A stretch of DNA of 64,000 nucleotides from Calditrichia bacterium (GTDB lineage: Bacteria; Calditrichota; Calditrichia; JAJRVZ01). Under the pieces are notes generated by a model. The model was not told the DNA's origin and made no database searches. It saw only the letters and a program-made list of their open reading frames with translations. Positions 1 through 64,000 of the stretch are shown here, piece by piece. The position numbers and the translations under genes are program-made. Where the stretch lies: assembly GCA_963777955.1 (NCBI GenBank), contig CAVZSQ010000013.1, forward strand, positions 546,956 to 610,955. The letters run 5' to 3'. Position 1 is the first letter of the stretch; each line of letters begins with the position of its first letter.

Positions 1-800
1 AAAAATGTTTCGTTCCACTTATCAAAGCGGTTTAAGCCGCCGCCGTTTTGCACCAGGGCATGGCCGGTAGCTATCCATAGATAACCCGAATCGTCTTCAC
101 AGATGGAGCTGATTGTATTATAGCTAATACTTGCTGGATTTTTTGGATCGTATTGAAACACACGACTTGTTCCGCTAAACGGATCAAATCGTATCAAGCC
201 GTTCCACAACGTACCAATCCACAGGGTATTTTTGCTATCCATAAATAAAGCAGTTATACCATTATTGAAAATTTCGAGTTGGGGATTGGAGTCCCGATTA
301 TAATGCTTGAATTTTGGATTACCGCTACTATCCCATGACATATAAATAAGGCCATTTTCGACAGTACCCAACCAGAGGGAACTATCCTCATTCAAGATAA
401 TTTGCGTAACCGTATTGCTGCCTATATCATCTGGTTTCAGCGGATCATCCAGATAGCGGGTAAAGGTTTCTGTTCGTTGATCAAAGTAATTGAGTCCGCC
501 GCCGCGAGTGCCGATCCACAGATTTCCTTTGATATCCTCCTTGATGACAAATACCCAGTTTGCCGACAACGAAGTAGAATCGAACGGTTCCGGGTGGTAA
601 TGTTTTAGTTCATACCCATCATATCGGTATAAACCCACCTGGCCGCCGATCCAGATGAAACCGCGCGAATCGTGTAAAACACACATGGGTATGCCAATAG
701 GCAGATAGTCGAATTGCGGTTCAACCGATTGACAGATCAACAAAGAATAATAGAGCGATACCAAGGCGATAAATTTGTGAAATACTTTTAATCGATACAT
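1..800 (-). CDS. N-terminal part of a two-component-regulator beta-propeller (Reg_prop-type) sensor protein; runs off the left edge
   Basis: Not in the ORF track. Manual translation from ATG at 800 gives MYRLKVFHKFIALVSLYYSLL..., then propeller repeats HDSRGFIWIG...GLYRYDG and EDIKGNLWIGTRGGGLNYFD. Confidence 0.85.
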   Translation of the reverse strand, partial: MYRLKVFHKFIALVSLYYSLLICQSVEPQFDYLPIGIPMCVLHDSRGFIWIGGQVGLYRYDGYELKHYHPEPFDSTSLSANWVFVIKEDIKGNLWIGTRGGGLNYFDQRTETFTRYLDDPLKPDDIGSNTVTQIILNEDSSLWLGTVENGLIYMSWDSSGNPKFKHYNRDSNPQLEIFNNGITALFMDSKNTLWIGTLWNGLIRFDPFSGTSRVFQYDPKNPASISYNTISSICEDDSGYLWIATGHALVQNGGGLNRFDKWNETF

Positions 801-953
801 AGTGAAATATCAGTATTATGAGGAAAGATAGCATTAAAAAGTATTGATATTAACAGATCAAGTCAATACTAAAAAAGCATTCACTATAACTTGATATGAT
901 TCCTAAGAATGGATCTTTGAGATAAAAACTATATTATGTATTTAACTTTCTGC

Positions 954-1712
954 CTACCAACCTAATTTTTGTCGTAAAATTTTTCCCGAGGACCGGCTGA
1001 TGATCAACTCGGTATTTTTTTTGTCCTTCATTTTTGTTTTATAGCCGCCGGCAAACCAGGCTTCGATCATGGTAATGTAATTCAAATTGGCCAGTGTTGA
1101 ACGGTGGATACGGAAAAATTTGTCCGGATTTAAACGGGCCTGCAATTCATCCAGGGTATAATTGACCAGAAATTTAGCATCGTACAGATAGGCAAATACC
1201 AGACGATCTTCACTGGCCAGATAGATAATATCGTCATCAGATAAAATATAAATCTTATCTCCGATCCTGGAAGGGATGCGGGTCAGATATTCTTTGGCGG
1301 TGTTATAGTTGGCCAGCAGGTTTTTTATGGCAGCCAGGGCCGGTGCTCCGCTGCCCTGCCCGATTTTTTCTTTGACACGTTGAAAAGCCGAATTCAGGCG
1401 GTCCTGGGCAAACGGTTTGAGCAGGTAATCAACCGCCTGCAGTTCAAAGGCCTGTACCGCATACTGGTTATAAGCAGTGGTGAAAATAATCAACGGATGA
1501 TGTGAAATAATACGCAGCAGATCCAGACCTGATACATCGGGTAATTGAATATCAAGAAAAACCAGATCGGGTTTTTGAGAATCGATCAGCGCTGCAGCTT
1601 CACGGCCGCTGCGGGCTTGCCCGATCAACTGTATCTCCGGCAGATCCTGCAGCATCGCAGTCAACCTTTCCAGGGCCGGGAGTTCATCTTCAACTATGAT
1701 AGTGGTGATCAT
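954..1712 (-). CDS. LytTR-family response regulator
   Basis: Receiver motifs (IVEDE, FLDIQLP, FTTAY, DYLLKP) and LytTR FFRIHRS. Start at 1712 gives an ATGA overlap with the kinase stop. Confidence 0.95.
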   Translation of the reverse strand: MITTIIVEDELPALERLTAMLQDLPEIQLIGQARSGREAAALIDSQKPDLVFLDIQLPDVSGLDLLRIISHHPLIIFTTAYNQYAVQAFELQAVDYLLKPFAQDRLNSAFQRVKEKIGQGSGAPALAAIKNLLANYNTAKEYLTRIPSRIGDKIYILSDDDIIYLASEDRLVFAYLYDAKFLVNYTLDELQARLNPDKFFRIHRSTLANLNYITMIEAWFAGGYKTKMKDKKNTELIISRSSGKILRQKLGW

Positions 1713-2821
1713 GGCAGATCCCTGGGAATAGTAAAACAAACTTTGGTACCTGCTGAAACTTCGGAACTGATATCCATTTTGCCGCGATTTTTATATAACA
1801 ATTGCAGACGTTCAGCGATATTGCCCAGGGCCTGCCTGCTTTTGCCCGCCTGATTAACCAGGCCGGGCCTCATCCCGGCTCCATTATCTTTTATCTCTAT
1901 CACGATATTCTGATCATCCTCCTGTATAGCCACATTTATCGTTAAATTTTTTCGATCGGCAGGCCAGCCGTGACGGATCGAATTTTCCAGGATCGGTTGG
2001 ATCAGGAATACAGGCACTTTTTGTTTAAGGCTGCGCAGATTTTGCTGCCAGTGCAGTTGCAGCAGATCACCATACCGTGCTTTTAATAATTCCGCATATT
2101 CCCGGGCAAAAGCAATTTCCTGTCCTAATTCGGTTGTCTCTTTTCCGGAATTTTCAAAGATATAGCGAAAAAGATCACTCAACTTCAATACCAGATTTTC
2201 TGCCTGTTGCGGATCACTTTTAATTGCAGCGGCAATGGTGTTCAGTGTGTTGAACAGAAAATGCGGCTCCATCTGAGCCTGCAGAGCAGTCAGTTGAGCT
2301 TTTTGCGCAATACGGGTCTGTTTATCTCCCTGCCATTTTATTTCAATATAACTTCCAAGTAAACCGCCCAGGCCGAATAAAAACATCAGCGCAAAAAACG
2401 GAATTATTATGGTACGGAATTCATCGGTACGGATTACGGTTGAGATATCCGGCCGCATGGGCTCGGCCAGAAATGCAAAAAGTCCATTCCAGAGTTTGTC
2501 AGTTACCATGGGTTCCACTGCACTGAACGGAGTTAAAACGAAGTATTGAAAAAGCAGACCGATCAGGTATACGAAACAGGCCAGAATTGTATAGATAAAG
2601 GCTTTTAAAATCCACTGCTGTCCGGCAGTAAATACCGACAGTTTTGCCAGCAGTAATTTGTGCAGCAGCCACAGGGTGAGTGCAAAAGTAATGACATTAA
2701 AATATCCCATCAGCAAAGCCTGGCTGACGTGAGTTTTACTGACCAGATAAATTAATGATAAAAGGGCACCGCCGCTAACGACGGCGCCCAGTTTTAATAA
2801 TGTTTTTCTGCTGATTAACAT
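1709..2821 (-). CDS. LytS-type membrane sensor histidine kinase
   Basis: Transmembrane segments, LQAQMEPHFLFNTLN, QPILENSIRHG, DNGAG. Confidence 0.95.
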   Translation of the reverse strand: MLISRKTLLKLGAVVSGGALLSLIYLVSKTHVSQALLMGYFNVITFALTLWLLHKLLLAKLSVFTAGQQWILKAFIYTILACFVYLIGLLFQYFVLTPFSAVEPMVTDKLWNGLFAFLAEPMRPDISTVIRTDEFRTIIIPFFALMFLFGLGGLLGSYIEIKWQGDKQTRIAQKAQLTALQAQMEPHFLFNTLNTIAAAIKSDPQQAENLVLKLSDLFRYIFENSGKETTELGQEIAFAREYAELLKARYGDLLQLHWQQNLRSLKQKVPVFLIQPILENSIRHGWPADRKNLTINVAIQEDDQNIVIEIKDNGAGMRPGLVNQAGKSRQALGNIAERLQLLYKNRGKMDISSEVSAGTKVCFTIPRDLP

Positions 2822-3936
2822 CAGGTTGTTGATGCTGCCGGTTTAATTTCATGCCAAATATAGCCAATTAAACTGCCCATTCCAAAACAGACCGCGGCCA
2901 ATTCCAGCAACCAGCCTATAAGCGGAATTTTATCCAGCAATAGCACACATAGAATTCCTACTAACAAAGACCAGAACAGGGGTGATACACCGTTCTTTTT
3001 TATTTGACGCATGATCCAGTTACCAAGGAATATAGCAGTAAAAATATAAGAGAGATAAATAAGGATCATATAAACTGCTGCCAGGATTACCCCCAATGGT
3101 ATGGTCAGTATTAAAATAAGTAAAATTGCTGCCACCACCGGCGTTACTACCAGAAACAGAAATCCAAGACCCAGATGTTTCCAGATGCCGGTCTGACTGT
3201 AGGTCAGATAATCCTTGCTGAAACCCTTGCAGAACGATATCAACAGGATCCCGACTACCAGGAAGGATAGCAGCAACCAGTAGAAATAGACCCTTTGATA
3301 GAAATGTTTATAAGTTTTAATCGTGACTTTTAAATCTGCAGGAGCAAACCTGGTGCTTTTTTCATCAAGTGCTTTGGGCAGGGTGAGATTCGTACCCCCG
3401 GCAGCTGCATATAATGAATCAAAGCGTACCCAGCCTGCTTCCAGGCAAACGCTCCCGCCAACCTTTCCATTCAGGTAGGCGTCCCCGGCACCGCCATCGA
3501 TATTTCCATCAATGGTAGCGCCATTCAGATATAATTCACCCGTACCCACATGCAGGTTACCATGAATATGAGCATTTTCAGTCAGACGCAGTTCTCCGCA
3601 ATAGGCAAACAGATCGCCTTTGATTTCACTATCCACATAGATAGTCTGGGCAAAACCGACGGCATTATCTCCGACAGCTTCTTTAATGCTGAGTTCCCGG
3701 CAGGCAGCAAAAACGTCATCAGCGATGGGTGCCTCGATATTCGCTCGTTCACAGGCGATATAAATATCACCCAGGGCCGGTCCAAATATGTCCACAGTCC
3801 GGGCTGCTGCAAACAGATCATGATAAAGTGTATCCGCTTCTGTAACATGGATCTCTCCGGCACCAGTGCAATTCGCCGCCATACCGAATCCGGTCAGAAT
3901 TAAAGTGAAAATAACTAAGAACATTAACCTTTTCAT
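2821..3936 (-). CDS. Membrane protein with N-terminal bactofilin-like beta-helix repeats and C-terminal transmembrane helices
   Basis: Signal peptide, I-x-G-[DN]-[LV] repeats, then hydrophobic helices ending ...LLDKIPLIGWLL. Confidence 0.7.
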   Translation of the reverse strand: MKRLMFLVIFTLILTGFGMAANCTGAGEIHVTEADTLYHDLFAAARTVDIFGPALGDIYIACERANIEAPIADDVFAACRELSIKEAVGDNAVGFAQTIYVDSEIKGDLFAYCGELRLTENAHIHGNLHVGTGELYLNGATIDGNIDGGAGDAYLNGKVGGSVCLEAGWVRFDSLYAAAGGTNLTLPKALDEKSTRFAPADLKVTIKTYKHFYQRVYFYWLLLSFLVVGILLISFCKGFSKDYLTYSQTGIWKHLGLGFLFLVVTPVVAAILLILILTIPLGVILAAVYMILIYLSYIFTAIFLGNWIMRQIKKNGVSPLFWSLLVGILCVLLLDKIPLIGWLLELAAVCFGMGSLIGYIWHEIKPAASTT

Positions 3937-4153
3937 TTTTTCTCCTTTTTACTTATAAAAACCGTGATAAATATACCTATACCTTAAACAGAACCAATAA
4001 AGATCGTACCAGCAGTCGTTTACAGTGACGAGTTGTAGAAAAAAGGTCTTGAGTGGATTGAAAATGATGAAAGTCATAAGGTTTATAATATTCAGCTTGA
4101 TATATAAATAAATTTTGAACAAGTTAATTTTATCCTATAAAAGGAGGCCTGCT

Positions 4154-6084
4154 ATGCGACGAAGTTTTATGATCATGATCTCCATTTTAATCTCATTCTT
4201 TTTATTAACAGTCACTAGAAACTAAATGCGCAGGTCCTGGAACAGGACTCGCTGGCCCTGGTGGCGCTCTACAACGGCACAAACGGTGACGGCTGGACCA
4301 ACAGTACCAACTGGTTTAGCGGGAATGTCTCTACCTGGTACGGAATAGTAGTTGCCGATAACCGGGTAACACAAATAAACCTGGGGAATAATAATTTGAC
4401 AGGTACACTACCGGCAGAAATCGGTAATCTGACTCAGCTGCTGTTTCTGAGAGTCGGCAACAATGCATTAAGTGGTCCCATACCATCGCAAATCGGCAAT
4501 TGCGTAAATCTCATTCTAATTCAAATTTACAATAATCAATTCAGTGGTTCGATACCTCCTGAAATTGGTAATTTAACTAATGTTAGTACACTGCAATTGA
4601 GCAACAATCAATTGAGCGGTGCCATCCCGGTCGAAATCGGTAATCTTATTAATTTACAACATCTGGAATTATTCGGTAATCCCCTCACCGGCACCATTCC
4701 CGTGGAAATCGGTAATCTCACTATTTTGCAGTGGTTGGAACTTTATAATACGTCCATCAGCGGTAGCATACCCGCTGAAATCGGAAATCTTACTAACTTA
4801 AGGTATTTAAATCTGGGTCAGAATGATTTAAGTGGGGCGCTGCCGGCAGAAATTGGTAATATGGTCTCTTTAGAATCACTGCATTTGTCAAACAATGAGT
4901 TTAGCGGTTCGCTCCCGCCGGAAATCGGTAATCTGGATAGTCTGTACATGTTCGCCCTTTCGCATAACAATTTTAGTGGAGAAATTCCCGGCGAAATTGG
5001 TGACATGGCTAAACTCAGATATATCTATTTCGAACAAAATCAGTTTGAAGGTGCAATTCCTGCGGGAATTTCCAATCTTACCGGACTGGAACAATTGAGT
5101 ATCCGTTATAATCAAATGAGCGGTGAGATCCCTGCTGAAATATACAGCATGACGAAATTAACCGATTTATCCCTGTCATATAATCAATTCACCGGATCCA
5201 TTCCTGAAGATATCGGTAATCTTACTGCTTTGACTGGTCTTTTTCTCGACGGAAACCACTTATCGGGTACTATACCGGCGGGTATCGGAGCACTTACTGA
5301 GCTGAGATGGATTTATCTTCAAGAAAACCAATTCTCAGATTCCATCCCTGCCGACCTGGCTAATCTATCAAAATTACAGGAATTGAGAATTCATGATAAC
5401 TTTTTTTCCGGATTGCCCGATTTAAGTTCACTGACTGCTCTGTATGCGTTCACCATCGAAAATAACGGCTTCACTTTTGAAGATATTGAAAGCAATGTCG
5501 GTATTTCCGGTTTTACGTATGCTCCACAGGACAGTGTGGGAAAACAAATTGATTCTACACTGTCACTGGGAGGATACTTACAAATGTATGTTACTGTCGG
5601 CGGTACGGCAAACCAATACCAGTGGATGAAACACGAAGTGGATATTACAGGGGCGACGGATAGTGTATTTATCATATCTTCTGCACAGTTAACGGATTCC
5701 GGTTCATATATATGTAAAATCACCAACACGATCGCCACAGGCTTAACATTGTACAGCAGACCGGTCAATGTTTCGGTAATCGATCCTTCAGCAATAACAG
5801 AAATGTTGCCGACTCTTCCCACTGCATACGATTTATACCAGAATTATCCGAATCCGTTTAATTCAAGCACCAATATCCAATTCTCAATTCCCAATTCTGA
5901 ATTTGTAACTTTGGAAGTTTACAACTTACTTGGCCAGCAAGTGGCTATACTAATGAATGAGAAGTGTGAGGCGGATTATTATACAATACTATTTGATGCT
6001 ACCCGTTTGACCAGTGGTGTTTATTTCTGCACCATCCGGGCCGGTCAATTCCAAGCCGTCAAAAAAATGCTATTGGTAAAATAG
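4154..6084 (+). CDS. Secreted leucine-rich-repeat protein with Ig-like domain and C-terminal sorting domain; frameshift near 4220
   Basis: AAGGAGG at 4141 and ATG at 4154 give a signal peptide that continues in another frame as LNAQVLEQDSLAL. About 16 24-aa LxxLxLxxNxLSGxIP repeats; QNYPNPFN tail. Confidence 0.9.
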
Positions 6085-6162
6085 TATCATCACTATTTGA
6101 AATACTAATGATTACTGAACAATCCAAATTATTTGCACGGTTTTAATCTTACGGGGGTCGAC

Positions 6163-7518
6163 GTGAAAAACAGTTATATCACTGCAATTTCCATATTTTT
6201 ATTATCTTTATTTACAATACCAAAAACTATTAATGCCCAGGAACGTGAACAGGACTCGCTGGCACTTGTTGCAATTTATAACAGTATGGGTGGTGAAAAC
6301 TGGAATGACCGCACCAACTGGTTGACTGCAGAACCTATTAATAACTGGTATGGTATCAACGTTTCCAATAACCGTGTGGTGCAAATATATCTGGGGAGCA
6401 ATAATCTGATCGGGAACCTGCCGGAAGAAATAGGTAATCTAACCAAATTAGAAAATTTGGTTCTTTATGGTAATCATATTGAAAATCCATTGCCCGTATC
6501 GTTAAAAAATTTAACTTCCCTGTGGGAAGTTGTTCTGAACGGCAATGAACTGACAGGAACCTTTCCACTAGATTTGTGCGATATGACTACTCTGACACAC
6601 ATTAATTTACAGCACAACCAACTGTCCGGCTCTATTCCTGCAGAGATTGGTAAATTAACCAATCTAATAGATTTGCATCTGAGTTATAACCAATTTGACG
6701 GGAATCTCCCGGTGGAATTGGGAAGTCTAACAAAATTAGACGGATTGTTCCTCAGTGGAAACCAGTTATCCGGTGCTATACCGGCTGAATTTGTAAATCT
6801 AACCGGGTTGATGAATTTAGTTTTAGATAATAATAATTTTGACCAGTTACCGGACCTAAGTTCTCTGGCCAATCTTAGTGATCTTAATGTCGAATTCAAT
6901 CGCTTCACATTCGCGGATATTGAACCTAATATCGGAATCCCAAATTTTACCTACTCACCGCAGGACAGCATCGGGGCAAGTAAAGATACGACTATCGCTG
7001 TTGGAAGCCAGATTGAATTATCGATTACTGTCGGCGGTACTGCCAACCAGTACCAGTGGATGAAAGATGGAGTTGATATTCCGGAAGCCGTTGCCAGTAC
7101 CTATACAATTTCATCTGCCCAGGCAGCGGACGCCGGCTCTTATGTTTGTAAGATCAGCAATACGCTTGTCACCGAACTGGTTCTATACAGCAGACCGATC
7201 GATGTAACCGTGGAAGAATCCAGTGCGCTGGCTGGTTTTTCACCGCAAATTCCTGTGGATTATCAATTATTTCAGAATTATCCCAATCCATTTAATCCAA
7301 GCACCAATATCCAATTCTCAATTCCCAAATCTGAATTCGTTAGGCTGGCAATTTATAACTTGCTTGGCCAACAAGTGGCTATACTAATGAATGAAATGTG
7401 TGAGGCGGGTTATCATATAATACTATTTGATGCGGCGCAATTAACCAGCGGTGTATATTTCTGCACAATACGTGCGGATCGGTATACGGCAGTAAAAAAG
7501 ATGCTGCTGGTTAAATAG
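6163..7518 (+). CDS. Paralogous secreted LRR-Ig protein with C-terminal sorting domain
   Basis: GTG start at 6163, signal peptide, same EQDSLALVA cap, about 8 LRRs, Ig domain YQWMKDG, QNYPNPFNPST tail. Confidence 0.9.
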   Translation: MKNSYITAISIFLLSLFTIPKTINAQEREQDSLALVAIYNSMGGENWNDRTNWLTAEPINNWYGINVSNNRVVQIYLGSNNLIGNLPEEIGNLTKLENLVLYGNHIENPLPVSLKNLTSLWEVVLNGNELTGTFPLDLCDMTTLTHINLQHNQLSGSIPAEIGKLTNLIDLHLSYNQFDGNLPVELGSLTKLDGLFLSGNQLSGAIPAEFVNLTGLMNLVLDNNNFDQLPDLSSLANLSDLNVEFNRFTFADIEPNIGIPNFTYSPQDSIGASKDTTIAVGSQIELSITVGGTANQYQWMKDGVDIPEAVASTYTISSAQAADAGSYVCKISNTLVTELVLYSRPIDVTVEESSALAGFSPQIPVDYQLFQNYPNPFNPSTNIQFSIPKSEFVRLAIYNLLGQQVAILMNEMCEAGYHIILFDAAQLTSGVYFCTIRADRYTAVKKMLLVK

Positions 7519-7523
7519 TTTTA

Positions 7524-7574
7524 ATCTCCGTGGGACTTCGTGACATATTTTGTTACACGAAGTCCCACGAAGAT
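7524..7574. repeat. Inverted repeat built from CTTCGTG/CACGAAG units between convergent genes
   Basis: ATCTCCGTGGGACTTCGTG (7524-7542) pairs with CACGAAGTCCCACGAAGAT (7556-7574), 18 of 19 positions. Confidence 0.8.
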
Positions 7575-7609
7575 CCGCGGTGAAAAGACATGAAGAGATA
7601 CTGGATAGT

Positions 7610-8743
7610 TCAAAACATTACATCATGTGACGTTATCTTTTTAGCCAGGATGCATCTTTTTTCATAAGCCTCCCGGGCGATACGAATATCTTCCAGATAG
7701 ATGGGTAACTCATCAAGATATAAGGCCTGCGGTCCGTCGACCAGTGCTTTTTTAGGAAACGGATGAAAATCGACCAGGACCATATTAGCGCCGGCAATAA
7801 TGCCTTGCGCCGTGGCATGAAATATTTCCATCAGACCATCCGGGGCTTTATCCCGTGAACCGACCGAATGAGAAGGATCGATACACACCGGCATGCGGGT
7901 CAGGCGCTTGACCACCGGAACATGCACAAAATCCACGAAGTTTCTATGCGGATCGCCCAGAGAAGTTTTAATCCCCCGCAGGCAAAAAATAACGTTTGCA
8001 TTCCCTGCACTGGCTAAATACTCTGCAGCATTCAGCGATTCACTCAGGGTGATGCCAAATCCGCGTTTCAATAATACCGGGAACTCCTTCTGCCGACCGA
8101 TTGTTTTTAACAGTTCAAAGTTTTGAATATTGCGGGTCCCGATCTGTAAAATAACACCCGTCGGACGCCCTGTTTGTTCCAGGCAATTCTTTATTTCATC
8201 CATGTGCTTTTCATGCGTCACTTCCATGGCAATCACTTTTATGCCATATTTCCCGGCCAGTTCGAAACACATAAGGCAGGCAACTTTCTACCATGTCCCT
8301 GAAACGAATACGGATTGGTCCTGGGTTTGTAAGCACCCATGCGGGTACAGTATCTGCCCGTTTTCGCGCAGCGCTTTCATCATCAGTTCTGTATGTTCTC
8401 TTGAATCTACAGCGCACAGACCGGCAAAAACATGGAGGTTCTCCTGGCTGAAATGGACCCCGTTATAATCAAATCCGACGGCCCGGTTTTTGTCTTTGTG
8501 CCGGCCGATAATCCGGTATGCTTCGGAGATCCTGATCACCCGTTCGACGGTGGGCAGGGCTGCTATCTGTTCCCGGTCGATTTTGGATGTATCGCCGATC
8601 AGGTAGATCTCGGTCAGTTTCTGCTGTTTTCCTGAAATGATATGTTTCTTAATCTGAACATCCGGCAGAGCGTTCAATATTTTCCAGGTTTCAATAAATT
8701 CCTTTGATTTCTCATCCGTGTTGGGGTGAAGAATTACCAGCAT
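7610..8743 (-). CDS. aroF: 3-deoxy-7-phosphoheptulonate (DAHP) synthase, type I-beta-like with N-terminal regulatory domain; about three frameshifts at ~8265-8350
   Basis: FAGLCAVDS; the intermediate frame reads RMGAYKPRTNPYSFQGHG; then LQIGTRNIQNF, LLKRG, IDPSH, DGPQ. Confidence 0.85.
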
Positions 8744-8876
8744 GCGACGATCCTCTTCTGCTATTGTTGTATTTTCGTATTGATTATATCTTTGATTTTA
8801 TCTACACAATATTAATAATAAAATGTACTTTACGAAATAATTAATATACCCTTATCAGAATTCATATAAGAAAATA

Positions 8877-8979
8877 TTACACGAAGTCCTACGGCGAAGC
8901 AGCACGAAGGTACACGAAGATTAATTCAAGATAAACCTCGCCGAAGGTCTTCATTATTTCTTCGTGGATCTTCGTGTAA
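8877..8979. repeat. Small element with terminal inverted repeats TTACACGAAG...CTTCGTGTAA and internal CACGAAG units
   Basis: 10-bp terminal inverted repeat; same units as the 7524-7574 repeat. Confidence 0.65.
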
Positions 8980-9038
8980 GAATTTATTTTTCGAAGTATG
9001 GCCGACTGGCACCTGTTTTATTTTGATGTTATGGCATA

Positions 9039-9491
9039 TTACTTGATAACTTTTTCAAAACACAGACTGTTTTCTTTACCGGCGTATTGTCCAAAGTTTG
9101 GAATGCGGGTGTATCCATTCTTTTCATAAAGTCTGATTGCTTCCGGCTGTCGTTTTCCGGTTTCCAGGATACATTTTTCGCAGGACAATTCAGCCGCCCA
9201 TTTTTCTAAATCAGTTAAAACTCCGGTTGCTATTCCTTTGCCTCTGTATTCCGGCAATGTGTACATTCTTTTAATTTCAGCAATATTCGGTGCATATTGT
9301 TTTATTGCCCCGCAGCTGACCGGTTTATCATTGTCATAGGCGACAATGACAAATTTAATTTTATCGATTTTGTTGAATTGCGCATAAAAGGCATGTTCAT
9401 CCCCGTCTCTTTCGGCCAACTCGGCATCAAGGTGTTTTACCAGCTCAATAAAATCACTGTTTTCAGAATTTGTTCGTACTATTCTAAGCAT
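9039..9491 (-). CDS. GNAT-family N-acetyltransferase
   Basis: AEIKRMYTLPEYRGKGIA, LETGKRQPEAIRLYEKNGY. Confidence 0.92.
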   Translation of the reverse strand: MLRIVRTNSENSDFIELVKHLDAELAERDGDEHAFYAQFNKIDKIKFVIVAYDNDKPVSCGAIKQYAPNIAEIKRMYTLPEYRGKGIATGVLTDLEKWAAELSCEKCILETGKRQPEAIRLYEKNGYTRIPNFGQYAGKENSLCFEKVIK

Positions 9492-9589
9492 CTAAAGTTT
9501 GTTTAGCAGTAACGGTGTCATTATCAAATAGAAAATAATCGTATTCCTGATTTCCTCACACCTGATATATTATCTCGTGGAATCACTCT

Positions 9590-10831
9590 CTACGGCTCTG
9601 TGGATGGGAGGATATATTCACTTATAATATTTTTTATAGGTACCTTTTCGGCAGTATAGTAATTCCCTGCCGTCGAAACCACAACCAGGTTCCCGGCGGG
9701 GTAAACTATGATCCACTGGCCGCCCCAGCCCGCCGCCAGGTATGCCGGAAATTCGGTACCGTTAACGCTATCCCACTGCCACCACTGGTACCCGTATCCG
9801 TCGGCCCATGTATATTCATTTGAATATTGATTTGGATCTATAAATTTTTGCGTAGACACATTTACCCATTCCTGCGAAATGATCCGCTCACCGTTCCATA
9901 CACCTCTGTTTAGAAAAAGAGTGCCGAATTTAGCCATATCCCTGGGCCGCAGCATCAAATCTCCCGAAGCAAAAACGACATTATTGCTAAGATGCTGCCA
10001 TTCAAAATCCACGATTCCGAGTTTACTGAACAAATAGGTATCAGAAAACTCATCCAGAGTTAAGTCGCTTGCTAGATGAACGATTTCTCCCAATACATTC
10101 GTATTGCAATTGTCATAATCGAAAACGGTACCGGGAGTTTCGGATAATGGCTGCTTAAGGATATAGCGCAGCGGATCATTTGTCGTGAACAGTTGATATA
10201 TATCATTGCGGGGATCGGAATAGGGAAATGTTTCGTCATCCCACTCGATTCCGGAGGTCATGGTGAGTAGATGTTTTATGGTAAGTTCCCGCTTCTCCTC
10301 AGCCCCGGCAAGAAGATCGGAGTATTCCGGGAAAAAATCGAACACTTTTTCTTCTACTGAATCGACGAAACCTTTATCGATGGCGATACCGACCAGCGCC
10401 GATACTATGCTCTTCGTCGCCGAACAGAGTGTATGTGTATCATCCCTGTTGAATCCCATTTCTCCGGTGTACTCTGCCAGGCAAAATTTTTGACCTTCGA
10501 AATATTCCTCGAAAACCAGTTTCCCATCCTTCACAACAAGAAGACTGTGTATGTTATGATCCTTGATGTAGTTTAAGCTGTTCAGCAATCTCTCTAAATA
10601 TGTATAATCCATTCCTACTGCAGACAGGGATGCCGTTTCCCACCCATCACCGGTTTGCCCCGGAACGACATAATGATATTCTCCGGCAATAGGATTAAAA
10701 GGGAGCTGGCCCTTCTGGCAAGAAAGTAGACCGCAACAGAAATGGATGTAAAAAATCAGTAAAAGAAAGTTACCGGGTGTAGGCCAGATTCTGGCTTCCT
10801 GCCGATCATTCCCTGCGTAGGCATTCTTCAT
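9590..10831 (-). CDS. Serine hydrolase, beta-lactamase (AmpC-like) family
   Basis: SATK (SxxK), HLLTMTSG, FDYDN, GWGGQ. Confidence 0.9.
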   Translation of the reverse strand: MKNAYAGNDRQEARIWPTPGNFLLLIFYIHFCCGLLSCQKGQLPFNPIAGEYHYVVPGQTGDGWETASLSAVGMDYTYLERLLNSLNYIKDHNIHSLLVVKDGKLVFEEYFEGQKFCLAEYTGEMGFNRDDTHTLCSATKSIVSALVGIAIDKGFVDSVEEKVFDFFPEYSDLLAGAEEKRELTIKHLLTMTSGIEWDDETFPYSDPRNDIYQLFTTNDPLRYILKQPLSETPGTVFDYDNCNTNVLGEIVHLASDLTLDEFSDTYLFSKLGIVDFEWQHLSNNVVFASGDLMLRPRDMAKFGTLFLNRGVWNGERIISQEWVNVSTQKFIDPNQYSNEYTWADGYGYQWWQWDSVNGTEFPAYLAAGWGGQWIIVYPAGNLVVVSTAGNYYTAEKVPIKNIISEYILPSTEP

Positions 10832-10878
10832 TAGAAAACTCCCCTATGTGATAATAAAACCTGTATCCGTTCAAAAAT

Positions 10879-12561
10879 TTATTTCTGCCCTGTTTCGCCC
10901 TTGACCAGCATGCGCCGTAATACCTTGCCGACCATCGTCTTGGGCAGCGAATCGCGGAACTCGACATGTTTCGGAACCTTGTACCCGGTCAGCCGCTCCC
11001 GGCAGTAGGCGCGCAGATTCTCAACGGTAACCTGATACCCCTCGCGTACCACGACCCACGCCTTGACCACCTCGCCCTGGTACTCGTCTTTCACTCCGGC
11101 TACGCTCACTTCAGCCACTGCCGGGTGTGTCGCGATCACCTCTTCCACCTCGCGCGGCCAGACCTGGAAGCCGGCCGGCTTGATCAGATCTTTCTTGCGG
11201 TCGACGATGAACAGGTATCCATCCTCATCCATGTAGCCCAGGTCACCGGTATATACCCAGCCATCGCGAATCATATCCGCTGTTTCATCCGGATGTCCCC
11301 AGAAACCCACCATGATTTGCGGTGCACTGATACACACCTCGCCGATCTTTCCCGGCGGGAGGATTTGCTCCCCCGTATCCAGGTCAACGATCCGCACGTC
11401 CACATCCGGAACGGGGATGCCGATCGAACCTTCTTTGTAGGTGCCGTGAACCGGGCAGACGACTGCCGCCAGCATAGTTTCGGTCATCCCGTACGCGTCA
11501 AGCAGCAACCCGCCGGTCAGTGCTTCGAACCGGCGCTTGGTCTCGGCCAGCAGCGGCGCCGCCCCGGCATAGCATACTTTCATCGACTTGAAGTCCACCT
11601 GACCGGCTTTTACCTTCGGGTGGTTGAGCAAGGCAATGAACAGCGTCGGCACACCATGCAATACGGCGGGGCGGACTTTAATAATCGTATCGATCAGGTC
11701 ATCGATGTCGCGCGGGTTGGGAATGACAGCCATGGGCCAGCGTGCCACAAGTGACGTGTTCAGCGCCATGTTGCCGTATACGTGGAACATGGGCATCACC
11801 AGGGTGATGATATCGTCCCAGTCAGCCAGCGCCGTTCGCCCGTAAGCATGGAGCTGCATCGCCGACATTAACAGCCCGTGGTGCGTGCCGAGTGCTGCCT
11901 TGGGTGTACCGGTGGTGCCGCCGCTGAACAGGAGAATCGCCGGATCGTCAAGCGCCAGGGCAACGGCCGGACGGGTTGCATCGGCATGCTGGCGCATCAG
12001 GTCGCGCCACCACAGGTCGCCCGCTTGCAGCCGAATACGGTGGCCTTCCTTCTTTTCCTTGGCCAGGGTAAACAGCAAACGCAGGTGCACCGGCAGGTAC
12101 TCTTTGATGTTTGTCGCGATCACGCGGCGGAGCTGCGTGTGCGCCTGCAGCGACTTGACCTTATCATAAAAAAGCGTCAGAACGACGACCGTCTCTGCGC
12201 CGACCTCGTTGAGCGCAAGCTCCAGTTCGCGTGGTGTGTACAATGAGTTGATGGGTACGGCAATAGCGCCTGCTTTCCACACGCCTAATTGTGCGATAAT
12301 GCTCTGCGGTGAGTTCGGCAGCAGCAGCGCCACGCGGTCGCCCTTCTTGACACCCTGCGCCACGAGCGCGGCACCGAACTCGTTAGTCAACTGTTCCAGG
12401 CGCGCGTACGACATTCGTGCTCCTTTGAAGATCAGCGCGGTGTGATCCGGTCTTTGGCGCACGGTATCACTCAGCACGTCCAGTAAAGTGCACTCAGGGT
12501 ATGGTCGCAGCGTATGCGGCAGACCCGCTTCATAATGCTTCAGCCAGGATTTCTCGCCCAT
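10879..12561 (-). CDS. fadD: Long-chain fatty acid--CoA ligase
   Basis: FSGGTTGTPK, YGMTE, TGDLGYMDEDGY, IVDRKKD, LPKTMVGK. Visibly more GC-rich than its neighbours. Confidence 0.9.
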   Translation of the reverse strand: MGEKSWLKHYEAGLPHTLRPYPECTLLDVLSDTVRQRPDHTALIFKGARMSYARLEQLTNEFGAALVAQGVKKGDRVALLLPNSPQSIIAQLGVWKAGAIAVPINSLYTPRELELALNEVGAETVVVLTLFYDKVKSLQAHTQLRRVIATNIKEYLPVHLRLLFTLAKEKKEGHRIRLQAGDLWWRDLMRQHADATRPAVALALDDPAILLFSGGTTGTPKAALGTHHGLLMSAMQLHAYGRTALADWDDIITLVMPMFHVYGNMALNTSLVARWPMAVIPNPRDIDDLIDTIIKVRPAVLHGVPTLFIALLNHPKVKAGQVDFKSMKVCYAGAAPLLAETKRRFEALTGGLLLDAYGMTETMLAAVVCPVHGTYKEGSIGIPVPDVDVRIVDLDTGEQILPPGKIGEVCISAPQIMVGFWGHPDETADMIRDGWVYTGDLGYMDEDGYLFIVDRKKDLIKPAGFQVWPREVEEVIATHPAVAEVSVAGVKDEYQGEVVKAWVVVREGYQVTVENLRAYCRERLTGYKVPKHVEFRDSLPKTMVGKVLRRMLVKGETGQK

Positions 12562-12684
12562 TTTAGTCCTTCCTGTTTCTTCCCTGTAAAACTTCGTGCA
12601 GGAATATTTCCTGCGAATATCAGCGGAGAATCACGATAATATAAACTTATCTAAATAAAAAATCACCAAAAAGAGGTTTAATGC

Positions 12685-12759
12685 TGGCGGGGTGGATGGC
12701 GTCCCACAGAACGCTGCTGATCGTCAAATTCGTCCCGAAACAGTAAAGACGGCACCAGT
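12685..12759 (-). repeat. att-like repeat copy R1; minus strand ends ...CCATCCACCCCGCCA like a tRNA 3' end
   Basis: Plus strand TGGCGGGGTGGATGGCGTCCCACAGAACGCTGCTGATCGTCAAATTCGTCCCGAAACAGTAAAGACGGCACC; aligns with R2-R5. Confidence 0.85.
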
Positions 12760-12768
12760 CTTTAATCT

Positions 12769-13896
12769 TTAATTTTTTTCCAATCCTGTCAGTACAACAT
12801 CAATCACCATCATCTCCGAATCCCCTGTAGTCCTGACCGGGGGCCCCCATAGTTGAATACCACTGGTGACAAATACATGGGTTTTATTTATTTTTTTATA
12901 CCCCCAGCTCAATTCGTAAATCTTGTCCGCAATATAGTTAAAAGGAAATAATTGCCCGTTATGTGTATGACCGGATACAAGGATATCAGCACCGCTAGCG
13001 CTGATATTCTGCAAATCCGTAGGTCGATGGTCGAGTATTATTACCGGAAGCTTGTCCGGTAGATTACCCACCAGATCACTAACAGGTTTTCTTTTGTAAA
13101 AATGCTGATCATTTCTGCCCAGCAGTGCAAAAGCATGGTTTATAATAATGGTTGTATCGGTTAAGACCGTAATGTGGGCATTTTTAAAGAAATCTGTTCT
13201 TTCCCCCCCATGATAAAATTCATGATTACCTAATGAAGCATAAACACCATATTTAGTCTGAATTTGACTGAATTGCCGTTCGAATTCTGCCACCTGTTCA
13301 TCCTGGCGGTCCCCTTCCAGGATATCACCAGGTAATAACAGGATATCCGCATTTAATGAATTTACCTTTTTAACAAAATCCGGCATTAAATGATCAGAAG
13401 TCAGTTCACGCAGATGAAAATCGGAGGCGAGCAAAATCCTTAAGTGCTGCAATGCTGATGAACGCCGCGGTATTTCGATCTGGTACCTGTTTACTTTTAT
13501 ATCCGCGTACTTGAACATTCCAAACACAACTACCATTGCAGGGATAATCAACAGGATAAAAAATGTTACAATTTTCATTCTTGGAGTTTGTAATTTTTCG
13601 GGTGCAATAATTTTTAACATTCTATTGACCACAAGTAATAGATCGCGACCTAAAACACTCAGGAACAGATATAACAAGAAAGGTAATAGCAGATAACCTG
13701 AAAGGATTAAAGAGTTTCCTAATCCTGATACCCTGGAGTGAGCAAGTGTCTCAGTCAGTGGAAACAAGAATATTAATAACCAGAAGCCTATGGTGAAGAT
13801 TATTTTGCTATGTTTATGATTAAAAAGGTTAAGAATTCGGATATATACATATATACCGGGTAATAGATAGATAGCGAAAACGATTGTAATAAACAT
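12769..13896 (-). CDS. Membrane-anchored metallophosphoesterase (YkuE-like)
   Basis: SDFH, GDI, GNHE, DHRP, SGHTHNGQ motifs after transmembrane helices. Confidence 0.93.
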   Translation of the reverse strand: MFITIVFAIYLLPGIYVYIRILNLFNHKHSKIIFTIGFWLLIFLFPLTETLAHSRVSGLGNSLILSGYLLLPFLLYLFLSVLGRDLLLVVNRMLKIIAPEKLQTPRMKIVTFFILLIIPAMVVVFGMFKYADIKVNRYQIEIPRRSSALQHLRILLASDFHLRELTSDHLMPDFVKKVNSLNADILLLPGDILEGDRQDEQVAEFERQFSQIQTKYGVYASLGNHEFYHGGERTDFFKNAHITVLTDTTIIINHAFALLGRNDQHFYKRKPVSDLVGNLPDKLPVIILDHRPTDLQNISASGADILVSGHTHNGQLFPFNYIADKIYELSWGYKKINKTHVFVTSGIQLWGPPVRTTGDSEMMVIDVVLTGLEKN

Positions 13897-13995
13897 ATCC
13901 CCCCACGAATTTTTAATCGCAAGTAAAATGATTTTTAAATCTAATGATTAAGATTTTTTTATGCAATCACTGAAGTAAGGTGAGATTTAATTTTA

Positions 13996-14070
13996 GCGGG
14001 GTGGATGGGGGTCCAACAGAGCCCTGATAACCATCACTGGCCTGAAAACAGAAAGACCGGCGACGATGAC
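13996..14070 (-). repeat. att-like repeat copy R2
   Basis: Plus strand GCGGGGTGGATGGGGGTCCAACAGAGCCCTGATAACCATCACTGGCCTGAAAACAGAAAGACCGGCGACGATGA. Confidence 0.85.
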
Positions 14071-14094
14071 TTGCTATCTGACCCTCCCCATTCA

Positions 14095-14136
14095 TCCCCT
14101 CCCTTTTAGCACTTCTTCGTGCTAAAAGGGAGGGGA
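14095..14136. repeat. Perfect 18-bp-arm hairpin (REP-like or terminator) just downstream of the GH43 gene
   Basis: TCCCCTCCCTTTTAGCAC-TTCTTC-GTGCTAAAAGGGAGGGGA, with outer ACCCTCCCC/GGGGTGGGT flanks. Confidence 0.75.
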
Positions 14137-14152
14137 CAGAGGGGTGGGTTAT

Positions 14153-16417
14153 TCATCTCAACAAAATAAGTTTCTTCGTTTCTGCATGACTCCCTGCTTG
14201 TAACCGGTACAGATATACCCCGCTGGCTAAACCCGCTGCATTCCAATCGACTTCATGCCTTCCAGCAATTAGATTTTCATTTAATAACGAAGCCACCTGC
14301 TGTCCCAACTGGTTATAAATCCGCAGGGTAACATAATTGGAATTTGGAATTTGGAATTTGATAGTGGTGCTTGGATTGAACGGATTTGGAAAATTCTGTT
14401 CCATACCAAAGTCCTGCGGCGGAATTGCTGAATCCGCAGGTTTTATCGCAGTGTCGATGGTATCCCCTTCGGCGCTGAAATAAAACTTTAACAGCTGGAA
14501 CAACTTGCCGGCTTCGCTGCCGGTGAATTTCAAATAGACATCGTGCCGTCCGGAAGCGGGTTTTACCTCTGCAGAAAAGGTTTGAAATGTTGTCAAGCCG
14601 CCGGTATTGCCGATGGAACACTCGGCAATTTTATCGCCGGTCTCCAGTGAATCGAGCCACACTTCGACATTGCCGCCGGTGGTGGCGCTGGAGGCGATGA
14701 TCTTCAGCGAATCCGGTATCTTGTCATATTCCTCATTACCTCCAAATTCAACGCCGGCATACATCGCCCAATCATTCACGTGGATGTTATCCAGTACATA
14801 TCCCTGGCGGGTATAGGTCCTGGAGTTGCCGTTCTGGTTGGCATAACCTTCACCGGCAATCGGCGAATAAGCATCGCGGTAGATATAAAGGTCGAAATCA
14901 GCCGGACTGCCCTTGACGTATAACCCCTGCCTGTTACCGGTAAAGGCATTATATTCCGACTGCTGAACATCCATGGTGGAAACATTTATGGATTTTCCGA
15001 CTCGGGTCCAGTAACGGCCGTCGGCGCTGAAATAACCGGTCAGAACATGGTTGGATCGCAATAGTTTTAACCAGACAATATTACCGCTGGTGTTTTCGGC
15101 CTCGTAATACGTTTTATCAAAACTGAAACAAATGACTTTTGTACCACCGGTGTTCAGTGAACTATAAAGTTTGGCATAGAGAGTTTGTAAACCGGTCATG
15201 ATACGCAGCCCGGCTTCATCGCTGGTTGCTTTAGGATCAAAATCGAGTCTGGTAATAAGAGCATAGTTATGTTCGGCATCACTTTTGATGATGGTGTTAT
15301 GCTGGTTTTTGGGCGATAATCTTATCCAGCCGGGACGGTCGGTCAGCGAGTATGGACTGAGCGGAGAATAGCCTAACAACCTCCATTCGGGATTTAATTT
15401 ATCCGAACTGAAAAAGTCCGATTTGGGCACCATCCAGGGGATGCCGCTGCTGGGCAATTGGGGCGCCTGCCTCGGTTCATTGATCGGAAAATCGGCAACC
15501 GGTTTACCGGTGGTGTCATAGCGCACCTGGCTCACCAGGCCCTGGCGACCCAGACCTTGCCATTCACTGATTCCATATGATTGATAAATCACCCACCAGG
15601 TACTGTCGTCGGCCATGACAGCAGGTGAACAGTGATTGGGCAAACTGTACAGGGAGGTAGCTTTTTTGGGATCCTCTTCATTGAAGAAATTACCGAGGTA
15701 TTCCCAGGCGAAGTCTGTCTGCGTAAGTGTTGCGCTTCTCATTACCCGCTGTGTGGCATAGATGTGAATGGCGAAACTATAATAATAATAACCTTTGTGT
15801 TTCCACATCACCGGACCTTCGGCCCAGCTGTAGGGATAGTCAGGCGCCGGATTGATCCAGCATAAATTATAAATTGCGCCGGCGGGCTGCCCGTTACTGC
15901 CCAATTGCAGGATCCAGTTATTGGATTGGCCGTTTTTGACCAGCAGATACCAACTTCCGTCGTCATCGATAAAAATGGAGTTATCCATGCCGAGTCCCGG
16001 CACACTTTGCGGACAGGTCATCGCCACCGGCGAACTCCAGGGACCTGCAGGACTGTCTGCCGTTACGAAATACATGGTTCCGGCATGGCCGAAGAAATGC
16101 CAGTATTTGTTATCATAAAAAACCAGATGGCCTCCCCAGCACCCCGAGGTCGGGGTGGTTCCAAACAGTGACCAGCTATTACTCACCGGCTGGGAAACCG
16201 CTTCCCAGTGAATAAGATCGGTCGAATGGTAAATAATCGGCGTAGTGGCGAATGATGAACCGGTGGTGTAATAGTCATTTCCGAATTTGGATAAGGTACA
16301 ATCCGGATGATCGCCCGGAATGACCGGATTCATATAAGTCGTAAACGACGGCGATTGTCCGTACCCATAACTCCATATGAATAGACAAAAACAAAATAGT
16401 ATATATAATCTTTTCAT
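14153..16417 (-). CDS. Secreted GH43 glycoside hydrolase with beta-sandwich, CBM6-like module and C-terminal sorting domain
   Basis: NPVIPGDHPD, MDNSIFID, WAEGP; CBM6-like ASSATTGGNVEVWLD...GRHDVYLKF; QNFPNPFNPST. Confidence 0.9.
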   Translation of the reverse strand: MKRLYILFCFCLFIWSYGYGQSPSFTTYMNPVIPGDHPDCTLSKFGNDYYTTGSSFATTPIIYHSTDLIHWEAVSQPVSNSWSLFGTTPTSGCWGGHLVFYDNKYWHFFGHAGTMYFVTADSPAGPWSSPVAMTCPQSVPGLGMDNSIFIDDDGSWYLLVKNGQSNNWILQLGSNGQPAGAIYNLCWINPAPDYPYSWAEGPVMWKHKGYYYYSFAIHIYATQRVMRSATLTQTDFAWEYLGNFFNEEDPKKATSLYSLPNHCSPAVMADDSTWWVIYQSYGISEWQGLGRQGLVSQVRYDTTGKPVADFPINEPRQAPQLPSSGIPWMVPKSDFFSSDKLNPEWRLLGYSPLSPYSLTDRPGWIRLSPKNQHNTIIKSDAEHNYALITRLDFDPKATSDEAGLRIMTGLQTLYAKLYSSLNTGGTKVICFSFDKTYYEAENTSGNIVWLKLLRSNHVLTGYFSADGRYWTRVGKSINVSTMDVQQSEYNAFTGNRQGLYVKGSPADFDLYIYRDAYSPIAGEGYANQNGNSRTYTRQGYVLDNIHVNDWAMYAGVEFGGNEEYDKIPDSLKIIASSATTGGNVEVWLDSLETGDKIAECSIGNTGGLTTFQTFSAEVKPASGRHDVYLKFTGSEAGKLFQLLKFYFSAEGDTIDTAIKPADSAIPPQDFGMEQNFPNPFNPSTTIKFQIPNSNYVTLRIYNQLGQQVASLLNENLIAGRHEVDWNAAGLASGVYLYRLQAGSHAETKKLILLR

Positions 16418-16469
16418 AAATTTTCCTCCTGGAGGATTTTCTACTCAACTATGTGTTCAAAATATAATA

Positions 16470-18331
16470 CTATTTTATTAAAATAAATTTTTTTGTATCT
16501 GCAAAATTACTTGTGCGCAGCCGATAGAAATAAATGCCGCTACTCAAACCTGATCCATTCCATTCCACCTGATGCATACCTTCATTTAAATATTCGTCAA
16601 GTACGACGGCCTCTTTTTGTCCGCGCAGATTATATATTTCCAGGGTGACAAAATTGGAATTTGGAATTTGGAATTTTATCATGGTGCTTGGATTGAATGG
16701 ATTCGGATAATTTTGTCCCAGGAAAAAGTCGCGGGGCATTTGGTTTAAAGAATGGTCATCATCAGGACCCATTCCGGTGGGCGTACCGGCGAATATTCTG
16801 AACCAGTCGAAATCGACATATCCTCCGGTGGCTATGGTTGCATAATTAAACAGACAAAATTTATTCCCGGTAAAAATTGAAAGATTGAATTGCATTGAAA
16901 GGTCATTGCCAATCTTGATGAACGATTTATTATCAAGACTATAGGCGAACGAAACCCTGCTTGTGCCATAATTAGCCTGTGCCCGTAAATATAGTGTTAA
17001 AGAATCAACCAAAGCAGAATCAATTGCGGTGCCGTTGTTAATCATTACGACATACCTGACATCCCCCATTTTTTTGATACCGATATATGCATATGGATTC
17101 TGAAACACCGCCAGCCCCGCCACATCGCCATTTTGCATATTAGCGGTATTAATTTGAATTGTAGCAGTTGTCGGCAAAGTTCTAGTGTAGTAAGCAAAAA
17201 TTCTTTGGGTAAGGGTATTGCGGGCATCACGCAAATTAGATACGATTTTGGCGGTTTTCAGCCTCAAGTGTCCCGGATTCTCCGTCAGCGACCATTTGGT
17301 TGAATCCGGATTATGGTTCCAACCCCATTGCAGGCCTAACCTGGTACTATCAAATTCATCAGAAGTGGGTAATACAGTAATCGGATACTCGTTTACCCAC
17401 GTTTGGCTTGGTATGCGTGATAACACCTTTTCCGTCGACGCCAACCATCGGCCAATCATCCTGCCAGGTAACCGGCTGTAAGGAGGGAAACCGTCCAAAC
17501 GCTCCGCCATCCTGAAAAATGATCGACCACCATTCACCCGTTTGAGTTTCTATCAGCGCTCCCTGGTGCAAGCCCGTGCCCAGATATCGAATCGTCCCTG
17601 ATAACGATCATTTCATCATAGGGGCCGTATATATTATCTGAACGCAGGGCCACCTGAAATCCGTCCCGGCCTCCGTAAGTGCAATATAAATAGTAGTAAC
17701 CATTAATTTTATATACATGGCTGCCTTCAAGACCGGCCCGGATATCCCCGGTGAAAACTAAAACATCGCTGCCTTTAGCAGTAAAATTTGTATCTAATTC
17801 AGTAATAGAGATGTTGCCGTATCCGTGGGCGACATAGATCCTGCCGTCATCGTCAAAAAACAAGCCAGGATCATAAAATCCCCTGGGCAATTTTCTTATT
17901 TTCCAGGGTCCTTCGGGTTTTGTTGCCGTGCATATAAATCCACCTTCGTCGAGTGTAATGAATAATAAATAATACTTGCCATTTTTGTATTTTAAACTGG
18001 TGGCCCACTGCCCGTGAGAGTACCTGTTACAACCGTCAAGATTGTAGCAGGGACTAAAATCCATCCGCTGTACGGCGTTACAGCAATATTCCCAGTTTAC
18101 CAGGTCGTACGATTTTAGTATGGTAACTCCCGGGAAAATGAACATGGTTGTTGAAACCATGTAATAGGTAGAATCCACCCGGATTACATCAGGATCGGGA
18201 AAATCAGAATAAATTACCGGATTGGTATACGTTCCGTCCCCATTATCGCTTTGAGTTTTCTGCGCAGAAAGAGGGCACGAAAAGTAAAATATAAAATTAA
18301 TACAAAAAAAAACAAAGATATATCTTTTCAC
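16470..18331 (-). CDS. Secreted GH43 beta-xylosidase-like enzyme with C-terminal sorting domain; two frameshifts (~17575, ~17390)
   Basis: NPVIYSDFPDPDVIRV, YDPGLFFDD, EGSHVYK. Three consecutive ORF pieces form one protein; GTG start at 18331. Confidence 0.88.
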
Positions 18332-18448
18332 ATTGCTGCCCTGCTTTATGTGTATTAGTAACCGTTTTTTCTCGTTAGTGCGGGTGGCGGGTGAATCTAC
18401 AGTGCACCTGACTCTTAACGGGCAGGCATGATTGTCAGTACGCTGCAT

Positions 18449-19481
18449 TTATTTTAATAACATCATCTTCCTGGTCAGGATTCCGTTATCGGTGACCATC
18501 CTGTAAATATATACTCCCGTACTCAGGTTAGTACCGTTAAACTGAACACTGTGCCGGCCTGCTGACATATAATCATTTAGAAGCGTGATTATTTCGCGCC
18601 CATATAAATCGAAAACTTTGAGATTGACTTTGGACTTATTGGATAATTCAAAAACAATATTCGTTGTTGGATTGAATGGATTGGGATAATTTTGCCTTAA
18701 GCGATATTTCCCCGGCAGAGTAGTTGTTTCTTGCTCAACATCAGTACCGCTGCCTTCGTTAAATAGAAAAAGAACTTCGTCTGCAGTCAGAACCCGGTTG
18801 TAGATACTACATTTGGGTATCTCACCAGTCCAGGCGGCATCGCCAGTATACCCGCCCTTGCCCAGATAAGCAGAGTCCACGCTGACGAGGGAAATGTTAT
18901 TATTAGCAGCCAGAGTATTAGTGTCAACCGGCGCACCGTCAATGTACAGGGTTATATTAACCGGATCAATGGTGCATGCCATATGATGAAGTTCCCCGTC
19001 ATCCAGTTCGGGACCGTCCACACCTGTTTCGGCGTTCCAGGGACTGCTTGAATAATCACCGCAGGCAATGGCGGCGCGGCATTTATTATCACCTCTGGCC
19101 GGGCTGAAAAAGATGCAATCAACACCTAAGCCATTATTGGTTTTACCAAAATAAACCAGCATATGATAATTGGGATTACCGCTGGCAAAGGGCATGAACC
19201 AGGCTGAAATGGTAACTTCGTCATATGTATTTATTGAAATTGTCGCGGCAGGCAATTCCAGGTAGGAACCGACGGCTGCCAACAGCAGCGATCCATCGAC
19301 GATCTCGGCACTCCCCTTTAACGTACCATTGGCACCGCCGATGTAATCATTGGCGCTACCGTCATCGAACGTCCAGGAATGAGTCAGGTTTTCGAGTGCC
19401 CGGATCAACCTGAGCGTTTAAATTGGTAATTAGGACCAGAACGGAAACAAAGAACAAAAAATAATGTAATTTTTTATACAT
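18449..19481 (-). CDS. Secreted LamG/ConA-like lectin-fold protein with C-terminal sorting domain; frameshift near 19395
   Basis: ATG at 19481 after AGGAG gives signal peptide MYKKLHYFLFFVSVLVLITNLNAQ; then WTFDDG, ITLYIDG, IYNRVLTADEV; QNYPNPFNPTT. Confidence 0.8.
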
Positions 19482-19602
19482 ATTTCTTCTCCTTAAAATA
19501 ATTTGTTTAATTATAAAATTTATCAAGCAAATATAGATAGTAGCAAGATCAAGTGGTAGCCATTTAATGCTAATAATTCACCAAATAGCGCAGGGAGTAA
19601 TC

Positions 19603-20743
19603 TCAATGCGGTTTATGAAGTTTACGGAATTCGCGCAGGCCGATTCCCTTTTGTTTCTTGAAAAATCTTGAAATATGTTCGACATCCGTGAAATTAAAAA
19701 GGGCTGTTATTTGTGAAATGGGCAGGTTGGTTTCAATCAGCATTTTTGATATCAATTCGACGCGCACCAGCTGAATTTCATTATAGATGGATCTGTGAAC
19801 AGTCCTTTGAAATCTTTTCTCCAGCGTTCGCCTGCTGATTCTCGTCGTACCAACTATATCTTTCACCAGAATTTTATTTCTGGCATTGTTCTTGATGTAT
19901 TTAATTGCCGACGCAACTTCGCTGTCATCTACGGCCAGGATGTCGGAAGACTGTCTCTGAACAATATGGCTCGGCCTGACCATTATCTGTTTTCCCGCAA
20001 TCTTTTTTTTCATGATTAAGCGATCCAATAATTTCGCAGCCTCAAAACCGGCCGACTCGACATTCAAGGCGATGCTGGTCAGGGGCGGATCTTCCAATTC
20101 ACAAATCATCGGATCGTTATCGACACCCAGCACGGCAACTTCTTCCGGAACTTTGAGATTGATTAATTTGCATACCTCCAGCACGTGTTGCCCGCGATCG
20201 TCGTTGCAGGCAAATATGCCGACAGGTTTTGGCAAATCTTTAATCCAGGTGCACATCTGTTGCTGTTCATTCTCCCAATCCTGACGCCGTTTATTCTCGG
20301 CCGACACATAATTGTGGGTTTTCAAACCGGCTTTAAGATTAAATTTTTTAAAATAATTTTTGCGCTCTTCCGACCAATCATATTGATCGAAACCGCAGAA
20401 GGCCAGGTGTTTAAACCCTTTTTCGATAAAATGATCGCTGGCCATTCTGGCAATTACTGTAGAATCTGTTTTAATTATCGGCAAATCTTTGGGGTATGAG
20501 GAATTATGAATAACCAATATGGTGGGAACTTTTAGCCGCAGTAATTCCTTGCTGATCAGGGAATCGCGCATGATAATTCCGTCTGGTTTCCAGCTGGTCA
20601 AATGAGGAATTGATGATTTCAGATCAATAAGCTTCTTTGAAAAAAGTCCATGGCCCGTAAAGTTTCGAGTACCGGGCAATACCGATAATTAATTGCCTGC
20701 CAAAGGCGCGTGAAGTTTCTAAAAGCAAAACAATTTTTTTCAT
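19603..20743 (-). CDS. xylR: XylR-type regulator (periplasmic-binding-like domain plus AraC HTH); frameshift near 20630
   Basis: MKKIVLLLETSRAFGRQLIIGIARY from 20743; PKPVGIFACND, VPEEVAVLGVDND, AraC tail. Confidence 0.85.
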
Positions 20744-21012
20744 ATCTATTTTCTGCGGAGAAAGAATATTTGACAGCTATTAAAACCTGTCCCTATGAAT
20801 TATCACTGCAGCATTAATTCAGCCTTTCGCACATTCTGCCATTGAAAAGTAGATGTCTTCCTTTATGCTCTGATTCAATCCGATCTTTAACCTGCCCCCC
20901 TACGAGGATCCAATTTAATATATTGGAAGTCATCAAGAAAGGGAAGATATGAGTAAACAGAAGTACAATCTTGAAAAGACAAAAAAACTCCTTCAAAGGA
21001 GGTCTTCGACCT

Positions 21013-21033
21013 GCGGGGTGGATGGGGTCCCAC
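21013..21033 (-). repeat. att-like repeat copy R3 (truncated arm)
   Basis: GCGGGGTGGATGGGGTCCCAC, preceded on the plus strand by A7 plus a CTCCTT/AAGGAG hairpin (minus-strand terminator-like). Confidence 0.8.
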
Positions 21034-21156
21034 TGGGAAATTCAATTATTATTTAATTGAATTGTATTCAATACTCCAATTAAATTGTGGCATAACAAAT
21101 ATTAAAGGTTGTTATTCCTGCCTTATAATAAAGTATGAAATGGAGAGGATCAGAAA

Positions 21157-22209
21157 ATGCTTAAAAAGCGATGGATCATTTTAGGGATTATGATTCTGCT
21201 AGTACTTGTTATTTATCTTGTATTCACTCTTGTACCAAAGAATAAAGTTGTACTACAGGCCATAACGACGGATATTCCGGTTGCCATAACCACGGTACAA
21301 AAGCAAAAATTGACCGACAACATTTCATTGATTGGGACCATTAATGCCAGCAACGATGTTAATGTGATTTCCGAAACACAGGGTACGGTCAGAACTGTAT
21401 ATGTAAAGGTCAGCCAGTACGTTAGCAGCGGGACTATTCTGGCCCAGGTGGATGATGAGATCCCCCGCTCTAATTTGGCGGCTGCCGAGATCAATTATCA
21501 GAAAGCCATACGTGATTATGAACGAAGTGAGGCTCTGTACCAGGAAAATTCGATCAGTCCGGCTCAGCTGGATGCGGCCCGTCTGGGAATGAAATCTGCC
21601 GAAAATCAAAGAGATATAGCCCGTCGTCAATTAGCCAACACCCAGATCAAATCCCCGATCCAGGGCACAGTTAACTCCCGCTTTATCAATGTCGGTACCA
21701 TGGTGCAACCGGGTATGACCGTGACTAATATCGTCGATATCTCAATGCTCAAAGTAAGTGTCAATGTGACCGAACAGGAAGCCTTCAAATTGAAACCGGG
21801 AGATACTGTCGAAGTGAACACCGATGTGTACCCGGAACATAAATTCATCGGACGGGTGGATAATATAGCCGCGAAAGCGGATGCGGCTCATACATACCCG
21901 CTTGAGATTATCGTCCCGAATGACAACAAGTATCCCCTGAAAGCCGGGATGTTTGCCCGGGTAACCTTTATCTCCATGACTCGGGATGAAGTACTGACTA
22001 TCCCCAGGATCGCTCTGATCGGCAGTATCCGTAATGCCCAGGTTTACCGGATTAATAAAGGAATGGCTAATTTATATTCTTTGGTCATCGGTCGGCAATC
22101 AAGTGAATATCTGGAAGTGCTCAGCGGAATAAGTCAAAGTGATACGATTGTTATCAGCGGACAGAATAATCTGGTGGATGGATCCAAAGTAATAATTATT
22201 GGTAAATGA
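21157..22209 (+). CDS. RND efflux periplasmic adaptor (membrane fusion protein)
   Basis: N-terminal transmembrane helix, IKSPIQGTV, LKAGMFARV. Confidence 0.93.
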   Translation: MLKKRWIILGIMILLVLVIYLVFTLVPKNKVVLQAITTDIPVAITTVQKQKLTDNISLIGTINASNDVNVISETQGTVRTVYVKVSQYVSSGTILAQVDDEIPRSNLAAAEINYQKAIRDYERSEALYQENSISPAQLDAARLGMKSAENQRDIARRQLANTQIKSPIQGTVNSRFINVGTMVQPGMTVTNIVDISMLKVSVNVTEQEAFKLKPGDTVEVNTDVYPEHKFIGRVDNIAAKADAAHTYPLEIIVPNDNKYPLKAGMFARVTFISMTRDEVLTIPRIALIGSIRNAQVYRINKGMANLYSLVIGRQSSEYLEVLSGISQSDTIVISGQNNLVDGSKVIIIGK

Positions 22210-22280
22210 GTAAATACTCATTTTTATCGGACTGACCAGCGAATAAAATTCGATAAACTCATTAAAAGGACACCTCTGAC

Positions 22281-25200
22281 ATGACCATTACCGAAGTTGC
22301 TATTAAACGACCTTCTCTGATAATCGTGATCTTTCTGGCCTTAGGGATACTGGGTTTATTCGGGTATAACCAGTTACGATACGAATTATTACCCAGATTC
22401 AATATTCCCTTCATCAGTATCCAGACCATTTACCCCGGAGCCTCACCAACTGAGGTAGAAAGCAGCATTACCAAACCGCTTGAAGATGCTGTTTCCAATC
22501 TGGAAAAAATTGAAAACATCTTTGCCACCTCTTACGAAGGTTTGTCCCTGTTGAACATCCAGTTTGGTCGTACCGCCGATATCGATCAATCCATCCAGGA
22601 TGTACAACGCAAAATAAACAGTGTGATGGTAAACCTGCCCCGTGATGTGCGCCCGCCGGTGATTCAAAAATTTTCATTTGAAGAATTACCGGTGCTACGG
22701 CTGGCTGTTAGCAGCGATATGCCCTCCCGCGAATTTTACCAACTGTTGAAAAACCAGATCCAGCCTTTATTTGCCAAAATTCCAGGGGTGGGACAGGTTT
22801 CCCTGATTGGCGGTGATATCCGGGAAATCAGGATTAATCTGGATGCCCAGAAAATACGCGCCTATAATCTTTCTATTCCCCAGATCACCCAGATTGTCCG
22901 TGCCTCCAACCTTGATTTTCCAACCGGTGCCATCAAAGGATCTGAATCACAATCGATTGTACGCATTTCCGGCAAGTTTACTTCCATCAATGAGCTGCGC
23001 AACCTGATCATCATGCGTTCCGAACAGGGTGGAGTTGTACAATTGGGTGATGTGGCTGAAATTGAAGATGGCTTGCAGGATTTTACCTCGTTTAGCCGCA
23101 TCAACGGTAAAAATGCTGTCGGGATCAATATTGTCAAGCAATCTGATGCCAACACGGTGGAAGTCAGCCAAAGGGTCCGGGCCACTATCCAACAAGCAGA
23201 GACCCAGTACCAGAATATAAACCTGAAATTCGATATCGCACAGGACGCATCAACCTTCACCATTGAAGCTGCCAATGCGGTAAAACATGATCTCCTGATG
23301 GCCATATTACTGGTTTCAGCCGTGATGTTCTTGTTTCTGCATAGTGTCCGTAATTCGATCATCATCCTGATCTCCATTCCGGCATCCCTGGTTACGTCCA
23401 TCCTGGCCATGTGGGCTTTCGATTTTTCGCTGAATCTAATGACCCTGCTCGCCCTTTCCCTGGTAATCGGGATCCTGGTGGATGACTCCATTGTGGTTCT
23501 TGAAAATATTTATCACCATCTGGAGAAAGGGGAAGATCGTGCCGCCGCCGCCTTACGCGGTCGGAATGAGATCGGTTTTGCCGCCCTTTCTATAACTCTG
23601 GTTGACGTTGTGGTCTTTGTACCGCTTTCGGTCATCGTTGGACTGGTAGGCGATATCATGCGGGAATTCTCTATCGTCGTGGTGGCGTCTACGCTGATGA
23701 GTTTGTTTGTATCCTTTACGCTTACACCGATGCTGGCTTCCCGGTTTTCCAAATTGGAACAGGCTTCGGGGGCCTCAGCACAAACGCTATCAGGTCAGCT
23801 GGGCTATTGGTTTGAAAAGGGATTCCGCTGGATAACCGATCACTTTCTAGGAGTATTGAACTACAGTTTAACCAATGCAGGAAAGGTGCTGATAGTGACG
23901 GCGGTTATTTTCATTATCACACTGTTGTTGCCGTTTTTCGGCCTGATTGGAATGGAATTTATGAAAGAGTCGGATCAGGGATTGTTCATTGTCCGGCTGG
24001 AATTGCCCCCCGGGGCTACTCTGGAAAATACTAACCGGGTGACCATGCAGGTAGAGAAAATGATCGCGGCTATTCCCGAAGTAAAAAAGATTTTGACCAG
24101 TGTTGGGGCGGTATCGTTTGGAGCATCAGCTCCTAATAAAGCCGAATTGATGGTAACCCTGTCCGACCGCAATCTGCGCCAGCGTTCGACTACCGATCTG
24201 ACCAATGAAATTAAACTGAAGACAAAACAGATTCCCGGAACCAAAGTGTATGTCGACCAGGTTTCTATAACCGGGATGGCCGGTGGTGCACCGATCCAGA
24301 TCTGGGTTTCCAGCAGTAATCCGGATTCCCTGCTGACCACAGCCAATCTGGTAGCCGATGCCCTGCGTAGAACTCCCACGGTGAACGAAGTTACCATCTC
24401 GATGGAAATGGGCAATCCGGAAACCCGCATTGAAGTGGACCGGCAAAAGATGGCCACATTTGGATTGACCGTTTTCGATGTCGGAACAACTTTACGGGTA
24501 GCTCTGACCGGTGATGATGAATCCAAATACACGGAAGGTTCTTACGAATATCCGATCCGCCTTGTCCTGGACCGTTTTAACCGCTCTAATCCCAATGATA
24601 TTGCCAGATTACCATTCATGAACTCAATGGGACAGCAAATTGAGTTACAGCAATTCGCCCAGATTGTACAATCCAGCGGTCCGACCAAAGTCGAACGCAA
24701 GAACCGTAATTCATCATTAAACATTTCAGCGTATATTGATAATAGCATCCCACTGGGCAATGTGGTTCAGGCTTATCAGAATATCCTGGGAGACAACAAA
24801 GCACTGGGCACCAGCATCGAATTCGAAGGAGCTGAAAAAGACCGGGCAGAGAGTTTTAATCAGTTAGGTATTGCCCTGCTGGCCGCAATTTTATTCGTTT
24901 ATTTTATCATGGTAGGTTTATACGATTCTTTTGTCTACCCTTTTGTTGTGATCTTCTCGATTCCACTGGCCTTAATCGGAGCATTGCTGGCACTGGCCCT
25001 CAGCGGAAATGCCCTGAGTATTTTTTCGATTCTCGGTATTATCATGATGGTGGGACTGGTGGCTAAAAATGCAATTCTGCTGGTGGATCGGACCAATGAT
25101 AACCGGGAGCGCGGGTTGACTGTTCACGAAGCATTGATCGAAGCTGGACAGATGCGTATTCGGCCTATATTCATGACCACCTTATCGATGGTGTTTGGCA

Positions 25201-25430
25201 TGTTACCTATTGCCCTGGCCAGGGGAGCCGGTTCAGAATGGAAAAATGGCCTGGCCTGGGCCTTAATCGGAGGTTTGACCAGTTCGATGTTTCTTACCCT
25301 GGTCATTGTGCCGATCGTCTATATCCAAATCAATAAACTACGTACCAATATACCACTATTGTTTAGACATCCCTTTGCGATCCAGCGTTACAACAGGATG
25401 AAAGCACTGGCTGAGGGCAAAAAACAATAA
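22281..25430 (+). CDS. RND efflux permease (AcrB/AcrD/AcrF family)
   Basis: 1049 aa; GILVDDSIVVLENI, KNAILLVD, RIRPIFMT. Confidence 0.96.
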   Translation: MTITEVAIKRPSLIIVIFLALGILGLFGYNQLRYELLPRFNIPFISIQTIYPGASPTEVESSITKPLEDAVSNLEKIENIFATSYEGLSLLNIQFGRTADIDQSIQDVQRKINSVMVNLPRDVRPPVIQKFSFEELPVLRLAVSSDMPSREFYQLLKNQIQPLFAKIPGVGQVSLIGGDIREIRINLDAQKIRAYNLSIPQITQIVRASNLDFPTGAIKGSESQSIVRISGKFTSINELRNLIIMRSEQGGVVQLGDVAEIEDGLQDFTSFSRINGKNAVGINIVKQSDANTVEVSQRVRATIQQAETQYQNINLKFDIAQDASTFTIEAANAVKHDLLMAILLVSAVMFLFLHSVRNSIIILISIPASLVTSILAMWAFDFSLNLMTLLALSLVIGILVDDSIVVLENIYHHLEKGEDRAAAALRGRNEIGFAALSITLVDVVVFVPLSVIVGLVGDIMREFSIVVVASTLMSLFVSFTLTPMLASRFSKLEQASGASAQTLSGQLGYWFEKGFRWITDHFLGVLNYSLTNAGKVLIVTAVIFIITLLLPFFGLIGMEFMKESDQGLFIVRLELPPGATLENTNRVTMQVEKMIAAIPEVKKILTSVGAVSFGASAPNKAELMVTLSDRNLRQRSTTDLTNEIKLKTKQIPGTKVYVDQVSITGMAGGAPIQIWVSSSNPDSLLTTANLVADALRRTPTVNEVTISMEMGNPETRIEVDRQKMATFGLTVFDVGTTLRVALTGDDESKYTEGSYEYPIRLVLDRFNRSNPNDIARLPFMNSMGQQIELQQFAQIVQSSGPTKVERKNRNSSLNISAYIDNSIPLGNVVQAYQNILGDNKALGTSIEFEGAEKDRAESFNQLGIALLAAILFVYFIMVGLYDSFVYPFVVIFSIPLALIGALLALALSGNALSIFSILGIIMMVGLVAKNAILLVDRTNDNRERGLTVHEALIEAGQMRIRPIFMTTLSMVFGMLPIALARGAGSEWKNGLAWALIGGLTSSMFLTLVIVPIVYIQINKLRTNIPLLFRHPFAIQRYNRMKALAEGKKQ

Positions 25431-25442
25431 AGAGGTAACAAA

Positions 25443-27891
25443 ATGAACAAGAGTTTTGTTGTTATTTCCTCGTTAATTATTTTGTTATTAAATATTTCCT
25501 TCTCCAAAGCTCAAAATTCATCAGCGGGCCTGGGTTTGCGCATCGGTGTAATTTTCGATGGCCCCTGGGATAAAAACCAGGAACTCTTTGAACTGATCAA
25601 GAAAGAAGTTACTGAAGTTGCCATCGGCAATTATAAAATCATATTTCCTGCAGACAAATGTCTGACGGGTGACTGGAGCGTGAACGGCGTCCGAAAACTA
25701 AATGAGCAATTATTAACTGATCCCCAGGTGGACCTGATCATTGGTTTCGGAGTTTTTTCTTCCCAGGATCTGGCCCGGCGTGGATCCCTCCCCAAACCGG
25801 TCATCGCCCCGATCGTGATCAATCCTGAAAAACAGTATATTCCCATTCAGGGAGGTACCAGCGGTATCCATAATTTGAATTACCTGGTTTACCCCCAGAC
25901 CTTTATCCGCGATTTTTCCCTTTTCAGGGAAATGGTTCCCTTTAAAAAACTGGTTTTCCTGACCAGCAAACGTTTCCATGACGGCGTTCCCCCTACCCGC
26001 CCGGATGATGAAGAAATAAGCAAGACACTTGGATCCGCTTTTATTACCATCCGGTTTGACGATTTTGCCGAACAAGCACTGGCAGCCCTTCCGGCAGATG
26101 CCGATGCCGTTTACCTGGATGTTATCCCCTTGTCCAGGAGTGAATTTGAAAAATTGGTGCGCGGACTGATTAAACGACGATTGACCAGTTTTTCGTCCAT
26201 AGGAGAAACAGAAGTACGTGCCGGCATCATGTTTGCCGCCAACCCGGATATTTTCCCGCGTATGATCCGGCGTATTGCCTTGAATATTCAACGCATCATG
26301 ATGGGAGAAGATCCTGGTTCACTGGCAGTGAACTTTCCAGCCGGGAAAAAATTGTACATTAATGTAACCACCGCTAATTCCATCGGTATCTTTCCCAAAT
26401 GGACCACCCTGCTGGAGGCAGAATTAATCGATCCGGTTACACCCGAACCTTCGGCGCTTTCATTTACCTTAGCCAGTGCCATGCAGCGGATCAGTACAGA
26501 AAACCTGGATGTTCAATCTAAAATGAAGGAATTGAACACACAACAGAAGAACATAGCTCTGGCCCGTTCTATCCTGTTGCCCCAGATTAATCTGAACGCC
26601 ACGGGAGTCCAGATCGACCAGGATCGGGCGGCTGCCGCATACATGCCGGAGCGAAGTGCTGCGGCAGAAATCAGTTTGAATCAAGTTCTATTTTCAGAAT
26701 CCGCTTTGGCAAATCTTAGTATTCAGTCTTCTCTGTATCGGGCTAAGGAAGATGAATTTGAAGTCAACCGCCTGAACAATATCGTGGACGGTGCGACGAT
26801 TTATCTGAATTACCTGCGGGTGAAGAAAATATACTTAACCTTGCTTGATAATCTGAGAGTAACCCGCTCCAATCTTGAACTGGCTCAAATCCGGCAGAGT
26901 ACCGGGGTCGCCGGAGCGGAGGAGCCCTTGCGCTGGGAAATAGAGATTGCCCGGATGCGACAGGATGTTATGGCATTGCATTCGCAGATGAATCAAACCG
27001 GTTTGGTCCTGAATCAAATACTGAATCTGCTGCTCATTCAGCCATTGAATCCTGCTGACCTGGCCATCGATGATGCCACCTTGTTCATTTCCGACAAAAA
27101 ACTGCAAAGTTACCTGGAGGATCCATTAAGTCTGGCCATCCTTACTGAGTACATGGTCAAAGAAGGCCTGGACCGGGCCCACGAATTGCATCAACTGGAC
27201 GCGGTTATTCAGGCTCAGCAGCGCGCACTCACCTCCTCCCGTAACGCCTTTTTTCTGCCGACCATCGGTGCATTCGTACGCTATACTAATAACTTTTATA
27301 AATCATCGCAGCCTCAGCCTTTTCAGGCTGAGTGAAATCCCGGCACCTCCGGCCGGCCTGGATCCTGATGTTCCCCTGTACCTGGGCCGGTTATTTTCAG
27401 CAGTTACACCGGCTCTGCCGGATCGTCATGATTGGACGGTTGGAATTCAATTTTCGTTCAATTTATTTAGTGGTTTATCCAAACTGGCCAATGAACAAAA
27501 AACCAGGGAACAATTAAAGCAATATCAGTTACAACGCCAGGCCACAACCGACAGGGTGGCCTTGAGGATCCGCTCGGAAATGCAGAATGCAAAATCGACC
27601 TACTTTGCCATTCAGCAAACCCGCCTGCGACTGGAAGCAGCACGAAAAACAATCGATCTGGTGACGGATGCTTATTCCCGCGGTGCTGTCTCCATATTGA
27701 ATCTACTGGATGCCCAGAACGCCCAATTATATGCGAATCAATTAACCATCCATGCGTATTATGATTTTATGATCACCTACTTTCAATTACAACGGGCTCT
27801 GGGACAATTTGATCTGCTCATGACTCCGGAAAAACGGGATGAGTTTCTACAGAAATTAATCCAGTTCATGGAAACCACCCGTAAACCTTGA
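25443..27891 (+). CDS. TolC-family outer-membrane protein with a large N-terminal substrate-binding-like domain; frameshift near 27328
   Basis: Efflux-channel repeats begin near aa 340 (FTLASAMQRI...LLPQINL). The C-terminus continues in the 27268-27891 frame (YSRGAVSILNLLDAQ). Confidence 0.8.
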
Positions 27892-27911
27892 TGCCAGACT
27901 GCCAGGCAACT

Positions 27912-28877
27912 TTACAGTGCTGGCACTAAAGGTTTCTGCCAGAATAAGTACTCATCGTTAATGTAAATGATCTTCTTCCCTTTTTTGGTCATTTGAGGTT
28001 CTTGCAGAAGTTCTTCGCGATACCCGTCGGGAATCAATTCGAAATAGACCCTGTCCGGCTTTGATTGTTGGTCGAACATACTGTTCTGCGGGCATCGAAT
28101 CTTGAAGATGAAATCCGACAGGAACCAGGTATAGTCCGATCCATCAATGAAGTTTTGTAAATTATCCCATGCTTTCGTTAAGCCACTTTGGCCGGTATTT
28201 ACAACATTCTTCACCACCAAAGGATCGCTTGCTATTAAACGGCTTCGAATTTCCGCTGCTCCCAGAATGTTTCCATTTTCATCCGTCATATAGACGCCAA
28301 AATCCGGATCCATGAGAATCCATTTCCCCAGAATGCGCGAGTAGACCGATGTGATGAAATGGCTTTCATCCTCCTCGTTTGAATGGGGCAGAAGGTGTGT
28401 CTGGCGGGAATAGAATCCCATGGCCAGGAAAACCTCGTTTAAGATGATTGTCTTCATGTAGCAATTGATCGTTTTGTGCTCAACTTGCGCCAAACGAATC
28501 AAATTAAAGGCGTTTAACTCTTTCGGGATTTCAGGTTCATTCGCATGCCCGGTCAATTGAAACACCCAACCCGTCAGTTTAATGATCTGATCGGTTTCTG
28601 AACCCTCAGCGGCGACCGTATCCAGATCGTATGTGTCGCGCAGTTTTCTGAGATTGCTATCCGTTGGAGCAGCGTATTGGAAATTCACATCGACGGGATA
28701 TCCCGGGTGTTTTGCCGAGAAGGTTGAGTGCTTTCTCAAGAGGTCTGTCCATTCCATTCCCAGGGTCACATTTTGACTGCGATTGTGAGCTAAAGGAATG
28801 ATATAGACGGCAGACACTATCACTACGGCCACAATCCCGGTTGCACTGAATAATGTTTTAATACTTTTGGTTTTCAT
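27912..28877 (-). CDS. Transglutaminase-like domain protein
   Basis: Cys-His-Asp pattern INCYMK...SHFITSVY...KWILMDPD. Confidence 0.75.
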   Translation of the reverse strand: MKTKSIKTLFSATGIVAVVIVSAVYIIPLAHNRSQNVTLGMEWTDLLRKHSTFSAKHPGYPVDVNFQYAAPTDSNLRKLRDTYDLDTVAAEGSETDQIIKLTGWVFQLTGHANEPEIPKELNAFNLIRLAQVEHKTINCYMKTIILNEVFLAMGFYSRQTHLLPHSNEEDESHFITSVYSRILGKWILMDPDFGVYMTDENGNILGAAEIRSRLIASDPLVVKNVVNTGQSGLTKAWDNLQNFIDGSDYTWFLSDFIFKIRCPQNSMFDQQSKPDRVYFELIPDGYREELLQEPQMTKKGKKIIYINDEYLFWQKPLVPAL

Positions 28878-28952
28878 TTTTTACTTTTCTCTTTAGTGAT
28901 CGATGATTGGTTATTCTTCACTACGTCCCGATAGTTGATCAGGAGTAATGCA

Positions 28953-30059
28953 CTATCTGGATACCTGGTCTTGATTTAATTTAGCCGTTTCATATTTCCA
29001 GAAATAATTCATCCCCTCCACCATTGGTGGATAGTTGATCAACTTATCGATCCGGCCGCCCCAGATCGTGTAAAGATGTCCCAACATCCCGACATTATTC
29101 TGCTGAATGCTGTACCGAATCAGGGCCTGCGAAGCATCCACATTCCGCCAGCTGGCTGGTAATACCCGGAATCCTTTTTCCAGGAACATAGGAATAGACG
29201 GATAGGCTTCCATTTTTTCATAATGCCAGTCACAGATAATGATATCATTAGGGATCAGATCAACTGCAGCTGCAGTTCCATTACAGGAGGCCTCCCATTC
29301 CCCATAGGGATATTTCAGACAGTCAATCAGACGATCTCCCCACATCAACATCTCCACACCCCTGTTTCCGACCAGATGTTCGTGATAATCTTTAATGGCA
29401 TTTGCAAAAACCACGGCCGGATCCATCTGATTGGTTGCCTTGGCATACTCGCTCTTGATCAGAAAAACTTCATCCATACCAACATGAAAAGCATCCGCCG
29501 AAAAGGCATCGATCAGTTCATCCATTAAATCAAAAACGATCTGTTTTAGTTTAGTATCAAGTGGATTCCACTCCCGGCAGTATAACCCCTTATTGCCGGG
29601 AAATGCTCCGGGTGTTAAATCAAATTCTGGATAGATGGTTAACATGGGAAAAGTCTGCTCCGCCCATGACTGGTGACCAAAGCACTGAAATTCAGGTATC
29701 AGCCGTATGCCATGCTCGCGGCAGCTTTGAGCTATTTTCTGAGCGGCCGGTTTCGTAATCGGCGTATTACCCTGCCGTAACTCAGGATGGGATTGAAAAG
29801 AAAAAGCATAGTCCACTTCCAGGATCAGGGTATTAATTCCGATCCGTTCCAGCTCATCCAGATAAGTCCCCAATAACTCCAGATCTGCATCGGTTGTATG
29901 ATTGAGTAAATGCAAGGCATACCATTGCACGGTAGGTTTGGGAAAACTCTGATACTGGTACGTAAAGCGGGGTGCACAGCCCCAAAATGACAGGAACAAC
30001 AAGATACATACCTGCAAGTAAATCTTATTCGCGATATTTTTAGTAAATCGTATTTTCAT
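28953..30059 (-). CDS. GH20-like beta-N-acetylhexosaminidase, probable lipoprotein
   Basis: FWGC lipobox-like signal, LIPEFQCFGH, FHVGMDE motif. Confidence 0.8.
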   Translation of the reverse strand: MKIRFTKNIANKIYLQVCILLFLSFWGCAPRFTYQYQSFPKPTVQWYALHLLNHTTDADLELLGTYLDELERIGINTLILEVDYAFSFQSHPELRQGNTPITKPAAQKIAQSCREHGIRLIPEFQCFGHQSWAEQTFPMLTIYPEFDLTPGAFPGNKGLYCREWNPLDTKLKQIVFDLMDELIDAFSADAFHVGMDEVFLIKSEYAKATNQMDPAVVFANAIKDYHEHLVGNRGVEMLMWGDRLIDCLKYPYGEWEASCNGTAAAVDLIPNDIIICDWHYEKMEAYPSIPMFLEKGFRVLPASWRNVDASQALIRYSIQQNNVGMLGHLYTIWGGRIDKLINYPPMVEGMNYFWKYETAKLNQDQVSR

Positions 30060-30120
30060 ATCTTTACCTCCGGTTTAGATGGATCTTATCATTTGAGAGT
30101 ATTCAACGGAAAAGTACCTT

Positions 30121-31368
30121 TTACAATTTTAACCATAATCCCATTCGACGCAGACCACCGGCCAGCCAGGTCATGGTAAAGGCGAACAGAATCGAACGCC
30201 AGAAACCTATGGCAAAACCATTACCTAACCAGCCATACCAGTCAAAACCGCCAAAAAGTTTCGCGCTGAGGGTAAAGCAGGAATAACAGATAGGAGCAAG
30301 GATATAAGCAAACAATGCATTCGCACCTGCCGGTTCCAGCAGGATTTTCCACTTTTTCCAGCCCCTTACATCAATCAACCAGTAAATCAGCAGCCAAATC
30401 CATACAGTAATAGCACTGCTCCATAGACACCAGGGTGGTGTGGCAAAAATTTTGTTGATAATGAACATCTGGTGCAGTCCATTGAGGGAATGCAATAATG
30501 TGGCTGCCACTGCCAGACCCAAACCATACCAAAATGCCCAGCACATCCGGCTGCGGTGGGAACTGACCGGCGAGACTGGAGATAAGATCAATCCTAAAAT
30601 CAACCCGGCAACCACAATCCCTGCATGGGAACCAAGCATCGATCCAATATCAATCCAGGGAAATACTCCTTCCACACTTTTAAAAAATCCAACCTGATCT
30701 GCCAGATAAACAGCATACAATAAAGCCATGACCCCCAGCAGGCCGGTGAGATTTTTACGCAGTGGAATGTAGGCTAAACAGCTTACCAGGTAAGCCCAGC
30801 CGATTAAACCGATAATACCCCACCACTGTGGACGCAGTTCAATCAGCTCTTTTTCACCGGATCCTCTATAAAGTAAGGCGCAGAGGAGCAGGATCACTAT
30901 ACCCAACCAGTGCAAACCTTTTTGAAACAGATTACTGACTTTAGGGTTTTGTGATGGAACTTTCCAGATTAAAATGACACCAGTATACATGAGAATATTC
31001 CACAGATCAGGATTCACCCGCCCCGCAGCTGAAATTGTCTCGCTGTTCACCATCAAAACACCAATAATCAGCAGGGCCATAGTACGGCTGAGTATATGTT
31101 TCCAGATGGGCAGCAGCGCTTCCCCTTTTTCCAGACGCCGGCCAATGGCAAACGGGATAGCCATACCCACAATAAAGAGGAATGCCGGAAAAACGATATC
31201 AACAAAAGTCATACCGTCAGCATTACCGGGAGCAATATGTTTCATCCAGGCGGGGGTGCCAACAACACCGGCAATATCGTTTACGAATATCATGACCAGG
31301 ATAGTCAGTCCACGCAAGATATCAATGGACTCGATGCGCGCACTACGGATATCTTCAGTGGGATTCAT
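30121..31368 (-). CDS. DUF5009/HGSNAT-like (NagX-like) membrane acyltransferase
   Basis: RIESIDILRGLTILVMIFVN, TFVDIVFPAFLFIVGMAIP, INKIFATP. Confidence 0.85.
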   Translation of the reverse strand: MNPTEDIRSARIESIDILRGLTILVMIFVNDIAGVVGTPAWMKHIAPGNADGMTFVDIVFPAFLFIVGMAIPFAIGRRLEKGEALLPIWKHILSRTMALLIIGVLMVNSETISAAGRVNPDLWNILMYTGVILIWKVPSQNPKVSNLFQKGLHWLGIVILLLCALLYRGSGEKELIELRPQWWGIIGLIGWAYLVSCLAYIPLRKNLTGLLGVMALLYAVYLADQVGFFKSVEGVFPWIDIGSMLGSHAGIVVAGLILGLILSPVSPVSSHRSRMCWAFWYGLGLAVAATLLHSLNGLHQMFIINKIFATPPWCLWSSAITVWIWLLIYWLIDVRGWKKWKILLEPAGANALFAYILAPICYSCFTLSAKLFGGFDWYGWLGNGFAIGFWRSILFAFTMTWLAGGLRRMGLWLKL

Positions 31369-31613
31369 GGGAAACTCCAGGTTTAGGTAAATGGACATAT
31401 ATCGGGTAGAAAACTATATTTTAATTTGAAATTTTTGATCTATTCCTTGGCCATACCTCAAATGAAAAATCCAAACAAATTTACGCACTATAATATAATA
31501 ATTTTGTAACCAAGATGTTATATCAAGTTGGGTCTGGACGTATTGCTTGATTATTATTACTGCCCTGATTAGGTTTGAACGAGATTAACTGTATTCAAAC
31601 TCGGATGTGATCT

Positions 31614-33519
31614 ATGCAAAATCTAAACTGGTTGGATCTTATAGTTATCGGTGTTTATTTCATTGCTGTATTTGCCATTGCCGCTTACTATACACGTCGG
31701 GCCGGGAAAAATACCGGCGAATTTTTCCTGTCTGGGCGTAATCTGCCCTGGTACATTGCCGGGACAGCGATGGTTGCCACCACTTTTGCTGCCGATACAC
31801 CATTGGCCGTTACCGAGCTGGTGGCCCGGAACGGTATCGCTGGTAACTGGTTATGGTGGAACCTGGCTATTGGTGGTATGCTCACTGTCTTTCTGTTTGC
31901 CCGTCTATGGCGCCGGGCACGAATCATGACCGACGTGGAACTGGTGGAACTGCGTTACTCTGGTAAAACCGCTGCGGTTTTGCGCGGCTTTCGCGCTCTT
32001 TATTTAGGCCTGTTCATGAATGCCATCGTCATGGGCTGGGTGAACAAGGCTATGGAAAAAATCTTTAAAGTTGTCATCCCGGAAATGGATCCTTTCCTGC
32101 TGGTAGTTATTTCGGCTGGCATTGTTGCGTTGTATGCTTCCGCTTCCGGACTGCTTGGTACTGCCCGCACCGATAGTTTCCAGTTTGCTTTTGCCATGCT
32201 TGGTTGTATTGTCCTGGCCGTCATCGTGGTTCAACTGCCGGAAATAAATGGTATCACCAACCTTAAAAGTAAACTAGCTCCGCAGATACTGGATTTCCTG
32301 CCGCGTATTGGTGATGTGAGTGCAGGGGGTATAACCGGCGGTGCCTTGGCCATTACATTTGGTGTTTTTGCAGCCTATGTGGGTTTGCAGTGGTGGTCCA
32401 GCTGGTACCCGGGATCAGATCCGGGTGGAGGTGGCTATATCGCTCAACGCATGATGTCAGCGAAGGATGAAAAACACAGTTTGCTGGCAACCCTGTGGTT
32501 TACGATTGCTCATTATACCCTTCGTCCCTGGCCCTGGATCCTGGTGGCCTTGGTCGCCCTGGTCTTATTGCCACGCGCAGAGAATGTTCAGAGTATCCGC
32601 TTACAAAATCCCATCCTGTATGAACAGGTAGTCCAGGCGTATAATGATAACTCCCTGCTTCCTGGCGGTGATGCTGCTTATCCATCCTCCGAGTTCAAAC
32701 TGATGTATGAGCAATATGAGAATACCGTCGATCCGGGTATCATGTATCCCAAGTTGATGTTACACTATCTGCCGGCCGGTCTGCTGGGCCTGCTGATCGC
32801 TGTTTTTCTGGCTGCCTACATGTCTACCATCGCTTCCCAGTTAAACTGGGGGACCTCCTACTTGATCAATGATTTTTACCGCCGGTTTGTCAGACGGCGG
32901 GCAGATGAACGGCACTATGTTTTCATATCAAGAATTGGAATCATCCTGATGACTGTATTCTCGCTGATAGTCACTAATTTCCTGACCACCATTTCCGGGG
33001 CCTGGGAATTCATTATTAATGCCAGTGCCGGGATGGGGACAGTGCTGATTCTGCGCTGGTATTGGTGGCGTATTAATGCCTGGTCTGAAATCGCGGCCAT
33101 GATCGCTCCGCTGATTATTTATCCTCTAGCTCGTTACACTATGCATTTACAACCACCGTTAACTCTTTATCCCACAGTTCTTGGTACCACTATCGTCTGG
33201 TTGGTTGTGACCTATCTCACCAAACCAACGGAGGAAAATAAGTTAATTGAATTTTACCGGCGGGTATACCCGGGTGGTAGAGGATGGAAACATATTGCCG
33301 CACAGGTGACCGATAGTCAAAGCGGAAAAAAAATTATCAAATCCGCTCCTGAATTGGGTGCTGGGGATCATCCTCGTTTATGCTTTTCTTTTTGGGGCGG
33401 GCCAGATCATCTTTGCTGAATATGTGTCGGGACTGATTATCCTGACCATTGGATTCATCGCTGCCTGGATCATCTATTTAAATTTAAAAAAGAGCGGATT
33501 TGAATCAGTGCTGAAGTGA
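31614..33519 (+). CDS. Sodium:solute symporter; frameshift in the A-run near 33326-33334
   Basis: EFFLSGRNLPW, ATTFAADTPL, YIAQRMMSAKDE. The C-terminal helices continue in another frame to TGA at 33519. Confidence 0.92.
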
Positions 33520-33700
33520 GAAGCATAAAAAGTTAAAAAGTGAAAAGGTACCGGCAGTCAGGGCAAATAGTGATCATTGATTCATGGCAGAGAATTAATT
33601 TTTTATTTTTCCTGCTGTCCTGAATTATGGAATTTTGCATAAATAACATCCAATAGCGGTGTCATGATGTACAATAATTTCCCGCTGACTATTCTCCTTA

Positions 33701-34990
33701 TCAATCAGCTCGTTGAACCGTATCGGTTAGGTCGGTCTCCCGGAAAGGAACCAGCCAGGTTGCCAGGAACGAAGGGATCGTGGCGAATAAAACCCAGACA
33801 AAGAAGTTCTTGTACCCCAGGAAATCGCTGATGTATCCGCTGACCATGGAAGGCAGCATGAAACCAAGGTACATTATAGCAGTGGCAAAGGCATAGTGGG
33901 CCATTTTGTATTTACCCGGCGCGATTTGCTGCATCATGAACAGGATCAGTCCCACAAAACCGAATCCATAACCGAAGTATTCCAGGACCACGGCCGCTCC
34001 GATGATAATTAAATCCGCCGGCTGAGTGATGGCCAGGAATGTATAGGCCGCAAAGGGTAAATTAAAGAAGCAGCACAGGACAAAGATCGATTTTTTAAGT
34101 CCGCGTTTGGCAATAAAATATCCTGCAAGAATCGAACCGAGTATAAAAGCAGCAGCCCCGAATGTGCCGTACACAATTCCAATTTCGGAAGTGGTAAGTC
34201 CGAGCCCGCCTGCTTCCCGGGTGGCCCGGAAGAATAGCGGTACGATCTTTATGGCCTGACCCTCGGCGAAGCGGTAAAGAATGATAAAGGTAATCCCCCA
34301 CCAGATATTCTTTTTCTGGAAAAAAGTTTTAACTACATCCCAGAAGGTTCTCATCGTTTCATTCAAGCTGGTTACATGCGCAGAGGTTCCGCCAATCGGT
34401 AGAAATCTGACATGCCAGATGCTCAACAGGATCATGATTGCACCGAATATACTTATTACGATCATCCAGGCATGCAGAACACCGACCCGGATCTCGAGTT
34501 GACCGGCCACATAAACCAGCGCTCCCTGGGCCATAATCTTACCGATATTATAACAGGCCCCTTGCCAACCCACATATTGAGATTGCTCTTTTTCGCTGAG
34601 TGAATTTATATATACTCCATCCCCGGCGATATCATGCGTAGCCGAGTTGAAGGCCAGGATCATTAACAGCGCCAGAGAATACTGAAAAAAACCATCTAAT
34701 GGCAATGTCAGAGCCACCAGGCCGAAGGCAATCCCGCCTATGAATTGAGTAGCGACCACAAAGTATTTCTTCGTTTTAAACATTTCCAGCAGCGGACCCC
34801 ATAGCGGTTTTAACGTCCATGGCCAGGTGACCAGTGTGGTAAAAAAAGCAATTTGAGCATCGGAGATGCCCATGCTTTTATACATTAAAACCGATACGGT
34901 GGCAATCACCACGAATGGTAATCCTTCGGCAAAATAGAGGGTCGGTACCCAGAGAGCAGGGTGAGTCGCTTTAATTACCCGCGCGGCCAT
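33701..34990 (-). CDS. AmpG-like MFS transporter (amino-sugar-related)
   Basis: WVPTLYFAEGLP, WTLKPLWGP, SATHDIAGDG, AHYAFAT. Confidence 0.88.
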   Translation of the reverse strand: MAARVIKATHPALWVPTLYFAEGLPFVVIATVSVLMYKSMGISDAQIAFFTTLVTWPWTLKPLWGPLLEMFKTKKYFVVATQFIGGIAFGLVALTLPLDGFFQYSLALLMILAFNSATHDIAGDGVYINSLSEKEQSQYVGWQGACYNIGKIMAQGALVYVAGQLEIRVGVLHAWMIVISIFGAIMILLSIWHVRFLPIGGTSAHVTSLNETMRTFWDVVKTFFQKKNIWWGITFIILYRFAEGQAIKIVPLFFRATREAGGLGLTTSEIGIVYGTFGAAAFILGSILAGYFIAKRGLKKSIFVLCCFFNLPFAAYTFLAITQPADLIIIGAAVVLEYFGYGFGFVGLILFMMQQIAPGKYKMAHYAFATAIMYLGFMLPSMVSGYISDFLGYKNFFVWVLFATIPSFLATWLVPFRETDLTDTVQRAD

Positions 34991-35220
34991 ATTCAGATCC
35001 TTTCTTTTTGATTAACAGGAAATGCTTGCATCGATATCAATGGAAAAATGAAATTCATGCGAATGTTTTATACAGGATAAATGTCCGCGCAAGATAAATC
35101 ACCTTGATTACTTTTGCAAGCGAAAAAGACGGTCAATATATTCAGTAATCCTTGCCTTCTTGGAACACACTTTTGCGATCTTTGCCTTTTAAAACCACAT
35201 TTTATCTCAATAAAATTCTA

Positions 35221-35259
35221 TTGCGAATCAAATTGAACTTTATTACACTTCATAAAGTT
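35221..35259 (+). promoter_or_regulatory. Sigma70-like promoter for chbP overlapped by a palindromic operator
   Basis: TTGCGA(35221)-17 bp-TACACT(35244); perfect AACTTTAT-N8-ATAAAGTT at 35236-35259. Confidence 0.55.
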
Positions 35260-35325
35260 TTTCTTCTCGCTTTATTATGAAATAATTTTTCCATTTGATA
35301 TTCAAGAATTACGGAAGAGGTGCTT

Positions 35326-37723
35326 ATGCGTTACGGTCATTTTGATGATGAATGCCGGGAATATATTATCGAGCGTCCGGATATACCTGTTTCCTGGACC
35401 AATTATATTGGTGTCCGTGATATGTGTACAGTTTTGTCCCATAATGCTGGTGGATACTCGTTTTATAAATCAGCAGAACATCACCGTATTACCCGTTTCC
35501 GGCAAAATGGTGTACCGTTGGACCGTCCGGGCCATTACGTTTATATCCGGGACGACGAAACCGGTGAGTTCTGGTCTGTTTCCTGGCAGCCGGTGGGTAG
35601 AGATCTTAAAAAAGCACATTACGAATGCCGTCATGGTTTATCCTATTCAAAATTCCGCTGCCACTACCGGGGCATTCAAGCCGAACAACTTGTTTTCATC
35701 CCCATTCCGGATGATGTGGAACTGTGGGATGTAAAAATCAAGAACACCACCCGCCGGCTGCGTAAACTAAGTATCTTTGGTTATGTTGAGTTTTCGTTTC
35801 ACCATATTGAAATCGATAACCAGAATTTACAGATGTCATTGTATGCCAGCGGATCCAGTTATAAGAACGGTATCATCGAATACGATTTCTTCTACGAACC
35901 ATGGACCTATCATTATTTTACCGCGAATTTCGATCCCGATTCTTATGATTGTGTTCGTGACCGTTTTTTAGGGAACTACCGAACCGAAACCAATCCGTTT
36001 GCTGTCGAGCAAGGTAAATGCAGTAACAGTAGTGAACTCGGTGGAAACCACTGCGCTGTATTACATAAAAAAATAAAACTGGCCCCGGGTCAGGAAAAGG
36101 GACTTCTTTTTATGCTGGGAGTGGGTCCCCGTTCGAAGGGTAACGAGATCAGAAAGAAGTATTCCAATATAGGTAAAGTGGATGAGGAATTTGAAAGTCT
36201 CAGGAACTACTGGAAGAAAAAAATGGAGGTGTTCCAGTGTAAAACACCCCATCCCGGAATGAATACCATGCTCAATATCTGGACCCTGTTACAGGCCGAA
36301 ACCTGCGTAGTCTGGTCGCGCTTTGCCTCTTTTATTGAAGTGGGAGGACGAACCGGATTGGGGTATCGTGATACTTCGCAGGATGTGATGGCGGTGGTGC
36401 ATACTAATCCTGAAAAATGCAAAGAAAGGATTATTGAATTGCTGCATGGCCAGGTCAGTGCCGGTTATGGATTGCATTTATTCGATCCGGATGTGTTCAA
36501 ACCAAAACAGGATAAACTTCCCGGCGTCAAACTCCCAACCGTCGTGCCGACACCTAGCCCGCAGGATATCATTCACGGCATAGAGGATGTCTGTTCAGAC
36601 GATGCGTTGTGGATCGTGGTAACGATTTGCGAATTTGTAAAGGAAACAGGGGATTTGGCTTTTTTTGATCAGGTGATTCCGTTTGCTGATCAGGGTGAAG
36701 GCACGGTTTATGAACACATGAAACGATCCCTTGATTTTTCGGCGCAGCATGTGGGCCCAACCGGCATTTGCCAGGGATTGCGGGCTGATTGGAATGATTG
36801 TTTGAACCTGGGGGGCGGGGAGAGTGCCATGGTGGCTTTCATGCATCACTGGGCTCTGCAAGCCTTCGTCGAAGCAGCCAAAGTGCTGGGACAACATGAT
36901 GATGTTATTAAATATCAGCAGACTGGCTGAGAAAGTCCGCGAAGCCTGCGAAAAAGAACTGTGGGATGGGGAGTGGTACATTCGTGGAATCACCAAAAAA
37001 GGGATAAAGATAGGCTCACACCAAAACAAAGCGGGAAAGATTTTCCTGGAAAGCAACAGTTGGGCAGTGCTCTCTGATGTGGCGTCACCAGAACGAGGCC
37101 GCCAGGCCATGGATTCGGTGCATAAATATCTGGCTTCGAAATACGGAATTCATCTCTGCTGGCCGACGTTTTCCGAGCCGGATGATGACATCGGTTACCT
37201 GACCCGGGTATATCGCGGAATCAAAGAAAATGGTGCCATTTTCAGCCATCCCAATCCCTGGGCTATGGTGGCTGAGTGTAAATTGGGCCGTGGAGACCTG
37301 GCCATGAAATTGTATGATACCCTTTTGCCGTATAATCAGAACGATAACATCGAGATCCGTGAAGCAGAGCCATATTCCTATTGTCAGTTCATCATGGGCA
37401 AAGACCATACTGCTTTTGGCCGGGCCCGGCATTCCTGGCTGACAGGAAGTGGAGGCTGGGCTTATCTAGCTGCAACCCAGTGGATATTGGGCATCCGTCT
37501 GGATTTTAACGGGCTGATCATTGATCCCTGCATTCCTAAAAAATGGAAAGGATTCGAAGTTCAGCGCCAGTGGCGCGGGGCAACTTTCCAGATTAAAGTA
37601 AAAAATCCCCATGGGGTGCATAAAGGAATTAAATCGATGACCATGAATGGAAAATCAGTCAGCGGTCCGATTGCACCTCAAATTGCCGGATCGGTTCATG
37701 AAATTCTGGTAATGATGGGATAG
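35326..37723 (+). CDS. chbP: GH94 N,N'-diacetylchitobiose phosphorylase; frameshift near 36915
   Basis: MRYGHFDD...SWTNY...SHNAGGYSFY, GLGYRDTSQD, ADWNDCLNLGGGES, KENGAIFSH, EPYSYCQF. Confidence 0.9.
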
Positions 37724-37861
37724 TAGTGCTATAAATTTCTGAGTTTCTTGAATTTTTTTCTGAATCTGGATCGGCAATTTATCAGTTAGTTACTGATAAT
37801 TGAGCGGCTGCTTATTTATGACTTAAAAACAAACCTTGGCCTTATTCATCGCTTATAAAGT

Positions 37862-39214
37862 TTATCTGATCAAGGTCATTTTGCGGCTCTGCTTTTGATA
37901 CTCCGCTGTAAGTTCATAAAAGTAAGTCCCCCCTGGAAGTTTATGAGCATCAAAAGTAACATGATGACTTCCCGTATTTTGCACACTTTCAACTAAAGTG
38001 CAAACTTTCCTGCCAAGCACATCATATATGGCAAGTCTTACAAAACTCTTAGTTCGCAATTCGTAATTAATTGTCATTGTAAGATTAAAAGGATTGGGAT
38101 AGTTTTGATACAGTGTGAAATGTGCCAGCTCTTTTAAATGATCATTAATTGCAGAACCCTGACCATCTAATAAATTTTTTCCTATTGCTTCCAGCAGCGG
38201 CTGGCCGTTATCTGTTGCGTCCTGTCCAATAGCCCAGATCATTGCCCCCGCATAGCCGTTATCTTTAATCCAGCCGCATTTCATCCTGACCGATACTGTA
38301 TCATCAAAGGTAATTAATTTATCATTCGAATCCTTTAAGAGATACGGAACTTTAGATGTTTCATCCCAACGGTAACTCCAGCCATTATTTATCAATGGTA
38401 CTATGGCCCGGTACTGTAAATCCGTTACCGGAAGATTGAATGCCGAGTACAGGGCTGCTGAATTAAATTCCTTGCCGTAAAAGGGTATCCCCACAGTTAA
38501 TTTGTTTTTGGGAATACCCCTTGTGGAATGAAGATAGGAAAGCGCTGTTTCAACCGATCCGTCTGAATCCCCGACCGGCTGGTATAAGGGTGCATTATGC
38601 CCGCTATGGGCAGACCAGCTGCCGTGAAAATCATAACACATGGCATTAAACCAGTCTATATCATCGACAAGATTAGTAAAATCCAGCCACTGTCCAGACC
38701 AGTCACCCGCCGGAACTGCCATGGTCACCAATAAGTCCGGACTGTTCAAATCAAACCTGGCCCGGGTTTCTCCGACTAATTGTGTATAAGCTGCCCGTTC
38801 AGAATTATTTTGAGGAAATTCCCAGTCAAAATCTACGCCGTCATAATTATAATCCAGTAAAAACTTATAGAGGTCCTCTACAAATATGTGCCTTTTACTG
38901 GTATCCAGGGCCATCAGGGCAAAATTCCCGGCATTACCCCAGCCCCCGACGGAAATAAGGACCTTGACATTATTCTGATGGGCCATTGCGTTTAGAGCCG
39001 GATAAGGAAATTGAAATGGATAATTAAAACTGCCCTGAGCATCCAGCGTGGCAAAAGCATGATTAATATGTGTCAGATTTTCGAATTGGACTTTTTCCGC
39101 AGGCAGAACACCTTTAAGCCAGTCTGCATAGTAACCAATCACTTTATATTGAGCGCTGACAGAAGCAATCAGCAATCCCAATAAAATAAACGGTATTAAT
39201 TTTATTTTTAACAA
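37862..39214 (-). CDS. Secreted GH18 chitinase with C-terminal sorting domain
   Basis: SVGGW, DGVDFDWEFP (DxDxE), MCYDFHG, GAMIW; QNYPNPFN. Confidence 0.93.
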   Translation of the reverse strand: MLKIKLIPFILLGLLIASVSAQYKVIGYYADWLKGVLPAEKVQFENLTHINHAFATLDAQGSFNYPFQFPYPALNAMAHQNNVKVLISVGGWGNAGNFALMALDTSKRHIFVEDLYKFLLDYNYDGVDFDWEFPQNNSERAAYTQLVGETRARFDLNSPDLLVTMAVPAGDWSGQWLDFTNLVDDIDWFNAMCYDFHGSWSAHSGHNAPLYQPVGDSDGSVETALSYLHSTRGIPKNKLTVGIPFYGKEFNSAALYSAFNLPVTDLQYRAIVPLINNGWSYRWDETSKVPYLLKDSNDKLITFDDTVSVRMKCGWIKDNGYAGAMIWAIGQDATDNGQPLLEAIGKNLLDGQGSAINDHLKELAHFTLYQNYPNPFNLTMTINYELRTKSFVRLAIYDVLGRKVCTLVESVQNTGSHHVTFDAHKLPGGTYFYELTAEYQKQSRKMTLIR

Positions 39215-39252
39215 TTTCTGTTTAATCCTGAATTACTAAAAAAAATAAAAAT

Positions 39253-39335
39253 GAGAGTTGCCGTTGCAGCTGATGATCCCCCAAAGTGATTATTCAGAAA
39301 ATATTATCATATCATCTGCAGTATCAGCAACTCTC
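39253..39335 (-). terminator. Long imperfect hairpin followed by a T-tract on the minus strand
   Basis: GAGAGTTGC...GCAACTCTC outer stem, TGCAG/CTGCA and ATGAT/ATCAT inner stems, A-run on the left. Confidence 0.55.
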
Positions 39336-39347
39336 CTTTCATACCGA

Positions 39348-40967
39348 TTATTTAAGCAGCAACATTTTACGAACTTCTTTGTTTTGACCGGCTTTTAGTT
39401 CGTAATAATAAATCCCGCTGGCAAGATTTACGGCATTATACACAAGTTTATATGTTCCGGCCGGTTTGTATTCGTTAATAAGTGTTTTCACCAATTGGCC
39501 TGTAACATTGTAAACAGCCAGGGTGACCTTATTAGCAGTTTTTATACTATATGAAATCGTGGTGGTCGGATTAAACGGATTAGGATAATTCTGCTCAAGA
39601 CTGAAGTTTACCGGGACTTGTGAATTCGAGTACTCTTCTATACTTGAGATTGAACTTGCTTCAGGCAGCGGCCATACCGGGACCCAGTTAGGTGTATCCT
39701 CTGCAAATGTCAACTCATATCCCCAATAATCATTAGCTGCCGTACCTGTTCTGATCTGCTGAAAATAAGCAAGAAGCCCTACGGTAAAATCAGTTTGAGA
39801 GCCATTAAGCACCCACGGATCAATGGTACCCATAAATCCGGGATCAACATTTACATTACCCGATTCCACCAGATACGGATAATTTGCATCGTTGGCAAAC
39901 ATAGCCGTGGTCGGTGCATTCATAAAAGAGGGAGTTCTGACCTTATTAGGTTGGGTGCTATTCCAATTAGTCCAAAAATCAGTAAGAACTGTGGGCCAGA
40001 AATAGGTATTATTCATGACTTCCACTCTTCTTAATCCTTCAGCATTTGCTGAATCGGACGGTTGAAACATCTTGGCATTGGCACCGTTCAGCGGTTGCAG
40101 TGCGATAACTCCGTAGGTCGTATCCGGATTCCATAGATTATCCCACCAGGGATTTTCAAGAGTATCCACTCCGCCGGCATAAAGTCCGTAAAAAATATTA
40201 TTGTTGATTTTTGCATCAGTCACGTTAAATATGAAAAAGGGATTTTTAAAAGTATATAGGACTTTATTATTGGTGAATTCAAAATAGGTCTCATAAAACT
40301 TTGTTACCGGGCAGGCTGCATAGCCATTAACACACAGCATACTATTTCCGACAAAGCTCATCGTATCCGTATAAGCTTCACCGGGCCAGGTATTACGAAT
40401 CACCTCGCCAATATACCACTGTGTTGGATGCACAAAATTCCTGAAATGGCTGTTACGAATAAAAAAATCATCCCAGTTTCCGGAGTAGCCGATACCAAAC
40501 GACTGCCAGCCGTCAAATACGCAATTATCAATGGTCAGCCTTACATTATCAGCAGTAACGGATATAGCTATTCCATCAGCATTTGCGTTATTATTTGGCG
40601 CATAGGCCAGGAGGTAAAGGTTTTCGAGTGTCGCTTTGGCACCCGCGGCATTCACAATTAAAAATGTTGATGGGATACTTTGATCCTGCAGGATTGCCGG
40701 CTGAATACATGGCGGGCGGCCGGTTACTCCATCCAAAACACCAACGATACTGATATCATTCCTGGCATTTATCGCATCGGTAAATTTATAGGTTGCGTCC
40801 AGGGTAATCAGACGATAAACATCATGGGCTTGTGTCCCGTCACCCAATGTATCCGCACCGATAACTTCATTGATCATACCATCAGTAGTGGCAACATCCA
40901 GTATCGATTGGGCTTGAGTGAATCCGGCAAGACAAAGCACCATCATCCATATTATCGTAAGCTTCAT
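39348..40967 (-). CDS. Secreted beta-helix-like protein with C-terminal sorting domain, directly downstream of the TonB-dependent receptor
   Basis: Signal peptide, beta-helix-like repeats (IDNCVFD, IRNSHFRN, INNNIFY), QNYPNPFNPTT. Confidence 0.75.
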   Translation of the reverse strand: MKLTIIWMMVLCLAGFTQAQSILDVATTDGMINEVIGADTLGDGTQAHDVYRLITLDATYKFTDAINARNDISIVGVLDGVTGRPPCIQPAILQDQSIPSTFLIVNAAGAKATLENLYLLAYAPNNNANADGIAISVTADNVRLTIDNCVFDGWQSFGIGYSGNWDDFFIRNSHFRNFVHPTQWYIGEVIRNTWPGEAYTDTMSFVGNSMLCVNGYAACPVTKFYETYFEFTNNKVLYTFKNPFFIFNVTDAKINNNIFYGLYAGGVDTLENPWWDNLWNPDTTYGVIALQPLNGANAKMFQPSDSANAEGLRRVEVMNNTYFWPTVLTDFWTNWNSTQPNKVRTPSFMNAPTTAMFANDANYPYLVESGNVNVDPGFMGTIDPWVLNGSQTDFTVGLLAYFQQIRTGTAANDYWGYELTFAEDTPNWVPVWPLPEASSISSIEEYSNSQVPVNFSLEQNYPNPFNPTTTISYSIKTANKVTLAVYNVTGQLVKTLINEYKPAGTYKLVYNAVNLASGIYYYELKAGQNKEVRKMLLLK

Positions 40968-41127
40968 GATAAAATCTCCTTTAGGTTTGGTTGTACATAA
41001 ATATTAACACACCCACTTACTTTAAAAGCAAATGGTTAACACAGAGACGATTTTCCCATACCCCAGGCACTCCTTTCTTTTTTTTGTTCAATTGACTTAT
41101 AAGTAACCAAGATATTGAAACATGACC

Positions 41128-44049
41128 TTATAGCTGCCAGCGTAAACCCAATTCCGCAGATAAACCATATACCTGGATATCTTCCGGGATGTCAGGATAT
41201 AACTGCAGAACACCTTTGTCCATCACATTATTTAAATTATTAATATTAGCATACAATTGAAGCCCATAGACTAAACCCTGTTTTAACGAAATATCCCAGC
41301 GCTGGTATGTTGGTTGCTCTCCCCTTAACTGTTTCCATTGATTAATAGATTGTACCAGGTTGGTCTGGAAGGCAAAGGATAAACGAACCGAAAAATCCTT
41401 ATAATCATAACCAATAGTTGCATTTAAAATATCATCCGGTTGTTCGAGAAGACGGTCTGTATAGGAAGAATCAACTTTAGTATGAGAAGACTGGTTATAT
41501 GCCTGAAAAGGATATTCAGCTTTAGAAAAGGCATGCGTATAATTAATGTTTAAAACCAGTCCCTTAAAGGGGTCAGGTAAATACCAAAAGTGTGTCTGCC
41601 AGTCAGCCTCTAATCCGATTACATTTACTTTAAAAGGGTTATTGATAAAAGTTGTTACCTGATATGTAATTCTGCGATTAGGATTTTGGTTAGTCAGATA
41701 ATAGGGATCTACCTCCGTGCCCGGAACATAAAAAGTCCAGGGATATATGAAATTCGTAATCCTCTTATAAAATCCGCCTAGGGTAAACAGACCGATTCTG
41801 TTTTCATAAAATGTAAAATTAATATCATAATTATCCGATTTTAAAGGTTTTAATTTATAATTATTCCAGTTAATGGCGCCTGATGTCGCATCAATTCTTG
41901 GAATAATCGCATTAAAATCCGGATAAGAAATAGTTTTGGAATAAGCGAGGCGTACATCAAACCAGGAGAATGGTTTATATTTAATATTCACATTCGGTAG
42001 CCAGAAGGGCTGATTCAAAGTAACGGTTGTATCGTTTTCGTGATTATAAACGCTGTAAAACAATGAGGTTGTTTGCCCACGAGTTCCGGAATAGGTTGTT
42101 TTCAGATTTTGGTACCTGACTCCGGGAATAACTATCAGTTCCTGGCCAATATTTATAGTGGCCATGATGTAAGCGGCAGTAACAATTTCTTTCCCGGAAT
42201 AATTATTTGTGACTGACAGGTAATTATTACGGGCAAATGCTTCGGGTGATGTACTTTGAATGACATCAACATTGTCCTCGATAAAATTTATAAGTTGTTT
42301 TGCTTTATTATAATTTATGGGGTTGCGCATTGTAAAATCGTTATTGATAAAATCGCTGTAGTCGTAATTTTCATCCAGGAAAAGTGAAAGTGGTATGGAA
42401 TTGGGATCACCGGTCCAGCCGAATTCATCGGAAATCATGATAGCGGCTGCCCGGGCACTCGGTGAAGTAATCGTCGCATTGGTACCGTAGATTTCTGCTT
42501 TGTACGATCTTTTCTGACCTTTATATTTGCCGCCAAATTTTATTATGGATGTTATTGAATTGGAAAAGGTCAGTGGAAAATCAAAATCAAGTGCCGCTAT
42601 TTCTGAACGCTCTCTGGACAGATTATCATTTGTTTGTAATGTGTTCAGCCGGGTGATTTCAGGATCCGATAATACGGCTGCATTAATTACTTTTGGGTTC
42701 ACATTGGCCACGTTTAGAAATTGGTTGAGATTTGCGGCGGTTTGAAAAAAATTAACTGTCCAGTCGTGAGGATTCTTCGTTTCCGAATAACTGTGGGATA
42801 GCGTTAAGTTTGCATGAACCAATGGCAGGAATGGTAATGAATGCTCAAAATTTAAGGTATTATGAATCAGGCTCAGGGAACTTTTTGAATAATTTAAATT
42901 ATAATGATGCTGATTACTTACAACATTAAGCTGTTCGTTGCGGTTTAATGTTTTCGTAATCCCTGAACTCAGAAAATTTGAAAGGCTGATTTTGCCATTC
43001 GTTAAACGATAATCGAGAACAAGCGCTCCGTTCAGCCGTTGCTTATCTCTGGGAGTGTTATTCAAATACAACGAATTTGTTTTATAGGCACCTTCTTTAA
43101 AAGCATTGTATTGAGCAAAATCTGCAGAATATTGATCGGAGGTAAGATTACGTCTTTCTATATTTGCCTGGAAAAATAAGCCAAAACGTTCATCAAAAAA
43201 GCGCCCTTCAACACCGGGCACCAGCTTATAGTTGTTGAATTTATTATCCGCGTCGCTAAGACCTGTATAACCGCCCTGGACCAGAAGGTTAAAGGCCAGT
43301 CCTTTTAGTTCTCCGCCTTTTGCCTCCCTTATTTTAAAATTTACCGAACCACCCAGCATATCCGCATCCTGGTCAGCTGTTACGGTTTTTGAAACTTCAA
43401 TCCCCTCTAACATGGTAGAGGAAATCATACTCAAATCGGTAGCCCGGTTATCCCGGTCGGACGAAGCCATACGGATGCCATCAATAGTAATGGCATTAAA
43501 TTTCGGCTCTAATCCGCGTATTACAACCTGGTTCCCTTCTCCGCCGACCCGTATGAGATTTATGCCGGGCAGCCTTCTTAATGATTCCGCGGCATTGGCA
43601 TCAGGTAATTCCTGAATCTGCTTTGAAGAGACTATATTCTTGATGGACTTGGCACTCAATTGCTGATTGATTGCCGCTAATTGTCCTTCAGCCTGCGCGG
43701 TAACAATTATTACTTTACCTTCCAGTGCCGTGTAGGTCAGAGCAAAGTTCATTACTAAATCCTGATCCGGCTGCACTTCTATAGCAGTGGAATACTCTGA
43801 ATAACCAATATAGATGATCTTTAATTGATATTGACCGGGAGGCACATTGAGTATTAAAAATTCTCCGGATAAATCCGTGGCCGCCCCGATTCCTGTTCCC
43901 TCCAGAAAAACATTCGCTCCAAACAAAGGCTCCCTGGAAGAACTGTCCGCAACAAAACCATGTATTCTGGCATTTTGAGCAAAAAGCGGCTGGCAGACCA
44001 ATACAAGAAATATTATAAAAATGCTAAAATGAAGGATCCTGTAATTCAT
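41128..44049 (-). CDS. TonB-dependent receptor with N-terminal carboxypeptidase-regulatory-like domain
   Basis: EPLFGANV...GAATDLSGEF, plug LPDANAAESLRRLPG, C-terminal LGLRWQL. Confidence 0.95.
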   Translation of the reverse strand: MNYRILHFSIFIIFLVLVCQPLFAQNARIHGFVADSSSREPLFGANVFLEGTGIGAATDLSGEFLILNVPPGQYQLKIIYIGYSEYSTAIEVQPDQDLVMNFALTYTALEGKVIIVTAQAEGQLAAINQQLSAKSIKNIVSSKQIQELPDANAAESLRRLPGINLIRVGGEGNQVVIRGLEPKFNAITIDGIRMASSDRDNRATDLSMISSTMLEGIEVSKTVTADQDADMLGGSVNFKIREAKGGELKGLAFNLLVQGGYTGLSDADNKFNNYKLVPGVEGRFFDERFGLFFQANIERRNLTSDQYSADFAQYNAFKEGAYKTNSLYLNNTPRDKQRLNGALVLDYRLTNGKISLSNFLSSGITKTLNRNEQLNVVSNQHHYNLNYSKSSLSLIHNTLNFEHSLPFLPLVHANLTLSHSYSETKNPHDWTVNFFQTAANLNQFLNVANVNPKVINAAVLSDPEITRLNTLQTNDNLSRERSEIAALDFDFPLTFSNSITSIIKFGGKYKGQKRSYKAEIYGTNATITSPSARAAAIMISDEFGWTGDPNSIPLSLFLDENYDYSDFINNDFTMRNPINYNKAKQLINFIEDNVDVIQSTSPEAFARNNYLSVTNNYSGKEIVTAAYIMATINIGQELIVIPGVRYQNLKTTYSGTRGQTTSLFYSVYNHENDTTVTLNQPFWLPNVNIKYKPFSWFDVRLAYSKTISYPDFNAIIPRIDATSGAINWNNYKLKPLKSDNYDINFTFYENRIGLFTLGGFYKRITNFIYPWTFYVPGTEVDPYYLTNQNPNRRITYQVTTFINNPFKVNVIGLEADWQTHFWYLPDPFKGLVLNINYTHAFSKAEYPFQAYNQSSHTKVDSSYTDRLLEQPDDILNATIGYDYKDFSVRLSFAFQTNLVQSINQWKQLRGEQPTYQRWDISLKQGLVYGLQLYANINNLNNVMDKGVLQLYPDIPEDIQVYGLSAELGLRWQL

Positions 44050-44248
44050 CTTCTACGCTCCTTTTAATTCAATCAAAACCAAGGTGTCTTTACACTATTA
44101 TTCTGGTGCTGCACTTGCTTATACCAGCTTCGCTATGGCGCTTACTATCAGCAGTGCTGTCTGTCCTGTGGACCTGGACCGACGGGCGCGTTCTGACATT
44201 TCCCAACCACGTGGTTGGTCATTTCTGCTGCGGACCGTTTTATACTTA

Positions 44249-46612
44249 TTAGAGCTCAATACTTTTCTTTAATTCACGTGCACGTTGATAAAATTCTTCG
44301 AGATCCATAATCTTTAAATATACCAGACCGCGTACAGAACGGATTCGCGAATCTTTATTCTGGTAAAAAAAATCTCGGCCTAATACAGTTTTCATATATT
44401 GATATTGTTTTACATGTATTTGTTTTGCCAGTCCTGAAAAGGGTCCATCATATTCATAACTTGGGAAGGAAGCTTCCGCCTGGGAGGTGAAGGCGTTCAG
44501 AAATGCGTCCTTCAGAATGGCCATTCCGTTAAACGTAACGGGTACGAACAGATTTGCTTCAGCAGGGTGAAAACGATACCAGACATTGCGGTATCCCCAT
44601 ACTTTTATTTTATCTTTACCTGGAACTTCTTGCTGATAAATTTTCAGGGCTGCTGCTATCGCTTGCATTACTTTATAGTGTGTATCGGGACCGCTTCCTT
44701 CGGGATCGAGCGCAACCGTAATTATGGTAGGATTTACTTTTTTCAGAGTTTCAATAATGGGCACAATATCGCGGTTGATCTCCGGCTCTTCGGTAAAGAT
44801 ATCCCCCTTATAAAAACCTAAGCGGGAATGTATGACAGAGTTCGCGCCAAAGCCGAAATACCCCCACTCGATATCAGCTTCCCACTCACGTATCATCCCT
44901 TTCAGGCGCTGAATATCGGGAATATCTTTCTGGCCCGGGTATTGCGAGACAAAATAATTGCTGAGAAATTCGAGTTTTTGTGTATAATGTTCTGCGACTT
45001 CCAGATTATAGATATACTTTAAATTCCGCAGAAATCTGCGCGCGGCTCCTTCATCCATGGCATAGCGGTCATTGGCCGCCAGGCCGTCCAGATACTGGTA
45101 GACATCCCGGTTTTTAAAAATAATGCTGTCAGGCTGAAAATAATTTGTTTTAACTAAGGCCTGGAATTCAGGCGTATTGAGAAATCTCATGGCAGTGCGT
45201 GATTGTTTCAACATATAGGTATTGGTAACCGCATTGAATCCGCTGGTTAAATAATTGAAGAAATGAGCATTGGACTGTTCGCGAAACAGTCGGAACAGGT
45301 AAGGCAGGTATCCCAGCATAATATCATCATGATGCGGCGCCGTATGCAGGAACACTTCATTCTTAACCGGCTCCAGTGCTTTGTCAATACGATTCACGTA
45401 TTCTTTTTCAATTTTTTTGATCAAATCGGTAAAATTTTCATCCATCTTTTGTAAAAACAGGTCACCGGACCGGGCTGTCCGCAAATCCTGTTTTTTCAGA
45501 TCGGCGATTTTTTTATTACACTGCAGGGCTAGATCGGTTAAAAAATGCATTTTATCGGAATCACTGATCTTATCCGAGTTTTTCAGTTCCAGATGTCTGC
45601 GCTCGGTCAACAGTTTTGCTGCCCCCCGGGTCAGATAAAAAGCGGCATTCTTTAAATCGTGAAGAATGGATGCCGGGACCTGATTGGATTCCTCCGATTC
45701 AATAGCCTGCCTTACGATTTCGGCTTTGGTTTCACCCGCTGCAATGATGATAGCCGTTGTTTCCGCTGAATAGGCAATGGTTTGCAGTCCGATTGTAATA
45801 ACCAGGCGGTTTCTTGATATTTCGATGCCACCAAGATCTGTGGCCGCGGCTGCTTGTGTTTCATAATTGGTTTCGGTCAATCTGGTAGTCGAAAAACAAT
45901 CAGCACCTCTGACATTAAACCCAATATGCCCATCCGGGCCGATACCACCCAAAAAGAAACCGATACCACCCAGGCTCCTGATCTTTTGCTCATAGCCCGA
46001 GCAAAACTGATCCACAGCATCCAAAACGCGTTTTTGATTCTCCTGCTCCGAATTTTTCGGAGGCTTTATCCGTAATGATAGATCCACAATATTTCCGGGC
46101 CAGATATTTTCAAGGGACTCCGCTTTATGCAGGCCTATTTCATCAGCCTTAATCAGTAAGGCCTTTTTTCTATCTAAACCAAATCCGTCTATATAGAATT
46201 TATTTACATAATAATAAAAACTATTATGCTGATTGGAATTGATCGGATAGAATTCATCGATTTGAATAAAATGAAAACTTTGCATATCAGGCTTATGAGC
46301 AGGATCAAGTTGGTATTCCTCCAAAATGGTTCTCACTTCCTGAGTATTCCATTTATCAAGCAGAAAGTAGACCCATTTAATAAAATATTCCGGAGTTTTA
46401 CCGGTTGGCAGAGATATCGTCCAGCCCTGATTTTTCTGGGCCCACTCGATAAATCGCAAAGCGCTCAGTTTACCAAGTGCGGGGAAATTTTCTACAATAA
46501 TTGTCTTCACTTTTTCGGCCGGCGGATAACAAATTTTTTGATTGTTATATTTTAATGCCATTATTTCGACCGAGGAAGTTGTTTCCCTCGTCATATGCTT
46601 CAAACTGAGCAT
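44249..46612 (-). CDS. nagB: Glucosamine-6-phosphate deaminase fused to a PIG-L-family deacetylase domain
   Basis: LPTGKTP, QIDEFY, GGIGPDGHIGFN, then APHHDDIMLG and DPEGSGPDTH. Confidence 0.88.
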   Translation of the reverse strand: MLSLKHMTRETTSSVEIMALKYNNQKICYPPAEKVKTIIVENFPALGKLSALRFIEWAQKNQGWTISLPTGKTPEYFIKWVYFLLDKWNTQEVRTILEEYQLDPAHKPDMQSFHFIQIDEFYPINSNQHNSFYYYVNKFYIDGFGLDRKKALLIKADEIGLHKAESLENIWPGNIVDLSLRIKPPKNSEQENQKRVLDAVDQFCSGYEQKIRSLGGIGFFLGGIGPDGHIGFNVRGADCFSTTRLTETNYETQAAAATDLGGIEISRNRLVITIGLQTIAYSAETTAIIIAAGETKAEIVRQAIESEESNQVPASILHDLKNAAFYLTRGAAKLLTERRHLELKNSDKISDSDKMHFLTDLALQCNKKIADLKKQDLRTARSGDLFLQKMDENFTDLIKKIEKEYVNRIDKALEPVKNEVFLHTAPHHDDIMLGYLPYLFRLFREQSNAHFFNYLTSGFNAVTNTYMLKQSRTAMRFLNTPEFQALVKTNYFQPDSIIFKNRDVYQYLDGLAANDRYAMDEGAARRFLRNLKYIYNLEVAEHYTQKLEFLSNYFVSQYPGQKDIPDIQRLKGMIREWEADIEWGYFGFGANSVIHSRLGFYKGDIFTEEPEINRDIVPIIETLKKVNPTIITVALDPEGSGPDTHYKVMQAIAAALKIYQQEVPGKDKIKVWGYRNVWYRFHPAEANLFVPVTFNGMAILKDAFLNAFTSQAEASFPSYEYDGPFSGLAKQIHVKQYQYMKTVLGRDFFYQNKDSRIRSVRGLVYLKIMDLEEFYQRARELKKSIEL

Positions 46613-47563
46613 TAAATATCCTGCTGATTCATAAGTAAGGTTGCGGCGCCAAGTACCGCATAATTCACTTCCGGATCAGATATCCGGATTTGCGTTTTAA
46701 TTTTATGCGTAAAAAGCAGATTTTCATCAATTGCTTTTTCCAGAGGATCAAACAAAAATTTTCCGGCAGCAGCCAATCCGCCGGAAAACAATACAGCATC
46801 GGGATTAAAAACATTTATAAAATCGGCTAATTTTGCACCCAACACCGTCCCGGTTTTTTCATATGCCTGTAAGGCCGTTTCATCGCCTTGGGCAGCAAAT
46901 TGCGTAACGATCTCTGAAGTCAGCTCATTAAAACTGTAATTCATCAAAGGGGTTTTTTTCTTAGCGGAACAAATTATTTCGAATACCGACCGGCAGACAC
47001 CGCCGGCAGAGGCGAATGTTTCAAGGCAACCCAGTTTTCCGCATTCACAGCGACGGTTTTCCTTAGCTATTTTGGTATGTCCCAGTTCACTGGCCATACC
47101 ATTAAATCCATTTATTACCCGTCGGTTAAACACAAAACAACTACCCAGTCCCGTGCCCAGGGTTATCATGATAAAATTTTCCAAATCTCTGGCTTTGCCG
47201 AAGACCATCTCGCCGAGGGCCGCAGTCTTTGGCATCATTAATAATGGAAACCGGTAATTGAAATTTATTTTTTAATTCACTGCACAGATTGATGTTACCC
47301 CAGCTGAAGTTAACCGAGTTGTCAATTAAGCCGGTTTTAGAATTGACGCCGGGCATGCCGACGCCGATACTCCTCACTTGATCCACTTCATTGATCAGTG
47401 GCAGAATTATTTTTTCCAGGTTAGCGAGAAAGATATTAATAGGCCGATCGGCAAAAGTTGAAAAAGTATGTTTTTTGAGAATTTCACCTTCGTGGTTAAC
47501 CAATCCCAACATGGTACTTGTTCCACCGATATCGATACCGATATAAAAGTCACGTTTACTCAT
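46612..47563 (-). CDS. ROK-family sugar kinase (probable GlcNAc kinase); frameshift near 47230
   Basis: IGIDIGGT, GVGMPG, NDA/AALGE split across frames, TLGTGLG, ELGH, CECGKLGCLE. Confidence 0.9.
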
Positions 47564-47581
47564 TTAATAAAATAGTCCTTA

Positions 47582-47606
47582 TTAGTTGGTTGTTTAAAGC
47601 AACTAA
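47582..47606. promoter_or_regulatory. ROK-type operator upstream of the kinase-nagB-TBDR operon
   Basis: TTAGTTGGTTGTTTAAAGCAACTAA (TTAGTT-N13-AACTAA); near-identical copy at 48849. Confidence 0.75.
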
Positions 47607-47620
47607 AATAAAATAAAAAA

Positions 47621-48832
47621 TTATCTGGTAATTCGGTAATTCCTGAAAATTTCATTTATAGCCATAGTGGCTGAGCCAATAAGTCTGGGACGTTCCGAAA
47701 GGGATGACGGTAGAATTTTAACCTTTTTTTCCAGACCGAAAAAACTGTGTTTCGATAACCCCTTTAAAATTTCCGGATAAATGATGCTCCATACCTGTAA
47801 AATACGTCCGCCGATAACAATCACCGGCGGGTCTAACGCCCTTAAAATGTTGGCGATACCCTCACCCAAATACTTACCTGTTTCTTTAATCACCGCAACG
47901 GCTTCACTTTCTCCCTGGTTAGCTGCATTACAGATATCATCAATTAAAATCCGCTGTTTAGCCGCCTTGCTTATTTTTATCCTTTCCAGGTATCTGTGCA
48001 AAGTTGCTTTGTCCGATGCATATGCTTCCCAGCATCCTTTATTACCGCAGACACAGTTGACACCGTTCTCATGCAGGGTCATATGACCAAATTCACCGGC
48101 CGCATAGGAAATACCTTCAATCACATTATTATCAATCACAATCCCTGTTCCGATACCGGCGCCGACTGAAACAAAAACGAAATTGGAATAGTTTTGAATC
48201 TCACCCTGGCCATACCATAATTCTCCCAGCGCAGAGGCGTCCGCATCATTTTCGAACCTGATAAACGTTTTGCTTCTATCATATTTTCTGAATAATTCCT
48301 TAAGTTTTACGTCTTTCCACCCAAGGTTTGGAGTGACGGTGACGTGACCGTCGACAGGATCAATTAACCCGGAGATGGTCACCCCTATTCCCTGCAAGGC
48401 GCGTATAGCCAGTTCAGATTTTAAATGGTTTAATTTATTTATGGCCTTTTTTACATATTCATCCGGTGAAACGACGGAATTCTGTATTTCTATTTGCTTT
48501 AAAATCTTTCCGTTTAAATTTACAATGGCAACGCGGATAAGATTTGTATCAAAATTGACTGCTCCTACAAAATGACGTTCCTGGTTCAAGTGCAGCTGTA
48601 AGGGATTGCGTCCGATTTTATTATCCGACACTAGTTCTTCGATTAAATATTCCTCTTTTATTAATTCAGAAACAATATTCGATACCGTACTTTTATTTAA
48701 GTGCGTGATTTTTGAAATAATCACCCTTGAAATCGGCTGTCTTTCTCTGATTAAATTTAAAATCGTGGCGCGATTTATACTGCGCACAAGTTTTGAATTT
48801 CCACCGATAATTATGTTGTTCGTTTTTTCCAT
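47621..48832 (-). CDS. ROK-family transcriptional repressor (NagC/XylR-like)
   Basis: N-terminal HTH INRATILNLI...ISRVII...NKSTVSNIV, GRNP, ENDADASALGE, CVCGNKGCWE. Confidence 0.93.
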   Translation of the reverse strand: MEKTNNIIIGGNSKLVRSINRATILNLIRERQPISRVIISKITHLNKSTVSNIVSELIKEEYLIEELVSDNKIGRNPLQLHLNQERHFVGAVNFDTNLIRVAIVNLNGKILKQIEIQNSVVSPDEYVKKAINKLNHLKSELAIRALQGIGVTISGLIDPVDGHVTVTPNLGWKDVKLKELFRKYDRSKTFIRFENDADASALGELWYGQGEIQNYSNFVFVSVGAGIGTGIVIDNNVIEGISYAAGEFGHMTLHENGVNCVCGNKGCWEAYASDKATLHRYLERIKISKAAKQRILIDDICNAANQGESEAVAVIKETGKYLGEGIANILRALDPPVIVIGGRILQVWSIIYPEILKGLSKHSFFGLEKKVKILPSSLSERPRLIGSATMAINEIFRNYRITR

Positions 48833-48848
48833 TAAACTAGCAGGTAAT

Positions 48849-48873
48849 TTAGTTGGTTGTTTAGATAAACTAA
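48849..48873. promoter_or_regulatory. ROK-type operator, probably autoregulatory
   Basis: TTAGTTGGTTGTTTAGATAAACTAA, 17 nt upstream of the repressor start. Confidence 0.75.
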
Positions 48874-48975
48874 ATATAACAGATAATATATCTCAACTTC
48901 AAGTCTTTTTTTTCTTTTTTTTATTCCTGGTTTACCGGCGTCATCGCTGCAAAAAAACCGCTACTTTCACTTCAG

Positions 48976-49050
48976 GCGGGGTGGATGGGGTCACACAGAA
49001 CTATGATGATCGTTACTTTCGCCTCGAAACAGCAAGGCTAGCACCGGTGA
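48976..49050 (-). repeat. att-like repeat copy R4
   Basis: Plus strand GCGGGGTGGATGGGGTCACACAGAACTATGATGATCGTTACTTTCGCCTCGAAACAGCAAGGCTAGCACCGGTGA. Confidence 0.85.
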
Positions 49051-49087
49051 GTGACGGGGAGTCCAATCTTAACGTGACTACAGGAGG

Positions 49088-50323
49088 TTATGGCACTTTC
49101 AAACGCATGGGCTGCCACTGGAGATATGTCAACGATCGCCATAACCACTCCGTTGGCCCAAAACGAAAGCGGGTCAACCACCACAGGCTGAATGGGATTT
49201 GCAGAGCAAAAATGACAACCGTCAGGATTAAGCCCGCCGCCGGGCCAACCTGGCCATACAGACCCAAACCATAGTGGTAAAAGATAGTTGTGCAAATTAA
49301 CGTCTGCATCAGATAAATCGTCAGCGACATGCGCCCCATACTCGCCAGGGGAGCCAGGCGATGGAGCCATGTGTCTTTTTGCAGGAGTAACACGAGTGTG
49401 GACATATAGCCCAAGGCCAGTATCGGCCCGCTAAAAACATGAATGACACTGCGTAAAGTGCCCAGAGGGGTTGGTACTATAAGGTTAGTTATCTCTGAAA
49501 GCAATATGACCAGTAGCTCGCCGGTGAATCCAAGCCCCAATCCCACTAACTGCACCCGGCGAATGAGCGGTAAATAAGCGGGGATGTCTTGCAGAATGCC
49601 GCGCTGACCTATGTACAACCCCAACAAAAACATGGCGAAGATGTTGGGCATGAGGAAAGGAGTAAAGGCCCACATGAACTTGAAATTCACCTGGTGCTGT
49701 GTCAAGATTTCAGCCAAGGTTCCATGACGATAAGCCTGGATGGTTTGGGCAGCGGCTTGTTTATAAGCTGCTTTGGTTTCCGCAAAGAATTGCGCCATTC
49801 GCACCGCACCGTCCGGCTGCATGTTTTTCAGAGCGATGAATCCCAGCAATCCAACATAAAATACCGCTATCAGGAACAAAATTGTTACCCCCCAGGTCAG
49901 TAACGTTTTCGACTGAGCCTTATGAAAGAGCAACAGCAATCCGCCTAAAATGGCGTAAAGCACAAGAATATCACCCACCCAGAAACCCAGGATATGCACC
50001 AGGCCAATCAGCAGCAACACTAACAGCCGCCGCAGATATAGAGGCACAAAGCGACCACCGCGCGCCCCGGTACGTTCCATCATCATATACAGGCCGAAGC
50101 CAAACAATAACGAAAACATCGAAAAAAATTTGCTCTCACCGAACAGGACTATAAAACTATACGCCAGATTGTCGTACAACCCTTTCCATTCGGCAACCTG
50201 AGTAATGATGACCCGTACCGGCCAGGCAAAGGCAGGCATGTTGACCAGTAAAATGCCAAAGAGCGCAAAACCGCGCAGCACATCCACGGCTGGGAGCCGT
50301 TCAGCAGTCGCAATTGGAGTCAT
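49088..50323 (-). CDS. DUF418 (YeiB-like) membrane protein
   Basis: DVLRGFALFGILLVN, KFFSMFSLLFG, GRMSLTIYLMQT, GPTEWLWRSLTY; start at 50323. Confidence 0.92.
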   Translation of the reverse strand: MTPIATAERLPAVDVLRGFALFGILLVNMPAFAWPVRVIITQVAEWKGLYDNLAYSFIVLFGESKFFSMFSLLFGFGLYMMMERTGARGGRFVPLYLRRLLVLLLIGLVHILGFWVGDILVLYAILGGLLLLFHKAQSKTLLTWGVTILFLIAVFYVGLLGFIALKNMQPDGAVRMAQFFAETKAAYKQAAAQTIQAYRHGTLAEILTQHQVNFKFMWAFTPFLMPNIFAMFLLGLYIGQRGILQDIPAYLPLIRRVQLVGLGLGFTGELLVILLSEITNLIVPTPLGTLRSVIHVFSGPILALGYMSTLVLLLQKDTWLHRLAPLASMGRMSLTIYLMQTLICTTIFYHYGLGLYGQVGPAAGLILTVVIFALQIPFSLWWLTRFRFGPTEWLWRSLTYLQWQPMRLKVP

Positions 50324-50352
50324 AGATTTTTCTGAGATGAAATTATTATGCG

Positions 50353-50892
50353 TTACCATTTCATAAATGGCAGTGGATTCAACGGATGCTTGAAAAACCA
50401 TACCCACGCTAGCTGCGTCAGTCGCTTATGAAATCCTGCATTGGGAAAGTGCTTTTTGACGCTTTTTAAATAAGTTTTAGGTAAACCCATTTTCACCAAC
50501 CCTAGCGAGAAATCTACTGAATCGCCTTTACGGAATACTTCAATCAGCGGAAAGCGATCATCCTGATATTTCCTGAGTTTGTGGTGCATATCGATCATGA
50601 GCTCAATTTCAGGTATCCATCGTTCAAAACTATTATATTTTAAATACTCTTTCGCCAGAGCCATAGAGGGCGGTAGGTAATCAAGAGTGTTATTAGCCCA
50701 AATTCCAAGATCATGAAAACATCCGGCTATGCTGATCTTTTCCCGGTCTTCATTATTGCAGTTATGTAAAGCAAAACAAAAATGAATCATGCGATAGACA
50801 TGGTTTTTATATCCGGGATAATCTTGCCCTAGTTCATTCTTCCATTTCTCCAATATTTCATCCACTAGCGGGAGATGTTCTTCGATTACCAT
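50353..50892 (-). CDS. HD-domain protein
   Basis: YKNHVYR...FHDLGIW...HHK...D pattern. Confidence 0.8.
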   Translation of the reverse strand: MVIEEHLPLVDEILEKWKNELGQDYPGYKNHVYRMIHFCFALHNCNNEDREKISIAGCFHDLGIWANNTLDYLPPSMALAKEYLKYNSFERWIPEIELMIDMHHKLRKYQDDRFPLIEVFRKGDSVDFSLGLVKMGLPKTYLKSVKKHFPNAGFHKRLTQLAWVWFFKHPLNPLPFMKW

Positions 50893-51023
50893 GATAAGCT
50901 CCCTTTCTTAGGCCTGATGGTAGAGCATAACCGAACACCAGAATCTTAGTACCTACTATCGATTCCTACTTATCAAATTGTTATCCTGAGCACTATCAGT
51001 AAATACGCGGTCATAAGAATAGG

Positions 51024-52373
51024 TCAGTGAGGAGTGGGACTCAGCGCATTTTCAGATCTCATCTTCCTCAACCGCAGGTATTCCTTCCTGAATGACCAGT
51101 TCATATAGAGCAGGAATAAGGATAGCAGAATATCCTTGCTGACTGACCGCCTGATTATCTCTCCGAATCCTGATAATCTCCCAAGCAGGTCAATAAAACC
51201 CTCCTCCACTTGTTGCGGGGTCATGTTCCTGGGAAGATAGAAGCAGAGGTTAAATGAAGAGTTGTACGCTATATTATTCTTCAAGAAATCCTGCTCATCC
51301 TTCATCAGCACCCTCCCCTCCTGCTTAAGCCGATCATAGAGTTTCGTACCGGGTGTCGGTACCAGTATGTTTAACATCGGCAGAGCAATCCTGTTATCGA
51401 TGATAAATTTACTCATCCGGGCAGCGGTATCAAGCGTATCGCCGTCAAGACCATAAATGAAAAACGCAGCGACCCGTATACCTGCTGCGTGGATGTTTTC
51501 CAGGTATCGCCTGTACGAATTGACGGTATACTTTTTTTGGACAGCATCAAGATTTGATTGATCGATGGATTCCATACCGATAAATAGTACCCTGCAGCCA
51601 GCTTTCTTTAAGAGCTGAAGGGTTTCCGGATCATCACCGATGTCGATCGTGCATTGGGCACCCCAGATGAAACGGAAACCATGGCTGATCATCGCCTGGC
51701 ACACTCTAATCAGATACTCACGATTGTTGTAAACATTTGTATCCACAATGGCTATTCTTCTCGTCGTTCGGTGTAAATACTCAAGTTCTTCAATTACATG
51801 CTCAAATTTCCGCAGGTAATACTTCCCCTCATAAATGTGACCGATACAGCAGTAATCACACCAGTTACGGCATCCCACACCCAGGAGGACAGGCATAAAA
51901 GAGATCTTCCGTTTATCGAGAACGGAATAGTCAAATCTGTAATTCAGATCCGGCTTGCAGAAGTATTCTTTTTTGAGAGAATGGGATTCAGCGTCTTTTA
52001 GTATGATGGACATCTCCGCTGGACCAGGATTCCCGTGAATTACCGAGTCACAACGTCCATCCAGGTAATGTGTGCTGATATGGGGCTGAAACCCGCCGAA
52101 TATTACTGTCTTCCCCCTCTTCCTGAATTCATCCGCTATTTCGAGGCCACGGAAAATCTCGTATCCCATGGATGATATACCAATCACAGCAGCATCCGTA
52201 TTTAAATTCAGATCATCGAAATATTCATAGCAAAACTCCTTTTCCCAATCAGAGGGAATTGTCGCACTCAATGCAGGGAGGGCCAGAGAAATGATGTACA
52301 ACTTCTTTCCCTTCAGGAGATTGCCGTTATTATCCCTGTAGGAGGGTTGAATCAGGTATATCTTTCGCTTCAT
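51024..52373 (-). CDS. Cobalamin-binding radical SAM protein
   Basis: N-terminal B12-binding-like domain (VIFGGFQPH), CRNWCDYC, GCRVLFIGMES, PTPGT. Confidence 0.9.
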   Translation of the reverse strand: MKRKIYLIQPSYRDNNGNLLKGKKLYIISLALPALSATIPSDWEKEFCYEYFDDLNLNTDAAVIGISSMGYEIFRGLEIADEFRKRGKTVIFGGFQPHISTHYLDGRCDSVIHGNPGPAEMSIILKDAESHSLKKEYFCKPDLNYRFDYSVLDKRKISFMPVLLGVGCRNWCDYCCIGHIYEGKYYLRKFEHVIEELEYLHRTTRRIAIVDTNVYNNREYLIRVCQAMISHGFRFIWGAQCTIDIGDDPETLQLLKKAGCRVLFIGMESIDQSNLDAVQKKYTVNSYRRYLENIHAAGIRVAAFFIYGLDGDTLDTAARMSKFIIDNRIALPMLNILVPTPGTKLYDRLKQEGRVLMKDEQDFLKNNIAYNSSFNLCFYLPRNMTPQQVEEGFIDLLGRLSGFGEIIRRSVSKDILLSLFLLYMNWSFRKEYLRLRKMRSENALSPTPH

Positions 52374-52427
52374 ATTTGCTCTCATCAAACGTGAGATTAA
52401 TCTATTACCCACTGAGCTCTCTGACGA

Positions 52428-53423
52428 TCAGCAGTCTTTCTCGGCGCAAGATTGCAGAATATCTTCGAACCTGCTCCATTTGAATTGGAATGAAGTCGTC
52501 AGAATCTTCTTCGAAGAGTAGGTCATGTCGAATCCAGGCTGCCACATGGTAAAGACAAACCGATCTCCACTTACCCGACGTATCCAGCGCGATAATAAGG
52601 GGAACTTATGCAGCTGTTCTGAGACACGGGCAAGCATCCTGGTCTTTGCATAGGCAGGTCCTAAACGACTCAGGATCCGCAGGTATGCCTGAAATGCGTC
52701 TTCGAACAATATCGACTCGTCGACCGCAATATTAAATATCTGGTTATCCTCAGTGGGAGATAACATTAACTGTGCAGCTGCTTCGGCTACATCTTCCACA
52801 TGCACAAAATTAAACCTTTTACGCTGGAATCCCTCGGCAAGAAGTATTCTTGAGAAAATGGCGGCTCTCAGTTGTTCGCCGAATGGAGTATGCTGCCCGG
52901 GTCCGAATACCCCCACTGGCCGGATCGCGATGGTGGGCATACCCGAGTTGGCGGCGATCTCAAAAGCAGCCAGTTCACCCAGGAGTTTCGAGTAGCCATA
53001 GGGTTCAACCGCCCGCGGCATTATCTCTTCTGAAACTGGTTGATGCGCTCTGGCCAATAGTCCATACACCGCTGTGCTGCTGCAATAGAGCGCCCCTCGT
53101 ACCCCCGCTGCAGCTGCACATGACCAGACATTTCTGGTTCCCTCCACATTGATTCTCTGCAGCTTCTCCCTCGCTGCGTGGGCGTCGACTAGTGCTGCGA
53201 AATGAAAGAGAATGTCAACCCCTTCCAGAACCTTCCTGAATGAGTTCGGGTCAAGTATATCGGCATTCACCAGTTCTACTCCTTCCAGGCCTGCAATACC
53301 GTTGCCACTATTTTGCCGGTGGATACCAGCTTTTATACAAACCCCCCTTCTGGAGAGTGCCCTCACCACCTGGCTTCCAATAAAACCAGCTGCACCTGTT
53401 ACAAATGCTATCCGGGGTTTCAT
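52428..53423 (-). CDS. NAD-dependent epimerase/dehydratase (extended SDR)
   Basis: VTGAAGFIG, SSTAVYG, YGYSK. Confidence 0.92.
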   Translation of the reverse strand: MKPRIAFVTGAAGFIGSQVVRALSRRGVCIKAGIHRQNSGNGIAGLEGVELVNADILDPNSFRKVLEGVDILFHFAALVDAHAAREKLQRINVEGTRNVWSCAAAAGVRGALYCSSTAVYGLLARAHQPVSEEIMPRAVEPYGYSKLLGELAAFEIAANSGMPTIAIRPVGVFGPGQHTPFGEQLRAAIFSRILLAEGFQRKRFNFVHVEDVAEAAAQLMLSPTEDNQIFNIAVDESILFEDAFQAYLRILSRLGPAYAKTRMLARVSEQLHKFPLLSRWIRRVSGDRFVFTMWQPGFDMTYSSKKILTTSFQFKWSRFEDILQSCAEKDC

Positions 53424-55270
53424 TCTGCCGCCCGCTTTTTAACAAAAAAATCACCCATGGCCAGGAAATTAATTTCTGTGGACAGGAAACATTGCAGAGC
53501 ATCGTCCGGGGTACAGACAATGGGTTCGTTTTTCACATTGAAAGAAGTGTTCAGAACCACCGGAACTCCGGTTGACTTCCCAAATTCCGACAGCAGTTCC
53601 CAGAAACGCGGATTAGACTCTTTCGATACCGTTTGCACTCTCGCTGATCCGTCGACATGCGTCACAGCCGGAATGACTGCCCGTTGCTCATCCCTGACCG
53701 GAACAGCAAAGAGCATGAACGGAGATTTGTGCATTCCCGTAAGGTCAAAAAAAATCCTGCTGCACTCCTCCAGCACTGCCGGAGCGAAGGGCCGGAATGA
53801 TTCCCTGTTTTTCACCCTGGCATTGATCTTTTCCTTCATATCCGGGTCACGCGGATCTGCCAGTATGCTCCTGTTCCCGAGTGCCCTTGGACCGAATTCC
53901 ATTCGACCCTGAAACCAGCCGATCACATTTCCTGCAGCTAATTCTTTGGCTACTTTCACAGCGATACGATCTTCCCGTTCCCAGCACACATGATCCTGAA
54001 ATCGTATTAGGGCTGACAGGATCTCCTGCTCATTATATTCAGGTCCGAAGTAAACATGATCCCAGCTGGAACCATTCCTTGGTTCTTTTCCCTCAACCTG
54101 AGAATAGACATAGAGGGCTGCGCCTACACTGCAACCCTCGTCGTTTGCTGCAGGTTGGACGAATATATTGTCAAAGAGTCCGGATCGTGCAATGGCACCA
54201 TTGAGCGTGCAGTTCAAGGCAACCCCTCCTGCCATGCAGAGGTTTGAAAGGCCCGTTTGATTACGGGCATGTCTCAGTAAATGCAACACTGCTCTGTGGA
54301 GTGATTCCTGTAGCGCAGCTGCCACGTCGGCATGTCGTTGTTCCACAGGTGTCCCAGCTGACCTCGCGGGACCTAGCCTTTTACAAAGAAAATCTTTGAG
54401 TTGAGATGTGGCCAGCAAGGGGGTGGAATACTTTCCATCGCTTTCCAGAACGACAAGCGATTCGAAAACATCCCGGAACCGAGCTGGATTTCCATAGGAA
54501 GCCAGCCCCATAACCTTGTACTCGTCTCCCAGGCTTTTAAATCCCAGATAAACAGTGATTATCAGGTAAAGTGCTCCGAGAGAGACAGGAAGCAGTGTAC
54601 GTTCAATTTCCGTGATTGAATCCCCCTGCCCTATTGCCAGTAATGAGCTTTCCAACTCACCTGTCCCGTCAATGGTCAGTATCAAGGCTTCTTCCAGACC
54701 TGATGGGAAAAAGGCACTCGCAGCATGGGCCTCATGGTGTCGCACAGGGACAAATCTGTTCGGTTTCTTCCCTACCAGGCGTTCGAACTGATGGTAAACC
54801 ACTCCGGGTTCCATCATCATTGAAAAAACCCTGCTGTATGAGTCATCGACACTTGCCGCATCCTCAGGCGAAAGATATGGGCGCAGTAGTGCCAGACGCT
54901 TCTCAACGATCGGCAACCGGAAATCACAATAGTGTGCTACAATATCGACTTCGTCGATAGAGACGTTGGCTTTCTCGAGACAATAATGGATGGCGTTCCC
55001 GGGGAGAAGAGTATTACCGGCTAGATTGAGTGAGTACTTTACCCGTATGAATCTTTCCTCGGCAGCACAGGCGATGACTTTCCCATCCCGGACGATCGCC
55101 GCCGAGGCGTCATGCCCGAAATAACCGAGAGGAAACATAGATAAAGGGACTTCCCCCTCCCGGAAACTGAAAATGTTTTCGAATCCCTGGTGTGTCTTTG
55201 CCAGTGGACTCCTCATTCCGGGACAGAGACGTGAGTCTCGTGAAAATCCGCTGTAGCCCAGCGTATACAT
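53420..55270 (-). CDS. CmcH/NodU-family carbamoyltransferase
   Basis: GHDASAA, EERF, HHEAHAASAF, DGTGE, EYKVMGLA, GRMEFGPRALGNRS, FRPFAP, NTSFN. Confidence 0.95.
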   Translation of the reverse strand: MYTLGYSGFSRDSRLCPGMRSPLAKTHQGFENIFSFREGEVPLSMFPLGYFGHDASAAIVRDGKVIACAAEERFIRVKYSLNLAGNTLLPGNAIHYCLEKANVSIDEVDIVAHYCDFRLPIVEKRLALLRPYLSPEDAASVDDSYSRVFSMMMEPGVVYHQFERLVGKKPNRFVPVRHHEAHAASAFFPSGLEEALILTIDGTGELESSLLAIGQGDSITEIERTLLPVSLGALYLIITVYLGFKSLGDEYKVMGLASYGNPARFRDVFESLVVLESDGKYSTPLLATSQLKDFLCKRLGPARSAGTPVEQRHADVAAALQESLHRAVLHLLRHARNQTGLSNLCMAGGVALNCTLNGAIARSGLFDNIFVQPAANDEGCSVGAALYVYSQVEGKEPRNGSSWDHVYFGPEYNEQEILSALIRFQDHVCWEREDRIAVKVAKELAAGNVIGWFQGRMEFGPRALGNRSILADPRDPDMKEKINARVKNRESFRPFAPAVLEECSRIFFDLTGMHKSPFMLFAVPVRDEQRAVIPAVTHVDGSARVQTVSKESNPRFWELLSEFGKSTGVPVVLNTSFNVKNEPIVCTPDDALQCFLSTEINFLAMGDFFVKKRAAE

Positions 55271-55276
55271 TGAGCA

Positions 55277-56251
55277 CTACCCTTCTTGCTTAATCCTGCG
55301 CATCACAACGAAGTACCGTTCCGGTTTCAAAAGTAAATCCAGAGCAATAAGCTGCTCTGTGCGTGTCAGTTTATTGTATCTCCTGTAGAGTTCAGCCGAT
55401 TCGAAGTAGGTGGAGACATCCTCTTTGATACCGAGTAGTTGATTAAGTTCAAGACCTGCCGCACCGCCCAGTGCAATCAGATCCTTGATATTCAGCAGAG
55501 ATTCATGCGGGTTCAGAAACTGATCTGCAATCCAGATGGGATCTTCAAGAGTCTTCCGGGACACTGGATCCTCCCGGGCGTTTCCCAGCAGATCATCCAG
55601 CGGAGATCCATGATCCGTGGTGAAGGCATATGTTCTGGCAAGACTCACTGGATCAGTTGGCCGTGGTGGTACGTCCAGGAGCATGCGCAGCAGTTCAACA
55701 TTCAATGAGTGCCTGTATCTTCCATGCTGTCCGTACACCCAGAGATACAAATCCCCGTCGGCTCTCAGAGCTGCGGAGAGATTGGCCAGCACACGCGCCA
55801 TATCGGCCGTATGGTGTAACACACCCAGACAGAGAATAATGTCAAATGGCGTTTTATATGGAATCGGATACATCACATTCCATTTGCGGAACCCGAGATT
55901 TTGTATACCTGCGCGACAGGCAACCTGCCTTCCCTCTGCCAGAGACGGTCCCGAGTTGTCTATTCCCTTAAAGTCGACATCCCTGAACCGATGGGCCAGG
56001 GCGATCGAGGTATTTCCCGTACCACACCCGGCATCCAGAACTCGCAGGCGCCTTATACCGTTTTCCTTCAGGTGTGCCTCTATGCTTCGGGTAAATTTGC
56101 GCATGAAAATCAGACCATCCTGATCAATAGGCCTACGGCCAGGGAAATGAAACTGTTCATAGAACTTGCCTATCTGCCGGGTCACATTCCGCTCATGGGC
56201 GGTCATCGACGGATTCTGCTGCCTGGCTTTTCCAGTTTTCCTGTCAGACAT
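55277..56251 (-). CDS. Class I SAM-dependent methyltransferase
   Basis: VLDAGCGTG, FDIILCLGVLHH. Confidence 0.9.
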   Translation of the reverse strand: MSDRKTGKARQQNPSMTAHERNVTRQIGKFYEQFHFPGRRPIDQDGLIFMRKFTRSIEAHLKENGIRRLRVLDAGCGTGNTSIALAHRFRDVDFKGIDNSGPSLAEGRQVACRAGIQNLGFRKWNVMYPIPYKTPFDIILCLGVLHHTADMARVLANLSAALRADGDLYLWVYGQHGRYRHSLNVELLRMLLDVPPRPTDPVSLARTYAFTTDHGSPLDDLLGNAREDPVSRKTLEDPIWIADQFLNPHESLLNIKDLIALGGAAGLELNQLLGIKEDVSTYFESAELYRRYNKLTRTEQLIALDLLLKPERYFVVMRRIKQEG

Positions 56252-57764
56252 AAAATTCACTCTTCTTTGAGAAATGGTCTGCAATGACGAAATACCTTTT
56301 CAGAATCCGCTTCACCGTCTCATCTTCGAGATCATCGAGACGTGCCCTCGAACTGACGACATAGGCCATGAAGAACCCATCGATTTCCCGTTGTGTGAAA
56401 TAGCCTGGCAGTATTTTCAATGCGTTCTCGATTCTCCATCGCGAAAACGCGAATTCCCGGATCGCCTTCTTCTTCAGATCCACGAGTCTTTCCAGACTAA
56501 ACGCATAGGGACCTGCTCCGACATTCACGTAATCCCGTTGAATATTGTATCCAGCATCAGTGAAACACCCCTCGGCCTGAGCAAGCCTGTACAGCTCGGT
56601 TCCGGGAAAGTAGACCACCGTGAAGAACGTGGCACCGCAGAGTGAGGATGCCTTAGCGTACTCAATCGTCAGGATGACTTCTTCCTCGGTCTCGCTGGGG
56701 AATCCTATCATGAAGAAACCCCGGGTAACTATTCCCGCTTTCGCCGTATACTCAATCGCTTTGAAAACCTTGTCAAGATCCAGGTTTTTCCTGATCATCT
56801 TCTGCAGTCGGGATGAAGCAGTCTCTACAGCATAGGAAATGAACTTTGTACCGGCGGCAGCCATCTTGTCAATTAAATCTTCGTCGATACGGTCCCCGCG
56901 GATAGCGTTGGGGAAAGATAATGTTAATTTCATACCGCTTTTAATAATCAGATCACAGATTCTCTTGGCCCGCCCGATATCCAGGTTAAATACATCATCA
57001 ATAATTTGGAAGTCTGTGACACCATACGTGTCGTGAAGATAACCGATCTCTGCAAGAACGTTTTCCGGTGATCGGGTTCTGAACCTCTTTCCCAGAATGT
57101 CATGACAGTATGCACACCGATAGGGGCATCCTCTCGTGGTCATGATATTGGCGTGAGGTTTCGAAATCTTCGAAGTGAAGGTGAGAAATTGATTCGAAAA
57201 TCTCTCAAGATCGATCAGCGAATAGTCGGGGAAAGGAAGAGAGTCGAGGTCCACGATAAGGGGTCTGGATGCTGCTTTCATGATATTATCCCCGTCCCGG
57301 CAGGCGACACCCGGGATATCAGTAATCGGTGTCTGATCCATCAGATGCGCCACTATTTCGGTCATTGTCATTTCCCCTTCGCCAATTACGACACAATCGA
57401 CAGACGTGCTACGTAATGCGTCAACCGGATCGTCCGAAGGGTAGGGTCCACCGGCGACAACGAAGCACTCTGCGTTCCACCGTTTCACTGTATCGGCAAC
57501 AATCGCCAGTGAATCTTTGCCTATTGAGAGACACCGGATGCCAACGAGATCTGGATGAAATTCGTTAAGTTGTTCAAGTAAAGATTCCCGCTCGATTTCA
57601 GGTTGATTGGGTTTTGAGATGAGTGTCCAGATCTTAATCTGCACACTTTTTTCGAATTTGCTTTTTAGTACAGTGGCCAGGTACATGAGACCGAGCGAAT
57701 GCTCAGCGGACGGCCAGGCTTCTTCAAGAGAGGTGCGCAGGATATCGATCAGTAAAACTTTCAT
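56244..57764 (-). CDS. Cobalamin-binding radical SAM protein (class B methyltransferase-like)
   Basis: SLGLMYLA, VAGGPYPS, IGEGE, TTRGCPYRCAYC, GFFMIGFPSET. Confidence 0.92.
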   Translation of the reverse strand: MKVLLIDILRTSLEEAWPSAEHSLGLMYLATVLKSKFEKSVQIKIWTLISKPNQPEIERESLLEQLNEFHPDLVGIRCLSIGKDSLAIVADTVKRWNAECFVVAGGPYPSDDPVDALRSTSVDCVVIGEGEMTMTEIVAHLMDQTPITDIPGVACRDGDNIMKAASRPLIVDLDSLPFPDYSLIDLERFSNQFLTFTSKISKPHANIMTTRGCPYRCAYCHDILGKRFRTRSPENVLAEIGYLHDTYGVTDFQIIDDVFNLDIGRAKRICDLIIKSGMKLTLSFPNAIRGDRIDEDLIDKMAAAGTKFISYAVETASSRLQKMIRKNLDLDKVFKAIEYTAKAGIVTRGFFMIGFPSETEEEVILTIEYAKASSLCGATFFTVVYFPGTELYRLAQAEGCFTDAGYNIQRDYVNVGAGPYAFSLERLVDLKKKAIREFAFSRWRIENALKILPGYFTQREIDGFFMAYVVSSRARLDDLEDETVKRILKRYFVIADHFSKKSEFYV

Positions 57765-58789
57765 AAAACTCTCACCCATGGGGGGATTTCCGACACTTCA
57801 TCCTGGGCCACCCGAAATACAAGTGCCCCATCGTCATCAGCTGTTCCCCATATCTGTAATCCCACAATCTGATAGAGGGCCCGCATCATTTTATTCCTAC
57901 CTGTGTCACGATAAATTGCCTCGACATGTGTGAATCCCCGGGCGATTGTTTCACGGAGGAGAAACACGAGAAAAGCTCGTTCTATGCCGCGGCCGAGGAC
58001 TCTGCATGAAACCGCCAGGTATTTCAGCCTCCAGGTCATGGCACTTTTCTCCATTATTGCAGTGCCAACGATACCGTAGGACCCGAACCTGTCATCCAGT
58101 TCCGCGACAGTGATTGTCACCGAATCCGATCTTTGCTGAAGAAGGGCCGACAACTCATTCCCGTTGAGCAGCCATCCCGTTGTATTAAGTTGGTGGGTGC
58201 GGGTCATCAGCTCAACCACTCTGGGAATATTTTCTTCCTGCATGGGGTGGATTTTCAACTTCATGGCGCAGGACATAAGAAAATCTTCGCGTGTCGAAAA
58301 AGCATTTTCGGCTTCCCGCCGCTGGAATTCCGCCTTATAGAATTGACGCCTCGCAGCCGCTTCGGGCGTGACGTGATCCGGTGTAAAATCGGACATCAGG
58401 GGAAGGAGCGGTATATTCTGTGCATTGATAGTCAAAACATCCGGGAGCATAAATGCAACCTGTTCGCACTCGAATGGATCGTCATCAACAAAGACAACTG
58501 AGTCCAGGGAGATCTGGAGTTCTTTGGATATTTGAATGATGTTTTGTGATTTCGGCAGCCAGTTGATCTTGGGAACGAGAAAAAGCCCTTCAATTTTCCG
58601 GTCTTTAAGGACTTTCATTGCCAGATCTTCGTCGCCACGACTCGCGATGGAATGAAGGATCCCGCGGCGATCGAGTTCCTGGATGGTCCGGATGACTTCT
58701 TCACGCACCTGAACAACCCCTTCCAGAGTGACGCCGTCCCAGAGTGTATTATCAAGATCCCAGACGATGCATTTCTTCACTGCTGTCAT
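57761..58789 (-). CDS. fkbH: FkbH-like HAD-IIIC glyceryl transferase/phosphatase
   Basis: KCIVWDLDNTLWDG, VFVDDDPFE, RTHQLNTTG, DRFGSYG, SCRVLGRG. Confidence 0.92.
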   Translation of the reverse strand: MTAVKKCIVWDLDNTLWDGVTLEGVVQVREEVIRTIQELDRRGILHSIASRGDEDLAMKVLKDRKIEGLFLVPKINWLPKSQNIIQISKELQISLDSVVFVDDDPFECEQVAFMLPDVLTINAQNIPLLPLMSDFTPDHVTPEAAARRQFYKAEFQRREAENAFSTREDFLMSCAMKLKIHPMQEENIPRVVELMTRTHQLNTTGWLLNGNELSALLQQRSDSVTITVAELDDRFGSYGIVGTAIMEKSAMTWRLKYLAVSCRVLGRGIERAFLVFLLRETIARGFTHVEAIYRDTGRNKMMRALYQIVGLQIWGTADDDGALVFRVAQDEVSEIPPWVRVL

Positions 58790-59072
58790 AGCTTTTCTCC
58801 ATTGGAACAGGGTTCGTTCGAATCTGTTGTTTTGACCTTATGTATTCCGCGATCGACGCGATAGATACGAAATGCACCGGTATAAGATCTTCGTCCGGAA
58901 TCTCCAGGTTGAATTTCCGCTCAATGAAGCCAACAAAAGAAATAAGCCCCGCAGAATCGAGTATGCCGGACTCAAAAAGGTTTTTGGTATCTGCGAATTC
59001 TATAGCTGAGCCTCGAGGAAGGCACTGCTCGTGAATATAGGCCCAGAGTACAGTTTCGATTTCTCTATTCAT
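58752..59072 (-). CDS. Acyl carrier protein
   Basis: LFESGILDSAGL phosphopantetheine motif; EIPDEDL. Confidence 0.9.
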   Translation of the reverse strand: MNREIETVLWAYIHEQCLPRGSAIEFADTKNLFESGILDSAGLISFVGFIERKFNLEIPDEDLIPVHFVSIASIAEYIRSKQQIRTNPVPMEKSYDSSEEMHRLGS

Positions 59073-59142
59073 GTTTTTTCGTGATATCCTTTCGTTTCCG
59101 GTATTTCTTTCCTCCCAAATGTGAGTATTTTCCCCAACTCGT

Positions 59143-59186
59143 TTGTCATAAAACTGTCATAAAGGTGTATAATTTCAGTCATAAAA
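59143..59186 (+). promoter_or_regulatory. Pho-box-like direct repeats with 11-bp periodicity
   Basis: TTGTCATAAAA/CTGTCATAAAG/GTGTATAATTT/CAGTCATAAAA. Confidence 0.55.
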
Positions 59187-59511
59187 CATCACGAATGGTC
59201 CATTTATGAAGATGCAGAACTTTAGATTTGTACTTCGATAATAGTTCTAAAAATATAGAAGATGAATGGATACCAGCAGTATACTTAATGTTTGAAGGCA
59301 AAATTAGAGTAAAACTATTGCTGCATGTAAAATGCTGGATTAACAGTTATAATTTACCATACAAATAAGTGAAGGCAACAAAAATCTAATGGAATGCTTT
59401 ATGACTAACAACATATACATACTAAGGGAGTGCCTGAACTTTTAATTCACGTTGACAGGTGATGTAAGTTTAAAAGGGAGTTAGTAAGATTAACTACAAC
59501 GTGATCCTGAA

Positions 59512-59545
59512 ATAAAAAACCTACTGTTATTTATAACAGTGGGTT
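59512..59545 (-). terminator. Intrinsic terminator immediately 3' (minus strand) of repeat R5
   Basis: AACCTACTGTTAT-TT-ATAACAGTGGGTT hairpin with an adjacent A-run (T-tract on minus). Confidence 0.65.
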
Positions 59546-59548
59546 AAT

Positions 59549-59593
59549 GCGGGGCGGATGGGGTCCCACAGAACCCTGATGATTGTCACATTC
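59549..59593 (-). repeat. att-like repeat copy R5, abutting the kinase stop codon
   Basis: Plus strand GCGGGGCGGATGGGGTCCCACAGAACCCTGATGATTGTCACATTC. Confidence 0.85.
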
Positions 59594-62191
59594 ACTCTGT
59601 CTTCGCCAGAAAGGCCTGAAATCGAGGGAGATCTCTGAGAGGATCGTAGATGGGATCAAGGCGAAGAAGAGATGGGGTAATGTATTTCGGAGCATGAAGC
59701 GACAGGAGGTATTCCAGTTTGTCAAGGGCAGCATCGTACATGCCCACCATGATGTAGACCTGAGCCAGGGCGATGATTGGAAATATACCTGTAACCGCAT
59801 CGTTGGAAATCGACATGAGTTCTGTTGTACGTTCTGCCTCCTGGACGGCTTCCCTTTTTTGCCCGAGACCGGCAAGGGTAATCCCCAGAGATATATGAAG
59901 CCGATAGTCATCGGGTCTTTTGGTGATTTCGGATTCCAGGAAAACACGGGCGGTGTCGAACGATGCACGGGATCGTGCTGTATCACCCATGAAATAATAG
60001 ATTATTCCTCGCAGTTGAGCGACGGGAGCAATTTCATGCTGTCCAATGAACAGTTGCTCAGGTGCTTTCGCCAGATGGTCGAGTGCTGCCCGGTAATTCC
60101 GTTCATAGACATCCAAGTTCAACAAAGCTTTTCCAGGGGTAGTAGGCTGTTGGCACGAGATCCAGAATGCTTCGACTCTTCTTTGTGTCACCGTGCCAAC
60201 GGAGGTACATGTTGGACTTCATGATATAGGTGTGGCTCTCATCAGGATGGAGGGAGATGGCGCGGTCAAAATAGATTTCAGCTTCAGGATAGTTGCCAAG
60301 TTGATAGAGTGTATTGCCGATCTCACTTGCCTGGCCGTAAGATTTGGGATCAAGTTTTAAAGCCTTCTTAAGCCCTGCGACTGCTTCCTCAAACTTTCCT
60401 TGCCGCCGCCGGATATAGGCCAGAGTGGAATAGACCCTGCTGTCGTTCGGGACCATTCTCTTCCACCCTCTTGAGTGTTTCCAGTGCCCTTTCGTAATCT
60501 CTGTAGCCCCAATAATAGTACATGCTAAGTACACCGTAGGCTTCCGGCAGGTCAGGTTGAAGGGCAAAGGCTTTGTCGAGTGCTTGCTTGGCTGCAGCCA
60601 ACCGTTCCTGGGTGCGGTCAGATCCTTCCCAGTAGTACAGGAGATGAGCAGCTGAAAGTTTGCAATAGGCCAGGGCAAACGTTGTGTCAAGCGTAACGGC
60701 TCGCTCGAACATCTCTATCGCCATTCTGGTATTGTTCTTTTCGTACCCGGGTCCCGACGATATACCCCTGAGGAACGCTTGATAGGCCTCAATGTTTTTG
60801 GTTGGAATAGCGGTAATGGTTCCTTGTTCATCTTCCCTTAGGACAACGCCGAGAGCATGCACCACCTGTGTGGCAATTTCTGTCTGGATACGGAAAATAT
60901 CATCGAGGGTTCGATCCATGTTGTCCGCCCAGAGGTGCACATCGCCTGAGACCTTGATAAGCTGGGGAGTGATCCGGATCCTCTCGATGCCTCCAGTCTT
61001 CATCCATCGAATCGTTCCCTCCAGGATATAATCTACGCCGAGTTCTTTCGCAACAACAGGGAGTGTTTTTGAAGTCTTCTTATACTGAATGGAGCTGGTT
61101 CGTGAGATCACACCGAGTTTGCTGATCGAACTAAGCCGTGATATGATTTCCTCGGTAAGCCCGTCAGCGAAGTATTCATCTTCGGCGGGACCGAGATTCT
61201 CGAAGGGAAGGACCGCAATCATCATCAATTGGGAGGTCGGTTTTTCCTCATGCGGTACCAGGAAATAGACCATGAGAATAAGACCGATCAAGCCGGCAAA
61301 AGCTCCGTACCAAAAGAGCCTTCTCCTTTTTCGGATTGGTGACACCGAAGGTTGAATCTGTACACCAGTCTGTGCAGTACTTTTCAAACATGATCGCAAA
61401 TCAACCAGGAGCTCATCCATGTGCTGGTACCGTTCAAACGGATCCTTGGAAAGGCATTTCTGTACAATCCGTTCTAATTCCAGCGGGACATCTGTCCGCA
61501 TTGCTGTCACAGGAACAGGGATTTCATTTATAATTGAATAAATCACCGCCTGTTCATACTCGCCTTTAAATGGCAATTTACCAGTCAGCATCTCATAGAG
61601 AACTACTCCCAGGGACCAGATATCTGTCCTTTGATCAACTTCCTCGCCGCGAGCCTGTTGCGGAGACATGTAGGCAATTGTTCCCAATGTTTTTCCATCA
61701 ACTGTCAACCTGGCTTGACCAGTTAATCTGGCCAATCCGAAATCGACGATTTTTACCTCTCCTCGCTCTGTGATCATGATGTTGGCCGGTTTAATATCAC
61801 GATGAATCTCTGCTGCTTCATGTGCTACCGCTAATCCCTGTGCAATCTGTATGGTGAAATCGATGGCCTGGTCAATTTTTAAAGGACCTTGTTCAATCTT
61901 TTTCTTCAGCGTTTCGCCGTTATAGAAATCCATACAGATATACATTTGTCCATCAGCGGTCTCATCAATCTCATGGATCGTACAGATATTGGTGTGTTGC
62001 AGAATAGATGCCGCCTGGGCTTCGCGGACAAAACGTGTTTTTGCATCGGTATCGCGGGTTAATTCGGGGGGTAGGAATTTGAGTGCAACGGTGCGTTTGA
62101 GTTTGGTATCCTCGGCTTTGTAGACGATCCCCATGCCTCCGGCACCGAGTTGTTCGAGGATCTTATAATGGGATATGGTTTTACCGATCAT
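59592..62191 (-). CDS. Hanks-type Ser/Thr protein kinase with transmembrane helix, TolB-like domain and TPR repeats; two frameshifts (~60455, ~60135)
   Basis: LGAGGMGIVY, VALK, HRDIKPAN, DFG, IAVLPFENLG, TPRs. Three ORF pieces form one protein. Confidence 0.9.
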
Positions 62192-62572
62192 AGAAATTAA
62201 TACCTTTCCGCAGGATCAGTAATAATACAAAAATCGAGTGGGGTATATACTTCATGAACATACATACTATTTTTTTCCTAATGAATCGATATTAAATAGA
62301 TTAAAATGTTGATTTCTATAAACTATAAAAAATCCCGATAAAGGAAATACTCCCTCGAAAGAATATCCACATTCCAACGTCCTTGATTATCAGTTGATTT
62401 TTAAAAAGTTATCTTTTCGTGAACTGTGAATTAGTTCAAATATATTGCTATCTCTTATAATGTTAATTAATATAGCAAGTCTTTCTATCTATTCTTTCTT
62501 TTGAATCTAAATCAGACACATACGAGTCAGGCATCCTATATACTTGATTGAAAAACTAAAGGTACTTGAACA

Positions 62573-62659
62573 GTTGGTAAAACCATTTCCCACTACAAAA
62601 TTCTCGAAAAGCTCGGCGAAGGCGGTATGGGGGTAGTCTACGAGACACAATTCAGCTAG
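62573..62659 (+). pseudogene. Remnant of a second Ser/Thr kinase N-terminus
   Basis: Reads VGKTISHYKILEKLGEGGMGVVYETQFS*; the preceding codon is ACA, so there is no start. Confidence 0.8.
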
Positions 62660-62665
62660 GAATTA

Positions 62666-63941
62666 ATGACTATGAACTCTGAAAATGAAATCCAGCGGTT
62701 AAAATTGGCCATTGAAGAATTATCGCTGTTGAATGAACTGGCGATTGCGGCCAGTTCTTCCAGTGATATACAAGAGACATTGAATATCATCATCCAAAAA
62801 TCCATTAAGGCTGTTAAAGCTGAGCAGGGAAGCATCAAATTAATATCCAGCCATTCGGAACGAATGTTGGAAACATTCATACATCAGGAGAATGTCAGTA
62901 AGCGTGGTATACCCTTTAAGGTTGGAGATCATATTATCGGTTGGGTTTTAGCTCATGGCCAACCACTCATTGTTGATAATTTGGCAATTGATCCGCGTTT
63001 TAAGATCACCGCAAAAGAACAACAGGACATCCATACTGTGTTAAGCGTCCCGATCGTATTCGCCGGCAAGATCATGGGGGTATTAACTCTGATAAACAAA
63101 AAAACAAAAGAACCTTTTAATCTGGATGACCAGCGCCTGATGTCTATTCTGGCAGCTCAGGCCGGTCAACTGATACGAAACTCACAGTTACAAGAGGATC
63201 ATATCAAGAAAAAGCAGTTGGAACATGAATTACAGATAGCCCGGCAAATCCAACTAAGTTTACTCCCACGCGAAAATCCAAAAATAGCACAGTTTGAGTT
63301 TGCCAGCCATTTTGAGCCCTTTCAGGATGTAGGGGGAGATTATTACGATTATTTTTCTTTAGATGATAATAAGTTCAGCATGGTTGTCGCGGATGTGTCT
63401 GGACATGGTCCAGCGGCAGCCATGGTGATGACCATGATCAAAGGAATTATGCACTCTTTAAAGCAATATCATTCTGAACCTGATAAAATTCTTTCTGAAC
63501 TGAATAGCAATCTTATCGGACTTGTGCCACGTAATATTTTTATCACCATGACCTTTTTTACATTTGATCTGAATAAAAAAGTAATGAGATTTTCCAACGC
63601 CGGCCACGTTCCCTTTGTATATTATGATCAGAAACAAAATTCCTGCAGGTTGATCGAATTACGCGGTGTTGCTTTGAATCTCTCACGGACATCAACATAT
63701 TTGCTTAAACGAAATTCCTTATCAGCACGGTGATATTTTTCTGATATATTCGGATGGGGTGAATGAAACCAATAATCCGTCTGCAGAATTATTTGGTTAT
63801 GACCGCCTGATTGAATCCGTATATGATTTCAGGAATCATTCAGCACAAGAAATCACTGCGAATCTCAGAACCCGATTACAATCTTTTTCCCAGCAAACTG
63901 CGGCTAGTGATGATATTATACTGATTACTGTCAAGATTTAG
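62666..63941 (+). CDS. GAF domain plus PP2C/SpoIIE (RsbU-like) phosphatase; frameshift near 63705
   Basis: GAF (LSVPI...GVLTLINK), ELQIARQIQ, VGGDYYD, ADVSGHG, NAGH; then YSDG...E and DDI in the next frame. Confidence 0.92.
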
Positions 63942-64000
63942 AATATATAAATATTGTCAAAATGGAAAAAAAAATTAAAAAGGATCTGAGTTCACTGAAT

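Follow-up and report, generated by a model that had tools for sequence, protein, structure and literature searches.

Co-oriented repeats between the gene blocks of a Calditrichota genome: what looks like a decayed tRNA-Asp-anchored islet array

Introduction

The question raised by this locus is how five short, co-oriented repeats came to stand between successive gene blocks in the genome of an uncultured member of the Calditrichota. The window, as the whole stretch of DNA under analysis is called here, comprises 64,000 nt. The first-pass annotation had likened the end of the repeats to the 3' end of tRNA-Asp and had proposed that gene blocks with no integrase of their own were inserted repeatedly at one tRNA gene, forming an integron-like platform. 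The elements of this proposal can be considered one by one, from the repeats themselves to the gene blocks they bound, the remainder of the genome, the tRNA-Asp gene and the corresponding regions of related genomes.

Results

The five repeats are present as reported, at positions 12687, 13996, 21013, 48976 and 59549 of the window, and all were recovered on the plus strand by repeat search and alignment, while dinucleotide shuffles of the window produced 0 matches to the 41-nt consensus. A strict search with this 41-nt pattern, allowing ≤3 mismatches, matched R5 alone, because the copies diverge by 20-40% and by one indel. R1, R2, R4 and R5 are boxes of 65-90 nt that do share a consensus, whereas R3 (21013-21033) is reduced to its last ~21 nt, GCGGGGTGGATGGGGTCCCAC, together with the flanking terminator, and lacks the full 57-nt consensus. 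On the minus strand of the window, the box ends in ...CATCC(A/G)CCCCGC and is followed by a terminator hairpin and a T-run. R1 does run on to CCA, as had been noticed, but it is alone in this: the sequence beyond the box end is CCA in R1, CC in R4 and T, A and A in the remaining copies. No tRNA was found in the window by ARAGORN.

Read on the minus strand, R1 (12653..12753) consists of a full box (12687-12753) ending in CCACCCCGC plus a weak terminator hairpin with T-run (12653-12686), and it is located 16 nt past a phosphoesterase stop codon and upstream of an AMP-binding ligase gene. The ligase gene and its promoter region make up the outermost unit (10879..12652, minus strand; G+C 0.53). 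Its ortholog occurs only in the sister species (G001; 91% identity), with identities elsewhere in the family being ≤36%; in both species the unit is preceded by a box, and the flanking genes differ. Islet 1 (1.2 kb; 12754..13995, minus strand) encodes a metallophosphoesterase according to Pfam and is 90% identical to positions 516-1756 of the G001 locus L039, the homology extending from the 5' edge of R1 up to R2. R2 (13996..14061, minus strand) is a full box situated 92 nt past the stop of a GH43-CBM6-T9SS gene. It carries neither a terminator nor a tRNA-Asp-half-like fragment, whereas both (130 nt) are present in its G001 ortholog on L039. Islet 2 (7 kb; 14062..20982, minus strand), which encodes T9SS-secreted GH43/GH43_C2/Laminin_G enzymes and an AraC/periplasmic-binding regulator, is likewise found in G001 at 83-85% identity.

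R3 (20983..21033, minus strand), in which the box remnant adjoins a CTCCTT/AAGGAG terminator with T-run (20983-21012), occupies the divergent spacer between an AraC-type regulator and an RND pump operon. The pump operon opens islet 3 (28 kb; 21034..48949, no single strand), which also contains GH20, DUF5009, transporters, GH94, a GH18 chitinase, a TonB receptor and ROK genes; its ROK end is 90% identical to G001, and its RND part is 71% identical to a counterpart that is possibly a paralog. R4 (48950..49041, minus strand) comprises a full box (48976-49041) and a T-run, 47 nt past a DUF418 stop and upstream of a ROK regulator gene. Islet 4 (10.5 kb; 49042..59504, minus strand) encodes DUF418, two radical-SAM enzymes, an epimerase, a carbamoyltransferase, a methyltransferase, HAD and ACP. 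These contents broadly agree with the modules originally described, with the exception of the supposed HD protein: no HD domain was found by Pfam, and the ORF at 50353-50892 had no Pfam match. Two parts of islet 4 (49088-51000 and 57500-59072) had no match in G001, and its G+C content of 0.49-0.51 compares with ~0.43 nearby, within a block-to-block range of 0.39-0.53. Lastly, R5 (59505..59614, minus strand) consists of a box (59549-59614), the 5' third of which, in minus-strand orientation, is replaced by the overlapping end of a kinase/TPR reading frame, and a "type b" hairpin, CCCACTGTTAT..ATAACAGT, with T-run (59505-59548). It is 94% identical to a copy on contig C33 of G001, hairpin included.

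When the 4.24-Mb assembly (G000) was searched using nhmmer, 10 sites were obtained, nine at E≤7e-5 and R3 at E=0.11; a 26-nt stub lies at the end of contig C4. The sites are confined to C13:559642-606569 (minus strand), C3:243655-248752 (plus strand) and C4 (plus strand), with a single orientation per contig piece. Copies scattered genome-wide in both orientations, which had been named as an outcome contrary to the original proposal, are therefore not what is observed, as 10/10 sites fall on these three contig pieces. C3 and C4 both terminate inside a copy, and the end of C3 and the start of C4 join seamlessly into a box with a type-b hairpin. R1 had been proposed as the outermost site, and it is so on C13, since no copy exists further left on this 611-kb contig. 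The family is restricted to the genus (2/61 genomes at E≤1e-9).

It had also been predicted that an intact tRNA would lie to the right of the window. The window stops where contig C13 stops, so the tRNA cannot be placed there; a tRNA-Asp(GTC) gene is instead located on C3 at 240637-240712 (plus strand), 3 kb upstream of the copy C3b, and the two C3 copies are co-oriented with it. The 42 nt behind this gene (its terminator) are identical at 36/42 positions to the 42 nt behind C3b. The likeness of the repeat end to the tRNA-Asp end is supported by G001, whose tRNA-Asp ends in GTCTCGTCCGCCCCGC; the last 10 nt are the repeat core TCCGCCCCGC, and this gene has the same upstream gene and promoter as the G000 tRNA-Asp. 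In four other genera, tRNA-Asp ends in TCCGGACCGC in place of TCCGCCCCGC, and an identical 76-nt tRNA-Asp ending in TCCGGACCGC is common to G000, G002, G005, G006 and G007. The repeat core matches the end of the G000 tRNA-Asp at 8/10 positions and, if placed within the tRNA, creates two acceptor-stem mismatches, as in G001. Such mismatches count against an island origin, because the tRNA would normally be regenerated by an integrating element. Furthermore, the predicted tRNA ending in CCACCCCG is represented by 0/41 tRNAs of the assembly, and the 48-nt box consensus has no significant alignment to the G000 tRNA-Asp (score 10, with 1931/2000 shuffles as good). In several copies, among them the G001 ortholog of R2, fragments resembling the 3' half of tRNA-Asp come after the box and terminator. 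Exact 3' fragments of tRNA-Asp occur on C3 and C4 only, and none with ≤2 mismatches was found in the window or anywhere on C13.

A corresponding arrangement is evident in the related genome G004 (20 contigs), in which 5/5 related boxes are located on the minus strand of contig C9 at 115392-127529, with none elsewhere in 6.9 Mb. The tRNA-Asp gene of G004 is on the same strand at C9:134538-134614, and 5/5 boxes are co-oriented with it 7-19 kb downstream. One copy ends in CGTCCGGCCCGC, which is 11/12 identical to the tRNA-Asp end; for this copy, tRNA-Asp ranks 1 of 41 tRNAs, and 16/2000 shuffles score as well. Comparison with G001 likewise places several repeats at the limits of shared sequence: homology between the two species begins or ends at box edges at R1, islet 1, islet 4 and R5, and at R5 the G001 copy on C33 has the same box and different downstream genes. 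Segment order breaks at R1, the R4-R5 block and R5. R2 is not a current breakpoint, as both species retain the gene order GH43-R2-phosphoesterase. At R3 the G001 scaffold shows only a stretch of N, and the species comparison rests on the other repeats. At an AMP-binding/beta-lactamase junction, a box is present in G001 and absent in G000, a difference that is unpredicted by simple serial integration. Between the boxes of G001 and G004 are cassettes of 1.2-1.9 kb encoding MNT/HepT, HigB, NYN and DUF4143, which are kinds of cassettes typical of mobile DNA.

No tyrosine or serine recombinase was found in any array examined. In G000, PF00589 had 4 matches, exclusively on C19, C20 and C21 and none on C3, C4 or C13, and it had none on the array contigs of G004 and G002; PF00239 had 0 matches in G000 and G001. 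Pfam scans of chosen ORFs from the window, C3, C4 and the arrays of relatives also revealed no recombinase, in agreement with the original claim that the array in the window contains no integrase.

Discussion

The repeats probably mark the tRNA-distal junctions (attR-type scars) in an array of gene blocks inserted one after another and anchored at tRNA-Asp. Incoming DNA would have entered by recombination at the 3' end of this tRNA gene, leaving junctions composed of three parts: a conserved stretch of 50-80 nt with a ragged 5' side, which would be the former edge of the incoming DNA; a sharp core of ~10 nt, TCC(A/G)CCCCGC, that would stand in place of the last tRNA-Asp bases; and a terminator hairpin, of which there are a few types, like the one that stands behind the tRNA gene. 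Earlier insertions would have been pushed outward by later ones, and the oldest junction, R1, would therefore lie furthest from the tRNA. We infer that C3, C4 and the end of C13 are parts of one array. It is an evenly balanced matter whether the insertions were made by a site-specific recombinase that acted in trans or has since disappeared. The blocks in the window are presumably fixed fossils for the most part and cis-mobilizable at best.

It is conceivable, though unlikely, that no site-specific recombination was ever involved and that the box and terminator are simply the conserved 3' flank of duplicating gene ends with T9SS cargo. RecA-dependent swaps of blocks between strains would then have occurred between repeats of 70-110 nt, and gene conversion with the tRNA-Asp flank would have brought the core into the G001 tRNA. 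In G000, a Por_Secre_tail gene precedes 5/7 full-length boxes, or 5/10 sites when the partial ones are included (R3, C4:8043-8075 and the C4-end stub), as it does at least 5/15 boxes in G001. BLAST homology is also continuous from the C-terminal sorting domain via the spacer into the box, and in G004 the last sorting-domain codons stand before 3/4 boxes read, including cases in which the rest of the gene has been lost. The absence of a recombinase in cis and the ragged 5' edges of the boxes also speak for this explanation. However, it does not account for the co-oriented position downstream of tRNA-Asp of every copy in G004 and on C3, T9SS genes with the same C-terminal domain have no box on C12, C17, C20 and C25, and boxes are also found behind non-T9SS genes and toxin-antitoxin cassettes. 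An array could also have been built without an integrase if small GIY-YIG genes located behind a tRNA-like end and terminator encode nucleases that cut tRNA-Asp loci lacking them, with repair copying the nuclease gene and its neighbouring cassettes. SegB, a GIY-YIG enzyme of phage T4, acts in a tRNA gene region. A GIY-YIG gene is indeed present in the G000 array (C3:243859-244101) between two tRNA-Asp-half-like fragments, three occur in the G004 arrays, another is 270 nt from tRNA-Asp in G006, and in G004 a GIY-YIG gene or its remnant follows the box and terminator in 3/4 copies read. We nonetheless regard such homing as quite improbable, as no GIY-YIG gene adjoins any of the five window copies, the proteins are only ~80 aa and consist of the catalytic domain alone, the majority of GIY-YIG genes in these genomes are located elsewhere, and no cleavage site is known for them.

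The remaining explanations concern the repeat itself rather than the blocks. Every box stands behind a gene, in sense with it, and precedes a terminator, so it might serve as an element of the 3' UTR or yield a 3'-UTR-derived small RNA, ended by its own terminator and with a seed that is C-rich and single-stranded. The good conservation of its 3' 45 nt and one compensatory change in a 6-bp hairpin of R1 are consistent with this. Its predicted structure is weak, however, with a consensus of -2.5 kcal/mol and 1 covarying pair among 6. With the terminator included, folding is no better than shuffled in 5/7 copies (z-scores across all seven from +0.9 to -2.5), and the two better-folding copies (z -1.6 and -2.5) owe their stability to the terminator hairpin and not to the box. 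The window had 0 Rfam matches at gathering score (Rfam 15), and the matches on C3 and C4 at E≤1 were the true tRNA and two chance-level ones. As the copies are also confined to one chromosomal region and have a ragged 5' edge, a functional RNA is most improbable. An ordinary dispersed repeat of the REP or MITE kind is scarcely credible. The repeat is short, intergenic and genus-specific, and one site is filled in G001 and empty in G000, yet there is no dispersal (10/10 sites on three contig pieces in G000 and 5/5 in one 12-kb stretch in G004), only a single orientation and no visible inverted repeat. This explanation is largely refuted by the confinement and orientation of the copies.

A bolder extension of the tRNA-Asp-anchored array, which we put forward as a long shot, is that this Calditrichota family keeps an integrase-free cassette platform at tRNA-Asp, with units being exchanged at the ~10-nt tRNA-like core and terminator. 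Exchange would depend either on some trans-acting enzyme that has escaped recognition or on the small GIY-YIG nucleases of the arrays, the units would span sizes from toxin-antitoxin cassettes of 1.2 kb to operon blocks of 28 kb, and the hairpin-expanded tRNA-Asp-like genes beside the true tRNA would belong to the platform. If true, such a platform would be the functional counterpart of an integron, with a tRNA end as its basis. If the blocks no longer move, the array would be simply a fossil record, of an ordinary kind, left by past insertions. The array would be a site at which a little-studied uncultured lineage stores and swaps accessory genes for polysaccharide degradation, efflux and a small biosynthetic operon, and the box and core together provide a sequence tag for finding such blocks in metagenomes.

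Integrons carry co-oriented short repeats at the 3' ends of their units, the cassettes themselves have no recombinase, and clusters of attC sites without an integrase are termed CALINs. The arrays described here are similar in their co-oriented 3' repeats, in the small toxin-antitoxin cassettes of G001 and G004 and in the absence of a recombinase inside the cassettes. In the strict sense, however, the integron-like platform of the first-pass annotation is not upheld: neither IntI nor attI is present, the box lacks an attC-type imperfect palindrome or hairpin (the consensus fold has 6 weak pairs), and the units reach 28 kb, with many genes on both strands and their own regulators. The tycheposon islands of Prochlorococcus, as characterized in bioRxiv 10.1101/2020.12.28.424599, adjoin tRNA genes, hold full-length and partial tRNAs, and grow by successive integrations that push older elements outward and leave degenerate remnants scattered within. 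Tycheposons have their own tyrosine recombinase and replication genes, whereas none were seen in the arrays here. The ICESt1-related cis-mobilizable elements of Streptococcus thermophilus (Pavlovic et al. 2004, as summarized in PMC3146451) undergo tandem accretion and, as described there, are mobilizable only by the integrase of a related element. They too consist of att-flanked blocks that lack recombination genes and share a single site in tandem; this genome, by comparison, yielded neither a helper element nor an integrase with matching specificity, and its 4 PF00589 matches are not near the arrays. In Dehalococcoides, multiple islands lie in tandem downstream of a single small-RNA gene, ssrA, all within 100 kb of it. 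Their boundaries are direct repeats of the ssrA 3' end with ~85 bp of extra conservation around each, and, according to McMurdie et al. (2011, PMC3146451), insertion is inferred in the T-loop and gene order varies between strains. In the same account, 16 islands have a serine-recombinase module beside attL, the repeat is an exact 20-bp ssrA copy, and fifteen islands are devoid of any integration module and are discussed in terms of cis-mobilization (PMC3146451). Relative to that description, the present system differs in having no recombinase in any array examined, a core mismatched to the host tRNA at 2/10 positions, tRNA-Asp as the anchor and some units of only 1.2-1.9 kb. The tRNA-Asp array nevertheless resembles these islands and the cis-mobilizable elements in its repeat-bounded tandem blocks, which on C3 and in G004 lie downstream of tRNA-Asp, and overall it looks like a decayed tRNA-Asp-anchored islet array, a known kind of genomic-island array that here lacks its own recombinase gene.

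Results

The repeat and where it occurs

The first-pass annotation had reported five co-oriented repeats, and repeat search with MAFFT alignment confirms all of them, at 12687, 13996, 21013, 48976 and 59549 on the plus strand (R1 to R5), with no match to the consensus in shuffled window sequence. A strict 41-nt consensus search allowing up to 3 mismatches recovered R5 alone, and looser tools were therefore needed. Read, like most neighboring genes, in the minus-strand direction, each copy lies 3' of a gene stop. Four of the five are full boxes, R3 being reduced to its last ~21 nt. On the minus strand the box ends ...GGGAC(C)CCCATCC(A/G)CCCCGC, and a hairpin with a T-run follows ~10 nt further on; the hairpins are of few types, either CCTCC/GGAGG or GCCCCC/GGGGGC, and CCCACTGTTAT/ATAACAGTGGG. 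When 22 copies from two species are aligned, the 3' 45 nt are well conserved and the 3' end is sharp, while the 5' edge is ragged, with a start point that varies among several copies.

The box yielded no convincing conserved RNA fold, and no Rfam family reached its gathering score in the window. We rejected a coding function, because a one-base indel (GACCCC vs GACCCCC) shifts the frame between copies; some copies do have open frames through the box, and Pfam matches none of the small ORFs lying over boxes. A tRNA identity was likewise rejected: the T-loop is absent, ARAGORN finds no tRNA gene in the window, and Smith-Waterman alignment to tRNA-Asp scores at shuffle level. In one box per species, the same ~50-nt insertion separates GGGAC from CCCATCC (C4:8043-8120 in the source assembly and C191:3258-3340, stretch L037, in its sister species G001), and within this insertion a T-loop-like GTTCGACTC occurs together with a CCCGCCG/CGGCGGG hairpin.

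The window forms the final 64 kb of contig C13. Searched in full with a profile, the 4.24-Mb source assembly has copies on three contigs only, in one orientation per piece, and thus not scattered genome-wide, in agreement with the earlier reading. These are the five window copies (C13:559642-606569, minus strand), two plus-strand copies on contig C3 (243655-243720 and 248692-248752, the second reaching the contig end) and, on the plus strand of contig C4, a full copy (5260-5326), the copy with the internal insertion (profile match 8043-8075) and a 26-nt stub at the contig end. Placed together, the C3 end and the C4 start give a single box with a type-b hairpin; no exact overlap of at least 15 nt exists between contig ends. 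The 1.5 kb of G001 contig C440 that extend past the right end of the window have no match in the source assembly, so C13 is not linked to C3 or C4 in that way. Among 61 genomes, including the source, a sequence-only covariance model gave strong matches solely in the source and in G001 (15 hits), the only other species of the genus, and one weak match in another genus (G004). The family is thus restricted to this genus and regional rather than dispersed.

The link to tRNA-Asp

The earlier suggestion that the box copies the 3' end of a tRNA is, in its structural form, not demonstrable from this genome alone: none of the 41 tRNAs in the assembly ends like the box, and a 48-nt box consensus aligns to tRNA-Asp no better than shuffles do. 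Support for tRNA-Asp as the anchor is found outside C13 and in related genomes. On C3, ARAGORN identifies tRNA-Asp(GTC) at 240637-240712 (+); the first C3 copy, C3b, follows 3 kb downstream on the same strand. The 42 nt 3' of this tRNA and the 42 nt 3' of C3b are identical at 36 positions, which implies that the box end takes the place of the tRNA end before the same terminator. An identical 76-nt tRNA-Asp ending TCCGGACCGC is present in the source and in four relatives (G002, G005, G006 and G007). The only tRNA-Asp found in G001 (C10:16746-16821; L087:10747-10822) has the same upstream gene and promoter as that of the source and ends GTCTCGTCCGCCCCGC, its last 10 nt being the box core. With the repeat core as its 3' end, this tRNA has two neighboring mismatches in the acceptor stem (T3-C70 and C4-C69), and is either impaired, a further copy having gone unassembled, or the product of chimeric assembly.

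The 6.9-Mb, 20-contig assembly of G004 carries a related box (ATCAAAAGAGTTCGGTGAGAC...) five times, all on C9 (-) at 115392-127529 and nowhere else in that genome, 7-19 kb downstream of tRNA-Asp (C9:134538-134614, minus strand). One of these copies ends CGTCCGGCCCGC, with 11/12 identity to the tRNA-Asp end; tRNA-Asp is its best match among 41 tRNAs, and 16 of 2000 shuffles score equally. Furthermore, fragments resembling the 3' half of tRNA-Asp lie beyond the terminator of several copies, built of CACGCAGGAAGTTG, a variable hairpin and then GTCTCGTCCGGACCGC. One such fragment is carried by the R2 ortholog in G001, and those 130 nt are lost at R2 of the window.

Two tandem tRNA-Asp-like units stand immediately upstream of the true tRNA-Asp in the source (C3:240231-240569; L009:11232-11570), and two units that share this build and differ in hairpin sequence occur on the minus strand of G004 C9 (L108:17640-17915). 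Each is preceded by one copy of a promoter-like GTTTTACTTGACTG motif; in G001 the same promoter precedes a plain tRNA-Asp. Of the tRNA, the units retain the 5' acceptor with the D stem, the anticodon stem, CACGCAGGAAGTTG, GTCTCG and TCCG; GC-rich hairpins stand in for the D loop and the T arm, the acceptor strand is preceded by a long hairpin, and those of the source have an extra hairpin in the anticodon loop. Minimum free energy folding of two such units (A and B) gave no clean cloverleaf (z-scores -0.8 to -2.6). The units may represent a tRNA-derived RNA of unknown type, or else copies of the gene in decay.

The blocks between boxes

Pfam assignments bear out the earlier description of the segments between repeats as coherent modules, whose G+C ranges from 0.39 to 0.53, and R1 is indeed the outermost copy on this contig. 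The expectation that segments differ between relatives was upheld against G001 for R1, the R4-R5 block and R5, but not across R2, where the order GH43-R2-phosphoesterase is syntenic in both species. A box precedes the AMP-binding ligase unit in both, with near-perfect identity downstream of the core and none upstream of the box; the gene before that box encodes a phosphoesterase in the source and a DUF7670 protein in G001. The phosphoesterase unit (12759-13999) is 90% identical in G001, where it adjoins an ABC transporter gene without a box. The parts of the R4-R5 block that were searched have no match in G001, and R5 with its hairpin is 94% identical to a G001 copy whose downstream genes differ. 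One G001 box lies behind the ligase gene and another before a beta-lactamase gene; in the source, just 48 nt and no box separate the two genes. At R3, the G001 scaffold is a run of N. Orthologs of the ligase are confined to the genus, and G005 and G006 carry different genes downstream of tRNA-Asp; no ancestral flank could be defined for an empty-site comparison.

Box pairs 1.2-1.9 kb apart in G001 and G004 enclose NYN, MNT/HepT, HigB and DUF4143 cassettes. Toxin-antitoxin-type pairs and an NYN-domain gene lie between box pairs at L036:3878-4991, L037:3737-4374 and L035:5103-5777 in G001 and at L108:7818-8413 in G004, the former comprising a nucleotidyltransferase paired either with HepT or with a partner of unknown type, and a HigB-like protein with a small partner.

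Other genes of the window

Four window genes are each broken up over two or three overlapping frames, reflecting either assembly indel errors or pseudogenes: DAHP synthase (7610-8743; one 376-aa frame in G001), a GH94 phosphorylase (35320-37723), a ROK kinase (46612-47563) and a Ser/Thr kinase with TPR repeats (59592-62191). A GAF-SpoIIE phosphatase gene running to the contig end (62283-64000) is 99% identical to G001 C440, compared with 83-91% for other shared genes, which suggests a recent exchange between both species or contamination between bins. At 4261-7518, two paralogous genes in tandem code for proteins with leucine-rich repeats, Ig domains and T9SS sorting domains; these genes show a 72-nt repeat periodicity and contain stretches of 253 nt and 148 nt at 72-81% identity.

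Discussion

The best fit to these observations is an array of inserted blocks anchored at tRNA-Asp, in which the boxes would be the tRNA-distal junctions, and we consider this reading probable. The evidence for it is found on other contigs and in relatives, rather than in the box sequence. The first-pass interpretation is partly supported: a tRNA-anchored array, with Asp as the tRNA, stands in outline through C3, G001 and G004, but the box itself aligns at shuffle level, and the strict claim of an integron-like platform was not borne out.

The lack of an integrase noted earlier agrees with the Pfam scans, which show no recombinase family among the scanned ORFs of the window, C3, C4 or the relatives' arrays. 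Whole-genome scans place the tyrosine recombinases of the source on C19 (at 256197), C20 and C21 (including those at 9929 and 18938), with tRNA-Phe next to one of these genes; in G004 and G002 all of them map outside the array contigs. Neither the source nor G001 has a serine recombinase. The best public read runs contain at most 0.20 of the sampled words, and four runs at 90% likeness gave short assembled contigs only, with no joint at, and no piece bridging, 12687, 13996 or 21013; these data are uninformative on excision either way.

It is odd that arrays in three genera should all be without a recombinase, and that the core fails to restore a proper acceptor stem. Homologous recombination between boxes could be aided by their frequent position behind the ends of T9SS-cargo genes, and we regard it as unlikely to account for the array. 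The recurrence of small GIY-YIG genes in these arrays, itself odd, would favor nuclease-driven homing, which we nevertheless consider very improbable. An 80-aa GIY-YIG gene in the source (C3:243859-244101) has tRNA-Asp 3'-half-like fragments on both sides, the whole covering C3:243764-244196 (L009:14765-15197); two modules of GIY-YIG gene, fragment and terminator follow tRNA-Asp in tandem in G004 (C9 ~133886-134435), where more copies or remnants lie behind boxes; and in G006 such a gene lies 270 nt from tRNA-Asp.

An array anchored at tRNA-Asp matches a known pattern, that of tandem islands at small-RNA or tRNA genes. Similar to it are the Prochlorococcus islands, for which portions of one report describe partial tRNAs left by successive integrations (bioRxiv 10.1101/2020.12.28.424599). 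The closest described case is the tandem ssrA islands of Dehalococcoides: according to PMC3146451, about 85 bp flanking their 20-bp repeats are conserved, and an integration module is missing from 15 of the islands, which are discussed there as cis-mobilizable elements.
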